Source: the human T2T-CHM13v2.0 reference genome, Homo sapiens. Taken from it: a stretch of 64,000 bases of DNA. Shown in pieces: positions 1 to 64,000 of the stretch. A model generated the notes under the pieces. That model was not told the DNA's origin, made no database searches, and saw only the letters and a list, made by a program, of their open reading frames with translations. Both the position numbers and the translations under genes were made by a program. Each line of letters begins with the position of its first letter. Position 1 is the stretch's first letter. The stretch lies in the NCBI RefSeq assembly GCF_009914755.1, contig NC_060932.1. One strand, given 5' to 3'.

Positions 1-125
1 AGGACCGCCTGTCGATACTGTACTAAGAATTTCATGGCGTGTGCACCTTGTCTTTGGATGTGCTTGATTTTCACGTTGGCTCCATGCTGAGGAACTTCTA
101 ACCTGTGTTGTTTCCTCTCTTTCAG

Positions 126-1088
126 GTTGCAAGCGGGCCAATGCCGGTCCACACAACCAGTAAGAGGCCGCGCTTGGACCCTGTCCTCGCTGATCGCTCA
201 GCTACCGCAATGTCTGGCAGGGGCTCCGTCTTGGCTTCACTGTCTCCCCTCAGAAAAGCCAGCCTGAGCTCCTCCTCAAGTCTTGGACCAAAGGAAAGAC
301 AGACAGGGGCTGCGGCCGACATGCCTCAGCCTGCAGTCAGGCACCAGGGCCGCGAGCCTCTCCTCGTGGTGAAGCCGACACACAGCCGCCCCGAGGGTGG
401 CTGCCGAGAAGTTCCCCAGGCTGCCTCCAAAACCCACGGCCTGCTCCAGGCCGCCAGACCCCAGGCACAAGACAAACGTCCTGCGGTGACCTCACAGCCC
501 TGCCCGCCAGCCGCCACACACAGCTTGGGCCTAGGCTCCAATCTCAGCTTCGGGCCAGGAGCCAAGAGACCTGCCCAGGCTCCGATTCAGGCTTGCCTGA
601 ACTTCCCCAAGAAACCGAGACTGGGTCCCTTCCAGATCCCCGAAAGCGCCATCCAGGGAGGTGAGCTGGGGGCCCCGGAGAATCTCCAACCTCCGCCAGC
701 CGCAACCGAACTTGGACCAAGTACGTCGCCCCAGATGGGCAGGAGGACACCGGCCCAGGTGCCCAGCGTCGACCGGCAGCCTCCGCACAGCAGACCTTGC
801 CTGCCTACTGCCCAGGCCTGCACCATGTCCCATCACTCAGCGGCCAGCCATGATGGGGCCCAGCCTCTCAGAGTGCTCTTCCGGAGACTGGAAAACGGAC
901 GCTGGAGCTCCAGCCTCCTGGCGGCCCCCTCATTTCACTCTCCTGAGAAGCCGGGAGCCTTCCTCGCTCAGAGTCCTCATGTGTCAGAGAAGTCTGAGGC
1001 TCCCTGTGTTCGTGTCCCACCGAGCGTCCTCTATGAGGACCTTCAGGTTTCCTCCTCCTCAGAGGACAGCGATTCTGACCTGGAGTGA
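126..1088 (+). CDS. FAM90A: FAM90A family protein, last coding exon only (copy G0; upstream exons lie outside the window)
   Basis: Polypyrimidine tract and acceptor tttcctctctttcAG end at 125. Exon reads VASGPMPVHTTSKRPRL...SSSSEDSDSDLE*, matching the C-terminal 320 aa of the complete copies. Carries R367. Confidence 0.93.
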   Translation, partial: VASGPMPVHTTSKRPRLDPVLADRSATAMSGRGSVLASLSPLRKASLSSSSSLGPKERQTGAAADMPQPAVRHQGREPLLVVKPTHSRPEGGCREVPQAASKTHGLLQAARPQAQDKRPAVTSQPCPPAATHSLGLGSNLSFGPGAKRPAQAPIQACLNFPKKPRLGPFQIPESAIQGGELGAPENLQPPPAATELGPSTSPQMGRRTPAQVPSVDRQPPHSRPCLPTAQACTMSHHSAASHDGAQPLRVLFRRLENGRWSSSLLAAPSFHSPEKPGAFLAQSPHVSEKSEAPCVRVPPSVLYEDLQVSSSSEDSDSDLE

Positions 1089-1628
1089 GACTGCAGGTGG
1101 CAGGGGCTCCTTGGCCTCCGGCTCCCGTGACTTGGAGGGGACTGTGGGACTGAGGAGCGCAGAGCAGAGAGCACACTCTGTGCGGTGACTCCGAAGCTCC
1201 CCGGCTGTGGCGCTTCTGTGGATGTGGGAGCCCAGGCCAGGCAGGGAGCAGATGCAGGGACTCTGCCTCATTGAATTCTGGTGAGGGACGTTGTAGTTGG
1301 CGTGGTTCTCCGGAAACGCGCCAGGAAAAGCTTCCGTGCCAGAGATTCGTTGCCTCACAAACTGCGTGACGCGCAGGAGTCAGACTTCCGCTGGGACGTC
1401 AATAGGAAACTGGGGAATTACTGTGTATTTGCTCTCTAGATGACTGAATAAGGGAAAAGTTAGGGAACCCTGAGAGGTGCAGCCCTTCCGCTGTGCCCCG
1501 CCCTGAGAGCAGAGTTTCGGACGCTGGGAAGCGTGCTGTGCGAAGCGCTCTCGGGGTCTTTCCTCAGCCTCGAAAACTGGGCTCTGGAATGCCTTTGTAC
1601 ATATGTGTGTTTCATTGGTTTTGAAGTG

Positions 1629-1634
1629 AATAAA
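1629..1634 (+). terminator. FAM90A polyadenylation signal AATAAA (repeated at 9277, 16925, 24573, 32221, 39869, 47517, 55165, 62818)
   Basis: AATAAA ~540 nt after the stop codon, with an upstream TGTA element (~1596) and downstream U/GU-rich tracts (ttgtcttttg, gtgtttgtgtgt). Confidence 0.8.
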
Positions 1635-1702
1635 ATTCTCAAAAAGATGACATATTGTCTTTTGACTCTCATTCCGTGTTTGTGTGTAACTGATTTTCCA
1701 AG

Positions 1703-2735
1703 TGAAGGGGTGGCCTGCCCCTCCACACCTGTGGGTGTTTCTAGTCGGGTGGGATGAGAGACGGAGAAAAGAAATAAGACACAGAGACAAAGTATAGGGA
1801 GACAACAGTGGGTCCAGGGGACCGGCACTCAGCACACCTAGGACCTGCACCGGCACCGGCCTCTGAGTTCCCGCAGTTTTTATTGATTGTGATTTTCATT
1901 ATTTCAGCACAAAGGAATGCAGTAGGGGAGCAGGGTGATAATAAGGGGAAGGTCAACAAAAACAACACAAAACAAACACGTGAGCAAAAGAATCCATATC
2001 ATTATTAAGTTCAAGGGAAGGTACTATGCCTGGACGTGCACGTAGGCCAGATTTATGTTTCTCTCCACACAAATATCTCAGCGGAGTAAAGAATAACAAG
2101 GCAGCATTACTGCCAACATGTCTCGCCTCCCGCCACAGGGCAGCTTTTCTCCGAGCTCAGAGTTGAACAAATGTACGATCGGGCTTTACACCGAGACATT
2201 CAGTTCCCAGGGGCAAGCAGGAGACAGTGGCCTTCCTCCATCTGAACTGCAAGAGGCGTTCCTCTTTGACTAATCCACCTCAGCACAGACCCATTGCGGG
2301 TGTCAGGCTGGGGGACATTCAGGACTTTCCCATCCCACGAGGCCATATTTCAGACTGTCACATGGGGAGAAACCTTGGACAATACCCTGCTATCAAGGGC
2401 AGAGGTCCCTGTGGCTTTCCACGGTGCATTGCGCCCCTGGTTTATTGAGACTAGAGAATGGCAATGACTTCTACCAAGTATACTGCTCGTAAACATTTGG
2501 TTAACAAGGCGCGTCCTGCACAGCCCCAGATCCCTTAAACCTCGATTTTATACAACACAGGTTTTTGTGAGCTCCAAGTTGGGTCAAAGGAAGGGGCTGC
2601 GGCAAGGCAACAAATGAACAACATCTCAGCAAAGCAATTGTTTAAACTACAGGTCTTTTTCAAAATGGAGTCTCTTATGTCTTCCCCTTCTACATAGACA
2701 CAGTGACAGTCTGATCTCTCTTTCTTTACCCTACA
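1703..2735 (-). mobile_element. Solo HERV-K(HML-2) LTR, LTR5A-like, antisense to FAM90A
   Basis: Minus strand begins TGTAGGGTAAAGAAAGAGAGATCAGACTGTCACTGTGTCTATGTAG and ends CACAGGTGTGGAGGGGCAGGCCACCCCTTCA, i.e. TG...CA termini and LTR5-type ends. Length 1,033 bp. 6-bp TSD TCCAAG at 1697-1702 and 2736-2741. LTR AATAAA on the minus strand at 1879-1884. Subfamily assigned from recall of the consensus. Confidence 0.93.
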
Positions 2736-4295
2736 TCCAAGGGCTTGAACATTTCTTGACTTGTTGGCAATCCAAATCGTTACGTCTCCGAAACAGAGTT
2801 GACTGAGGGGACCGCAGGGCTGGGCAGGACCTTTGACTTCCTATACATCCACAGGAGCAAGAAAACCTCAGCCCCACTCTACCAACACGCACCTAGTAAA
2901 ATTCCGCCAACCGCATCTCACGCACGCTAACACGTGGGGAGCGTTGCTTGCACCACGAGTCCCCATTTGGCTCAACCGCCGATGCCAAGTGTGTGGTTCC
3001 AGTTGCGACGGCCCCCCGTGAAGTGGCTTCCGGATGTGCGAAGGAACCAGGCAGAGTTTCACTGGCCAAATAGACCCCAGCAAAGCTGAAGTTAACTCCC
3101 ACATTTGGGATGTACTTCAGAGGTAAAACATTCATCCCGTCTTCTTTCCGGATGTCTGACACCATGGTTCTCCCCCTAATCCTAAGAGTAGCTGAGGCAG
3201 AGACTCACTGAAAGATCTAGGCGGGGATATCCCATCATGCACAGGCTCTCTCCATTCTCTGACCTGGGAACAACTCTCAGCAGGATTCCACATCTAGGAG
3301 GCCTCGGAACTCAGCGGGATTTTCTGAGACACACCAACTGGCTGCTCCCTCTCCGCCGCTGTTGAGGGTCGTTATCTTGATTATCCAGATCACCTAGAAA
3401 GTATCCGTATCCAGAATGAATAAGATCAACTCTCTGCTCCTCTGACAGCAGAAGGAGCAGGACCGTAAGGAACCAAAGAGCGTGGAAGGAAACGATGTGA
3501 CAGGAAAGCTCAGAGAACGGCCACAGGGGGTCGTCAGCAGGCCTTCCAACCTGAATCATGAATAATTAATGAAGCGCAAATCAAAGGGGACTCGAGTTTC
3601 AGCAGGAGCAATTCATCCAACGGGAGATCGCCGGAGGGCCAACAAGATTGAGTGACTGGGAGCCGGGTGCAGTGTCAAAGGGGACGCGACTGGTTCCAAA
3701 GCTCGAGAAGACCATGGGGTCACTTGGGCTACATGAGAAAACGCCCCAGTGTGCTGGTTCATCATTCCGACTCCTGCCTGTCTCTTCCCGTCCAAGGAAC
3801 ATGGACCCTAAGTCGTGCAGGTGCGGATGACCATGGGCAGAATTAGGGGCCGTGGCACAAAAGTTCACCGACACGGGAGTTCCACAGAAGGTGCGGTGGA
3901 TCTTCGCAAATCCAGAGACATGGCAATGGGACCCAGGGAATTACAGCCTCACAGGCGTCCGGGAGACTTTTCAGGCATAATGCCTGGAGTCGCAAGAGGA
4001 GCTGAAAAAGGAGCCAGGCACTGAAGGACAAAGCGTTGTTGACTTTCCTCATCTGTGTTTCCCAGTGCGGTCCAATTCACGGTGGTTTCCAAGCGCCTCC
4101 TGGGGGAGAAAACACATGAGGGTGCGGTCAGGGTTCTCTGCTGACAGACTTACCTTGGGGAAGAAAGAGAAGCTCTGAAGATGGATCATGGCCGTGACTG
4201 CATGTCAAGGAGAGTCTCCTTGATGACACTGAGGCCTACGTCGAGATAGACAAAATGTGGTCCAATTAAAAGGTGTCTATTTTACCACATTTTTT

Positions 4296-4325
4296 AAAAC
4301 AAAACAAAACAAAACAACAAAAAAG
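4296..4325 (+). repeat. (AAAAC)n microsatellite upstream of the promoter; 4 units in copies 1-7, 5 units at ~57832
   Basis: taaaacaaaacaaaacaaaacaacaaaaaa. The extra unit explains the 7,653-bp last period (two further 1-bp indels cancel out). Confidence 0.9.
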
Positions 4326-4483
4326 ATGGAAAAGAAGACAGGGGTACAGGCATCAGTGTTACATGTCTGACGGGGAACATCTATTGTTCAAAGCTTGCAG
4401 CTGTACAAGTAGGTTTTAGAATGTCTGTCAGCAGTGGACATGATCTTAGAGTGGGCTGTGCAGATAGACCTTTCCAGGTCATG

Positions 4484-4600
4484 TAATTGGATTAAGTTAA
4501 TTGCAATTAAGGTACAGGTAACTGATTAGGTTAGGGTACGTTCCATGTCAGGTGACCAGAGGCAGTATGAAAGGCAGCCTGGAAAGCGGAGGTCCCTCTC
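4484..4600 (+). promoter_or_regulatory. Putative FAM90A core promoter (G1): homeodomain sites + DUX4-type motif + variant TATA (TATGAAAG)
   Basis: TAATTGGATTA 4484-4494; palindrome TTAATTGCAATTAA 4497-4510; TGATTAGGTTA 4523-4533; TATGAAAG 4566-4573; pyrimidine-rich start region ~30 nt downstream. Confidence 0.7.
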
Positions 4601-4708
4601 TGCCCCTTCCTCCGTCGTCCTGGATGCTGCATCGCTTCCAGCCGGGCTGCTGCAGCACCTGCCCATCTCAGCGCCAGCCTGGGAAAGAAAGTAGACGTGT
4701 AATTTCAG
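4597..4708 (+). other. Candidate first non-coding exon of FAM90A (one per unit; start approximate)
   Basis: Begins ~30 nt after the TATA box and ends at CAG|GTTGGT (CAG|GTTAGT in G8). The ATG-containing exon has its own acceptor at 5669/5670, which implies an upstream exon. Confidence 0.5.
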
Positions 4709-5052
4709 GTTGGTTTCGCTGAACAATTGTTTGTTTCACGCAATCCCTGAGGGGTTTTTGCGGGGGGTGTGGGGGAGGAAGAGACAAAGGAGGCCGAAAG
4801 AAACCGATCACACTGGGGCTTGCTGGTGGGGTAGGATGTGTTCTCGTTACTAGTAATTCTTGGAACAGAAAACGAGAAAACATATCCGTCTCCACGTGTG
4901 GGAGAAGACCAAGATGGGAATGGGAAAAGAAATGTACTGCAGCATGCTGAATTGGTGGGTAAATGGAAAAAGGACTTTGGAAAAAAGGGGGGTTTGCCCT
5001 TCAGCCGTGTAAGACGTCGATACGATACGGCACTTCTTCCCCGTTTGTTCAG

Positions 5053-5166
5053 ATGAATTCGTGTGGTGTGCGTAAAATACCAGGAAAATAAATAAAGAGG
5101 GGCTGGAGCTAAAGCCAAAAGATAGAACAGGAAAGATCCTCACCTGCTAGTGCGGTAGAGAGGAAG
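5053..5166 (+). other. Candidate optional 5'UTR exon (114 nt) carrying a uORF
   Basis: Acceptor cacttcttccccgtttgttcAG| at 5052; donor AAG|GTAACT at 5166/5167. Confidence 0.4.
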
Positions 5167-5725
5167 GTAACTTCTCTGTATGAATTTGTGCTTGGAAGTT
5201 GCCTAATGAAATGGCAAGAGTAGCGATTCAAGTTGTCACAGGAAGCATCCCTTATCCGTGACTTCAAGCAGACCTGCCAAAGGGTGGCACACGCCATGCC
5301 CTGTGTCTTCGATCATTCTGTCCGTCAAGGGAGATAGAATCACCGTGTCTTCTACCGGAGTGAATCGTGAGAGACCTAAGTCCAGTCTCCAGAATCAGTT
5401 GTTTGTTTGGGGTTGAAAGCTCAACCCCCCCATACCTAGGCCACGGGCCCTGTGGCAGGTGGGGTTTACTCTTGGACTAGGTAGTCATGGCAGAGGAACA
5501 CACAATATCCGAGGATGCGCACAGCACATTGTGTTCTACAGATTTGACCGACTGGTGGTGAGGTCTCCTCATGACCACACAGGCAGGGAGTTAGCAGGTG
5601 GCTTCCTGTGGGTGTGTGAATATCCAACGTGCTTAACCATCGACATGTGTGTGTTTGTGTGTGTTTCAGGTGGCCCAACAGTCCACCCCTGAAAAAGGCG
5701 GTCATAAAACCCCCAGGAGACGAAG

Positions 5726-8700
5726 ATGATGGCACGTCGGGACCCCAAATCTTGGGCCAAGAGACTGGTGAGAGCCCAGACCCTCCAGAAGCAGCGGAGG
5801 GCCCCAGTTGGGCCAAGGGCTCCCCCGCCCGATGAAGAAGATCCCAGGGTAAGTGTAGCCCTGGATCTCTTGGGTATCGGGGTGGGGGTGGGGACGGGGG
5901 GAGGGGCTGTCCCACGGTCCTCAGAGACTGGGTTGGATTCCAAAGAGTTCTGTCACCACCAGCCAGGTTGCTTTTCCCATCCAAGGTGGGCGTGGCTTGG
6001 GACCTTCTCCCCGGCCCGATAGGTCCCTTGAGAGACTCTTGGGGGCAACCTCCCTTTCTACTTAGAGTCCTGTGTAGCCATGTTTGGCTGCGTTGTTGAC
6101 ATCGGCTTCACCATCGTGCCCCTTGGAACCTTGAGTCCTTCCTTTCAGAGTTCCTCCGTCACATGGGCTTTGCGAGGGAACATCGTATCCGAACTCTCCC
6201 AGCACTTAACGGCCCCCATGCCGGTGTCCCCTCTTTGGAATCCTTATTCAGCTCTGAATTCACAATCCGTCCCAATGTTGACGTGGGATCGCTGCCTGTG
6301 GCTTCAGCTCACTCACTGACATCACTTCCTTTCCACCCGCAGCTCAAGTGCAAAAACTGCGGGGCCTTTGGCCACACGGCCAGAAGTACCAGGTGCCCCA
6401 TGAAGTGCTGGAAGGCAGCCCTGGTTCCAGCGACCTTGGGGAAAAAGGAAGGGAAGGAAAACCTGAAACCATGGAAGCCCCGGGGTGAAGCCAACCCGGG
6501 GCCCTTGAACAAGGATAAGGGAGAGAAGGAAGAGAGACCAAGGTGAGCAGTGGGAGGGGTTTTCACCACTCTTAGGGTACGGCCTCCCAAGGACATGGTG
6601 TCTCTGCACCTGCACACCGTGTGCCTTTCCGTCTCCGGGCCAGGGAAGGAACGCTGCAGAGAAATAGGCCGGAGCTCCGTGTCCTCCGGGGTTCCACACC
6701 CAGGAGCTCCTTGGGCTCTGGGAGATTCAGGGACGGGGAGAGGCGGGGGCGCTTCGTGCAGGTTCCCCACGACAGCGGGAAAAGCGATGGAATCCAAATC
6801 ACAGTCCTTAGTTGGGAAGCCTAGAGGGCCACCTGGAGGATGGGAAGGTTGGCACGTGAGGGAAGGTGCAGAGGCGGAAAGGGCACCAGATGTCCATTTC
6901 TGTATCACAAAACACGGAATGGGGCTGGGCCCCAGACGGGGTTCTCCCTGTCTCCTGGGGAAAACCAGGGGGCACGGCCTGACCTTCTTCTGTTCTGCAG
7001 GCAACAAGACCCGCAGAGGAAGGCTCTCCTCCACATGTTTTCCGGGAAACCTCCAGAGAAGCCGCTGCCGAATGGAAAAGGATCCACGGAATCTTCTGAT
7101 TATCTGAGGGCGAGTGTCACCCCGGGCCCCTGGTCTTTTTCTCCTCTAGGTCACCCTGGTTGATTTCCTTTCAGCTTCCCGTCTGCGGGAGGAAATCGGG
7201 GAACCCCTCTTTCTTGCCTTCTTGGGGTCAGGGACTCCACGATCCTTCCAGGTCAATTGGATTCCAGGCGAAGGCATCTGAACATGCCGTATTTCCTGTT
7301 GCTTTCTTTCTGTCCAATTATGGCAAGCCTGCCAACAACACGTTCCTAGCGGCATGAGGAAATTAGTCCCTCAGAGGCCCCAAACGTGGAGAAGGCGAAA
7401 CCCAGGAACATGCATGTGTTCAGAGAAGACGTCCCGAGTACCCTTGAGCCAGCAACCTGCCTTGGGAAGGGCATTAGTCCGTTCCACTTCATGGAAGGCT
7501 GAGTGGAGGCGCTTTGATCCAGTTAATGCCCAAGACGCGATCTTTTGAACAATGGTGTGCTTAGATCAGCTACACATAGCTCGAGAGCGCATCTTTCATG
7601 TGTCTTGTCCTGATCAGCACTCAGGTGGAGGGTCTGTCCCTACTTCCAAGGACCGCCTGTCGATACTGTACTAAGAATTTCATGGCGTGTGCACCTTGTC
7701 TTTGGATGTGCTTGATTTTCACGTTGGCTCCATGCTGAGGAACTTCTAACCTGTGTTGTTTCCTCTCTTTCAGGTTGCAAGCGGGCCAATGCCGGTCCAC
7801 ACAACCAGTAAGAGGCCGCGCTTGGACCCTGTCCTCGCTGATCGCTCAGCTACCGCAATGTCTGGCAGGGGCTCCGTCTTGGCTTCACTGTCTCCCCTCA
7901 GAAAAGCCAGCCTGAGCTCCTCCTCAAGTCTTGGACCAAAGGAAAGACAGACAGGGGCTGCGGCCGACATGCCTCAGCCTGCAGTCAGGCACCAGGGCCG
8001 CGAGCCTCTCCTCGTGGTGAAGCCGACACACAGCCGCCCCGAGGGTGGCTGCCGAGAAGTTCCCCAGGCTGCCTCCAAAACCCACGGCCTGCTCCAGGCC
8101 GCCAGACCCCAGGCACAAGACAAACGTCCTGCGGTGACCTCACAGCCCTGCCCGCCAGCCGCCACACACAGCTTGGGCCTAGGCTCCAATCTCAGCTTCG
8201 GGCCAGGAGCCAAGAGACCTGCCCAGGCTCCGATTCAGGCTTGCCTGAACTTCCCCAAGAAACCGAGACTGGGTCCCTTCCAGATCCCCGAAAGCGCCAT
8301 CCAGGGAGGTGAGCTGGGGGCCCCGGAGAATCTCCAACCTCCGCCAGCCGCAACCGAACTTGGACCAAGTACGTCGCCCCAGATGGGCAGGAGGACACCG
8401 GCCCAGGTGCCCAGCGTCGACCGGCAGCCTCCGCACAGCACACCTTGCCTGCCTACTGCCCAGGCCTGCACCATGTCCCATCACTCAGCGGCCAGCCATG
8501 ATGGGGCCCAGCCTCTCAGAGTGCTCTTCCGGAGACTGGAAAACGGACGCTGGAGCTCCAGCCTCCTGGCGGCCCCCTCATTTCACTCTCCTGAGAAGCC
8601 GGGAGCCTTCCTCGCTCAGAGCCCTCATGTGTCAGAGAAGTCTGAGGCTCCCTGTGTTCGTGTCCCACCGAGCGTCCTCTATGAGGACCTTCAGGTTTCC

Positions 8701-8736
8701 TCCTCCTCAGAGGACAGCGATTCTGACCTGGAGTGA
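5726..8736 (+). CDS. FAM90A: FAM90A family zinc-knuckle protein, 464 aa (copy G1)
   Basis: Exons 5726-5848 (donor GTAAGT), 6343-6542 (branch cactgac, ccgcAG; donor GTGAGC), 7001-7109 (ctgcAG; donor GCGAGT) and 7774-8736. Phases join in frame: 1395 nt = 464 aa + stop. MMARRDPKSWAKRLVRAQTLQKQ...LKCKNCGAFGHTARSTRCPMKCW is the recognisable FAM90A N-terminus. Variants R24,P30,T367. Confidence 0.95.
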
Positions 8737-9350
8737 GACTGCAGGTGGCAGGGGCTCCTTGGCCTCCGGCTCCCGTGACTTGGAGGGGACTGTGGGACTG
8801 AGGAGCGCAGAGCAGAGAGCACACTCTGTGCGGTGACTCCGAAGCTCCCCGGCTGTGGCGCTTCTGTGGATGTGGGAGCCCAGGCCAGGCAGGGAGCAGA
8901 TGCAGGGACTCTGCCTCATTGAATTCTGGTGAGGGACGTTGTAGTTGGCGTGGTTCTCCGGAAACGCGCCAGGAAAAGCTTCCGTGCCAGAGATTCGTTG
9001 CCTCACAAACTGCGTGACGCGCAGGAGTCAGACTTCCGCTGGGACGTCAATAGGAAACTGGGGAATTACTGTGTATTTGCTCTCTAGATGACTGAATAAG
9101 GGAAAAGTTAGGGAACCCTGAGAGGTGCAGCCCTTCCGCTGTGCCCCGCCCTGAGAGCAGAGTTTCGGACGCTGGGAAGCGTGCTGTGCGAAGCGCTCTC
9201 GGGGTCTTTCCTCAGCCTCGAAAACTGGGCTCTGGAATGCCTTTGTACATATGTGTGTTTCATTGGTTTTGAAGTGAATAAAATTCTCAAAAAGATGACA
9301 TATTGTCTTTTGACTCTCATTCCGTGTTTGTGTGTAACTGATTTTCCAAG

Positions 9351-10383
9351 TGAAGGGGTGGCCTGCCCCTCCACACCTGTGGGTGTTTCTAGTCGGGTGG
9401 GATGAGAGACGGAGAAAAGAAATAAGACACAGAGACAAAGTATAGGGAGACAACAGTGGGTCCAGGGGACCGGCACTCAGCACACCTAGGACCTGCACCG
9501 GCACCGGCCTCTGAGTTCCCGCAGTTTTTATTGATTGTGATTTTCATTATTTCAGCACAAAGGAATGCAGTAGGGGAGCAGGGTGATAATAAGGGGAAGG
9601 TCAACAAAAACAACACAAAACAAACACGTGAGCAAAAGAATCCATATCATTATTAAGTTCAAGGGAAGGTACTATGCCTGGACGTGCACGTAGGCCAGAT
9701 TTATGTTTCTCTCCACACAAATATCTCAGCGGAGTAAAGAATAACAAGGCAGCATTACTGCCAACATGTCTCGCCTCCCGCCACAGGGCAGCTTTTCTCC
9801 GAGCTCAGAGTTGAACAAATGTACGATCGGGCTTTACACCGAGACATTCAGTTCCCAGGGGCAAGCAGGAGACAGTGGCCTTCCTCCATCTGAACTGCAA
9901 GAGGCGTTCCTCTTTGACTAATCCACCTCAGCACAGACACATTGCGGGTGTCAGGCTGGGGGACATTCAGGACTTTCCCATCCCACGAGGCCATATTTCA
10001 GACTGTCACATGGGGAGAAACCTTGGACAATACCCTGCTATCAAGGGCAGAGGTCCCTGTGGCTTTCCACGGTGCATTGCGCCCCTGGTTTATTGAGACT
10101 AGAGAATGGCAATGACTTCTACCAAGTATACTGCTCGTAAACATTTGGTTAACAAGGCGCGTCCTGCACAGCCCCAGATCCCTTAAACCTCGATTTTATA
10201 CAACACAGGTTTTTGTGAGCTCCAAGTTGGGTCAAAGGAAGGGGCTGCGGCAAGGCAACAAATGAACAACATCTCAGCAAAGCAATTGTTTAAAGTACAG
10301 GTCTTTTTCAAAATGGAGTCTCTTATGTCTTCCCCTTCTACATAGACACAGTGACAGTCTGATCTCTCTTTCTTTACCCTACA
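9351..10383 (-). mobile_element. Solo HERV-K(HML-2) LTR5A-like (copy)
   Basis: Same termini and TCCAAG TSD; offset +7,648. Confidence 0.93.
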
Positions 10384-12131
10384 TCCAAGGGCTTGAACAT
10401 TTCTTGACTTGTTGGCAATCCAAATCGTTACGTCTCCGAAACAGAGTTGACTGAGGGGACCGCAGGGCTGGGCAGGACCTTTGACTTCCTATACATCCAC
10501 AGGAGCAAGAAAACCTCAGCCCCACTCTACCAACACGCACCTAGTAAAATTCCGCCAACCGCATCTCACGCACGCTAACACGTGGGGAGCGTTGCTTGCA
10601 CCACGAGTCCCCATTTGGCTCAACCGCCGATGCCAAGTGTGTGGTTCCAGTTGCGACGGCCCCCCGTGAAGTGGCTTCCGGATGTGCGAAGGAACCAGGC
10701 AGAGTTTCACTGGCCAAATAGACCCCAGCAAAGCTGAAGTTAACTCCCACATTTGGGATGTACTTCAGAGGTAAAACATTCATCCCGTCTTCTTTCCGGA
10801 TGTCTGACACCATGGTTCTCCCCCTGATCCTAAGAGTAGCTGAGGCAGAGACTCACTGAAAGATCTAGGCGGGGATATCCCATCATGCACAGGCTCTCTC
10901 CATTCTCTGACCTGGGAACAACTCTCAGCAGGATTCCACATCTAGGAGGCCTCGGAACTCAGCGGGATTTTCTGAGACACACCAACTGGCTGCTCCCTCT
11001 CCGCCGCTGTTGAGGGTCGTTATCTTGATTATCCAGATCACCTAGAAAGTATCCGTATCCAGAATGAATAAGATCAACTCTCTGCTCCTCTGACAGCAGA
11101 AGGAGCAGGACCGTAAGGAACCAAAGAGCGTGGAAGGAAACGATGTGACAGGAAAGCTCAGAGAACGGCCACAGGGGGTCGTCAGCAGGCCTTCCAACCT
11201 GAATCATGAATAATTAATGAAGCGCAAATCAAAGGGGACTCGAGTTTCAGCAGGAGCAATTCATCCAACGGGAGATCGCCGGAGGGCCAACAAGATTGAG
11301 TGACTGGGAGCCGGGTGCAGTGTCAAAGGGGACGCGACTGGTTCCAAAGCTCGAGAAGACCATGGGGTCACTTGGGCTACATGAGAAAACGCCCCAGTGT
11401 GCTGGTTCATCATTCCGACTCCTGCCTGTCTCTTCCCGTCCAAGGAACATGGACCCTAAGTCGTGCAGGTGCGGATGACCATGGGCAGAATTAGGGGCCG
11501 TGGCACAAAAGTTCACCGACACGGGAGTTCCACAGAAGGTGCGGTGGATCTTCGCAAATCCAGAGACATGGCAATGGGACCCAGGGAATTACAGCCTCAC
11601 AGGCGTCCGGGAGACTTTTCAGGCATAATGCCTGGAGTCGCAAGAGGAGCTGAAAAAGGAGCCAGGCACTGAAGGACAAAGCGTTGTTGACTTTCCTCAT
11701 CTGTGTTTCCCAGTGCGGTCCAATTCACGGTTGTTTCCAAGCGCCTCCTGGGGGAGAAAACACATGAGGGTGCGGTCAGGGTTCTCTGCTGACAGACTTA
11801 CCTTGGGGAAGAAAGAGAAGCTCTGAAGATGGATCATGGCCGTGACTGCATGTCAAGGAGAGTCTCCTTGATGACACTGAGGCCTACGTCGAGATAGACA
11901 AAATGTGGTCCAATTAAAAGGTGTCTATTTTACCACATTTTTTAAAACAAAACAAAACAAAACAACAAAAAAGATGGAAAAGAAGACAGGGGTACAGGCA
12001 CCAGTGTTACATGTCTGACGGGGAACATCTATTGTTCAAAGCTTGCAGCTGTACAAGTAGGTTTTAGAATGTCTGTCAGCAGTGGACATGATCTTAGAGT
12101 GGGCTGTGCAGATAGACCTTTCCAGGTCATG

Positions 12132-12248
12132 TAATTGGATTAAGTTAATTGCAATTAAGGTACAGGTAACTGATTAGGTTAGGGTACGTTCCATGTCAGG
12201 TGACCAGAGGCAGTATAAAAGGCAGCCTGGAAAGCGGAGGTCCCTCTC
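12132..12248 (+). promoter_or_regulatory. Putative FAM90A core promoter (G2), canonical TATAAAAG
   Basis: DUX4-type motif 12171-12181; TATAAAAG 12214-12221. Confidence 0.75.
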
Positions 12249-13373
12249 TGCCCCTTCCTCCGTCGTCCTGGATGCTGCATCGCTTCCAGCCGGGCTGCTG
12301 CAGCACCTGCCCATCTCAGCGCCAGCCTGGGAAAGAAAGTAGACGTGTAATTTCAGGTTGGTTTCGCTGAACAATTGTTTGTTTCACGCAATCCCTGAGG
12401 GGTTTTTGCGGGGGGTGTGGGGGAGGAAGAGACAAAGGAGGCCGAAAGAAACCGATCACACTGGGGCTTGCTGGTGGGGTAGGATGTGTTCTCGTTACTA
12501 GTAATTCTTGGAACAGAAAACGAGAAAACATATCCGTCTCCACGTGTGGGAGAAGACCAAGATGGGAATGGGAAAAGAAATGTACTGCAGCATGCTGAAT
12601 TGGTGGGTAAATGGAAAAAGGACTTTGGAAAAAAGGGGGGTTTGCCCTTCAGCCGTGTAAGACGTCGATACGATACGGCACTTCTTCCCCGTTTGTTCAG
12701 ATGAATTCGTGTGGTGTGCGTAAAATACCAGGAAAATAAATAAAGAGGGGCTGGAGCTAAAGCCAAAAGATAGAACAGGAAAGATCCTCACCTGCTAGTG
12801 CGGTAGAGAGGAAGGTAACTTCTCTGTATGAATTTGTGCTTGGAAGTTGCCTAATGAAATGGCAAGAGTAGCGATTCAAGTTGTCACAGGAAGCATCCCT
12901 TATCCGTGACTTCAAGCAGACCTGCCAAAGGGTGGCACACGCCATGCCCTGTGTCTTCGATCATTCTGTCCGTCAAGGGAGATAGAATCACCGTGTCTTC
13001 TACCGGAGTGAATCGTGAGAGACCTAAGTCCAGTCTCCAGAATCAGTTGTTTGTTTGGGGTTGAAAGCTCAACCCCCCCATACCTAGGCCACGGGCCCTG
13101 TGGCAGGTGGGGTTTACTCTTGGACTAGGTAGTCATGGCAGAGGAACACACAATATCCGAGGATGCGCACAGCACATTGTGTTCTACAGATTTGACCGAC
13201 TGGTGGTGAGGTCTCCTCATGACCACACAGGCAGGGAGTTAGCAGGTGGCTTCCTGTGGGTGTGTGAATATCCAACGTGCTTAACCATCGACATGTGTGT
13301 GTTTGTGTGTGTTTCAGGTGGCCCAACAGTCCACCCCTGAAAAAGGCGGTCATAAAACCCCCAGGAGACGAAG

Positions 13374-16300
13374 ATGATGGCACGTCGGGACCCCAAATCT
13401 TGGGCCAAGAGACTGGTGAGAGCCCAGACCCTCCAGAAGCAGCGGAGGGCCCCAGTTGGGCCAAGGGCTCCCCCGCCCGATGAAGAAGATCCCAGGGTAA
13501 GTGTAGCCCTGGATCTCTTGGGTATCGGGGTGGGGGTGGGGACGGGGGGAGGGGCTGTCCCACGGTCCTCAGAGACTGGGTTGGATTCCAAAGAGTTCTG
13601 TCACCACCAGCCAGGTTGCTTTTCCCATCCAAGGTGGGCGTGGCTTGGGACCTTCTCCCCGGCCCGATAGGTCCCTTGAGAGACTCTTGGGGGCAACCTC
13701 CCTTTCTACTTAGAGTCCTGTGTAGCCATGTTTGGCTGCGTTGTTGACATCGGCTTCACCATCGTGCCCCTTGGAACCTTGAGTCCTTCCTTTCAGAGTT
13801 CCTCCGTCACATGGGCTTTGCGAGGGAACATCGTATCCGAACTCTCCCAGCACTTAACGGCCCCCATGCCGGTGTCCCCTCTTTGGAATCCTTATTCAGC
13901 TCTGAATTCACAATCCGTCCCAATGTTGACGTGGGATCGCTGCCTGTGGCTTCAGCTCACTCACTGACATCACTTCCTTTCCACCCGCAGCTCAAGTGCA
14001 AAAACTGCGGGGCCTTTGGCCACACGGCCAGAAGTACCAGGTGCCCCATGAAGTGCTGGAAGGCAGCCCTGGTTCCAGCGACCTTGGGGAAAAAGGAAGG
14101 GAAGGAAAACCTGAAACCATGGAAGCCCCGGGGTGAAGCCAACCCGGGGCCCTTGAACAAGGATAAGGGAGAGAAGGAAGAGAGACCAAGGTGAGCAGTG
14201 GGAGGGGTTTTCACCACTCTTAGGGTACGGCCTCCCAAGGACATGGTGTCTCTGCACCTGCACACCGTGTGCCTTTCCGTCTCCGGGCCAGGGAAGGAAC
14301 GCTGCAGAGAAATAGGCCGGAGCTCCGTGTCCTCCGGGGTTCCACACCCAGGAGCTCCTTGGGCTCTGGGAGATTCAGGGACGGGGAGAGGCGGGGGCGC
14401 TTCGTGCAGGTTCCCCACGACAGCGGGAAAAGCGATGGAATCCAAATCACAGTCCTTAGTTGGGAAGCCTAGAGGGCCACCTGGAGGATGGGAAGGTTGG
14501 CACGTGAGGGAAGGTGCAGAGGCGGAAAGGGCACCAGATGTCCATTTCTGTATCACAAAACACGGAATGGGGCTGGGCCCCAGACGGGGTTCTCCCTGTC
14601 TCCTGGGGAAAACCAGGGGGCACGGCCTGACCTTCTTCTGTTCTGCAGGCAACAAGACCCGCAGAGGAAGGCTCTCCTCCACATGTTTTCCGGGAAACCT
14701 CCAGAGAAGCCGCTGCCGAATGGAAAAGGATCCACGGAATCTTCTGATTATCTGAGGGCGAGTGTCACCCCGGGCCCCTGGTCTTTTTCTCCTCTAGGTC
14801 ACCCTGGTTGATTTCCTTTCAGCTTCCCGTCTGCGGGAGGAAATCGGGGAACCCCTCTTTCTTGCCTTCTTGGGGTCAGGGACTCCACGATCCTTCCAGG
14901 TCAATTGGATTCCAGGCGAAGGCATCTGAACATGCCGTATTTCCTGTTGCTTTCTTTCTGTCCAATTATGGCAAGCCTGCCAACAACACGTTCCTAGCGG
15001 CATGAGGAAATTAGTCCCTCAGAGGCCCCAAACGTGGAGAAGGCGAAACCCAGGAACATGCATGTGTTCAGAGAAGACGTCCCGAGTACCCTTGAGCCAG
15101 CAACCTGCCTTGGGAAGGGCATTAGTCCGTTCCACTTCATGGAAGGCTGAGTGGAGGCGCTTTGATCCAGTTAATGCCCAAGACGCGATCTTTTGAACAA
15201 TGGTGTGCTTAGATCAGCTACACATAGCTCGAGAGCGCATCTTTCATGTGTCTTGTCCTGATCAGCACTCAGGTGGAGGGTCTGTCCCTACTTCCAAGGA
15301 CCGCCTGTCGATACTGTACTAAGAATTTCATGGCGTGTGCACCTTGTCTTTGGATGTGCTTGATTTTCACGTTGGCTCCATGCTGAGGAACTTCTAACCT
15401 GTGTTGTTTCCTCTCTTTCAGGTTGCAAGCGGGCCAATGCCGGTCCACACAACCAGTAAGAGGCCGCGCTTGGACCCTGTCCTCGCTGATCGCTCAGCTA
15501 CCGCAATGTCTGGCAGGGGCTCCGTCTTGGCTTCACTGTCTCCCCTCAGAAAAGCCAGCCTGAGCTCCTCCTCAAGTCTTGGACCAAAGGAAAGACAGAC
15601 AGGGGCTGCGGCCGACATGCCTCAGCCTGCAGTCAGGCACCAGGGCCGCGAGCCTCTCCTCGTGGTGAAGCCGACACACAGCCGCCCCGAGGGTGGCTGC
15701 CGAGAAGTTCCCCAGGCTGCCTCCAAAACCCACGGCCTGCTCCAGGCCGCCAGACCCCAGGCACAAGACAAACGTCCTGCGGTGACCTCACAGCCCTGCC
15801 CGCCAGCCGCCACACACAGCTTGGGCCTAGGCTCCAATCTCAGCTTCGGGCCAGGAGCCAAGAGACCTGCCCAGGCTCCGATTCAGGCTTGCCTGAACTT
15901 CCCCAAGAAACCGAGACTGGGTCCCTTCCAGATCCCCGAAAGCGCCATCCAGGGAGGTGAGCTGGGGGCCCCGGAGAATCTCCAACCTCCGCCAGCCGCA
16001 ACCGAACTTGGACCAAGTACGTCGCCCCAGATGGGCAGGAGGACACCGGCCCAGGTGCCCAGCGTCGACCGGCAGCCTCCGCACAGCACACCTTGCCTGC
16101 CTACTGCCCAGGCCTGCACCATGTCCCATCACTCAGCGGCCAGCCATGATGGGGCCCAGCCTCTCAGAGTGCTCTTCCGGAGACTGGAAAACGGACGCTG
16201 GAGCTCCAGCCTCCTGGCGGCCCCCTCATTTCACTCTCCTGAGAAGCCGGGAGCCTTCCTCGCTCAGAGCCCTCATGTGTCAGAGAAGTCTGAGGCTCCC

Positions 16301-16384
16301 TGTGTTCGTGTCCCACCGAGCGTCCTCTATGAGGACCTTCAGGTTTCCTCCTCCTCAGAGGACAGCGATTCTGACCTGGAGTGA
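13374..16384 (+). CDS. FAM90A: FAM90A family protein, 464 aa (copy G2)
   Basis: Exons 13374-13496, 13991-14190, 14649-14757, 15422-16384. Splice sites intact. Protein identical to G1. Confidence 0.95.
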
Positions 16385-16998
16385 GACTGCAGGTGGCAGG
16401 GGCTCCTTGGCCTCCGGCTCCCGTGACTTGGAGGGGACTGTGGGACTGAGGAGCGCAGAGCAGAGAGCACACTCTGTGCGGTGACTCCGAAGCTCCCCGG
16501 CTGTGGCGCTTCTGTGGATGTGGGAGCCCAGGCCAGGCAGGGAGCAGATGCAGGGACTCTGCCTCATTGAATTCTGGTGAGGGACGTTGTAGTTGGCGTG
16601 GTTCTCCGGAAACGCGCCAGGAAAAGCTTCCGTGCCAGAGATTCGTTGCCTCACAAACTGCGTGACGCGCAGGAGTCAGACTTCCGCTGGGACGTCAATA
16701 GGAAACTGGGGAATTACTGTGTATTTGCTCTCTAGATGACTGAATAAGGGAAAAGTTAGGGAACCCTGAGAGGTGCAGCCCTTCCGCTGTGCCCCGCCCT
16801 GAGAGCAGAGTTTCGGACGCTGGGAAGCGTGCTGTGCGAAGCGCTCTCGGGGTCTTTCCTCAGCCTCGAAAACTGGGCTCTGGAATGCCTTTGTACATAT
16901 GTGTGTTTCATTGGTTTTGAAGTGAATAAAATTCTCAAAAAGATGACATATTGTCTTTTGACTCTCATTCCGTGTTTGTGTGTAACTGATTTTCCAAG

Positions 16999-18031
16999 TG
17001 AAGGGGTGGCCTGCCCCTCCACACCTGTGGGTGTTTCTAGTCGGGTGGGATGAGAGACGGAGAAAAGAAATAAGACACAGAGACAAAGTATAGGGAGACA
17101 ACAGTGGGTCCAGGGGACCGGCACTCAGCACACCTAGGACCTGCACCGGCACCGGCCTCTGAGTTCCCGCAGTTTTTATTGATTGTGATTTTCATTATTT
17201 CAGCACAAAGGAATGCAGTAGGGGAGCAGGGTGATAACAAGGGGAAGGTCAACAAAAACAACACAAAACAAACACGTGAGCAAAAGAATCCATATCATTA
17301 TTAAGTTCAAGGGAAGGTACTATGCCTGGACGTGCACGTAGGCCAGATTTATGTTTCTCTCCACACAAATATCTCAGCGGAGTAAAGAATAACAAGGCAG
17401 CATTACTGCCAACATGTCTCGCCTCCCGCCACAGGGCAGCTTTTCTCCGAGCTCAGAGTTGAACAAATGTACGATCGGGCTTTACACCGAGACATTCAGT
17501 TCCCAGGGGCAAGCAGGAGACAGTGGCCTTCCTCCATCTGAACTGCAAGAGGCGTTCCTCTTTGACTAATCCACCTCAGCACAGACACATTGCGGGTGTC
17601 AGGCTGGGGGACATTCAGGACTTTCCCATCCCACGAGGCCATATTTCAGACTGTCACATGGGGAGAAACCTTGGACAATACCCTGCTATCAGGGGCAGAG
17701 GTCCCTGTGGCTTTCCACGGTGCATTGCGCCCCTGGTTTATTGAGACTAGAGAATGGCAATGACTTCTACCAAGTATACTGCTCGTAAACATTTGGTTAA
17801 CAAGGCGCGTCCTGCACAGCCCCAGATCCCTTAAACCTCGATTTTATACAACACAGGTTTTTGTGAGCTCCAAGTTGGGTCAAAGGAAGGGGCTGCGGCA
17901 AGGCAACAAATGAACAACATCTCAGCAAAGCAATTGTTTAAAGTACAGGTCTTTTTCAAAATGGAGTCTCTTATGTCTTCCCCTTCTACATAGACACAGT
18001 GACAGTCTGATCTCTCTTTCTTTACCCTACA
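16999..18031 (-). mobile_element. Solo HERV-K(HML-2) LTR5A-like (copy)
   Basis: Same termini and TCCAAG TSD. Confidence 0.93.
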
Positions 18032-19779
18032 TCCAAGGGCTTGAACATTTCTTGACTTGTTGGCAATCCAAATCGTTACGTCTCCGAAACAGAGTTGACT
18101 GAGGGGACCGCAGGGCTGGGCAGGACCTTTGACTTCCTATACATCCACAGGAGCAAGAAAACCTCAGCCCCACTCTACCAACACGCACCTAGTAAAATTC
18201 CGCCAACCGCATCTCACGCACGCTAACACGTGGGGAGCGTTGCTTGCACCACGAGTCCCCATTTGGCTCAACCGCCGATGCCAAGTGTGTGGTTCCAGTT
18301 GCGACGGCCCCCCGTGAAGTGGCTTCCGGATGTGCGAAGGAACCAGGCAGAGTTTCACTGGCCAAATAGACCCCAGCAAAGCTGAAGTTAACTCCCACAT
18401 TTGGGATGTACTTCAGAGGTAAAACATTCATCCCGTCTTCTTTCCGGATGTCTGACACCATGGTTCTCCCCCTGATCCTAAGAGTAGCTGAGGCAGAGAC
18501 TCACTGAAAGATCTAGGCGGGGATATCCCATCATGCACAGGCTCTCTCCATTCTCTGACCTGGGAACAACTCTCAGCAGGATTCCACATCTAGGAGGCCT
18601 CGGAACTCAGCGGGATTTTCTGAGACACACCAACTGGCTGCTCCCTCTCCGCCGCTGTTGAGGGTCGTTATCTTGATTATCCAGATCACCTAGAAAGTAT
18701 CCGTATCCAGAATGAATAAGATCAACTCTCTGCTCCTCTGACAGCAGAAGGAGCAGGACCGTAAGGAACCAAAGAGCGTGGAAGGAAACGATGTGACAGG
18801 AAAGCTCAGAGAACGGCCACAGGGGGTCGTCAGCAGGCCTTCCAACCTGAATCATGAATAATTAATGAAGCGCAAATCAAAGGGGACTCGAGTTTCAGCA
18901 GGAGCAATTCATCCAACGGGAGATCGCCGGAGGGCCAACAAGATTGAGTGACTGGGAGCCGGGTGCAGTGTCAAAGGGGACGCGACTGGTTCCAAAGCTC
19001 GAGAAGACCATGGGGTCACTTGGGCTACATGAGAAAACGCCCCAGTGTGCTGGTTCATCATTCCGACTCCTGCCTGTCTCTTCCCGTCCAAGGAACATGG
19101 ACCCTAAGTCGTGCAGGTGCGGATGACCATGGGCAGAATTAGGGGCCGTGGCACAAAAGTTCACCGACACGGGAGTTCCACAGAAGGTGCGGTGGATCTT
19201 CGCAAATCCAGAGACATGGCAATGGGACCCAGGGAATTACAGCCTCACAGGCGTCCGGGAGACTTTTCAGGCATAATGCCTGGAGTCGCAAGAGGAGCTG
19301 AAAAAGGAGCCAGGCACTGAAGGACAAAGCGTTGTTGACTTTCCTCATCTGTGTTTCCCAGTGCGGTCCAATTCACGGTTGTTTCCAAGCGCCTCCTGGG
19401 GGAGAAAACACATGAGGGTGCGGTCAGGGTTCTCTGCTGACAGACTTACCTTGGGGAAGAAAGAGAAGCTCTGAAGATGGATCATGGCCGTGACTGCATG
19501 TCAAGGAGAGTCTCCTTGATGACACTGAGGCCTACGTCGAGATAGACAAAATGTGGTCCAATTAAAAGGTGTCTATTTTACCACATTTTTTAAAACAAAA
19601 CAAAACAAAACAACAAAAAAGATGGAAAAGAAGACAGGGGTACAGGCACCAGTGTTACATGTCTGACGGGGAACATCTATTGTTCAAAGCTTGCAGCTGT
19701 ACAAGTAGGTTTTAGAATGTCTGTCAGCAGTGGACATGATCTTAGAGTGGGCTGTGCAGATAGACCTTTCCAGGTCATG

Positions 19780-19896
19780 TAATTGGATTAAGTTAATTGC
19801 AATTAAGGTACAGGTAACTGATTAGGTTAGGGTACGTTCCATGTCAGGTGACCAGAGGCAGTATAAAAGGCAGCCTGGAAAGCGGAGGTCCCTCTC
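19780..19896 (+). promoter_or_regulatory. Putative FAM90A core promoter (G3), canonical TATAAAAG
   Basis: DUX4-type motif 19819-19829; TATAAAAG 19862-19869. Confidence 0.75.
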
Positions 19897-21021
19897 TGCC
19901 CCTTCCTCCGTCGTCCTGGATGCTGCATCGCTTCCAGCCGGGCTGCTGCAGCACCTGCCCATCTCAGCGCCAGCCTGGGAAAGAAAGTAGACGTGTAATT
20001 TCAGGTTGGTTTCGCTGAACAATTGTTTGTTTCACGCAATCCCTGAGGGGTTTTTGCGGGGGGTGTGGGGGAGGAAGAGACAAAGGAGGCCGAAAGAAAC
20101 CGATCACACTGGGGCTTGCTGGTGGGGTAGGATGTGTTCTCGTTACTAGTAATTCTTGGAACAGAAAACGAGAAAACATATCCGTCTCCACGTGTGGGAG
20201 AAGACCAAGATGGGAATGGGAAAAGAAATGTACTGCAGCATGCTGAATTGGTGGGTAAATGGAAAAAGGACTTTGGAAAAAAGGGGGGTTTGCCCTTCAG
20301 CCGTGTAAGACGTCGATACGATACGGCACTTCTTCCCCGTTTGTTCAGATGAATTCGTGTGGTGTGCGTAAAATACCAGGAAAATAAATAAAGAGGGGCT
20401 GGAGCTAAAGCCAAAAGATAGAACAGGAAAGATCCTCACCTGCTAGTGCGGTAGAGAGGAAGGTAACTTCTCTGTATGAATTTGTGCTTGGAAGTTGCCT
20501 AATGAAATGGCAAGAGTAGCGATTCAAGTTGTCACAGGAAGCATCCCTTATCCGTGACTTCAAGCAGACCTGCCAAAGGGTGGCACACGCCATGCCCTGT
20601 GTCTTCGATCATTCTGTCCGTCAAGGGAGATAGAATCACCGTGTCTTCTACCGGAGTGAATCGTGAGAGACCTAAGTCCAGTCTCCAGAATCAGTTGTTT
20701 GTTTGGGGTTGAAAGCTCAACCCCCCCATACCTAGGCCACGGGCCCTGTGGCAGGTGGGGTTTACTCTTGGACTAGGTAGTCATGGCAGAGGAACACACA
20801 ATATCCGAGGATGCGCACAGCACATTGTGTTCTACAGATTTGACCGACTGGTGGTGAGGTCTCCTCATGACCACACAGGCAGGGAGTTAGCAGGTGGCTT
20901 CCTGTGGGTGTGTGAATATCCAACGTGCTTAACCATCGACATGTGTGTGTTTGTGTGTGTTTCAGGTGGCCCAACAGTCCACCCCTGAAAAAGGCGGTCA
21001 TAAAACCCCCAGGAGACGAAG

Positions 21022-24000
21022 ATGATGGCACGTCGGGACCCCAAATCTTGGGCCAAGAGACTGGTGAGAGCCCAGACCCTCCAGAAGCAGCGGAGGGCCC
21101 CAGTTGGGCCAAGGGCTCCCCCGCCCGATGAAGAAGATCCCAGGGTAAGTGTAGCCCTGGATCTCTTGGGTATCTGGGTGGGGGTGGGGACGGGGGGAGG
21201 GGCTGTCCCACGGTCCTCAGAGACTGGGTTGGATTCCAAAGAGTTCTGTCACCACCAGCCAGGTTGCTTTTCCCATCCAAGGTGGGCGTGGCTTGGGACC
21301 TTCTCCCCGGCCCGATAGGTCCCTTGAGAGACTCTTGGGGGCAACCTCCCTTTCTACTTAGAGTCCTGTGTAGCCACGTTTGGCTGCGTTGTTGACATCG
21401 GCTTCACCATGGTGCCCCTTGGAACCTTGAGTCCTTCCTTTCAGAGTTCCTCCGTCACATGGGCTTTGCGAGGGAACATCGTATCCGAAGTCTCCCAGCA
21501 CTTAACGGCCCCCATGCCGGTGTCCCCTCTTTGGAATCCTTATTCAGCTCTGAATTCACAATCCGTCCCAATGTTGACGTGGGATCGCTGCCTGTGGCTT
21601 CAGCTCACTCACTGACATCACTTCCTTTCCACCCGCAGCTCAAGTGCAAAAACTGCGGGGCCTTTGGCCACACGGCCAGAAGTACCAGGTGCCCCATGAA
21701 GTGCTGGAAGGCAGCCCTGGTTCCAGCGACCTTGGGGAAAAAGGAAGGGAAGGAAAACCTGAAACCATGGAAGCCCCGGGGTGAAGCCAACCCGGGGCCC
21801 TTGAACAAGGATAAGGGAGAGAAGGAAGAGAGACCAAGGTGAGCAGTGGGAGGGGTTTTCACCACTCTTAGGGTACGGCCTCCCAAGGACATGGTGTCTC
21901 TGCACCTGCACACCGTGTGCCTTTCCGTCTCCGGGCCAGGGAAGGAACGCTGCAGAGAAATAGGCCGGAGCTCCGTGTCCTCCGGGGTTCCACACCCAGG
22001 AGCTCCTTGGGCTCTGGGAGATTCAGGGACGGGGAGAGGCGGGGGCGCTTCGTGCAGGTTCCCCACGACAGCGGGAAAAGCGATGGAATCCAAATCACAG
22101 TCCTTAGTTGGGAAGCCTAGAGGGCCACCTGGAGGATGGGAAGGTTGGCACGTGAGGGAAGGTGCAGAGGCGGAAAGGGCACCAGATGTCCATTTCTGTA
22201 TCACAAAACACGGAATGGGGCTGGGCCCCAGACGGGGTTCTCCCTGTCTCCTGGGGAAAACCAGGGGGCACGGCCTGACCTTCTTCTGTTCTGCAGGCAA
22301 CAAGACCCGCAGAGGAAGGCTCTCCTCCACATGTTTTCCGGGAAACCTCCAGAGAAGCCGCTGCCGAATGGAAAAGGATCCACGGAATCTTCTGATTATC
22401 TGAGGGCGAGTGTCACCCCGGGCCCCTGGTCTTTTTCTCCTCTAGGTCACCCTGGTTGATTTCCTTTCAGCTTCCCGTCTGCGGGAGGAAATCGGGGAAC
22501 CCCTCTTTCTTGCCTTCTTGGGGTCAGGGACTCCACGATCCTTCCAGGTCAATTGGATTCCAGGCGAAGGCATCTGAACATGCCGTATTTCCTGTTGCTT
22601 TCTTTCTGTCCAATTATGGCAAGCCTGCCAACAACACGTTCCTAGCGGCATGAGGAAATTAGTCCCTCAGAGGCCCCAAACGTGGAGAAGGCGAAACCCA
22701 GGAACATGCATGTGTTCAGAGAAGACGTCCCGAGTACCCTTGAGCCAGCAACCTGCCTTGGGAAGGGCATTAGTCCGTTCCACTTCATGGAAGGCTGAGT
22801 GGAGGCGCTTTGATCCAGTTAATGCCCAAGACGCGATCTTTTGAACAATGGTGTGCTTAGATCAGCTACACATAGCTCGAGAGCGCATCTTTCATGTGTC
22901 TTGTCCTGATCAGCACTCAGGTGGAGGGTCTGTCCCTACTTCCAAGGACCGCCTGTCGATACTGTACTAAGAATTTCATGGCGTGTGCACCTTGTCTTTG
23001 GATGTGCTTGATTTTCACGTTGGCTCCATGCTGAGGAACTTCTAACCTGTGTTGTTTCCTCTCTTTCAGGTTGCAAGCGGGCCAATGCCGGTCCACACAA
23101 CCAGTAAGAGGCCGCGCTTGGACCCTGTCCTCGCTGATCGCTCAGCTACCGCAATGTCTGGCAGGGGCTCCGTCTTGGCTTCACTGTCTCCCCTCAGAAA
23201 AGCCAGCCTGAGCTCCTCCTCAAGTCTTGGACCAAAGGAAAGACAGACAGGGGCTGCGGCCGACATGCCTCAGCCTGCAGTCAGGCACCAGGGCCGCGAG
23301 CCTCTCCTCGTGGTGAAGCCGACACACAGCCGCCCCGAGGGTGGCTGCCGAGAAGTTCCCCAGGCTGCCTCCAAAACCCACGGCCTGCTCCAGGCCGCCA
23401 GACCCCAGGCACAAGACAAACGTCCTGCGGTGACCTCACAGCCCTGCCCGCCAGCCGCCACACACAGCTTGGGCCTAGGCTCCAATCTCAGCTTCGGGCC
23501 AGGAGCCAAGAGACCTGCCCAGGCTCCGATTCAGGCTTGCCTGAACTTCCCCAAGAAACCGAGACTGGGTCCCTTCCAGATCCCCGAAAGCGCCATCCAG
23601 GGAGGTGAGCTGGGGGCCCCGGAGAATCTCCAACCTCCGCCAGCCGCAACCGAACTTGGACCAAGTACGTCGCCCCAGATGGGCAGGAGGACACCGGCCC
23701 AGGTGCCCAGCGTCGACCGGCAGCCTCCGCACAGCAGACCTTGCCTGCCTACTGCCCAGGCCTGCACCATGTCCCATCACTCAGCGGCCAGCCATGATGG
23801 GGCCCAGCCTCTCAGAGTGCTCTTCCGGAGACTGGAAAACGGACGCTGGAGCTCCAGCCTCCTGGCGGCCCCCTCATTTCACTCTCCTGAGAAGCCGGGA
23901 GCCTTCCTCGCTCAGAGCCCTCATGTGTCAGAGAAGTCTGAGGCTCCCTGTGTTCGTGTCCCACCGAGCGTCCTCTATGAGGACCTTCAGGTTTCCTCCT

Positions 24001-24032
24001 CCTCAGAGGACAGCGATTCTGACCTGGAGTGA
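21022..24032 (+). CDS. FAM90A: FAM90A family protein, 464 aa (copy G3)
   Basis: Exons 21022-21144, 21639-21838, 22297-22405, 23070-24032. Variants R24,P30,R367. Confidence 0.95.
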
Positions 24033-24646
24033 GACTGCAGGTGGCAGGGGCTCCTTGGCCTCCGGCTCCCGTGACTTGGAGGGGACTGTGGGACTGAGGA
24101 GCGCAGAGCAGAGAGCACACTCTGTGCGGTGACTCCGAAGCTCCCCGGCTGTGGCGCTTCTGTGGATGTGGGAGCCCAGGCCAGGCAGGGAGCAGATGCA
24201 GGGACTCTGCCTCATTGAATTCTGGTGAGGGACGTTGTAGTTGGCGTGGTTCTCCGGAAACGCGCCAGGAAAAGCTTCCGTGCCAGAGATTCGTTGCCTC
24301 AGAAACTGCGTGACGCGCAGGAGTCAGACTTCCGCTGGGACGTCAATAGGAAACTGGGGAATTACTGTGTATTTGCTCTCTAGATGACTGAATAAGGGAA
24401 AAGTTAGGGAACCCTGAGAGGTGCAGCCCTTCCGCTGTGCCCCGCCCTGAGAGCAGTGTTTCGGACGCTGGGAAGCGTGCTGTGCGAAGCGCTCTCGGGG
24501 TCTTTCCTCAGCCTCGAAAACTGGGCTCTGGAATGCCTTTGTACATATGTGTGTTTCATTGGTTTTGAAGTGAATAAAATTCTCAAAAAGATGACATATT
24601 GTCTTTTGACTCTCATTCCGTGTTTGTGTGTAACTGATTTTCCAAG

Positions 24647-25679
24647 TGAAGGGGTGGCCTGCCCCTCCACACCTGTGGGTGTTTCTAGTCGGGTGGGATG
24701 AGAGACGGAGAAAAGAAATAAGACACAGAGACAAAGTATAGGGAGACAACAGTGGGTCCAGGGGACCGGCACTCAGCACACCTAGGACCTGCACCGGCAC
24801 CGGCCTCTGAGTTCCCGCAGTTTTTATTGATTGTGATTTTCATTATTTCAGCACAAAGGAATGCAGTAGGGGAGCAGGGTGATAATAAGGGGAAGGTCAA
24901 CAAAAACAACACAAAACAAACACGTGAGCAAAAGAATCCATATCATTATTAAGTTCAAGGGAAGGTACTATGCCTGGACGTGCACGTAGGCCAGATTTAT
25001 GTTTCTCTCCACACAAATATCTCAGCGGAGTAAAGAATAACAAGGCAGCATTACTGCCAACATGTCTCGCCTCCCGCCACAGGGCAGCTTTTCTCCGAGC
25101 TCAGAGTTGAACAAATGTACGATCGGGCTTTACACCGAGACATTCAGTTCCCAGGGGCAAGCAGGAGACAGTGGCCTTCCTCCATCTGAACTGCAAGAGG
25201 CGTTCCTCTTTGACTAATCCACCTCAGCACAGACCCATTGCGGGTGTCAGGCTGGGGGACATTCAGGACTTTCCCATCCCACGAGGCCATATTTCAGACT
25301 GTCACATGGGGAGAAACCTTGGACAATACCCTGCTATCAAGGGCAGAGGTCCCTGTGGCTTTCCACGGTGCATTGCGCCCCTGGTTTATTGAGACTAGAG
25401 AATGGCAATGACTTCTACCAAGTATACTGCTCGTAAACATTTGGTTAACAAGGCGCGTCCTGCACAGCCCCAGATCCCTTAAACCTCGATTTTATACAAC
25501 ACAGGTTTTTGTGAGCTCCAAGTTGGGTCAAAGGAAGGGGCTGCGGCAAGGCAACAAATGAACAACATCTCAGCAAAGCAATTGTTTAAACTACAGGTCT
25601 TTTTCAAAATGGAGTCTCTTATGTCTTCCCCTTCTACATAGACACAGTGACAGTCTGATCTCTCTTTCTTTACCCTACA
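24647..25679 (-). mobile_element. Solo HERV-K(HML-2) LTR5A-like (copy)
   Basis: Same termini and TCCAAG TSD. Confidence 0.93.
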
Positions 25680-27427
25680 TCCAAGGGCTTGAACATTTCT
25701 TGACTTGTTGGCAATCCAAATCGTTACGTCTCCGAAACAGAGTTGACTGAGGGGACCGCAGGGCTGGGCAGGACCTTTGACTTCCTATACATCCACAGGA
25801 GCAAGAAAACCTCAGCCCCACTCTACCAACACGCACCTAGTAAAATTCCGCCAACCGCATCTCACGCACGCTAACACGTGGGGAGCGTTGCTTGCACCAC
25901 GAGTCCCCATTTGGCTCAACCGCCGATGCCAAGTGTGTGGTTCCAGTTGCGACGGCCCCCCGTGAAGTGGCTTCCGGATGTGCGAAGGAACCAGGCAGAG
26001 TTTCACTGGCCAAATAGACCCCAGCAAAGCTGAAGTTAACTCCCACATTTGGGATGTACTTCAGAGGTAAAACATTCATCCCGTCTTCTTTCCGGATGTC
26101 TGACACCATGGTTCTCCCCCTGATCCTAAGAGTAGCTGAGGCAGAGACTCACTGAAAGATCTAGGCGGGGATATCCCATCATGCACAGGCTCTCTCCATT
26201 CTCTGACCTGGGAACAACTCTCAGCAGGATTCCACATCTAGGAGGCCTCGGAACTCAGCGGGATTTTCTGAGACACACCAACTGGCTGCTCCCTCTCCGC
26301 CGCTGTTGAGGGTCGTTATCTTGATTATCCAGATCACCTAGAAAGTATCCGTATCCAGAATGAATAAGATCAACTCTCTGCTCCTCTGACAGCAGAAGGA
26401 GCAGGACCGTAAGGAACCAAAGAGCGTGGAAGGAAACGATGTGACAGGAAAGCTCAGAGAACGGCCACAGGGGGTCGTCAGCAGGCCTTCCAACCTGAAT
26501 CATGAATAATTAATGAAGCGCAAATCAAAGGGGACTCGAGTTTCAGCAGGAGCAATTCATCCAACGGGAGATCGCCGGAGGGCCAACAAGATTGAGTGAC
26601 TGGGAGCCGGGTGCAGTGTCAAAGGGGACGCGACTGGTTCCAAAGCTCGAGAAGACCATGGGGTCACTTGGGCTACATGAGAAAACGCCCCAGTGTGCTG
26701 GTTCATCATTCCGACTCCTGCCTGTCTCTTCCCGTCCAAGGAACATGGACCCTAAGTCGTGCAGGTGCGGATGACCATGGGCAGAATTAGGGGCCGTGGC
26801 ACAAAAGTTCACCGACACGGGAGTTCCACAGAAGGTGCGGTGGATCTTCGCAAATCCAGAGACATGGCAATGGGACCCAGGGAATTACAGCCTCACAGGC
26901 GTCCGGGAGACTTTTCAGGCATAATGCCTGGAGTCGCAAGAGGAGCTGAAAAAGGAGCCAGGCACTGAAGGACAAAGCGTTGTTGACTTTCCTCATCTGT
27001 GTTTCCCAGTGCGGTCCAATTCACGGTTGTTTCCAAGCGCCTCCTGGGGGAGAAAACACATGAGGGTGCGGTCAGGGTTCTCTGCTGACAGACTTACCTT
27101 GGGGAAGAAAGAGAAGCTCTGAAGATGGATCATGGCCGTGACTGCATGTCAAGGAGAGTCTCCTTGATGACACTGAGGCCTACGTCGAGATAGACAAAAT
27201 GTGGTCCAATTAAAAGGTGTCTATTTTACCACATTTTTTAAAACAAAACAAAACAAAACAACAAAAAAGATGGAAAAGAAGACAGGGGTACAGGCACCAG
27301 TGTTACATGTCTGACGGGGAACATCTATTGTTCAAAGCTTGCAGCTGTACAAGTAGGTTTTAGAATGTCTGTCAGCAGTGGACATGATCTTAGAGTGGGC
27401 TGTGCAGATAGACCTTTCCAGGTCATG

Positions 27428-27544
27428 TAATTGGATTAAGTTAATTGCAATTAAGGTACAGGTAACTGATTAGGTTAGGGTACGTTCCATGTCAGGTGAC
27501 CAGAGGCAGTATAAAAGGCAGCCTGGAAAGCGGAGGTCCCTCTC
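27428..27544 (+). promoter_or_regulatory. Putative FAM90A core promoter (G4), canonical TATAAAAG
   Basis: DUX4-type motif 27467-27477; TATAAAAG 27510-27517. Confidence 0.75.
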
Positions 27545-28669
27545 TGCCCCTTCCTCCGTCGTCCTGGATGCTGCATCGCTTCCAGCCGGGCTGCTGCAGC
27601 ACCTGCCCATCTCAGCGCCAGCCTGGGAAAGAAAGTAGACGTGTAATTTCAGGTTGGTTTCGCTGAACAATTGTTTGTTTCACGCAATCCCTGAGGGGTT
27701 TTTGCGGGGGGTGTGGGGGAGGAAGAGACAAAGGAGGCCGAAAGAAACCGATCACACTGGGGCTTGCTGGTGGGGTAGGATGTGTTCTCGTTACTAGTAA
27801 TTCTTGGAACAGAAAACGAGAAAACATATCCGTCTCCACGTGTGGGAGAAGACCAAGATGGGAATGGGAAAAGAAATGTACTGCAGCATGCTGAATTGGT
27901 GGGTAAATGGAAAAAGGACTTTGGAAAAAAGGGGGGTTTGCCCTTCAGCCGTGTAAGACGTCGATACGATACGGCACTTCTTCCCCGTTTGTTCAGATGA
28001 ATTCGTGTGGTGTGCGTAAAATACCAGGAAAATAAATAAAGAGGGGCTGGAGCTAAAGCCAAAAGATAGAACAGGAAAGATCCTCACCTGCTAGTGCGGT
28101 AGAGAGGAAGGTAACTTCTCTGTATGAATTTGTGCTTGGAAGTTGCCTAATGAAATGGCAAGAGTAGCGATTCAAGTTGTCACAGGAAGCATCCCTTATC
28201 CGTGACTTCAAGCAGACCTGCCAAAGGGTGGCACACGCCATGCCCTGTGTCTTCGATCATTCTGTCCGTCAAGGGAGATAGAATCACCGTGTCTTCTACC
28301 GGAGTGAATCGTGAGAGACCTAAGTCCAGTCTCCAGAATCAGTTGTTTGTTTGGGGTTGAAAGCTCAACCCCCCCATACCTAGGCCACGGGCCCTGTGGC
28401 AGGTGGGGTTTACTCTTGGACTAGGTAGTCATGGCAGAGGAACACACAATATCCGAGGATGCGCACAGCACATTGTGTTCTACAGATTTGACCGACTGGT
28501 GGTGAGGTCTCCTCATGACCACACAGGCAGGGAGTTAGCAGGTGGCTTCCTGTGGGTGTGTGAATATCCAACGTGCTTAACCATCGACATGTGTGTGTTT
28601 GTGTGTGTTTCAGGTGGCCCAACAGTCCACCCCTGAAAAAGGCGGTCATAAAACCCCCAGGAGACGAAG

Positions 28670-31600
28670 ATGATGGCACGTCGGGACCCCAAATCTTGGG
28701 CCAAGAGACTGGTGAGAGCCCAGACCCTCCAGAAGCAGCGGAGGGCCCCAGTTGGGCGAAGGGCTCCCCCGCCCGATGAAGAAGATCCCAGGGTAAGTGT
28801 AGCCCTGGATCTCTTGGGTATCGGGGTGGGGGTGGGGACGGGGGGAGGGGGTGTCCCACGGTCCTCAGAGACTGGGTTGGATTCCAAAGAGTTCTGTCAC
28901 CACCAGCCAGGTTGCTTTTCCCATCCAAGGTGGGCGTGGCTTGGGACCTTCTCCCCGGCCCGATAGGTCCCTTGAGAGACTCTTGGGGGCAACCTCCCTT
29001 TCTACTTAGAGTCCTGTGTAGCCACGTTTGGCTGCGTTGTTGACATCGGCTTCACCATCGTGCCCCTTGGAACCTTGAGTCCTTCCTTTCAGAGTTCCTC
29101 CGTCACATGGGCTTTGCGAGGGAACATCGCATCCGAACTCTCCCAGCACTTAACGGCCCCCATGCCGGTGTCCCCTCTTTGGAATCCTTATTCAGCTCTG
29201 AATTCACAATCCGTCCCAATGTTGACGTGGGATCGCTGCCTGTGGCTTCAGCTCACTCACTGACATCACTTCCTTTCCACCCGCAGCTCAAGTGCAAAAA
29301 CTGCGGGGCCTTTGGCCACACGGCCAGAAGTACCAGGTGCCCCATGAAGTGCTGGAAGGCAGCCCTGGTTCCAGCGACCTTGGGGAAAAAGGAAGGGAAG
29401 GAAAACCTGAAACCATGGAAGCCCCGGGGTGAAGCCAACCCGGGGCCCTTGAACAAGGATAAGGGAGAGAAGGAAGAGAGACCAAGGTGAGCAGTGGGAG
29501 GGGTTTTCACCACTCTTAGGGTACGGCCTCCCAAGGACATGGTGTCTCTGCACCTGCACACCGTGTGCCTTTCCGTCTCCGGGCCAGGGAAGGAACGCTG
29601 CAGAGAAATAGGCCGGAGCTCCGTGTCCTCCGGGGTTCCACACCCAGGAGCTCCTTGGGCTCTGGGAGATTCAGGGACGGGGAGAGGCGGGGGCGCTTCG
29701 TGCAGGTTCCCCACGACAGCGGGAAAAGCGATGGAATCCAAATCACAGTCCTTAGTTGGGAAGCCTAGAGGGCCACCTGGAGGATGGGAAGGTTGGCACG
29801 TGAGGGAAGGTGCAGAGGCGGAAAGGGCACCAGATGTCCATTTCTGTATCACAAAACACGGAATGGGGCTGGGCCCCAGACGGGGTTCTCCCTGTCTCCT
29901 GGGGAAAACCAGGGGGCACGGCCTGACCTTCTTCTGTTCTGCAGGCAACAAGACCCGCAGAGGAAGGCTCTCCTCCACATGTTTTCCGGGAAACCTCCAG
30001 AGAAGCCGCTGCCGAATGGAAAAGGATCCACGGAATCTTCTGATTATCTGAGGGCGAGTGTCACCCCGGGCCCCTGGTCTTTTTCTCCTCTAGGTCACCC
30101 TGGTTGATTTCCTTTCAGCTTCCCGTCTGCGGGAGGAAATCGGGGAACCCCTCTTTCTTGCCTTCTTGGGGTCAGGGACTCCACGATCCTTCCAGGTCAA
30201 TTGGATTCCAGGCGAAGGCATCTGAACATGCCGTATTTCCTGTTGCTTTCTTTCTGTCCAATTATGGCAAGCCTGCCAACAACACGTTCCTAGCGGCATG
30301 AGGAAATTAGTCCCTCAGAGGCCCCAAACGTGGAGAAGGCGAAACCCAGGAACATGCATGTGTTCAGAGAAGACGTCCCGAGTACCCTTGAGCCAGCAAC
30401 CTGCCTTGGGAAGGGCATTAGTCCGTTCCACTTCATGGAAGGCTGAGTGGAGGCGCTTTGATCCAGTTAATGCCCAAGACGCGATCTTTTGAACAATGGT
30501 GTGCTTAGATCAGCTACACATAGCTCGAGAGCGCATCTTTCATGTGTCTTGTCCTGATCAGCACTCAGGTGGAGGGTCTGTCCCTACTTCCAAGGACCGC
30601 CTGTCGATACTGTACTAAGAATTTCATGGCGTGTGCACCTTGTCTTTGGATGTGCTTGATTTTCACGTTGGCTCCATGCTGAGGAACTTCTAACCTGTGT
30701 TGTTTCCTCTCTTTCAGGTTGCAAGCGGGCCAATGCCGGTCCACACAACCAGTAAGAGGCCGCGCTTGGACCCTGTCCTCGCTGATCGCTCAGCTACCGC
30801 AATGTCTGGCAGGGGCTCCGTCTTGGCTTCACTGTCTCCCCTCAGAAAAGCCAGCCTGAGCTCCTCCTCAAGTCTTGGACCAAAGGAAAGACAGACAGGG
30901 GCTGCGGCCGACATGCCTCAGCCTGCAGTCAGGCACCAGGGCCGCGAGCCTCTCCTCGTGGTGAAGCCGACACACAGCCGCCCCGAGGGTGGCTGCCGAG
31001 AAGTTCCCCAGGCTGCCTCCAAAACCCACGGCCTGCTCCAGGCCGCCAGACCCCAGGCACAAGACAAACGTCCTGCGGTGACCTCACAGCCCTGCCCGCC
31101 AGCCGCCACACACAGCTTGGGCCTAGGCTCCAATCTCAGCTTCGGGCCAGGAGCCAAGAGACCTGCCCAGGCTCCGATTCAGGCTTGCCTGAACTTCCCC
31201 AAGAAACCGAGACTGGGTCCCTTCCAGATCCCCGAAAGCGCCATCCAGGGAGGTGAGCTGGGGGCCCCGGAGAATCTCCAACCTCCGCCAGCCGCAACCG
31301 AACTTGGACCAAGTACGTCGCCCCAGATGGGCAGGAGGACACCGGCCCAGGTGCCCAGCGTCGACCGGCAGCCTCCGCACAGCAGACCTTGCCTGCCTAC
31401 TGCCCAGGCCTGCACCATGTCCCATCACTCAGCGGCCAGCCATGATGGGGCCCAGCCTCTCAGAGTGCTCTTCCGGAGACTGGAAAACGGACGCTGGAGC
31501 TCCAGCCTCCTGGCGGCCCCCTCATTTCACTCTCCTGAGAAGCCGGGAGCCTTCCTCGCTCAGAGCCCTCATGTGTCAGAGAAGTCTGAGGCTCCCTGTG

Positions 31601-31680
31601 TTCGTGTCCCACCGAGCGTCCTCTATGAGGACCTTCAGGTTTCCTCCTCCTCAGAGGACAGCGATTCTGACCTGGAGTGA
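28670..31680 (+). CDS. FAM90A: FAM90A family protein, 464 aa (copy G4)
   Basis: Exons 28670-28792, 29287-29486, 29945-30053, 30718-31680. Variants R24,R30,R367. Confidence 0.95.
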
Positions 31681-32294
31681 GACTGCAGGTGGCAGGGGCT
31701 CCTTGGCCTCCGGCTCCCGTGACTTGGAGGGGACTGTGGGACTGAGGAGCGCAGAGCAGAGAGCACACTCTGTGCGGTGACTCCGAAGCTCCCCGGCTGT
31801 GGCGCTTCTGTGGATGTGGGAGCCCAGGCCAGGCAGGGAGCAGATGCAGGGACTCTGCCTCATTGAATTCTGGTGAGGGACGTTGTAGTTGGCGTGGTTC
31901 TCCGGAAACGCGCCAGGAAAAGCTTCCGTGCCAGAGATTCGTTGCCTCAGAAACTGCGTGACGCGCAGGAGTCAGACTTCCGCTGGGACGTCAATAGGAA
32001 ACTGGGGAATTACTGTGTATTTGCTCTCTAGATGACTGAATAAGGGAAAAGTTAGGGAACCCTGAGAGGTGCAGCCCTTCCGCTGTGCCCCGCCCTGAGA
32101 GCAGAGTTTCGGACGCTGGGAAGCGTGCTGTGCGAAGCGCTCTCGGGGTCTTTCCTCAGCCTCGAAAACTGGGCTCTGGAATGCCTTTGTACATATGTGT
32201 GTTTCATTGGTTTTGAAGTGAATAAAATTCTCAAAAAGATGACATATTGTCTTTTGACTCTCATTCCGTGTTTGTGTGTAACTGATTTTCCAAG

Positions 32295-33327
32295 TGAAGG
32301 GGTGGCCTGCCCCTCCACACCTGTGGGTGTTTCTAGTCGGGTGGGATGAGAGACGGAGAAAAGAAATAAGACACAGAGACAAAGTATAGGGAGACAACAG
32401 TGGGTCCAGGGGACCGGCACTCAGCACACCTAGGACCTGCACTGGCACCGGCCTCTGAGTTCCCGCAGTTTTTATTGATTGTGATTTTCATTATTTCAGC
32501 ACAAAGGAATGCAGTAGGGGAGCAGGGTGATAATAAGGGGAAGGTCAACAAAAACAACACAAAACAAACACGTGAGCAAAAGAATCCATATCATTATTAA
32601 GTTCAAGGGAAGGTACTATGCCTGGACGTGCACGTAGGCCAGATTTATGTTTCTCTCCACACAAATATCTCAGCGGAGTAAAGAATAACAAGGCAGCATT
32701 ACTGCCAACATGTCTCGCCTCCCGCCACAGGGCAGCTTTTCTCCGAGCTCAGAGTTGAACAAATGTACGATCGGGCTTTACACCGAGACATTCAGTTCCC
32801 AGGGGCAAGCAGGAGACAGTGGCCTTCCTCCATCTGAACTGCAAGAGGCGTTCCTCTTTGACTAATCCACCTCAGCACAGACCCATTGCGGGTGTCAGGC
32901 TGGGGGACATTCAGGACTTTCCCATCCCACGAGGCCATATTTCAGACTGTCACATGGGGAGAAACCTTGGACAATACCCTGCTATCAAGGGCAGAGGTCC
33001 CTGTGGCTTTCCACGGTGCATTGCGCCCCTGGTTTATTGAGACTAGAGAATGGCAATGACTTCTACCAAGTATACTGCTCGTAAACATTTGGTTAACAAG
33101 GCGCGTCCTGCACAGCCCCAGATCCCTTAAACCTCGATTTTATACAACACAGGTTTTTGTGAGCTCCAAGTTGGGTCAAAGGAAGGGGCTGCGGCAAGGC
33201 AACAAATGAACAACATCTCAGCAAAGCAATTGTTTAAAGTACAGGTCTTTTTCAAAATGGAGTCTCTTATGTCTTCCCCTTCTACATAGACACAGTGACA
33301 GTCTGATCTCTCTTTCTTTACCCTACA
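32295..33327 (-). mobile_element. Solo HERV-K(HML-2) LTR5A-like (copy)
   Basis: Same termini and TCCAAG TSD. Confidence 0.93.
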
Positions 33328-35075
33328 TCCAAGGGCTTGAACATTTCTTGACTTGTTGGCAATCCAAATCGTTACGTCTCCGAAACAGAGTTGACTGAGG
33401 GGACCGCAGGGCTGGGCAGGACCTTTGACTTCCTATACATCCACAGGAGCAAGAAAACCTCAGCCCCACTCTACCAACACGCACCTAGTAAAATTCCGCC
33501 AACCGCATCTCACGCACGCTAACACGTGGGGAGCGTTGCTTGCACCACGAGTCCCCATTTGGCTCAACCGCCGATGCCAAGTGTGTGGTTCCAGTTGCGA
33601 CGGCCCCCCGTGAAGTGGCTTCCGGATGTGCGAAGGAACCAGGCAGAGTTTCACTGGCCAAATAGACCCCAGCAAAGCTGAAGTTAACTCCCACATTTGG
33701 GATGTACTTCAGAGGTAAAACATTCATCCCGTCTTCTTTCCGGATGTCTGACACCATGGTTCTCCCCCTGATCCTAAGAGTAGCTGAGGCAGAGACTCAC
33801 TGAAAGATCTAGGCGGGGATATCCCATCATGCACAGGCTCTCTCCATTCTCTGACCTGGGAACAACTCTCAGCAGGATTCCACATCTAGGAGGCCTCGGA
33901 ACTCAGCGGGATTTTCTGAGACACACCAACTGGCTGCTCCCTCTCCGCCGCTGTTGAGGGTCGTTATCTTGATTATCCAGATCACCTAGAAAGTATCCGT
34001 ATCCAGAATGAATAAGATCAACTCTCTGCTCCTCTGACAGCAGAAGGAGCAGGACCGTAAGGAACCAAAGAGCGTGGAAGGAAACGATGTGACAGGAAAG
34101 CTCAGAGAACGGCCACAGGGGGTCGTCAGCAGGCCTTCCAACCTGAATCATGAATAATTAATGAAGCGCAAATCAAAGGGGACTCGAGTTTCAGCAGGAG
34201 CAATTCATCCAACGGGAGATCGCCGGAGGGCCAACAAGATTGAGTGACTGGGAGCCGGGTGCAGTGTCAAAGGGGACGCGACTGGTTCCAAAGCTCGAGA
34301 AGACCATGGGGTCACTTGGGCTACATGAGAAAACGCCCCAGTGTGCTGGTTCATCATTCCGACTCCTGCCTGTCTCTTCCCGTCCAAGGAACATGGACCC
34401 TAAGTCGTGCAGGTGCGGATGACCATGGGCAGAATTAGGGGCCGTGGCACAAAAGTTCACCGACACGGGAGTTCCACAGAAGGTGCGGTGGATCTTCGCA
34501 AATCCAGAGACATGGCAATGGGACCCAGGGAATTACAGCCTCACAGGCGTCCGGGAGACTTTTCAGGCATAATGCCTGGAGTCGCAAGAGGAGCTGAAAA
34601 AGGAGCCAGGCACTGAAGGACAAAGCGTTGTTGACTTTCCTCATCTGTGTTTCCCAGTGCGGTCCAATTCACGGTGGTTTCCAAGCGCCTCCTGGGGGAG
34701 AAAACACATGAGGGTGCGGTCAGGGTTCTCTGCTGACAGACTTACCTTGGGGAAGAAAGAGAAGCTCTGAAGATGGATCATGGCCGTGACTGCATGTCAA
34801 GGAGAGTCTCCTTGATGACACTGAGGCCTACGTCGAGATAGACAAAATGTGGTCCAATTAAAAGGTGTCTATTTTACCACATTTTTTAAAACAAAACAAA
34901 ACAAAACAACAAAAAAGATGGAAAAGAAGACAGGGGTACAGGCATCAGTGTTACATGTCTGACGGGGAACATCTATTGTTCAAAGCTTGCAGCTGTACAA
35001 GTAGGTTTTAGAATGTCTGTCAGCAGTGGACATGATCTTAGAGTGGGCTGTGCAGATAGACCTTTCCAGGTCATG

Positions 35076-35192
35076 TAATTGGATTAAGTTAATTGCAATT
35101 AAGGTACAGGTAACTGATTAGGTTAGGGTACGTTCCATGTCAGGTGACCAGAGGCAGTATGAAAGGCAGCCTGGAAAGCGGAGGTCCCTCTC
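35076..35192 (+). promoter_or_regulatory. Putative FAM90A core promoter (G5), variant TATGAAAG
   Basis: DUX4-type motif 35115-35125; TATGAAAG 35158-35165. Confidence 0.7.
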
Positions 35193-36317
35193 TGCCCCTT
35201 CCTCCGTCGTCCTGGATGCTGCATCGCTTCCAGCCGGGCTGCTGCAGCACCTGCCCATCTCAGCGCCAGCCTGGGAAAGAAAGTAGACGTGTAATTTCAG
35301 GTTGGTTTCGCTGAACAATTGTTTGTTTCACGCAATCCCTGAGGGGTTTTTGCGGGGGGTGTGGGGGAGGAAGAGACAAAGGAGGCCGAAAGAAACCGAT
35401 CACACTGGGGCTTGCTGGTGGGGTAGGATGTGTTCTCGTTACTAGTAATTCTTGGAACAGAAAACGAGAAAACATATCCGTCTCCACGTGTGGGAGAAGA
35501 CCAAGATGGGAATGGGAAAAGAAATGTACTGCAGCATGCTGAATTGGTGGGTAAATGGAAAAAGGACTTTGGAAAAAAGGGGGGTTTGCCCTTCAGCCGT
35601 GTAAGACGTCGATACGATACGGCACTTCTTCCCCGTTTGTTCAGATGAATTCGTGTGGTGTGCGTAAAATACCAGGAAAATAAATAAAGAGGGGCTGGAG
35701 CTAAAGCCAAAAGATAGAACAGGAAAGATCCTCACCTGCTAGTGCGGTAGAGAGGAAGGTAACTTCTCTGTATGAATTTGTGCTTGGAAGTTGCCTAATG
35801 AAATGGCAAGAGTAGCGATTCAAGTTGTCACAGGAAGCATCCCTTATCCGTGACTTCAAGCAGACCTGCCAAAGGGTGGCACACGCCATGCCCTGTGTCT
35901 TCGATCATTCTGTCCGTCAAGGGAGATAGAATCACCGTGTCTTCTACCGGAGTGAATCGTGAGAGACCTAAGTCCAGTCTCCAGAATCAGTTGTTTGTTT
36001 GGGGTTGAAAGCTCAACCCCCCCATACCTAGGCCACGGGCCCTGTGGCAGGTGGGGTTTACTCTTGGACTAGGTAGTCATGGCAGAGGAACACACAATAT
36101 CCGAGGATGCGCACAGCACATTGTGTTCTACAGATTTGACCGACTGGTGGTGAGGTCTCCTCATGACCACACAGGCAGGGAGTTAGCAGGTGGCTTCCTG
36201 TGGGTGTGTGAATATCCAACGTGCTTAACCATCGACATGTGTGTGTTTGTGTGTGTTTCAGGTGGCCCAACAGTCCACCCCTGAAAAAGGCGGTCATAAA
36301 ACCCCCAGGAGACGAAG

Positions 36318-39300
36318 ATGATGGCACGTCGGGACCCCAAATCTTGGGCCAAGAGACTGGTGAGAGCCCAGACCCTCCAGAAGCAGCAGAGGGCCCCAGT
36401 TGGGCGAAGGGCTCCCCCGCCCGATGAAGAAGATCCCAGGGTAAGTGTAGCCCTGGATCTCTTGGGTATCGGGGTGGGGGTGGGGACGGGGGGAGGGGGT
36501 GTCCCACGGTCCTCAGAGACTGGGTTGGATTCCAAAGAGTTCTGTCACCACCAGCCAGGTTGCTTTTCCCATCCAAGGTGGGCGTGGCTTGGGACCTTCT
36601 CCCCGGCCCGATAGGTCCCTTGAGAGACTCTTGGGGGCAACCTCCCTTTCTACTTAGAGTCCTGTGTAGCCACGTTTGGCTGCGTTGTTGACATCGGCTT
36701 CACCATCGTGCCCCTTGGAACCTTGAGTCCTTCCTTTCAGAGTTCCTCCGTCACATGGGCTTTGCGAGGGAACATCGCATCCGAACTCTCCCAGCACTTA
36801 ACGGCCCCCATGCCGGTGTCCCCTCTTTGGAATCCTTATTCAGCTCTGAATTCACAATCCGTCCCAATGTTGACGTGGGATCGCTGCCTGTGGCTTCAGC
36901 TCACTCACTGACATCACTTCCTTTCCACCCGCAGCTCAAGTGCAAAAACTGCGGGGCCTTTGGCCACACGGCCAGAAGTACCAGGTGCCCCATGAAGTGC
37001 TGGAAGGCAGCCCTGGTTCCAGCGACCTTGGGGAAAAAGGAAGGGAAGGAAAACCTGAAACCATGGAAGCCCCGGGGTGAAGCCAACCCGGGGCCCTTGA
37101 ACAAGGATAAGGGAGAGAAGGAAGAGAGACCAAGGTGAGCAGTGGGAGGGGTTTTCACCACTCTTAGGGTACGGCCTCCCAAGGACATGGTGTCTCTGCA
37201 CCTGCACACCGTGTGCCTTTCCGTCTCCGGGCCAGGGAAGGAACGCTGCAGAGAAATAGGCCGGAGCTCCGTGTCCTCCGGGGTTCCACACCCAGGAGCT
37301 CCTTGGGCTCTGGGAGATTCAGGGACGGGGAGAGGCGGGGGCGCTTCGTGCAGGTTCCCCACGACAGCGGGAAAAGCGATGGAATCCAAATCACAGTCCT
37401 TAGTTGGGAAGCCTAGAGGGCCACCTGGAGGATGGGAAGGTTGGCACGTGAGGGAAGGTGCAGAGGCGGAAAGGGCACCAGATGTCCATTTCTGTATCAC
37501 AAAACACGGAATGGGGCTGGGCCCCAGACGGGGTTCTCCCTGTCTCCTGGGGAAAACCAGGGGGCACGGCCTGACCTTCTTCTGTTCTGCAGGCAACAAG
37601 ACCCGCAGAGGAAGGCTCTCCTCCACATGTTTTCCGGGAAACCTCCAGAGAAGCCGCTGCCGAATGGAAAAGGATCCACGGAATCTTCTGATTATCTGAG
37701 GGCGAGTGTCACCCCGGGCCCCTGGTCTTTTTCTCCTCTAGGTCACCCTGGTTGATTTCCTTTCAGCTTCCCGTCTGCGGGAGGAAATCGGGGAACCCCT
37801 CTTTCTTGCCTTCTTGGGGTCAGGGACTCCACGATCCTTCCAGGTCAATTGGATTCCAGGCGAAGGCATCTGAACATGCCGTATTTCCTGTTGCTTTCTT
37901 TCTGTCCAATTATGGCAAGCCTGCCAACAACACGTTCCTAGCGGCATGAGGAAATTAGTCCCTCAGAGGCCCCAAACGTGGAGAAGGCGAAACCCAGGAA
38001 CATGCATGTGTTCAGAGAAGACGTCCCGAGTACCCTTGAGCCAGCAACCTGCCTTGGGAAGGGCATTAGTCCGTTCCACTTCATGGAAGGCTGAGTGGAG
38101 GCGCTTTGATCCAGTTAATGCCCAAGACGCGATCTTTTGAACAATGGTGTGCTTAGATCAGCTACACATAGCTCGAGAGCGCATCTTTCATGTGTCTTGT
38201 CCTGATCAGCACTCAGGTGGAGGGTCTGTCCCTACTTCCAAGGACCGCCTGTCGATACTGTACTAAGAATTTCATGGCGTGTGCACCTTGTCTTTGGATG
38301 TGCTTGATTTTCACGTTGGCTCCATGCTGAGGAACTTCTAACCTGTGTTGTTTCCTCTCTTTCAGGTTGCAAGCGGGCCAATGCCGGTCCACACAACCAG
38401 TAAGAGGCCGCGCTTGGACCCTGTCCTCGCTGATCGCTCAGCTACCGCAATGTCTGGCAGGGGCTCCGTCTTGGCTTCACTGTCTCCCCTCAGAAAAGCC
38501 AGCCTGAGCTCCTCCTCAAGTCTTGGACCAAAGGAAAGACAGACAGGGGCTGCGGCCGACATGCCTCAGCCTGCAGTCAGGCACCAGGGCCGCGAGCCTC
38601 TCCTCGTGGTGAAGCCGACACACAGCCGCCCCGAGGGTGGCTGCCGAGAAGTTCCCCAGGCTGCCTCCAAAACCCACGGCCTGCTCCAGGCCGCCAGACC
38701 CCAGGCACAAGACAAACGTCCTGCGGTGACCTCACAGCCCTGCCCGCCAGCCGCCACACACAGCTTGGGCCTAGGCTCCAATCTCAGCTTCGGGCCAGGA
38801 GCCAAGAGACCTGCCCAGGCTCCGATTCAGGCTTGCCTGAACTTCCCCAAGAAACCGAGACTGGGTCCCTTCCAGATCCCCGAAAGCGCCATCCAGGGAG
38901 GTGAGCTGGGGGCCCCGGAGAATCTCCAACCTCCGCCAGCCGCAACCGAACTTGGACCAAGTACGTCGCCCCAGATGGGCAGGAGGACACCGGCCCAGGT
39001 GCCCAGCGTCGACCGGCAGCCTCCGCACAGCAGACCTTGCCTGCCTACTGCCCAGGCCTGCACCATGTCCCATCACTCAGCGGCCAGCCATGATGGGGCC
39101 CAGCCTCTCAGAGTGCTCTTCCGGAGACTGGAAAACGGACGCTGGAGCTCCAGCCTCCTGGCGGCCCCCTCATTTCACTCTCCTGAGAAGCCGGGAGCCT
39201 TCCTCGCTCAGAGCCCTCATGTGTCAGAGAAGTCTGAGGCTCCCTGTGTTCGTGTCCCACCGAGCGTCCTCTATGAGGACCTTCAGGTTTCCTCCTCCTC

Positions 39301-39328
39301 AGAGGACAGCGATTCTGACCTGGAGTGA
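36318..39328 (+). CDS. FAM90A: FAM90A family protein, 464 aa (copy G5)
   Basis: Exons 36318-36440, 36935-37134, 37593-37701, 38366-39328. Variants Q24,R30,R367. Confidence 0.95.
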
Positions 39329-39942
39329 GACTGCAGGTGGCAGGGGCTCCTTGGCCTCCGGCTCCCGTGACTTGGAGGGGACTGTGGGACTGAGGAGCGC
39401 AGAGCAGAGAGCACACTCTGTGCGGTGACTCCGAAGCTCCCCGGCTGTGGCGCTTCTGTGGATGTGGGAGCCCAGGCCAGGCAGGGAGCAGATGCAGGGA
39501 CTCTGCCTCATTGAATTCTGGTGAGGGACGTTGTAGTTGGCGTGGTTCTCCGGAAACGCGCCAGGAAAAGCTTCCGTGCCAGAGATTCGTTGCCTCAGAA
39601 ACTGCGTGACGCGCAGGAGTCAGACTTCCGCTGGGACGTCAATAGGAAACTGGGGAATTACTGTGTATTTGCTCTCTAGATGACTGAATAAGGGAAAAGT
39701 TAGGGAACCCTGAGAGGTGCAGCCCTTCCGCTGTGCCCCGCCCTGAGAGCAGAGTTTCGGACGCTGGGAAGCGTGCTGTGCGAAGCGCTCTCGGGGTCTT
39801 TCCTCAGCCTCGAAAACTGGGCTCTGGAATGCCTTTGTACATATGTGTGTTTCATTGGTTTTGAAGTGAATAAAATTCTCAAAAAGATGACATATTGTCT
39901 TTTGACTCTCATTCCGTGTTTGTGTGTAACTGATTTTCCAAG

Positions 39943-40975
39943 TGAAGGGGTGGCCTGCCCCTCCACACCTGTGGGTGTTTCTAGTCGGGTGGGATGAGAG
40001 ACGGAGAAAAGAAATAAGACACAGAGACAAAGTATAGGGAGACAACAGTGGGTCCAGGGGACCGGCACTCAGCACACCTAGGACCTGCACTGGCACCGGC
40101 CTCTGAGTTCCCGCAGTTTTTATTGATTGTGATTTTCATTATTTCAGCACAAAGGAATGCAGTAGGGGAGCAGGGTGATAATAAGGGGAAGGTCAACAAA
40201 AACAACACAAAACAAACACGTGAGCAAAAGAATCCATATCATTATTAAGTTCAAGGGAAGGTACTATGCCTGGACGTGCACGTAGGCCAGATTTATGTTT
40301 CTCTCCACACAAATATCTCAGCGGAGTAAAGAATAACAAGGCAGCATTACTGCCAACATGTCTCGCCTCCCGCCACAGGGCAGCTTTTCTCCGAGCTCAG
40401 AGTTGAACAAATGTACGATCGGGCTTTACACCGAGACATTCAGTTCCCAGGGGCAAGCAGGAGACAGTGGCCTTCCTCCATCTGAACTGCAAGAGGCGTT
40501 CCTCTTTGACTAATCCACCTCAGCACAGACCCATTGCGGGTGTCAGGCTGGGGGACATTCAGGACTTTCCCATCCCACGAGGCCATATTTCAGACTGTCA
40601 CATGGGGAGAAACCTTGGACAATACCCTGCTATCAAGGGCAGAGGTCCCTGTGGCTTTCCACGGTGCATTGCGCCCCTGGTTTATTGAGACTAGAGAATG
40701 GCAATGACTTCTACCAAGTATACTGCTCGTAAACATTTGGTTAACAAGGCGCGTCCTGCACAGCCCCAGATCCCTTAAACCTCGATTTTATACAACACAG
40801 GTTTTTGTGAGCTCCAAGTTGGGTCAAAGGAAGGGGCTGCGGCAAGGCAACAAATGAACAACATCTCAGCAAAGCAATTGTTTAAACTACAGGTCTTTTT
40901 CAAAATGGAGTCTCTTATGTCTTCCCCTTCTACATAGACACAGTGACAGTCTGATCTCTCTTTCTTTACCCTACA
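39943..40975 (-). mobile_element. Solo HERV-K(HML-2) LTR5A-like (copy)
   Basis: Same termini and TCCAAG TSD. Confidence 0.93.
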
Positions 40976-42723
40976 TCCAAGGGCTTGAACATTTCTTGAC
41001 TTGTTGGCAATCCAAATCGTTACGTCTCCGAAACAGAGTTGACTGAGGGGACCGCAGGGCTGGGCAGGACCTTTGACTTCCTATACATCCACAGGAGCAA
41101 GAAAACCTCAGCCCCACTCTACCAACACGCACCTAGTAAAATTCCGCCAACCGCATCTCACGCACGCTAACACGTGGGGAGCGTTGCTTGCACCACGAGT
41201 CCCCATTTGGCTCAACCGCCGATGCCAAGTGTGTGGTTCCAGTTGCGACGGCCCCCCGTGAAGTGGCTTCCGGATGTGCGAAGGAACCAGGCAGAGTTTC
41301 ACTGGCCAAATAGACCCCAGCAAAGCTGAAGTTAACTCCCACATTTGGGATGTACTTCAGAGGTAAAACATTCATCCCGTCTTCTTTCCGGATGTCTGAC
41401 ACCATGGTTCTCCCCCTGATCCTAAGAGTAGCTGAGGCAGAGACTCACTGAAAGATCTAGGCGGGGATATCCCATCATGCACAGGCTCTCTCCATTCTCT
41501 GACCTGGGAACAACTCTCAGCAGGATTCCACATCTAGGAGGCCTCGGAACTCAGCGGGATTTTCTGAGACACACCAACTGGCTGCTCCCTCTCCGCCGCT
41601 GTTGAGGGTCGTTATCTTGATTATCCAGATCACCTAGAAAGTATCCGTATCCAGAATGAATAAGATCAACTCTCTGCTCCTCTGACAGCAGAAGGAGCAG
41701 GACCGTAAGGAACCAAAGAGCGTGGAAGGAAACGATGTGACAGGAAAGCTCAGAGAACGGCCACAGGGGGTCGTCAGCAGGCCTTCCAACCTGAATCATG
41801 AATAATTAATGAAGCGCAAATCAAAGGGGACTCGAGTTTCAGCAGGAGCAATTCATCCAACGGGAGATCGCCGGAGGGCCAACAAGATTGAGTGACTGGG
41901 AGCCGGGTGCAGTGTCAAAGGGGACGCGACTGGTTCCAAAGCTCGAGAAGACCATGGGGTCACTTGGGCTACATGAGAAAACGCCCCAGTGTGCTGGTTC
42001 ATCATTCCGACTCCTGCCTGTCTCTTCCCGTCCAAGGAACATGGACCCTAAGTCGTGCAGGTGCGGATGACCATGGGCAGAATTAGGGGCCGTGGCACAA
42101 AAGTTCACCGACACGGGAGTTCCACAGAAGGTGCGGTGGATCTTCGCAAATCCAGAGACATGGCAATGGGACCCAGGGAATTACAGCCTCACAGGCGTCC
42201 GGGAGACTTTTCAGGCATAATGCCTGGAGTCGCAAGAGGAGCTGAAAAAGGAGCCAGGCACTGAAGGACAAAGCGTTGTTGACTTTCCTCATCTGTGTTT
42301 CCCAGTGCGGTCCAATTCACGGTGGTTTCCAAGCGCCTCCTGGGGGAGAAAACACATGAGGGTGCGGTCAGGGTTCTCTGCTGACAGACTTACCTTGGGG
42401 AAGAAAGAGAAGCTCTGAAGATGGATCATGGCCGTGACTGCATGTCAAGGAGAGTCTCCTTGATGACACTGAGGCCTACGTCGAGATAGACAAAATGTGG
42501 TCCAATTAAAAGGTGTCTATTTTACCACATTTTTTAAAACAAAACAAAACAAAACAACAAAAAAGATGGAAAAGAAGACAGGGGTACAGGCACCAGTGTT
42601 ACATGTCTGACGGGGAACATCTATTGTTCAAAGCTTGCAGCTGTACAAGTAGGTTTTAGAATGTCTGTCAGCAGTGGACATGATCTTAGAGTGGGCTGTG
42701 CAGATAGACCTTTCCAGGTCATG

Positions 42724-42840
42724 TAATTGGATTAAGTTAATTGCAATTAAGGTACAGGTAACTGATTAGGTTAGGGTACGTTCCATGTCAGGTGACCAGA
42801 GGCAGTATGAAAGGCAGCCTGGAAAGCGGAGGTCCCTCTC
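42724..42840 (+). promoter_or_regulatory. Putative FAM90A core promoter (G6), variant TATGAAAG
   Basis: DUX4-type motif 42763-42773; TATGAAAG 42806-42813. Confidence 0.7.
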
Positions 42841-43965
42841 TGCCCCTTCCTCCGTCGTCCTGGATGCTGCATCGCTTCCAGCCGGGCTGCTGCAGCACCT
42901 GCCCATCTCAGCGCCAGCCTGGGAAAGAAAGTAGACGTGTAATTTCAGGTTGGTTTCGCTGAACAATTGTTTGTTTCACGCAATCCCTGAGGGGTTTTTG
43001 CGGGGGGTGTGGGGGAGGAAGAGACAAAGGAGGCCGAAAGAAACCGATCACACTGGGGCTTGCTGGTGGGGTAGGATGTGTTCTCGTTACTAGTAATTCT
43101 TGGAACAGAAAACGAGAAAACATATCCGTCTCCACGTGTGGGAGAAGACCAAGATGGGAATGGGAAAAGAAATGTACTGCAGCATGCTGAATTGGTGGGT
43201 AAATGGAAAAAGGACTTTGGAAAAAAGGGGGGTTTGCCCTTCAGCCGTGTAAGACGTCGATACGATACGGCACTTCTTCCCCGTTTGTTCAGATGAATTC
43301 GTGTGGTGTGCGTAAAATACCAGGAAAATAAATAAAGAGGGGCTGGAGCTAAAGCCAAAAGATAGAACAGGAAAGATCCTCACCTGCTAGTGCGGTAGAG
43401 AGGAAGGTAACTTCTCTGTATGAATTTGTGCTTGGAAGTTGCCTAATGAAATGGCAAGAGTAGCGATTCAAGTTGTCACAGGAAGCATCCCTTATCCGTG
43501 ACTTCAAGCAGACCTGCCAAAGGGTGGCACACGCCATGCCCTGTGTCTTCGATCATTCTGTCCGTCAAGGGAGATAGAATCACCGTGTCTTCTACCGGAG
43601 TGAATCGTGAGAGACCTAAGTCCAGTCTCCAGAATCAGTTGTTTGTTTGGGGTTGAAAGCTCAACCCCCCCATACCTAGGCCACGGGCCCTGTGGCAGGT
43701 GGGGTTTACTCTTGGACTAGGTAGTCATGGCAGAGGAACACACAATATCCGAGGATGCGCACAGCACATTGTGTTCTACAGATTTGACCGACTGGTGGTG
43801 AGGTCTCCTCATGACCACACAGGCAGGGAGTTAGCAGGTGGCTTCCTGTGGGTGTGTGAATATCCAACGTGCTTAACCATCGACATGTGTGTGTTTGTGT
43901 GTGTTTCAGGTGGCCCAACAGTCCACCCCTGAAAAAGGCGGTCATAAAACCCCCAGGAGACGAAG

Positions 43966-46900
43966 ATGATGGCACGTCGGGACCCCAAATCTTGGGCCAA
44001 GAGACTGGTGAGAGCCCAGACCCTCCAGAAGCAGCAGAGGGCCCCAGTTGGGCGAAGGGCTCCCCCGCCCGATGAAGAAGATCCCAGGGTAAGTGTAGCC
44101 CTGGATCTCTTGGGTATCGGGGTGGGGGTGGGGACGGGGGGAGGGGGTGTCCCACGGTCCTCAGAGACTGGGTTGGATTCCAAAGAGTTCTGTCACCACC
44201 AGCCAGGTTGCTTTTCCCATCCAAGGTGGGCGTGGCTTGGGACCTTCTCCCCGGCCCGATAGGTCCCTTGAGAGACTCTTGGGGGCAACCTCCCTTTCTA
44301 CTTAGAGTCCTGTGTAGCCACGTTTGGCTGCGTTGTTGACATCGGCTTCACCATCGTGCCCCTTGGAACCTTGAGTCCTTCCTTTCAGAGTTCCTCCGTC
44401 ACATGGGCTTTGCGAGGGAACATCGCATCCGAACTCTCCCAGCACTTAACGGCCCCCATGCCGGTGTCCCCTCTTTGGAATCCTTATTCAGCTCTGAATT
44501 CACAATCCGTCCCAATGTTGACGTGGGATCGCTGCCTGTGGCTTCAGCTCACTCACTGACATCACTTCCTTTCCACCCGCAGCTCAAGTGCAAAAACTGC
44601 GGGGCCTTTGGCCACACGGCCAGAAGTACCAGGTGCCCCATGAAGTGCTGGAAGGCAGCCCTGGTTCCAGCGACCTTGGGGAAAAAGGAAGGGAAGGAAA
44701 ACCTGAAACCATGGAAGCCCCGGGGTGAAGCCAACCCGGGGCCCTTGAACAAGGATAAGGGAGAGAAGGAAGAGAGACCAAGGTGAGCAGTGGGAGGGGT
44801 TTTCACCACTCTTAGGGTACGGCCTCCCAAGGACATGGTGTCTCTGCACCTGCACACCGTGTGCCTTTCCGTCTCCGGGCCAGGGAAGGAACGCTGCAGA
44901 GAAATAGGCCGGAGCTCCGTGTCCTCCGGGGTTCCACACCCAGGAGCTCCTTGGGCTCTGGGAGATTCAGGGACGGGGAGAGGCGGGGGCGCTTCGTGCA
45001 GGTTCCCCACGACAGCGGGAAAAGCGATGGAATCCAAATCACAGTCCTTAGTTGGGAAGCCTAGAGGGCCACCTGGAGGATGGGAAGGTTGGCACGTGAG
45101 GGAAGGTGCAGAGGCGGAAAGGGCACCAGATGTCCATTTCTGTATCACAAAACACGGAATGGGGCTGGGCCCCAGACGGGGTTCTCCCTGTCTCCTGGGG
45201 AAAACCAGGGGGCACGGCCTGACCTTCTTCTGTTCTGCAGGCAACAAGACCCGCAGAGGAAGGCTCTCCTCCACATGTTTTCCGGGAAACCTCCAGAGAA
45301 GCCGCTGCCGAATGGAAAAGGATCCACGGAATCTTCTGATTATCTGAGGGCGAGTGTCACCCCGGGCCCCTGGTCTTTTTCTCCTCTAGGTCACCCTGGT
45401 TGATTTCCTTTCAGCTTCCCGTCTGCGGGAGGAAATCGGGGAACCCCTCTTTCTTGCCTTCTTGGGGTCAGGGACTCCACGATCCTTCCAGGTCAATTGG
45501 ATTCCAGGCGAAGGCATCTGAACATGCCGTATTTCCTGTTGCTTTCTTTCTGTCCAATTATGGCAAGCCTGCCAACAACACGTTCCTAGCGGCATGAGGA
45601 AATTAGTCCCTCAGAGGCCCCAAACGTGGAGAAGGCGAAACCCAGGAACATGCATGTGTTCAGAGAAGACGTCCCGAGTACCCTTGAGCCAGCAACCTGC
45701 CTTGGGAAGGGCATTAGTCCGTTCCACTTCATGGAAGGCTGAGTGGAGGCGCTTTGATCCAGTTAATGCCCAAGACGCGATCTTTTGAACAATGGTGTGC
45801 TTAGATCAGCTACACATAGCTCGAGAGCGCATCTTTCATGTGTCTTGTCCTGATCAGCACTCAGGTGGAGGGTCTGTCCCTACTTCCAAGGACCGCCTGT
45901 CGATACTGTACTAAGAATTTCATGGCGTGTGCACCTTGTCTTTGGATGTGCTTGATTTTCACGTTGGCTCCATGCTGAGGAACTTCTAACCTGTGTTGTT
46001 TCCTCTCTTTCAGGTTGCAAGCGGGCCAATGCCGGTCCACACAACCAGTAAGAGGCCGCGCTTGGACCCTGTCCTCGCTGATCGCTCAGCTACCGCAATG
46101 TCTGGCAGGGGCACCGTCTTGGCTTCACTGTCTCCCCTCAGAAAAGCCAGCCTGAGCTCCTCCTCAAGTCTTGGACCAAAGGAAAGACAGACAGGGGCTG
46201 CGGCCGACATGCCTCAGCCTGCAGTCAGGCACCAGGGCCGCGAGCCTCTCCTCGTGGTGAAGCCGACACACAGCCGCCCCGAGGGTGGCTGCCGAGAAGT
46301 TCCCCAGGCTGCCTCCAAAACCCACGGCCTGCTCCAGGCCGCCAGACCCCAGGCACAAGACAAACGTCCTGCGGTGACCTCACAGCCCTGCCCGCCAGCC
46401 GCCACACACAGCTTGGGCCTAGGCTCCAATCTCAGCTTCGGGCCAGGAGCCAAGAGACCTGCCCAGGCTCCGATTCAGGCTTGCCTGAACTTCCCCAAGA
46501 AACCGAGACTGGGTCCCTTCCAGATCCCCGAAAGCGCCATCCAGGGAGGTGAGCTGGGGGCCCCGGAGAATCTCCAACCTCCGCCAGCCGCAACCGAACT
46601 TGGACCAAGTACGTCGCCCCAGATGGGCAGGAGGACACCGGCCCAGGTGCCCAGCGTCGACCGGCAGCCTCCGCACAGCAGACCTTGCCTGCCTACTGCC
46701 CAGGCCTGCACCATGTCCCATCACTCAGCGGCCAGCCATGATGGGGCCCAGCCTCTCAGAGTGCTCTTCCGGAGACTGGAAAACGGACGCTGGAGCTCCA
46801 GCCTCCTGGCGGCCCCCTCATTTCACTCTCCTGAGAAGCCGGGAGCCTTCCTCGCTCAGAGCCCTCATGTGTCAGAGAAGTCTGAGGCTCCCTGTGTTCG

Positions 46901-46976
46901 TGTCCCACCGAGCGTCCTCTATGAGGACCTTCAGGTTTCCTCCTCCTCAGAGGACAGCGATTTTGACCTGGAGTGA
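43966..46976 (+). CDS. FAM90A: FAM90A family protein, 464 aa (copy G6)
   Basis: Exons 43966-44088, 44583-44782, 45241-45349, 46014-46976. Variants Q24,R30,T178,R367,F461. Confidence 0.95.
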
Positions 46977-47590
46977 GACTGCAGGTGGCAGGGGCTCCTT
47001 GGCCTCCGGCTCCCGTGACTTGGAGGGGACTGTGGGACTGAGGAGCGCAGAGCAGAGAGCACACTCTGTGCGGTGACTCCGAAGCTCCCCGGCTGTGGCG
47101 CTTCTGTGGATGTGGGAGCCCAGGCCAGGCAGGGAGCAGATGCAGGGACTCTGCCTCATTGAATTCTGGTGAGGGACGTTGTAGTTGGCGTGGTTCTCCG
47201 GAAACGCGCCAGGAAAAGCTTCCGTGCCAGAGATTCGTTGCCTCAGAAACTGCGTGACGCGCAGGAGTCAGACTTCCGCTGGGACGTCAATAGGAAACTG
47301 GGGAATTACTGTGTATTTGCTGTCTAGATGACTGAATAAGGGAAAAGTTAGGGAACCCTGAGAGGTGCAGCCCTTCCGCTGTGCCCCGCCCTGAGAGCAG
47401 TGTTTCGGACGCTGGGAAGCGTGCTGTGCGAAGCGCTCTCGGGGTCTTTCCTCAGCCTCGAAAACTGGGCTCTGGAATGCCTTTGTACATATGTGTGTTT
47501 AATGTGTTTTGAAGTGAATAAAATTCTCAAGAAGATGACATATTGTCTTTTGACTCTCATTCCGTGTTTGTGTGTAACTGATTTTCCAAG

Positions 47591-48623
47591 TGAAGGGGTG
47601 GCCTGCCCCTCCACACCTGTGGGTGTTTCTAGTCGGGTGGGATGAGAGACGGAGAAAAGAAATAAGACACAGAGACAAAGTATAGGGAGACAACAGTGGG
47701 TCCAGGGGACCGGCACTCAGCACACCTAGGACCTGCACCGGCACCGGCCTCTGAGTTCCCGCAGTTTTTATTGATTGTGATTTTCATTATTTCAGCACAA
47801 AGGAATGCAGTAGGGGAGCAGGGTGATAATAAGGGGAAGGTCAACAAAAACAACACAAAACAAACACGTGAGCAAAAGAATCCATATCATTATTAAGTTC
47901 AAGGGAAGGTACTATGCCTGGACGTGCACGTAGGCCAGATTTATGTTTCTCTCCACACAAATATCTCAGCGGAGTAAAGAATAACAAGGCAGCATTACTG
48001 CCAACATGTCTCGCCTCCCGCCACAGGGCAGCTTTTCTCCGAGCTCAGAGTTGAACAAATGTACGATCGGGCTTTACACCGAGACATTCAGTTCCCAGGG
48101 GCAAGCAGGAGACAGTGGCCTTCCTCCATCTGAACTGCAAGAGGCGTTCCTCTTTGACTAATCCACCTCAGCACAGACCCATTGCGGGTGTCAGGCTGGG
48201 GGACATTCAGGACTTTCCCATCCCACGAGGCCATATTTCAGACTGTCACATGGGGAGAAACCTTGGACAATACCCTGCTATCAAGGGCAGAGGTCCCTGT
48301 GGCTTTCCACGGTGCATTGCGCCCCTGGTTTATTGAGACTAGAGAATGGCAATGACTTCTACCAAGTATACTGCTCGTAAACATTTGGTTAACAAGGCGC
48401 GTCCTGCACAGCCCCAGATCCCTTAAACCTCGATTTTATACAACACAGGTTTTTGTGAGCTCCAAGTTGGGTCAAAGGAAGGGGCTGCGGCAAGGCAACA
48501 AATGAACAACATCTCAGCAAAGCAATTGTTTAAACTACAGGTCTTTTTCAAAATGGAGTCTCTTATGTCTTCCCCTTCTACATAGACACAGTGACAGTCT
48601 GATCTCTCTTTCTTTACCCTACA
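47591..48623 (-). mobile_element. Solo HERV-K(HML-2) LTR5A-like (copy)
   Basis: Same termini and TCCAAG TSD. Confidence 0.93.
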
Positions 48624-50371
48624 TCCAAGGGCTTGAACATTTCTTGACTTGTTGGCAATCCAAATCGTTACGTCTCCGAAACAGAGTTGACTGAGGGGAC
48701 CGCAGGGCTGGGCAGGACCTTTGACTTCCTATACATCCACAGGAGCAAGAAAACCTCAGCCCCACTCTACCAACACGCACCTAGTAAAATTCCGCCAACC
48801 GCATCTCACGCACGCTAACACGTGGGGAGCGTTGCTTGCACCACGAGTCCCCATTTGGCTCAACCGCCGATGCCAAGTGTGTGGTTCCAGTTGCGACGGC
48901 CCCCCGTGAAGTGGCTTCCGGATGTGCGAATGAACCAGGCAGAGTTTCACTGGCCAAATAGACCCCAGCAAAGCTGAAGTTAACTCCCACATTTGGGATG
49001 TACTTCAGAGGTAAAACATTCATCCCGTCTTCTTTCCGGATGTCTGACACCATGGTTCTCCCCCTGATCCTAAGAGTAGCTGAGGCAGAGACTCACTGAA
49101 AGATCTAGGCGGGGATATCCCATCATGCACAGGCTCTCTCCATTCTCTGACCTGGGAACAACTCTCAGCAGGATTCCACATCTAGGAGGCCTCGGAACTC
49201 AGCGGGATTTTCTGAGACACACCAACTGGCTGCTCCCTCTCCGCCGCTGTTGAGGGTCGTTATCTTGATTATCCAGATCACCTAGAAAGTATCCGTATCC
49301 AGAATGAATAAGATCAACTCTCTGCTCCTCTGACAGCAGAAGGAGCAGGACCGTAAGGAACCAAAGAGCGTGGAAGGAAACGATGTGACAGGAAAGCTCA
49401 GAGAACGGCCACAGGGGGTCGTCAGCAGGCCTTCCAACCTGAATCATGAATAATTAATGAAGCGCAAATCAAAGGGGACTCGAGTTTCAGCAGGAGCAAT
49501 TCATCCAACGGGAGATCGCCGGAGGGCCAACAAGATTGAGTGACTGGGAGCCGGGTGCAGTGTCAAAGGGGACGCGACTGGTTCCAAAGCTCGAGAAGAC
49601 CATGGGGTCACTTGGGCTACATGAGAAAACGCCCCAGTGTGCTGGTTCATCATTCCGACTCCTGCCTGTCTCTTCCCGTCCAAGGAACATGGACCCTAAG
49701 TCGTGCAGGTGCGGATGACCATGGGCAGAATTAGGGGCCGTGGCACAAAAGTTCACCGACACGGGAGTTCCACAGAAGGTGCGGTGGATCTTCGCAAATC
49801 CAGAGACATGGCAATGGGACCCAGGGAATTAGAGCCTCACAGGCGTCCGGGAGACTTTTCAGGCATAATGCCTGGAGTCGCAAGAGGAGCTGAAAAAGGA
49901 GCCAGGCACTGAAGGACAAAGCGTTGTTGACTTTCCTCATCTGTGTTTCCCAGTGCGGTCCAATTCACGGTTGTTTCCAAGCGCCTCCTGGGGGAGAAAA
50001 CACATGAGGGTGCGGTCAGGGTTCTCTGCTGACAGACTTACCTTGGGGAAGAAAGAGAAGCTCTGAAGATGGATCATGGCCGTGACTGCATGTCAAGGAG
50101 AGTCTCCTTGATGACACTGAGGCCTACGTCGAGATAGACAAAATGTGGTCCAATTAAAAGGTGTCTATTTTACCACATTTTTTAAAACAAAACAAAACAA
50201 AACAACAAAAAAGATGGAAAAGAAGACAGGGGTACAGGCACCAGTGTTACATGTCTGACGGGGAACATCTATTGTTCAAAGCTTGCAGCTGTACAAGTAG
50301 GTTTTAGAATGTCTGTCAGCAGTGGACATGATCTTAGAGTGGGCTGTGCAGATAGACCTTTCCAGGTCATG

Positions 50372-50488
50372 TAATTGGATTAAGTTAATTGCAATTAAGG
50401 TACAGGTAACTGATTAGGTTAGGGTACGTTCCATGTCAGGTGACCAGAGGCAGTATGAAAGGCAGCCTGGAAAGCGGAGGTCCCTCTC
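50372..50488 (+). promoter_or_regulatory. Putative FAM90A core promoter (G7), variant TATGAAAG
   Basis: DUX4-type motif 50411-50421; TATGAAAG 50454-50461. Confidence 0.7.
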
Positions 50489-51613
50489 TGCCCCTTCCTC
50501 CGTCGTCCTGGATGCTGCATCGCTTCCAGCCGGGCTGCTGCAGCACCTGCCCATCTCAGCGCCAGCCTGGGAAAGAAAGTAGACGTGTAATTTCAGGTTG
50601 GTTTCGCTGAACAATTGTTTGTTTCACGCAATCCCTGAGGGGTTTTTGCGGGGGGTGTGGGGGAGGAAGAGACAAAGGAGGCCGAAAGAAACCGATCACA
50701 CTGGGGCTTGCTGGTGGGGTAGGATGTGTTCTCGTTACTAGTAATTCTTGGAACAGAAAACGAGAAAACATATCCGTCTCCACGTGTGGGAGAAGACCAA
50801 GATGGGAATGGGAAAAGAAATGTACTGCAGCATGCTGAATTGGTGGGTAAATGGAAAAAGGACTTTGGAAAAAAGGGGGGTTTGCCCTTCAGCCGTGTAA
50901 GACGTCGATACGATACGGCACTTCTTCCCCGTTTGTTCAGATGAATTCGTGTGGTGTGCGTAAAATACCAGGAAAATAAATAAAGAGGGGCTGGAGCTAA
51001 AGCCAAAAGATAGAACAGGAAAGATCCTCACCTGCTAGTGCGGTAGAGAGGAAGGTAACTTCTCTGTATGAATTTGTGCTTGGAAGTTGCCTAATGAAAT
51101 GGCAAGAGTAGCGATTCAAGTTGTCACAGGAAGCATCCCTTATCCGTGACTTCAAGCAGACCTGCCAAAGGGTGGCACACGCCATGCCCTGTGTCTTCGA
51201 TCATTCTGTCCGTCAAGGGAGATAGAATCACCGTGTCTTCTACCGGAGTGAATCGTGAGAGACCTAAGTCCAGTCTCCAGAATCAGTTGTTTGTTTGGGG
51301 TTGAAAGCTCAACCCCCCCATACCTAGGCCACGGGCCCTGTGGCAGGTGGGGTTTACTCTTGGACTAGGTAGTCATGGCAGAGGAACACACAATATCCGA
51401 GGATGCGCACAGCACATTGTGTTCTACAGATTTGACCGACTGGTGGTGAGGTCTCCTCATGACCACACAGGCAGGGAGTTAGCAGGTGGCTTCCTGTGGG
51501 TGTGTGAATATCCAACGTGCTTAACCATCGACATGTGTGTGTTTGTGTGTGTTTCAGGTGGCCCAACAGTCCACCCCTGAAAAAGGCGGTCATAAAACCC
51601 CCAGGAGACGAAG

Positions 51614-54600
51614 ATGATGGCACGTCGGGACCCCAAATCTTGGGCCAAGAGACTGGTGAGAGCCCAGACCCTCCAGAAGCAGCAGAGGGCCCCAGTTGGG
51701 CGAAGGGCTCCCCCGCCCGATGAAGAAGATCCCAGGGTAAGTGTAGCCCTGGATCTCTTGGGTATCGGGGTGGGGGTGGGGACGGGGGGAGGGGGTGTCC
51801 CACGGTCCTCAGAGACTGGGTTGGATTCCAAAGAGTTCTGTCACCACCAGCCAGGTTGCTTTTCCCATCCAAGGTGGGCGTGGCTTGGGACCTTCTCCCC
51901 GGCCCGATAGGTCCCTTGAGAGACTCTTGGGGGCAACCTCCCTTTCTACTTAGAGTCCTGTGTAGCCACGTTTGGCTGCGTTGTTGACATCGGCTTCACC
52001 ATCGTGCCCCTTGGAACCTTGAGTCCTTCCTTTCAGAGTTCCTCCGTCACATGGGCTTTGCGAGGGAACATCGCATCCGAACTCTCCCAGCACTTAACGG
52101 CCCCCATGCCGGTGTCCCCTCTTTGGAATCCTTATTCAGCTCTGAATTCACAATCCGTCCCAATGTTGACGTGGGATCGCTGCCTGTGGCTTCAGCTCAC
52201 TCACTGACATCACTTCCTTTCCACCCGCAGCTCAAGTGCAAAAACTGCGGGGCCTTTGGCCACACGGCCAGAAGTACCAGGTGCCCCATGAAGTGCTGGA
52301 AGGCAGCCCTGGTTCCAGCGACCTTGGGGAAAAAGGAAGGGAAGGAAAACCTGAAACCATGGAAGCCCCGGGGTGAAGCCAACCCGGGGCCCTTGAACAA
52401 GGATAAGGGAGAGAAGGAAGAGAGACCAAGGTGAGCAGTGGGAGGGGTTTTCACCACTCTTAGGGTACGGCCTCCCAAGGACATGGTGTCTCTGCACCTG
52501 CACACCGTGTGCCTTTCCGTCTCCGGGCCAGGGAAGGAACGCTGCAGAGAAATAGGCCGGAGCTCCGTGTCCTCCGGGGTTCCACACCCAGGAGCTCCTT
52601 GGGCTCTGGGAGATTCAGGGACGGGGAGAGGCGGGGGCGCTTCGTGCAGGTTCCCCACGACAGCGGGAAAAGCGATGGAATCCAAATCACAGTCCTTAGT
52701 TGGGAAGCCTAGAGGGCCACCTGGAGGATGGGAAGGTTGGCACGTGAGGGAAGGTGCAGAGGCGGAAAGGGCACCAGATGTCCATTTCTGTATCACAAAA
52801 CACGGAATGGGGCTGGGCCCCAGACGGGGTTCTCCCTGTCTCCTGGGGAAAACCAGGGGGCACGGCCTGACCTTCTTCTGTTCTGCAGGCAACAAGACCC
52901 GCAGAGGAAGGCTCTCCTCCACATGTTTTCCGGGAAACCTCCAGAGAAGCCGCTGCCGAATGGAAAAGGATCCACGGAATCTTCTGATTATCTGAGGGCG
53001 AGTGTCACCCCGGGCCCCTGGTCTTTTTCTCCTCTAGGTCACCCTGGTTGATTTCCTTTCAGCTTCCCGTCTGCGGGAGGAAATCGGGGAACCCCTCTTT
53101 CTTGCCTTCTTGGGGTCAGGGACTCCACGATCCTTCCAGGTCAATTGGATTCCAGGCGAAGGCATCTGAACATGCCGTATTTCCTGTTGCTTTCTTTCTG
53201 TCCAATTATGGCAAGCCTGCCAACAACACGTTCCTAGCGGCATGAGGAAATTAGTCCCTCAGAGGCCCCAAACGTGGAGAAGGCGAAACCCAGGAACATG
53301 CATGTGTTCAGAGAAGACGTCCCGAGTACCCTTGAGCCAGCAACCTGCCTTGGGAAGGGCATTAGTCCGTTCCACTTCATGGAAGGCTGAGTGGAGGCGC
53401 TTTGATCCAGTTAATGCCCAAGACGCGATCTTTTGAACAATGGTGTGCTTAGATCAGCTACACATAGCTCGAGAGCGCATCTTTCATGTGTCTTGTCCTG
53501 ATCAGCACTCAGGTGGAGGGTCTGTCCCTACTTCCAAGGACCGCCTGTCGATACTGTACTAAGAATTTCATGGCGTGTGCACCTTGTCTTTGGATGTGCT
53601 TGATTTTCACGTTGGCTCCATGCTGAGGAACTTCTAACCTGTGTTGTTTCCTCTCTTTCAGGTTGCAAGCGGGCCAATGCCGGTCCACACAACCAGTAAG
53701 AGGCCGCGCTTGGACCCTGTCCTCGCTGATCGCTCAGCTACCGCAATGTCTGGCAGGGGCTCCGTCTTGGCTTCACTGTCTCCCCTCAGAAAAGCCAGCC
53801 TGAGCTCCTCCTCAAGTCTTGGACCAAAGGAAAGACAGACAGGGGCTGCGGCCGACATGCCTCAGCCTGCAGTCAGGCACCAGGGCCGCGAGCCTCTCCT
53901 CGTGGTGAAGCCGACACACAGCCGCCCCGAGGGTGGCTGCCGAGAAGTTCCCCAGGCTGCCTCCAAAACCCACGGACTGCCCCAGGCCGCCAGACCCCAG
54001 GCACAAGACAAACGTCCTGCGGTGACCTCACTGCCCTGCCCGCCAGCCGCCACACACAGCTTGGGCCTAGGCTCCAATCTCAGCTTCGGGCCAGGAGCCA
54101 AGAGACCTGCCCAGGCTCCGATTCAGGCTTGCCTGAACTTCCCCAAGAAACCGAGACTGGGTCCCTTCCAGATCCCCGAAAGCGCCATCCAGGGAGGTGA
54201 GCTGGGGGCCCCGGAGAATCTCCAACCTCCGCCAGCCGCAACCGAACTTGGACCAAGTACGTCGCCCCAGATGGGCAGGAGGACACCGGCCCAGGTGCCC
54301 AGCGTCGACCGGCAGCCTCCGCACAGCACACCTTGCCTGCCTACTGCCCAGGCCTGCACCATGTCCCATCACTCAGCGGCCAGCCATGATGGGGCCCAGC
54401 CTCTCAGAGTGCTCTTCCGGAGACTGGAAAACGGACGCTGGAGCTCCAGCCTCCTGGCGGCCCCCTCATTTCACTCTCCTGAGAAGCCGGGAGCCTTCCT
54501 CGCTCAGAGTCCTCATGTGTCAGAGAAGTCTGAGGCTCCCTGTGTTCGTGTCCCACCGAGCGTCCTCTATGAGGACCTTCAGGTTTCCTCCTCCTCAGAG

Positions 54601-54624
54601 GACAGCGATTCTGACCTGGAGTGA
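51614..54624 (+). CDS. FAM90A: FAM90A family protein, 464 aa (copy G7, apparently chimeric)
   Basis: Exons 51614-51736, 52231-52430, 52889-52997, 53662-54624. Variants Q24,R30,P251,L268,T367. Confidence 0.95.
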
Positions 54625-55238
54625 GACTGCAGGTGGCAGGGGCTCCTTGGCCTCCAGCTCCCGTGACTTGGAGGGGACTGTGGGACTGAGGAGCGCAGAG
54701 CAGAGAGCACACTCTGTGCGGTGACTCCGAAGCTCCCCGGCTGTGGCGCTTCTGTGGATGTGGGAGCCCAGGCCAGGCAGGGAGCAGATGCAGGGACTCT
54801 GCCTCATTGAATTCTGGTGAGGGACGTTGTAGTTGGCGTGGTTCTCCGGAAACGCGCCAGGAAAAGCTTCCGTGCCAGAGATTCGTTGCCTCAGAAACTG
54901 CGTGACGCGCAGGAGTCAGACTTCCGCTGGGACGTCAATAGGAAACTGGGGAATTACTGTGTATTTGCTGTCTAGATGACTGAATAAGGGAAAAGTTAGG
55001 GAACCCTGAGAGGTGCAGCCCTTCCGCTGTGCCCCGCCCTGAGAGCAGTGTTTCGGACGCTGGGAAGCGTGCTGTGCGAAGCGCTCTCGGGGTCTTTCCT
55101 CAGCCTCGAAAACTGGGCTCTGGAATGCCTTTGTACATATGTGTGTTTAATGGGTTTTGAAGTGAATAAAATTCTCAAAAAGATGACGTATTGTCTTTTG
55201 ACTCTCATTCCGTGTTTGTGTGTAACTGATTTTCCAAG

Positions 55239-56271
55239 TGAAGGGGTGGCCTGCCCCTCCACACCTGTGGGTGTTTCTAGTCGGGTGGGATGAGAGACGG
55301 AGAAAAGAAATAAGACACAGAGACAAAGTATAGGGAGACAACAGTGGGTCCAGGGGACCGGCACTCAGCACACCTAGGACCTGCACCGGCACCGGCCTCT
55401 GAGTTCCCTCAGTTTTTATTGATTATGATTTTCATTATTTCAGCACAAAGGAATGCAGTAGGGGAGCAGGGTGATAATAAGGGGAAGGTCAACAACAACA
55501 ACAAAAAACAAACACGTGAGCAAAAGAATCCATATCATTATTAAGTTCAAGGGAAGGTACTATGCCTGGACGTGCACGTAGGCCAGATTTATGTTTCTCT
55601 CCACACAAATATCTCAGCGGAGTAAAGAATAACAAGGCAGCATTACTGCCAACATGTCTCGCCTCCCGCCACAGGGCAGCTTTTCTCCGAGCTCAGAGTT
55701 GAACAAATGTACGATCGGGCTTTACACCGAGACATTCAGTTCCCAGGGGCAAGCAGGAGACAGTGGCCTTCCTCCATCTGAACTGCAAGAGGCGTTCCTC
55801 TTTGACTAATCCACCTCAGCACAGACCCATTGCGGGTGTCAGGCTGGGGGACATTCAGGACTTTCCCATCCCACGAGGCCACATTTCAGACTGTCACATG
55901 GGGAGAAACCTTGGACAATACCCTGCTTTCAAGGGCAGAGGTCCCTGTGGCTTTCCACGGTGCATTGCGCCCCTGGTTTATTGAGACTAGAGAATGGCAA
56001 TGACTTCTACCAAGTATACTGCTCGTAAACATTTGGTTAACAAGGCGCGTCCTGCACAGCCCTAGATCCCTTAAACCTCGATTTTATACAACACAGGTTT
56101 TTGTGAGCTCCAAGTTGGGTCAAAGGAAGGGGCTTCGGGAAAGCTACAAATGATCAACATCTCAGTAAAGCAATTGTTTAAAGTACAGGTCTTTTTCAAA
56201 ATGGAGTCTCTTATGTCTTCCCCTTCTACATAGACACAGTGACAGTCTGATCTCTCTTTCTTTACCCTACA
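55239..56271 (-). mobile_element. Solo HERV-K(HML-2) LTR5A-like (more diverged copy)
   Basis: Same termini and TSD. Multiple SNVs relative to copies 1-7, some shared with the last copy. Confidence 0.93.
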
Positions 56272-58024
56272 TCCAAGGGCTTGAACATTTCTTGACTTGT
56301 TGGCAATCCAAATCGTTACGTCTCCGAAACAGAGTTGACTGAGGGGACCGCAGGGCTGGGCAGGACCTTTGACTTCCTATACATCCACAGGAGCAAGAAA
56401 ACCTCAGCCCCACTCTACCAACACGCACCTAGTAAAATTCCGCCAACCGAATCTCACGCACGCTAACACGTGGGGAGCGTTGCTTGAACCACGAGTCCCC
56501 ATTTGGCTCAACCGCCGATGCCAAGTGTGTGGTTCCAGTTGCGACGGCCCCCCGTGAAGTGGCTTCCGGATGTGCGAATGAACCAGGCAGAGTTTCACTG
56601 GCCAAATAGACCCCAGCAAAGCTGAAGTTAACTCCCACATTTGGGATGTACTTCAGAGGTAAAACATTCATCCCGTCTTCTTTCCGGATGTCTGACACCA
56701 TGGTTCTCCCCCTGATCCTAAGAGTAGCTGAGGCAGAGACTCACTGAAAGATCTAGGCGGGGATATCCCATCATGCACAGGCTCTCTCCATTCTCTGACC
56801 TGGGAACAACTCTCAGCAGGATTCCACATCTAGGAGGCCTCGGAACTCAGCGGGATTTTCTGAGACACACCAACTGGCTGCTCCCTTTCCGCCGCTGTTG
56901 AGGGTCGTTATCTTGATTATCCAGATCAACTAGAAAGTATCCGTATCCAGAATGAATAAGATCAACTCTCTGCTCCTCTGACAGCAGAAGGAGCAGGACC
57001 ATAAGGAACCAAAGAGCGTGGAAGGAAACAATGTGACAGGAAAGCTCAGAGAACGGCCACAGGGGGTCGTCAGCAGGCCTTCCAACCTGAATCATGAATA
57101 ATTAATGAAGCGCAAATCAAAGGGGACTCGAGTTTCAGCAGGAGCAATCCATCCAACCGGAGATCGCCGGAGGGCCAACAAGATTGAGAGACTGGGAGCC
57201 GGGTGCAGTGTCAAAGGGGACGCGACTGGTTCCAAAGCTCGAGAAGACCATGGGGTCACTTGGGCTACATGAGAAAACGCCCCAGTGTGCTGGTTCATCA
57301 TTCCGACTCCTGCCTGTCTCTTCCCGTCCAAGGAACATGGACCCTAAGTCGTGCAGGTGCGGATGACCATGGGCAGAATTAGGGGCCGTGGCACAAAAGT
57401 TCACCGACACGGGAGTTCCACAGAAGGTGCGGTGGATCTTCGCAAATCCAGAGACATGGCAATGGGACCCAGGGAATTACAGCCTCACAGGCGTCCGGGA
57501 GACTTTTCAGGCATGATGCCTGGAGTCGCAAGACCAGCTGAAAAAGGAGCCAGGCACTGAAGGACAAAGCGTTGTTGACTTTCCTCATCTGTGTTTCCCA
57601 GTGCGGTCCAATTCACGGTTGTTTCCAAGCGCCTCCTGGGGGAGAAAACACATGAGGGTGCGGTCAGGGTTCTCTGCTGACAGACTTACCTTGGGGAAGA
57701 AAGAGAAGCTCTGAAGATGGATCATGGCCGTGACTGCATGTCAAGGAGAGTCTCCTTGATGACACTGAGGCCTACGTCGAGATAGACAAAATGTGGTCCA
57801 ATTAAAAGGTGTCTATTTTACCACATTTTTTAAAACAAAACAAAACAAAACAAAACAACAAAAAAGATGGAAAAGAAGACAGGGGTACAGGCACCAGTGT
57901 TACATGTCTGACGGGGAACATCTATTGTTCAAAGCTTGCAGCTGTACAAGTAGGTTTTAGAATGTCTGTCAGCAGTGGACATGATCTTAGAGTGGGCTGT
58001 GCAGACAGACCTTTCCAGGTCATG

Positions 58025-58141
58025 TAATTGGATTAAGTTAATTGCAATTAAGGTACAGGTAACTGATTAGGTTAGGGTACGTTCCATGTCAGGTGACCAG
58101 AGGCAGTATAAAAGGCAGCCTGGGAAGCAGAGGTCCCTCTC
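58025..58141 (+). promoter_or_regulatory. Putative FAM90A core promoter (G8), canonical TATAAAAG
   Basis: DUX4-type motif 58064-58074; TATAAAAG 58107-58114. Confidence 0.75.
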
Positions 58142-59266
58142 CGCCCCTTCCTCCGTCGTCCTGGATGCTGCATCGCTTCCAGCCGGGCTGCTGCAGCACC
58201 TGCCCATCTCAGCGCCAGCCTGGGAAAGAAAGTAGACGTGTAATTTCAGGTTAGTTTCGCTGAACAATTGTTTGTTTCACGCAATCCCTGAGGGGTTATT
58301 GCGGGGTGTGGGGGGGAGGAAGAGACAAAGGAGGCCGAAAGAAACCGATCACACTGGGGCTTGCTGGTGGGGTAGGATGTGTTCTCGTTACTAGTAATTC
58401 CTGGAACAGAAAACGAGAAAACATATCCGTCTCCACGTGTGGGAGAAGACCAAGATGGGAATGCGAAAAGAAATGTACTGCAGCATGCTGAATTGGTGGG
58501 TAAACGGAAAAAAGGACTTTGGAAAAAAGGGGGGTTTGCCCTTCAGCCGTGTAAGACGTCGATACGATACGGCACTTCTTCCCCGTTTGTTCAGATGAAT
58601 TCGTGTGGTGTGCGTAAAATACCAGGAAAATAAACAAAGAGGTGCTGGAGCTAAAGCCAAAAGATAGAACAGGAAAGACCATCACCTGCTAGTGCGGTAG
58701 AGAGGAAGGTAACTTCTCTGTATGAATTTGTGTTTGGAAGTTGCCTAATGAAATGGCAAGAGTAGCGATTCAAGTTGTCACAGGAAGCATCCCTTATCCG
58801 TGACTTCAAGCAGACCTGCCAAAGGGTGGCACACGCCATGCCCTGTGTCTTCGATCATTCTGTCCGTCAAGGGAGATAGAATCACCGTGTCTTCTACCGG
58901 AGTGAATCGTGAGAGACCGAAGTCCAGTCTTCAGAATCAGTTGTTTGTTTGGGGTTGAAAGCTCAACCCCCCATACCTAGGCCACGGGCCCTGTGGCAGG
59001 TGGGGTTTACTCTTGGACTAGGTAGTCATGGCAGAGGAACACAAAATATCCGAGGATGCACACAGCACATTGTGTTCTACAGATTTGACCCACTGGTGGT
59101 GAGGTCTCCTCATGACCACACAGGCAGGGAGTTAGCAGGTGGCTTCCTGTGGGTGTGTGAATATCCAACGTGCTTAACCATCGACATGTGTGTGTTTGTG
59201 TGTGTTTCAGGTGGCCCAACAGTCCACCCCTGAAAAAGGCGGTCATAAAACCCCCAGGAGACGAAG

Positions 59267-62200
59267 ATGATGGCACGTCGGGACCCCAAATCTTGGGCCA
59301 AGAGACTGGTGAGAGCCCAGACCCTCCAGAAGCAGCGGAGGGCCCCAGTTGGGCCAAGGGCTCCGCCGCCCGATGAAGAAGATCCCAGGGTAAGTCTAGC
59401 CCTGGATCTCTTGGGTATCGGGGTGGGGGTGGGGACGGGGGGAGGGGGTGTCCCACGGTCCTCAGAGACTGGGTTGGATTCCAAAGAGTTCTGTCACCAC
59501 CAGCCAGGTTGCTTTTCCCATCCAAGGTGGGCGTGGCTTGGGACCTTCTCCCCGGCCCGATAGGTCCCTTGAGAGACTCTTGGGGGCAACCTCCCTTTCT
59601 ACTTAGAGTCCTGTGTAGCCACGTTTGGCTGCGTTGTTGACATCGGCTTCACCATCGTGCCCCTTGGAACCTTGAGTCCTTCCTTTCAGAGTTCCTCCGT
59701 CCCGTGGGCTTTGCGAGGGAACATCGTATCCGAACTCTCCCGGCACTTAACGGCCCCCATGCCGGTGTCCCCTCTTTGGAATCCTTATTCAGCTCTGAAT
59801 TCACAATCCGTCCCAATGTTGACGTGGGATCGCTGCCTGTGGCTTCAGCTCACTCACTGACATCACTTCCTTTCCACCCACAGCTCAAGTGCAAAAACTG
59901 CGGGGCCTTTGGCCACACGGCCAGAAGTACCAGGTGCCCCATGAAGTGCTGGAAGGCAGCCCTGGTTCCAGCGACCTTGGGGAAAAAGGAAGGGAAGGAA
60001 AACCTGAAACCATGGAAGCCCCGGGGTGAAGCCAACCCGGGGCCCTTGAACAAGGATAAGGGAGAGAAGGAAGAGAGACCAAGGTGAGCAGTGGGAGGGG
60101 TTTTCACCACTCTTAGGGTACGGCCTCCCAAGGACATGGTGTCTCTGCACCTGCACACCGTGTGCCTTTCCGTCTCCGGGCCAGGGAAGGAACGCTGCAG
60201 AGAAATAGGCCGGAGCTCCGTGTCCTCCGGGGTTCCACACCCAGGAGCTCCTTGGGCTCTGGGAGATTCAGGGACGGGGAGAGGCGGGGGCGCTTCGTGC
60301 AGGTTCCCCACGACAGCGGGAAAAGCGATGGAATCCAAATCACAGTCCTTAGTTGGGAAGCCTAGAGGGCCACCTGGAGGATGGGAAGGTTGGCACGTGA
60401 GGGAAGGTGCAGAGGCGGAAAGGGCACCAGATGTCCATTTCTGTATCACAAAACACGGAATGGGGCTGGGCCCCAGACGGGGTTCTCCCTGTCTCCTGGG
60501 GAAAACCAGGGGGCACGGCCTGACCTTCTTCTGTTCTGCAGGCAACAAGACCCGCAGAGGAAGGCTCTCCTCCACATGTTTTCCGGGAAACCTCCAGAGA
60601 AGCCGCTGCCGAATGGAAAAGGATCCACGGAATCTTCTGATTATCTGAGGGCGAGTGTCACCCCGGGCCCCTGGTCTTTTTCTCCTCTAGGTCACCCTGG
60701 TTGATTTCCTTTCAGCTTCCCGTCTGCGGGAGGAAATCGGGGAACCCCTCTTTCTTGCCTTCTTGGGGTCAGGGACTCCACGATCCTTCCAGGTCAATTG
60801 GATTCCAGGCGAAGGCATCTGAACATGCCGTATTTCCTGTTGCTTTCTTTCTGTCCAATTATGGCAAGCCTGCCAACAACACGTTCCTAGCGGCATGAGG
60901 AAATTAGTCCCTCAGAGGCCCCAAACGTGGAGAAGGCGAAACCCAGAAACATGCATGTGTTCAGAGAAGACGTCCCGAGTACCCTTGAGCCAGCAACCTG
61001 CCTTGGGAAGGGCATTAGTCCGTTCCACTTCATGGAAGGCTGAGTGGAGGCGCTTTGATCCAGTTAATGCCCAAGACGCGATCTTTTGAACAATGGTGTG
61101 CTTAGATCAGCTACACATAGCTCGAGAGCGCATCTTTCATGTGTCTTGTCCTGATCAGCACTCAGGTGGAGGGTCTGTCCCTACTTCCAAGGACCGCCTG
61201 TCGATACTGTACTAAGAATTTCATGGCGTGTGCACCTTGTCTTTGGATGTGCTTGATTTTCACGTTGGCTCCATGCTGAGGAACTTCTAACCTGTGTTGT
61301 TTCCTCTCTTTCAGGTTGCAAGCGGGCCAATGCCGGTCCACACAACCAGTAAGAGGCCGCGCTTGGACCCTATCCTCGCTGATCGCTCAGCTACCGCAAT
61401 GTCTGGCAGGGGCTCCGTCTTGGCTTCACTGTCTCCCCTCAGAAAAGCCAGCCTGAGCTCCTCCTCAAGTCTTGGACCAAAGGAAAGACAGACAGGGGCT
61501 GCGGCCGACATGCCTCAGCCTGCAGTCAGGCACCAGGGCCGCGAGCCTCTCCTCGTGGTGAAGCCGACACACAGCCGCCCCGAGGGTGGCTGCCGAGAAG
61601 TTCCCCAGGCTGCCTCCAAAACCCACGGACTGCCCCAGGCCGCCAGACCCCAGGCACAAGACAAACGTCCTGCGGTGACCTCACTGCCCTGCCCGCCAGC
61701 CGCCACACACAGCTTGGGCCTAGGCTCCAATCTCAGCTTCGGGCCAGGAGCCAAGAGACCTGCCCAGGCTCCGATTCAGGCTTGCCTGAACTTCCCCAAG
61801 AAACCGAGACTGGGTCCCTTCCAGATCCCCGAAAGCGCCATCCAGGGAGGTGAGCTGGGGGCCCCGGAGAATCTCCAACCTCCGCCAGCCGCAACCGAAC
61901 TTGGACCAAGTACGTCGCCCCAGATGGGCAGGAGGACACCGGCCCAGGTGCCCAGCGTCGACCGGCAGCCTCCGCACAGCACACCTTGCCTGCCTACTGC
62001 CCAGGCCTGCACCATGTCCCATCACTCAGCGGCCAGCCATGATGGGGCCCAGCCTCTCAGAGTGCTCTTCCGGAGACTGGAAAACGGACGCTGGAGCTCC
62101 AGCCTCCTGGCGGCCCCCTCATTTCACTCTCCTGAGAAGCCGGGAGCCTTCCTCGCTCAGAGCCCTCATGTGTCAGAGAAGTCTGAGGCTCCCTGTGTTC

Positions 62201-62277
62201 GTGTCCCACCGAGCGTCCTCTATGAGGACCTTCAGGTTTCCTCCTCCTCAGAGGACAGCGATTCTGACCTGGAGTGA
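59267..62277 (+). CDS. FAM90A: FAM90A family protein, 464 aa (copy G8)
   Basis: Exons 59267-59389, 59884-60083, 60542-60650, 61315-62277. Variants R24,P30,I164,P251,L268,T367. Confidence 0.95.
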
Positions 62278-62891
62278 GACTGCAGGTGGCAGGGGCTCCT
62301 TGGCCTCCAGCTCCCGTGACTTGGAGGGGACTGTGGGACTGAGGAGCGCAGAGCAGAGAGCACACTCTGTGCGGTGACTCCGAAGCTCCCAGGCTGTGGC
62401 GCTTCTGTGGATGTGGGAGCCCAGGCCAGGCAGGGAGCAGATGCAGGGACTCTGCCTCATTGAATTCTGGTGAGGGACGTTGTAGTTGGCGTGGTTCTCC
62501 GGAAACGCGCCAGGAAAAGCTTCCGTGCCAGAGATTCGTTGCCTCAGAAACTGCGTGACGCGCAGGAGTCAGACTTCCGCTGGGACGTCAATAGGAAACT
62601 GGGGAATTACTGTGTATTTGCTGTCTAGATGACTGAATAAGGGAAAAGTTAGGGAACCCTGAGAGGTGCAGCCCTTCCGCTGTGCCCCGCCCTGAGAGCA
62701 GTGTTTCGGACGCTGGGAAGCGTGCTGTGCGAAGCGCTCTCGGGGTCTTTCCTCAGCCTCGAAAACTGGGCTCTGGAATGCCTTTGTACATATGTGTGTT
62801 TAATGGGTTTTGAAGTGAATAAAATTCTCAAAAAGATGACATATTGTCTTTTGACTCTCATTCCGTGTTTGTGTGTAACTGATTTTCCAAG

Positions 62892-63925
62892 TGAAGGGGT
62901 GGCCTGCCCCTCCACACCTGTGGGTGATTCTAGTCGGGTGGGATGAGAGACGGAGAAAAGAAATAAGACACAGAGACAAAGTATAGGGAGACAACAGTGG
63001 GTCCAGGGGACCGGCACTCAGCACACCTAGGACCTGCACCGGCACCGGCCTCTGAGTTCCCTCAGTTTTTATTGATTATGATTTTCATTATTTCAGCACA
63101 AAGGAATGCAGTAGGGGAGCAGGGTGATAATAAGGGTAAGGTCAACAACAACAACAACAAAACAAACACGTGAGCAAAAGAATCCATATCATTATTAAGT
63201 TCAAGGGAAGGTACTATGCCTGGACGTGCACGTAGGCCAGATTTATGTTTCTCTCCACACAAATATCTCAGCGGAGTAAAGAATAACAAGGCAGCATTAC
63301 TGCCAACATGTCTCAGCTCCCGCCACAGGGCAGCTTTTCTCCGAGCTCAGAGTTGAACAAATGTACGATCGGGCTTTACACCGAGACATTGAGTTCCCAG
63401 GGGCAAGCAGGAGACAGTGGCCTTCCTCCATCTGAACTGCAAGAGGCTTTCCTCTTTGACTAATCCACCTCAGCACAGACCCATTGCGGGTGTCACGCTG
63501 GGGGACAGTCAGGTCTTTCCCATCCCACGAGGCCATATTTCAGACTGACACATGGGGAGAAACCTTGGACAATACCCTGCTTTCAAGGGCAGAGGTCCCT
63601 GTGGCTTTCCACGGTGCATTGCACCCGTGGTTTATTGAGACTGGAGAATGGCAATGACTTCTACCAAGTATACTGCTCGTAAACATTTGGTTAACAAGGC
63701 GCGTCCTGCACAGCCCTAGATCCCTTAAACCTCGATTTTATACAGCACAGGTTTTGGTGAGCTCCAAGTTGGGTCAAAGGAAGGGGCTGCGGCAAAGCTA
63801 CAAATGATCAACATCTCAGCAAAGCAATGGTTTAAACTACAGGTCTTTTTCAAAATGGAGTCTCTTGTGTCTTCCCCTTCTAGATAGACACAGTGGCAGT
63901 CTGATCTCTCTTTCTTTACCCTACA
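62892..63925 (-). mobile_element. Solo HERV-K(HML-2) LTR5A-like (most diverged copy, 1,034 bp)
   Basis: Same termini and TSD. +1 nt in the internal (CAA)n tract and many private SNVs. Confidence 0.93.
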
Positions 63926-64000
63926 TCCAAGGGCTTGAACATATCTTGACTTGTTGGCAATCCAAATCGTTACGTCTCCGAAACAGAGTTGACTGAGGGG

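What the first reader, a model, noticed from the sequence alone, without database searches (positions are those of the whole stretch)
4566..58114. A single-base TATA-box switch splits the paralogs 4:4 (TATAAAAG vs TATGAAAG)
Seen: canonical TATAAAAG at 12214, 19862, 27510 and 58107 (G2,G3,G4,G8); TATGAAAG at 4566, 35158, 42806 and 50454 (G1,G5,G6,G7). Established: a G at position 4 departs from TATAWAWR and weakens TBP binding. Inference: copies with near-identical coding sequence may be strong or weak expressers, so functional dosage would depend on the TATA-allele composition of the array rather than raw copy number. All three Q24 copies carry the weak allele. G1 and G2 encode identical proteins but differ at this base.
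Basis: partly seen in the sequence, partly recalled or inferred. Interest (0 to 1): 0.7.

Follow-up and report, generated by a model that had tools for sequence, protein, structure and literature searches.

The report
FAM90A array TATA-box A/G paralog variant
Some copies of the tandemly repeated human FAM90A gene carry a single-base change that probably weakens their promoter's TATA box, but it is an ordinary copy-to-copy variant affecting a minority of the family's many copies.

Summary
TATAAAAG sits at 12214, 19862, 27510 and 58107; TATGAAAG at 4566, 35158, 42806 and 50454.

- **Origin:** genome-wide, 57 FAM90A copies carry this promoter. G occurs in 9, all inside the 28-unit chr8:11.70-11.92 Mb array. 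The other 48, including chr12 FAM90A1, have A, so G is derived and private to this array.
- **Promoter evidence:** each 7.65-kb unit has one TATAWAWR match (A-allele units only) and one DUX4 consensus site, 33 bp upstream of it. Papers report FAM90A1 as DUX4-induced and expressed in 8-cell embryos. A DUX4-type TATA promoter is likely, but no TSS data were available.
- **Likely effect:** the same substitution in beta-globin (CATAAAAg to CATGAAAg) lowers TBP affinity about 9-fold (PMC3570547).
- **Spread:** G sits on two diverged unit backgrounds. Six of its nine copies are three units and their copies from a recent 8-unit duplication.
- **Weight:** about 20% of such arrays would show a variant in the octamer by chance. 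Only 9 of 57 copies are affected.

Verdict: a real, plausible per-copy down-mutation of modest consequence, with its effect on expression untested.

The parts
4566..4573 (+). G1 (array unit U3) TATA octamer, derived allele TATGAAAG
12214..12221 (+). G2 (U4) TATA octamer, ancestral allele TATAAAAG
19862..19869 (+). G3 (U5) TATAAAAG
27510..27517 (+). G4 (U6) TATAAAAG
35158..35165 (+). G5 (U7) TATGAAAG, linked to R24Q
42806..42813 (+). G6 (U8) TATGAAAG, linked to R24Q
50454..50461 (+). G7 (U9) TATGAAAG, linked to R24Q
58107..58114 (+). G8 (U10, divergent unit type) TATAAAAG
4523..4533 (-). DUX4-consensus site TAACCTAATCA of G1. The same site occurs at 12171, 19819, 27467, 35115, 42763, 50411 and 58064. 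It is the only match per unit and ends 33 bp upstream of the TATA octamer.
   Evidence: 8 matches against 0.15 expected. The consensus TAAYBBAATCA is recalled. PMC4730607 passages show tandem-TAAT motifs of this type, in either orientation, are DUX4-active.
4484..4494 (-). Second double-homeobox-like site of G1, TAATCCAATTA on the minus strand. It has one mismatch to the DUX4 consensus and an AATTA ending like the active FRG2 motif. It is invariant in the 8 units over the aligned 208 bp.
   Evidence: Sequence read. The FRG2 motif TAACCTAATTA gave about 3-fold activation in PMC4730607. Inference.
4602..4708 (+). Predicted non-coding exon 1 of G1. The TSS is inferred about 30-36 bp after the TATA, with donor CAG|GTTGGT at 4708/4709. 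It contains an upstream ATG that opens a 34-codon uORF.
   Evidence: Inference from sequence only; no transcript data seen.
5670..5848 (+). First coding exon of G1 with its predicted 5' extension. The acceptor is ...tttcag|G at 5669/5670, and the annotated ATG is at 5726.
   Evidence: sequence and the hub annotation (CDS 5726-5848). The acceptor is inferred.
5796..5796 (+). Position of the R24Q variant (G in G1; A at 36388, 44036 and 51684 in G5-G7). It is a transcribed marker linked to the G TATA allele.

Best explanation
The A/G difference is a derived A-to-G paralogous sequence variant at position 4 of the TATA box of the FAM90A promoter.

**The promoter.** It is a non-CpG-island, DUX4-type (cleavage-stage) promoter. 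Double-homeobox sites lie at about -82 and -43. The TATA is at 0. The inferred TSS is near +30 to +36. A short non-coding exon is then spliced to the first coding exon, 56 nt before the ATG.

**Origin and spread.** The G allele arose within the chr8:11.70-11.92 Mb array. It spread among units by unequal exchange or gene conversion and by a very recent 8-unit block duplication. It now occupies 9 of 28 units there and 0 of 29 copies elsewhere.

**Expected effect.** By analogy with HBB -29A>G, it should lower TBP/TFIID affinity several-fold and reduce transcription from each G copy.

**Consequence.** Only 9 of 57 promoters carry it, so the effect on total FAM90A output is small and the variant is probably nearly neutral.

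**Shown:** the variant, its polarity, its distribution, its mosaic backgrounds and the motif architecture.
**Inferred:** use of this TATA as the core promoter, the TSS and exon 1, and reduced expression of G copies.
For: **Sequence and polarity**
- Positions and alleles are confirmed.
- Of 57 copies, 9 carry G, all in one array. The chr12 FAM90A1 copy and all five other chr8 clusters carry A.

**Promoter architecture**
- There is exactly one DUX4-consensus match per unit (8 found, 0.15 expected) and one TATAWAWR match per A unit. They are 33 bp apart and oriented toward the ORF. Two single sites falling within 50 bp in a 7.65-kb unit is about a 1% event.
- The 297-bp promoter fragment has only the 57 family copies in the genome (57 candidates, 40 scored). 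At this tool's sensitivity it is not a dispersed repeat.
- The chr12 copy keeps both homeobox sites, the TATA and the CAG|GTTAGT donor.
- The region is not a CpG island. GC is 0.43-0.56 and CpG observed/expected is 0.23-0.64 from -200 to +200.

**Expression context (supplement rows or passages only)**
- FAM90A1 rose 5.5-fold and 11.8-fold in the two expression tables of the DUX4- and DUX4c-transfected myoblast study (PMC5323140).
- FAM90A1 marks DUX4-induced clusters, pct 0.646 against 0.066 (PMC9287684 Table S3).
- The FAM90A1 probe carries a value of 128 in a table in the section comparing day-3 embryos with trophectoderm (PMC3382239).
- FAM90A1 is in the 8C-like-cell signature, and FAM90A27P and FAM90A1 are in the E3 embryo list (PMC8901440).

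**Effect of the substitution**
- The same substitution in HBB raises TBP Kd from 44 to 390 nM and is associated with beta-thalassaemia (PMC3570547).

**Spread**
- U4-U11 and U13-U20 differ by 0-4 sites per 7.65 kb.
- G lies on two unit types that differ at 82-103 sites.
- U3 is U4-like except for a U7-like segment ending at the site.
- Gene conversion in the DEFB-FAM90A region is reported in PMC13216315.
Against: - **No TSS evidence.** I saw no CAGE, 5' RACE or transcript evidence for any copy. RefSeq models in the window are CDS-only. Bosch et al. 2007, which characterised the 5' UTRs, is not held.
- **Recalled abstract.** It states that subfamilies I and II differ in upstream and 5'-UTR sequence. 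FAM90A1 itself may therefore start upstream of the chr12/chr8 homology boundary at about -590, not at this TATA.
- **Attribution of expression.** All the expression evidence names FAM90A1 or FAM90A27P. Array probes and short reads cannot assign signal to these chr8 copies.
- **No extra conservation.** The promoter block is no more conserved between chr12 and chr8 than its surroundings: about 4 differences per 100 bp against about 5% overall.
- **No initiator.** There is no canonical CA initiator at +28 to +33.
- **Context dependence.** The TBP measurement comes from another promoter (CATA rather than TATA, different flanks).
- **Chance.** A variant in the octamer is expected in about 20% of such arrays.
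Confidence: 0.55

Rival explanations
1. The variant is a neutral paralogous variant in DNA that is not the working core promoter. FAM90A transcripts of these units would start elsewhere, for example upstream of the unit junction or at dispersed sites. The octamer's TATA likeness would then have no consequence.
For: - No TSS evidence was found in any call.
- The recalled Bosch 2007 abstract says the subfamilies differ in their 5' UTR.
- The promoter block shows no excess conservation.
- About 20% of such arrays would show a SNP in the octamer by chance.
- The derived copy count of the site (9 of 27 units polarised) is about the mean for W-to-S variants, 9.45.
Against: - The unit's single DUX4-consensus site lies 33 bp from the unit's single TATAWAWR, in the right orientation and upstream of a good donor and acceptor pair.
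- The family is DUX4-inducible and expressed at the 8-cell stage.
Confidence: 0.25
2. The octamer is the working TATA box, but the G allele makes no measurable difference in vivo. Strong DUX4-driven activation with p300/CBP recruitment, or TFIID contacts beyond TBP, would compensate for it.
For: - PMC3570547 quotes a study concluding that 15-30% of TBP/TATA binding suffices for normal transcription levels.
- HBB -29A>G gives a mild phenotype (same passage).
Against: - HBB -29A>G is nonetheless disease-associated.
- The measured affinity loss is about 9-fold.
- No alternative A/T-rich octamer lies within about 30 bp to serve as a fallback.
Confidence: 0.15
3. The split is maintained by selection. 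The array would be partitioned into strong and weak expressers, as dosage tuning or subfunctionalisation linked to protein variants such as Q24.
For: - G occurs on two diverged unit backgrounds. This could reflect recurrent mutation or favoured spread.
- All 6 Q24 copies carry G.
Against: - Six of the nine G copies are three units and their copies from one recent block duplication.
- The Q24 association is explained by 1.2-kb linkage on one lineage.
- G also sits on R24 proteins identical to those of A copies (U3 and U12 against U4 and U13).
- A-to-G is a W-to-S change. W-to-S derived variants in general reach higher copy counts here: mean 9.45 against 4.64 of 27, one-sided Mann-Whitney p = 0.0003, with linked sites. 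Biased conversion or drift is therefore sufficient.
Confidence: 0.03
4. The A/G calls are an assembly or polishing artefact in a near-identical tandem array.
For: Units differ by as few as 0-15 sites per 7.65 kb, which is the situation in which mis-polishing can occur.
Against: - The G allele is embedded in consistent multi-site haplotypes. It is linked to -482, -213 and R24Q in one lineage, and to +35 and +50 in another.
- It is reproduced faithfully in the duplicated block.
Confidence: 0.02

Closest known systems
HBB -29A>G beta-thalassaemia TATA-box mutation (CATAAAAg to CATGAAAg)
   Same: It is the same substitution (A to G) at the same position of the box, followed by the same AAAG. The measured TBP Kd rises from 44 to 390 nM (PMC3570547, Table 1).
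   Different: HBB starts from CATA rather than TATA, has different flanks, and is a single-copy gene with a clinical read-out. Here the change sits in 9 of 57 near-identical paralogs and has no measured effect.
DUX4-responsive cleavage-stage promoters (for example ZSCAN4 and FRG2)
   Same: They have tandem-TAAT DUX4 motifs close upstream of a TATA-containing core promoter. ZSCAN4 has DUX4 motifs (PMC4730607), and a TATA box lies at the 3' end of its cloned promoter (PMC4569847). FAM90A1 is reported among DUX4-induced and 8-cell genes.
   Different: I saw no DUX4 ChIP or reporter data for FAM90A. The promoter fragment is private to the family and is not a MaLR/ERVL LTR copy at the sensitivity.
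Paralogous sequence variants with cis-regulatory effect in human tandem or duplicated gene arrays (for example the permissive 4qA polyadenylation-signal variant of DUX4, and SMN1/SMN2; both recalled)
   Same: A single-base difference between near-identical copies could decide how much each copy contributes. Effective dosage would then depend on array composition rather than copy number. Gene conversion shuffles such variants (PMC13216315).
   Different: In those cases the functional effect is proven and large. Here it is inferred, applies to a minority of many copies, and the gene's function is unknown.

Membership tests
TATA-box core promoter element | Match to TATAWAWR | tested here: met
   It is met for the A allele, with 4 matches in the window, all at this site. 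The G allele (TATGAAAG) fails the consensus at position 4.
TATA-box core promoter element | Located about 25-35 bp upstream of a mapped transcription start | not testable with these tools
   No transcript 5'-end data were available. RefSeq models in the window are CDS-only (hub table). FAM90A is absent from the STRT supplements of PMC4569847 as held.
TATA-box core promoter element | Bound by TBP/TFIID | not testable with these tools
   There is only the HBB analogue.
DUX4-responsive promoter | DUX4 consensus site (tandem TAAT type, TAAYBBAATCA) near the core promoter | tested here: met
   There is one exact match per unit, 33 bp upstream of the TATA: 8 found against 0.15 expected. The consensus string is recalled. 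Related motifs were tested in PMC4730607.
DUX4-responsive promoter | Gene induced by DUX4 expression | tested here: inconclusive
   Papers report FAM90A1 as induced. The signal cannot be assigned to these chr8 copies, and I ran no test of my own.
DUX4-responsive promoter | DUX4 occupancy (ChIP) at the site | not tested
   No ChIP data were seen. Geng et al. 2012 was not found under the id I tried.
Paralogous sequence variant spread by gene conversion or unequal exchange | Derived state shared by several copies and absent from outgroup copies | tested here: met
   G is in 9 of 28 array units and 0 of 29 other copies, including chr12.
Paralogous sequence variant spread by gene conversion or unequal exchange | Same allele on different unit backgrounds, or mosaic units | tested here: met
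   G lies on type I units (U3, U7-9, U16-18) and on U12 and U23, which differ from them at 82-103 sites. U3 is a U4/U7 mosaic. U21 differs from U12 and U23 at +3, +35 and +50 only within shared flanks. Recurrent mutation is not excluded for U12 and U23.

The most novel reading that the evidence does not exclude
Effective FAM90A dosage at human embryonic genome activation is set by the TATA-allele composition of the 8p23.1 arrays, not by copy number.

- G-allele units would be several-fold weaker DUX4-responsive promoters.
- GC-biased gene conversion would be spreading this promoter-weakening W-to-S allele, together with a second W-to-S change at the putative exon-1 donor, through one array.
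- Haplotypes with equal copy number would then differ materially in FAM90A output and in which protein variant (Q24 or R24) is made.
Probability: 0.12. Interest if true: 0.5.

Novelty: new member of a known kind. Interest (0 to 1): 0.3.

Why it matters
FAM90A is one of three human gene families with more than 50 paralogs in T2T-CHM13 (bioRxiv 10.1101/2024.09.26.615256, passage). It lies in the copy-number-variable, inversion-prone 8p23.1 region.

If the G allele really weakens the promoter, copy-number assays would misjudge functional dosage. The linked coding marker R24Q would give a ready-made read-out of allele-specific promoter strength in long-read cDNA.

The practical weight is limited for three reasons:
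- The gene's function is unknown.
- Only 9 of 57 promoters are affected in this genome.
- TATA-box down-mutations and regulatory differences between paralogs are well-known phenomena.

The most useful by-product is the promoter anatomy: a single DUX4 site plus a single TATA per unit. This explains why the family appears in DUX4 and 8-cell gene lists.

Tried and rejected
**Searches for TSS evidence**
- Bosch et al. 2007 is not held.
- The Geng 2012 id I tried is not held.
- Supplements of PMC8990217 hold only FAM90A1 count rows that show no DUX4-knockdown effect.
- Supplements of PMC4569847 do not mention FAM90A as held.
- Passages of PMC5854669, PMC7205035, PMC3413121, PMC12882164 and bioRxiv 10.64898/2025.12.03.692127 say nothing about the promoter.

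**Literature searches**
- FAM90A with TATA gave 9 papers. FAM90A with promoter and transcription start site gave 12 papers. None describes this variant or the FAM90A core promoter in its listing or in the passages I read.
- A six-term search was badly designed. It ranked papers without FAM90A and gave nothing.
- bioRxiv supplements are closed, and many supplements are stored cut. A mention there cannot be excluded.

**Other steps**
- I tested whether the promoter is a dispersed LTR or other TE. Only the 57 family copies were found, so I rejected this at that sensitivity.
- I tested for extra conservation of the promoter between chr12 and chr8. None was found.
- I considered CpG deamination as the mutational origin. 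The site is not in a CpG (TATG/TATA), so I rejected it.
- The Tandem Repeats Finder call cannot see the 7.6-kb period because its longest period is 500. It reported only a small AAAAC microsatellite.
Full report
**Observation.** The window holds eight full 7648-bp FAM90A tandem units. The last interval is 7653 bp because of an extra AAAAC in a microsatellite. TATAAAAG occurs four times, at 12214, 19862, 27510 and 58107. TATGAAAG occurs four times, at 4566, 35158, 42806 and 50454. Both sets are on the + strand at homologous positions. In a 208-bp alignment the A/G base is the only difference among G1-G7, and G8 has three private changes nearby. The octamer lies 1160 bp upstream of each annotated ATG. 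R24Q (window 5796) is confined to G5-G7. G1 and G2 differ only at six sites at or upstream of 4569, so they encode identical proteins.

**Polarity and distribution.** A 29-mer around the site, allowing up to 3 mismatches, matches 57 places in the assembly. G is present at 9 of them. All nine lie in the 28-unit array at chr8:11.70-11.92 Mb that contains the window. The allele string for U1-U28 is AAGAAAGGGAAGAAAGGGAAAAGAAAAA. The other 29 copies all have A. They lie on chr8 near 7.00, 7.27-7.34, 7.56, 12.16, 12.38-12.45 and 12.70 Mb, and on chr12 at FAM90A1. The chr12 segment 8,232,904-8,240,644 is colinear with one whole unit at about 95% identity, so it serves as an outgroup. A is therefore ancestral, and G is derived and private to this array. 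The site is not a CpG.

**How G is distributed in the array.**
- *Recent block duplication.* Units U4-U11 and U13-U20 differ by only 1, 2, 0, 1, 3, 4, 3 and 3 sites per 7.65 kb. This is a very recent 8-unit (about 61 kb) duplication. U7-9 and U16-18 are thus three units and their three copies.
- *Two backgrounds.* G also lies on U3, U12 and U23. U12 and U23 belong to a unit type that differs from U3 and U7-9 at 82-103 sites.
- *Type-specific markers around U12 and U23.* They flank the site at -266 and +22. Either a conversion tract shorter than about 290 bp moved G between backgrounds, or the mutation recurred.
- *U21.* It is the A-bearing sister of U12 and U23. Between shared flanks it differs from them only at +3, +35 and +50, which looks like a short conversion tract.
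- *U3 (G1).* It is U4-like except for U7-like alleles at -482, -213 and +3.

The 4:4 pattern in the window is therefore the product of exchange between units. This fits the gene conversions reported for the DEFB-FAM90A region (PMC13216315, passages).

**GC bias.** I polarised variants with chr12 across 27 units; U1 was dropped because its 5' part is the array edge. The 77 W-to-S derived variants reach higher copy counts (mean 9.45) than the 75 S-to-W variants (mean 4.64). The one-sided Mann-Whitney p is 0.0003. This is compatible with GC-biased conversion. It is confounded by linkage between sites and by young CpG transitions. The TATA variant (9 copies) is typical of its class.

**Is it a promoter?**
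- *Motif architecture.* Each unit contains exactly one match, on either strand, to the DUX4 consensus TAAYBBAATCA. This is TAACCTAATCA on the minus strand, for example at 4523-4533. There are 8 matches against 0.15 expected.
- *TATA uniqueness.* Each A-allele unit contains exactly one match to TATAWAWR.
- *Spacing.* The two sites are 33 bp apart, and the TATA is oriented toward the ORF. My own estimate for two single sites falling within 50 bp in a 7.65-kb unit is about 1%.
- *Second site.* A double-homeobox-like site, TAATCCAATTA on the minus strand, lies at 4484-4494. It ends in AATTA like the FRG2 motif that gave about 3-fold DUX4 activation in PMC4730607 (passages).
- *Downstream structure.* A pyrimidine-rich stretch follows the TATA. 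The first pyrimidine-purine step is at +35/+36. A donor CAG|GTTGGT lies at 4708/4709, and an acceptor tttcag|G lies at 5669/5670, 56 nt before the ATG.
- *Not a repeat or CpG island.* The 297-bp promoter fragment has no copies outside the family (57 candidates, 40 scored). The region is not a CpG island.

**Expression context from papers.**
- FAM90A1 rose 5.5-fold and 11.8-fold in the two expression tables of the DUX4- and DUX4c-transfected myoblast study (PMC5323140, table passages).
- It marks DUX4-induced blastomere-like clusters (PMC9287684, Table S3 rows).
- The FAM90A1 probe carries a value of 128 in a table in the section comparing day-3 embryos with trophectoderm (PMC3382239, table passage).
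- It belongs to the 8C-like-cell signature, and FAM90A27P and FAM90A1 are in the E3 embryo list (PMC8901440, supplement rows).

Together these make a DUX4-type TATA promoter the best reading. The TSS itself is not shown.

**Against that reading.**
- I saw no 5'-end data.
- Bosch et al. 2007 could not be read. Its abstract, as I recall it, says the two subfamilies differ in upstream and 5'-UTR sequence. Homology between chr12 and chr8 begins only about 590 bp upstream of the TATA, so FAM90A1's usual start may lie further upstream.
- The promoter block is no better conserved than its surroundings.
- Array probes and short reads cannot attribute expression to these particular copies.

**Likely effect of G.** The exact analogue has been measured. 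HBB -29A>G changes CATAAAAg to CATGAAAg and raises the TBP dissociation constant from 44 to 390 nM, about 9-fold. It is associated with beta-thalassaemia (PMC3570547, Table 1 and discussion passages). The same passage notes an older conclusion that 15-30% of TBP binding can suffice for normal transcription, so the size of any effect in vivo is open. No other A/T-rich octamer lies close enough to substitute.

**Weight.**
- All 28 array units keep an intact 464-codon ORF, and they encode nine protein variants. The G copies are therefore not otherwise disabled.
- Only 9 of 57 promoters carry G, which bounds any loss of family output at about 16% in this genome.
- With 210 polarised SNP columns per 7648 bp, a hit in the octamer is expected about 20% of the time.
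- A second array-private derived change is present in 19 of 28 units and 0 of 29 copies elsewhere. It is A-to-G at +4 of the putative exon-1 donor, window 4712 and homologues. Such hits in plausible functional motifs are thus not rare here.

**Comparison and novelty.** The variant works like a classical TATA-box down-mutation of the HBB -29A>G kind. It is set in a DUX4-responsive promoter like those of ZSCAN4 or FRG2. It behaves like the paralogous regulatory variants known from other duplicated human loci. The full-text searches found no description of it or of the FAM90A core promoter. It is a new member of a known kind rather than a new kind.

**Verdict.** Interest is modest.

Noticed in passing
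window 7700-64000 (units U4-U10) and L012-L019 outside the window: Array units U4-U11 are repeated as U13-U20, with only 0-4 differences per 7.65-kb unit. The unit-length pattern is also identical (7648 x5, then 7653, 7649, 7643). This indicates a very recent 8-unit (about 61 kb) higher-order duplication inside the FAM90A array.
   Followed up: partly
window 4712, 12360, 20008, 27656, 35304, 42952, 50600 (G1-G7); A at 58253 in G8: There is a derived A-to-G change at intron position +4 of the putative exon-1 splice donor (CAG|GTTAGT to CAG|GTTGGT). It is present in 19 of 28 units of this array and 0 of 29 FAM90A copies elsewhere. If the donor is real, most units of this array have a slightly weaker 5' splice site.
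   Followed up: partly
whole 28-unit array (window plus L010-L025): Derived weak-to-strong (A/T to G/C) variants sit in about twice as many units as strong-to-weak ones: mean 9.45 against 4.64 of 27, one-sided Mann-Whitney p = 0.0003. This is compatible with GC-biased gene conversion, but the sites are linked and CpG transitions confound the comparison.
   Followed up: partly
window 7109/7110 and homologues (end of the third coding exon): The donor of the third coding exon is GC rather than GT in 27 of 28 array units. Only U28 has GT.
   Followed up: no
window 53607-61265 (G8 = U10): G8 is a divergent unit type, with 77-87 differences from G1-G7 and about 55 private sites in the window. It includes a 5-bp AAAAC insertion at 57832-57865, reported by TRF. 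Its near-twin U19 lies outside the window.
   Followed up: partly
window 12272-12375 spliced to 13318 and onward (predicted 5' UTR of G2): The predicted exon 1 carries an upstream ATG. This opens a 34-codon uORF that ends in the second exon, before the main ATG.
   Followed up: no
window 11627-11728 (and each homologous unit junction): The tandem-unit junction lies 486-587 bp upstream of the TATA. The chr12 FAM90A1 segment 8,232,904-8,240,644 matches one full unit, and about 100 bp is shared by both ends of the unit. An AATAAA lies 541 nt after each stop codon, for example at 9277.
   Followed up: partly

What the first reader, a model, noticed from the sequence alone, without database searches (positions are those of the whole stretch)
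4484..4573. Every unit has a DUX4 / paired-homeobox promoter cassette: a candidate amplified embryonic-genome-activation module
Seen: within 50 bp of an otherwise GC-rich unit lie four elements. They are a TAAT-N3-ATTA site (4484-4494), an overlapping GGATTAAGTTA (minus strand TAACTTAATCC, containing the K50 motif TAATCC), a perfect 14-bp palindrome TTAATTGCAATTAA, and TGATTAGGTTA (minus strand TAACCTAATCA). The last motif ends 32 bp before the TATA box. The cassette is invariant in all 8 copies, including the diverged G8. Established: TAAYYYAATCA is the DUX4 double-homeodomain consensus; TAAT-N3-ATTA is the paired-class homeodomain dimer site; TAATCC is bound by K50 homeodomains such as OTX2 and LEUTX. 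From recall, FAM90A transcripts are among DUX4-induced genes. Inference: the array is a multi-copy, burst-activated cleavage-stage/germline gene battery, like the PRAMEF, TRIM43 and MBD3L arrays, with output scaled by copy number.
Basis: partly seen in the sequence, partly recalled or inferred. Interest (0 to 1): 0.8.

Follow-up and report, generated by a model that had tools for sequence, protein, structure and literature searches.

The report
FAM90A promoter with DUX4 binding sites
Each repeat unit carries the FAM90A gene family's own TATA promoter with a perfect binding site for DUX4, the factor that switches on the human embryo's genome, so dozens of near-identical copies probably fire together, although this was seen directly only for single-copy relatives.

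Summary
Two corrections apply. The "TATA box" is TATGAAAG in 4 units and TATAAAAG in 4. Invariance among units that are 98.9-99.9% identical says nothing.

Better evidence comes from elsewhere. The 28-mer around the DUX4 site is exact in 57 of 57 chr8/chr12 FAM90A copies. The block pair GATTAGGTTAG-N22-34-CAGTATAAA occurs 50 times in the genome, only at FAM90A loci. Two of these are the far-diverged chr19 FAM90A27P/28P, whose promoters otherwise align no better than shuffles.

Published tables show DUX4 induction of FAM90A1, 27P and 28P. They also show a DUX4 ChIP peak in unique sequence used as a promoter for FAM90A2P.

I read the cassette as the family's ancestral DUX-responsive TATA promoter. 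It has one optimal-type DUX4 site, two overlapping near-consensus sites and a non-coding first exon. Activation of the tandem copies themselves, and scaling with copy number, remain unshown, because those studies dropped multi-mapping reads. It is a new member of a known kind and of moderate interest.

The parts
4484..4494 (+). TAATTGGATTA. It is a TAAT-N3-ATTA (P3-type) site. Read on the minus strand it is TAATCCAATTA, one mismatch (position 10) from the DUX4 consensus.
   Evidence: The AATTA-ending variant class (FRG2 site TAACCTAATTA) gave about 3-fold DUX4 activation against 8-fold for the optimum (PMC4730607). DUXA recognises TAAT---ATTA weakly (PMC10514451).
4489..4499 (-). TAACTTAATCC on the minus strand. 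It is one mismatch (position 11) from the DUX4 consensus and contains the K50 core TAATCC. It overlaps the previous site by 6 nt, so the two exclude each other for one protein.
   Evidence: An AATCC-ending SELEX motif (TAATTCAATCC) bound DUX4 and was active (PMC4730607). LEUTX is a K50 factor with GGATTA/TAATCC (PMC9978639).
4497..4510 (.). 14-bp palindrome TTAATTGCAATTAA (TAAT-N4-ATTA). It takes the position of TGATTGCATCA in chr19 copy c19a.
   Evidence: It is broken in chr12 FAM90A1 (TTAATTGTAATTAA), so it is the least constrained element.
4523..4533 (-). Perfect DUX4 site TAACCTAATCA, with the central CTA of the optimum TAATCTAATCA.
   Evidence: It is exact in 57 of 57 chr8/chr12 copies and is the only perfect consensus in each of four 9-kb paralogue loci. 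It is retained in chr19 c19a. Consensus and optimum come from PMC12376486 and PMC4730607.
4566..4573 (+). TATA box. It is TATGAAAG in this unit (derived variant) and TATAAAAG in 4 of 8 window units and in all outgroup copies.
   Evidence: Position 4569 is G in 9 and A in 44 of the 53 tandem copies.
4596..4708 (+). Inferred non-coding first exon. The start is inferred about 30 nt after the TATA box. The end is the donor CAG|GTTGGT at 4706-4708|4709.
   Evidence: The donor is conserved in chr12 and the dispersed copies (CAG|GTTAGT). It lies at a similar distance in chr19: TATA to donor is 140, 133 and 128 nt. The TSS itself is not shown.
5670..5848 (+). Exon carrying the start codon (ATG at 5726). 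It is preceded by the acceptor tgtgtttcag| at 5660-5669.
   Evidence: The CDS is from the supplied annotation. That exon 1 joins here is inferred.
12132..12221 (+). Cassette copy, unit 2 (TATAAAAG).
19780..19869 (+). Cassette copy, unit 3 (TATAAAAG).
27428..27517 (+). Cassette copy, unit 4 (TATAAAAG).
35076..35165 (+). Cassette copy, unit 5 (TATGAAAG).
42724..42813 (+). Cassette copy, unit 6 (TATGAAAG).
50372..50461 (+). Cassette copy, unit 7 (TATGAAAG).
58025..58114 (+). Cassette copy, unit 8 (the diverged unit; TATAAAAG).

Best explanation
The cassette is the ancestral, family-specific core promoter of the FAM90A genes, built as a DUX-family response element. One optimal-type DUX4 site (minus-strand TAACCTAATCA, 4523-4533) lies 32 nt upstream of a TATA box. 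Two overlapping near-consensus sites lie 34-39 nt further upstream.

Proposed mechanism (inferred). DUX4, present at the 4- to 8-cell stage or misexpressed in FSHD muscle, binds the perfect site. A second molecule binds one of the upstream sites, giving the synergy known for paired sites. TATA-directed initiation follows near 4596. The transcript starts with a roughly 110-nt non-coding exon that is spliced from the donor at 4708|4709 to the acceptor at 5669|5670, ahead of the ATG at 5726. DUXA, and K50 PRD-like factors at TAATCC, may later compete or modulate.

By sequence, all 53 tandem copies and the 4 dispersed copies are equally competent, so the 8p23.1 arrays should respond as a block. 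Nine copies with TATGAAA may respond more weakly.

Shown: motif anatomy, copy census, the deep-paralogue footprint, and published DUX4 binding or induction for single-copy paralogues. Inferred: binding at the array copies, TSS position, splicing of exon 1, and dosage scaling.
For: 1. Motifs are present and non-random. Three of the 4 DUX4-consensus matches with at most 1 mismatch in the 7.6-kb unit lie in the cassette. All are in one orientation.

2. The 28-mer with the DUX4 site is exact in 57 of 57 copies (56 on chr8 plus chr12 FAM90A1) and occurs nowhere else.

3. GATTAGGTTAG-N22-34-CAGTATAAA has 50 genome hits: 47 on chr8, 1 on chr12 and 2 on chr19 (FAM90A27P/28P loci). There are none elsewhere and none in the reversed control. 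Chr19 and chr8 copies align only in coding pieces at 75-85%. Outside the two blocks their promoters align no better than shuffles. This is a footprint on the DUX site and the TATA box, and the spacing to the first donor is also kept.

4. c19a carries two further TGAT-N3-ATCA sites directly upstream. These are the only such sites in its 9.9 kb.

5. The element is not a multi-copy transposon at BLAST level. There were 57 candidates, all FAM90A, and 2 for the chr19 promoter. It is labelled 'Unique' in Young 2013.

6. Literature.
- FAM90A1 rose 5.5x and 11.8x after DUX4 transfection and is flagged as a prior Geng-2012 target.
- FAM90A27P and 28P went from 0-1 reads to 88-298 nanopore reads after DUX4.
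- FAM90A1 marks DUX4-pulse clusters and the 8CLC signature. FAM90A1, 25P and 27P are in the E3 embryo list.
- The FAM90A1 probe was 128x higher in day-3 embryos than in trophectoderm.
- A DUX4 ChIP peak is linked by spliced reads to FAM90A2P: 79 and 114 reads against 0 and 0, ratio 313.
- In each paralogue locus the cassette site is the only perfect consensus.

7. Variant site classes like the two upstream sites are bound or active, and two sites are about 20x more potent than one.
Against: - No datum shows binding or transcription at the tandem copies. The ChIP study removed multi-mapping reads.
- The nanopore table of induced genes lists only the chr19 members, neither FAM90A1 nor array copies.
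- Tohonen 2015 supplements contain no FAM90A among embryo 5'-end clusters.
- In siDUX4 embryo cells, FAM90A1 counts are too sparse to read: 1 of 15 knock-down and 2 of 12 control cells had counts.
- I could not map the hg19 peak coordinates onto the cassette.
- Within the chr8/chr12 family the cassette is no better conserved than its flanks: 94-98% per 100 bp against 92-99%. Zero variable columns in the 27 motif positions, against 16 of 161 locally, is only suggestive.
- There is no canonical initiator at 4593-4606.
- Four of 8 units here have TATGAAA.
- c19b has CGATTAGGTTA, which is not a consensus site, although the table names both chr19 genes as induced.
Confidence: 0.7

Rival explanations
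1. The promoter is DUX-competent by sequence, but the tandem 8p23.1 copies are kept silent, for instance by heterochromatin or methylation of the array. The published FAM90A signal would then come only from single-copy members (FAM90A1, 2P, 25P, 27P, 28P), and the array cassette would be inherited baggage without dosage effect.
For: - Only single-copy members appear in the tables searched.
- No array member appears in the nanopore list of induced genes.
- Derived weakening changes are present in array copies: TATGAAA in 9 of 53, a GC donor in intron 3 in 8 of 8 window units, and exon-1 donor GTTGGT in 19 of 53.
Against: - Absence from the lists is what read filtering and annotation of near-identical copies would produce anyway.
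- The DUX site and its flanks, 4466-4568, are free of any variant in 53 of 53 tandem copies.
- The coding frame is open.
- The FAM90A1 array probe and short reads may already include cross-mapping array transcripts. This is an inference.
Confidence: 0.2
2. The main drivers are other homeodomain proteins rather than DUX4: K50 PRD-like factors (LEUTX, TPRX, OTX2, PITX) at TAATCC, or paired-like dimers on the P3 site. DUXA may occupy the sites as a repressor. The DUX4 induction would then be indirect.
For: - The TAAT-N3-ATTA and TAATCC elements are present.
- LEUTX is a K50 factor with a GGATTA/TAATCC site.
- DUXA binds TAAT---ATCA, TGAT---ATCA and, more weakly, TAAT---ATTA, and competes with DUX4.
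- DUX4 does not act on single TAAT half-sites or on TAATTA.
Against: - The element kept between the chr19 and chr8/12 promoters is the DUX4-type site, not TAATCC or the P3 site.
- A DUX4 ChIP peak drives FAM90A2P.
- Induction occurs within 12-24 h of DUX4 transfection in myoblasts.
- FAM90A does not occur in the main text of the LEUTX paper. Its supplements were not searched.
Confidence: 0.08
3. The cluster is a chance AT-rich patch next to a TATA-like sequence and has no regulatory role. FAM90A transcription starts elsewhere, for example further upstream as in some FAM90A1 annotations (recalled, not checked).
For: - Nine of 300 shuffles reach the same TAAT/ATTA density.
- There is no canonical initiator.
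- Conservation is no higher than in the flanks within the chr8/12 family.
Against: - The two-block architecture is exclusive to FAM90A loci genome-wide, across paralogues that are otherwise unalignable.
- A splice donor is conserved at a matching distance.
- A published DUX4-bound promoter exists for FAM90A2P.
Confidence: 0.02

Closest known systems
Direct DUX4 target promoters with clustered sites (ZSCAN4, FRG2), as dissected in PMC4730607 and the FRG2 study it cites
   Same: It has one consensus TAAYBBAATCA plus nearby variant sites close to the start site. Orientation-independent action and synergy between two or more sites would be expected. There is DUX4 induction and a ChIP peak for a family member.
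   Different: Here the promoter is copied at least 57 times with the site intact. No reporter or mutational test exists for it. The upstream sites deviate at position 10 or 11 and overlap each other.
Multi-copy cleavage-stage/DUX4 gene arrays (PRAMEF, TRIM43/48/51/64, RFPL, MBD3L2), named among the top DUX4-induced genes in PMC5323140
   Same: It is a primate-expanded tandem gene family listed beside these genes in DUX4 and day-3 embryo tables. FAM90A is one of three families with more than 50 paralogues in T2T-CHM13, together with DUX4 and USP17.
   Different: Activation of the array copies themselves is not documented. I did not examine the promoters of those other families here, so likeness of architecture is untested.
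DUX4-bound MaLR/ERVL LTRs acting as alternative promoters (Young 2013, PMC3836709)
   Same: A DUX4-bound region used as a previously unannotated promoter, in the same supplementary table.
   Different: It is not a retroelement by the tests possible here. The table calls the peak 'Unique', and genome searches return only FAM90A copies. An old, eroded transposon origin cannot be excluded without a repeat library.
36-bp Alu-borne embryo genome activation motif of Tohonen 2015 (PMC4569847)
   Same: It is a proposed PRD-like homeodomain element in promoters of genes switched on at the 4- to 8-cell stage.
   Different: That motif lies within Alu elements. The FAM90A cassette returns only FAM90A copies in genome searches, and no FAM90A entry is in that paper's supplements. 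The motif's letters were not available, so there was no sequence comparison.

Membership tests
Direct DUX4 target promoter | Contains a match to the ChIP-derived consensus TAAYBBAATCA | tested here: met
   TAACCTAATCA on the minus strand at 4523-4533, in 8 of 8 units against 0.15 expected per 64 kb. Consensus as quoted in PMC12376486.
Direct DUX4 target promoter | DUX4 occupancy in ChIP or CUT&Tag at the site | not testable with these tools
   A published peak exists only for the paralogue FAM90A2P. Multi-mapping reads were removed. I could not place the peak's hg19 coordinates on the cassette.
Direct DUX4 target promoter | Transcript induced when DUX4 is expressed | tested here: inconclusive
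   Published for FAM90A1, 2P, 27P and 28P. No entry for the tandem copies of this window appears in any table searched.
Direct DUX4 target promoter | Reporter activity depends on the motif | not testable with these tools
   No reporter data were found. The searches were FAM90A+DUX4 (9 papers, 7 listed), FAM90A (141 papers, 40 listed) and FAM90A+ZSCAN4 (2 papers).
Paired-class P3 homeodomain dimer site | Palindromic TAAT-N3-ATTA | tested here: met
   TAATTGGATTA at 4484-4494. It is invariant in 57 of 57 chr8/chr12 copies. Chr19 copies have TGATTAGATCA or TAATTAGATCA instead.
Paired-class P3 homeodomain dimer site | Cooperative dimer binding by a paired-like homeodomain protein | not testable with these tools
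   No binding data. The family definition is recalled, with a mention in PMC4730607's discussion.
K50 homeodomain (OTX/LEUTX-type) site | TAATCC/GGATTA core | tested here: met
   GGATTA at 4489-4494 is the only GGATTA on the plus strand per unit. TAATCC also occurs 10 times elsewhere in the window, so a 6-mer alone is weak evidence. The LEUTX site is from PMC9978639.
LTR (MaLR/ERVL)-derived DUX4 promoter | Belongs to a dispersed multi-copy retroelement family | tested here: not met
   The genome search with 4400-4700 gave 57 candidates, and the 40 scored were all chr8 FAM90A copies. The chr19 promoter has 2 copies only. It is 'Unique' in Young 2013 Table S4. No repeat library was available, so old eroded elements are not excluded.
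TATA-box core promoter | TATAWAAG-type box about 30 nt upstream of a start site, followed by an exon | tested here: inconclusive
   TATAAAAG is present in 48 of 57 copies and TATGAAAG in 9. A donor is conserved 128-140 nt downstream in all lineages. No 5'-end data were seen.

The most novel reading that the evidence does not exclude
The 8p23.1 FAM90A arrays (53 tandem promoters in this genome, copy-number variable in people) are a large DUX4-fired gene battery that standard unique-mapping analyses cannot see. They would deliver a copy-number-dependent pulse of a zinc-knuckle protein at embryonic genome activation and in FSHD muscle.

The promoter would also be an old triple DUX-family response element whose half-sites have tracked the changing specificity of DUX proteins. 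The chr19 lineage has TGAT-N3-ATCA sites, while the chr8/12 lineage has TAAT-type sites, parallel to the primate-specific TAAT preference of DUX4 homeodomain 1.
Probability: 0.3. Interest if true: 0.65.

Novelty: new member of a known kind. Interest (0 to 1): 0.45.

Why it matters
FAM90A is one of only three human gene families with more than 50 paralogues in the complete genome, together with DUX4 itself and USP17. Its function is unknown.

If all tandem copies answer to DUX4, then a sizeable, copy-number-variable part of the DUX4 and 8-cell programme has been undercounted, because the reads are discarded as multi-mapping. That bears on FSHD biomarker sets and on person-to-person differences at genome activation.

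The cassette also gives a compact natural test object: one perfect and two imperfect DUX sites, plus a natural TATA A/G allele.

The gene-level link to DUX4 is already in published tables, so this refines a known programme rather than revealing a new mechanism.

Tried and rejected
- **Invariance in the window as evidence of constraint.** Rejected, because the units are 98.9-99.9% identical.
- **Footprinting within the chr8/chr12 family.** The cassette bins are 94-98% identical, like the flanks. The 57-copy alignment has no variant in the 27 DUX-like motif positions, against 16 of 161 columns locally. That is roughly a 6% chance, so only suggestive.
- **Alignment of chr19 and chr8/12 promoters outside the two anchor blocks.** It is not better than shuffles: 1532, 447 and 1661 of 2000 shuffles reach the score. 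A MAFFT run even misplaced the DUX site. Homology of the upstream sites is therefore argued from position only.
- **Transposon origin.** No other genomic copies were found. No repeat library was available.
- **Two chr2 matches to the 29-mer (3 mismatches).** Unrelated sequence.
- **Tohonen 2015 supplements.** No FAM90A.
- **Vuoristo 2022 supplements.** Only sparse FAM90A1 counts.
- **Young 2013.** The second pass over all 19 found one row.
- **Papers not held.** Bosch 2007 (the FAM90A family paper), and Geng 2012 under the id I tried. Statements about them are recalled or second-hand.

Full report
**Observation**

The window holds eight 7,648-bp FAM90A units.
- TAATTGGATTA (4484-4494 in unit 1);
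- the overlapping GGATTAAGTTA (4489-4499);
- the palindrome TTAATTGCAATTAA (4497-4510);
- TGATTAGGTTA (4523-4533).

Each occurs once per unit. The last one reads TAACCTAATCA on the minus strand, a full match to the DUX4 ChIP consensus TAAYBBAATCA (consensus as quoted in PMC12376486, passages). It ends 32 nt before a TATA-like box at 4566.

Dinucleotide-preserving shuffles of the window expect 0.15 DUX4 matches and 0.06 TAAT-N3-ATTA matches per 64 kb. The eight hits are one event copied eight times, so the fair comparison is one hit against about 0.02 and 0.007 per unit.

The 50-bp block has GC 0.28 in a unit of GC 0.54. It holds 5 of the unit's 29 TAAT/ATTA cores and is the densest such window; 9 of 300 shuffles reach that density. 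Of the four matches to the DUX4 consensus with at most one mismatch in the unit, three lie in the cassette. All are in the same orientation.

**Corrections to the observation**

The box at 4566-4573 is TATGAAAG in four units (those with cassettes at 4484, 35076, 42724 and 50372). It is TATAAAAG in the other four, including the diverged last unit. The stated span is therefore not invariant.

Invariance of the motif block carries no weight. Units 1-7 differ from each other at 2-3 of 1,700 positions around the cassette. Unit 8 differs at 85 of 7,606 aligned columns.

**Census in the whole genome**

The window's own assembly can be searched.
- A 29-mer from the 5' half of the cassette (up to 3 mismatches) gives 59 hits:
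  - 53 exact hits in four chr8 arrays;
  - three dispersed chr8 copies and chr12 FAM90A1, each with 2 mismatches;
  - two unrelated chr2 hits (checked).
- The 28-mer around the DUX4 site is exact in 57 of 57 FAM90A copies and occurs nowhere else.
- Homology between the tandem unit and the chr12 and dispersed copies starts near 3979, about 500 bp upstream of the cassette. It runs through the gene at 92-99% per 100 bp.
- The cassette bins (94-98%) are no better conserved than the flanks.
- In an alignment of all 57 copies, 16 of 161 columns vary between 4440 and 4600. None falls in the 27 positions of the three DUX-like 11-mers, and one falls in the palindrome (4504, chr12). That is suggestive only.
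- TATAAAAG is the ancestral state. It is present in chr12, in all three dispersed copies and in 44 of 53 tandem copies. TATGAAAG occurs in 9 copies of the 11.7-11.9 Mb array.

**The informative comparison: chr19**

A degenerate zinc-knuckle pattern found two further family members on chr19. These are evidently FAM90A27P and 28P. They align to the chr8 unit only in coding pieces, at 75-85%.

Both nevertheless carry GATTAGGTTAG, then 27-28 nt, then GCAGTATAAA upstream of the gene. Genome-wide, GATTAGGTTAG-N22-34-CAGTATAAA occurs 50 times: 47 on chr8, 1 on chr12 and 2 on chr19. It occurs nowhere else, with 0 hits for the reversed control.

Outside these two blocks, the chr19 and chr8/12 promoters align no better than shuffled sequence. 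The DUX-type site and the TATA box therefore behave as footprints in otherwise decayed sequence.

A CAG|GTTRGT donor follows the TATA box at 140, 133 and 128 nt in the window, c19a and c19b. This argues for a shared non-coding first exon.

Copy c19a has two more double-homeodomain sites directly upstream, TGATTAGATCA and TGATTGCATCA. These are the only T[AG]AT-N3-AT[TC]A matches in its 9.9 kb. Copy c19b has TAATTAGATCA. By position they correspond to the window's TAATTGGATTA and TAATTGCAATTA. That correspondence is inferred, not shown by alignment statistics.

The element is not a dispersed repeat by the tests available.

**What is in print**

From tables and supplements:
- FAM90A1 rose 5.5- and 11.8-fold in DUX4-transfected myoblasts and is flagged as a target already reported by Geng 2012 (PMC5323140, table passages and legend).
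- The FAM90A1 probe was 128-fold higher in day-3 embryos than in trophectoderm (PMC3382239, table passage).
- FAM90A27P and 28P went from 0-1 to 88-298 nanopore direct-RNA reads after DUX4 induction (PMC8120133, Table S2).
- FAM90A1 marks the DUX4-pulse 'Intermediate' and blastomere-like clusters (PMC9287684, Table S3).
- FAM90A1 is in the 8-cell-like signature. FAM90A1, 25P and 27P are in the E3 embryo list (PMC8901440, supplements).

[quoted passage not shown] It lists a peak in 'Unique' sequence at hg19 chr8:12034213-12034610. Spliced reads join it to FAM90A2P: 79 and 114 reads with DUX4, 0 and 0 without, ratio 313 (PMC3836709).

FAM90A2P is presumably one of the three dispersed chr8 copies. 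In each of those loci, and at chr12, the cassette site is the only perfect consensus in 9 kb. I could not map the hg19 coordinates.

**Results against, or silent**
- That ChIP study discarded multi-mapping reads, so it cannot speak for the arrays.
- The nanopore table lists no array copy and no FAM90A1.
- Tohonen 2015 supplements hold no FAM90A.
- Counts in siDUX4 embryos are too sparse to read.
- No paper's main text discusses FAM90A as a DUX4 or genome-activation module. FAM90A with DUX4 gave 9 papers (7 listed). FAM90A alone gave 141 (40 listed). FAM90A with ZSCAN4 gave 2.

**Mechanism**

DUX4 binding studies (PMC4730607, abstract and passages) report the following:
- The optimum is TAATCTAATCA.
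- C is positively selected at position 4.
- Action is independent of orientation.
- The FRG2 site ending in AATTA gives about 3-fold activation against 8-fold for the optimum.
- A SELEX site ending in AATCC is bound and active.
- Single TAAT half-sites and TAATTA are inert.
- Two sites are about 20-fold more potent than one.

Measured against these results, the window's 4523-4533 site has the optimal central CTA. The two upstream, mutually overlapping sites belong to the tolerated variant classes.

I therefore propose, as inference, that DUX4 binds the perfect site plus one upstream site. TATA-directed initiation then occurs near 4596. A roughly 110-nt exon is spliced from 4708|4709 to the acceptor at 5669|5670, ahead of the ATG at 5726.

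DUXA binds TAAT---ATCA and TGAT---ATCA equally, binds TAAT---ATTA more weakly, and competes with DUX4 (PMC10514451, summary and passages). LEUTX is a K50 factor with GGATTA/TAATCC (PMC9978639, passages). Either may modulate the cassette, but nothing here shows it.

**Comparison and novelty**

The cassette works like the clustered-site DUX4 promoters of ZSCAN4 and FRG2. The family belongs beside the PRAMEF, TRIM, RFPL and MBD3L arrays in the DUX4 tables.

It is not an LTR promoter by the tests possible. It is not the Alu-borne 36-bp motif of Tohonen 2015.

The gene-level link is already public, though only in tables. New here are:
- the motif-level anatomy;
- the 57-of-57 census;
- the footprint shared with chr19;
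- the TATA A/G split.

FAM90A is one of three families with more than 50 paralogues in T2T-CHM13 (bioRxiv 10.1101/2024.09.26.615256, passage). An unseen array response would therefore matter for DUX4 and 8-cell expression accounting.

**Verdict**

This is a real feature. Its DUX4-responsive character is well supported for the family. Activation of the array copies and dosage scaling are unproven.

Noticed in passing
window 4569 and the same place in each unit (12217, 19865, 27513, 35161, 42809, 50457, 58110): There is an A/G split inside the TATA box. TATGAAAG occurs in 9 of 53 tandem copies genome-wide, all in the 11.7-11.9 Mb array, with 4 of them in this window. TATAAAAG occurs in the other 44 and in chr12 and the dispersed copies. 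This is a natural allele series for promoter strength.
   Followed up: partly
window 7110-7111 and the same place in all 8 units: The donor of the third coding intron is GC (GAGG|GCGAGT) in 8 of 8 window units. It is GT (GAGG|GTGAG) in chr12 FAM90A1 and the three dispersed chr8 copies. This is a lineage-specific GT-to-GC donor change in the tandem subfamily.
   Followed up: partly
window 4712 (exon-1 donor, position +4): The donor reads GTTGGT in 19 and GTTAGT in 34 of the 53 tandem copies. Chr12 and the dispersed copies have GTTAGT.
   Followed up: no
window about 3979: This is the upstream breakpoint of homology between the tandem unit and the chr12 and dispersed copies. Upstream of it the tandem unit has its own sequence, with about 50% apparent identity, meaning none. 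The origin of unit segment 1089-3978 was not examined.
   Followed up: no
L014:2200-2600 versus L015 (chr19 pair): The two chr19 copies lie in inverted orientation about 19 kb apart. Their promoter stretch is only 76% identical, while neighbouring stretches are 90-98% identical. One copy has CGATTAGGTTA in place of TGATTAGGTTA and lacks the middle site.
   Followed up: partly
L010, L011, L012 (dispersed chr8 copies), at the start codon and the zinc knuckle: The dispersed copies read ATGACG where the tandem copies and chr12 read ATGATG. L010 and L012 also differ by two bases in the zinc-knuckle codons. The third copy, L011, did not match the pattern within two mismatches. Chr12 differs by one base.
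   Followed up: no
window 4300-4325 and 57832-57865: An (AAAAC)n-like run lies about 160 bp upstream of the cassette. It is longer in the last unit, where the tandem repeat finder reports it. This accounts for that unit's 5-bp longer spacing.
   Followed up: no
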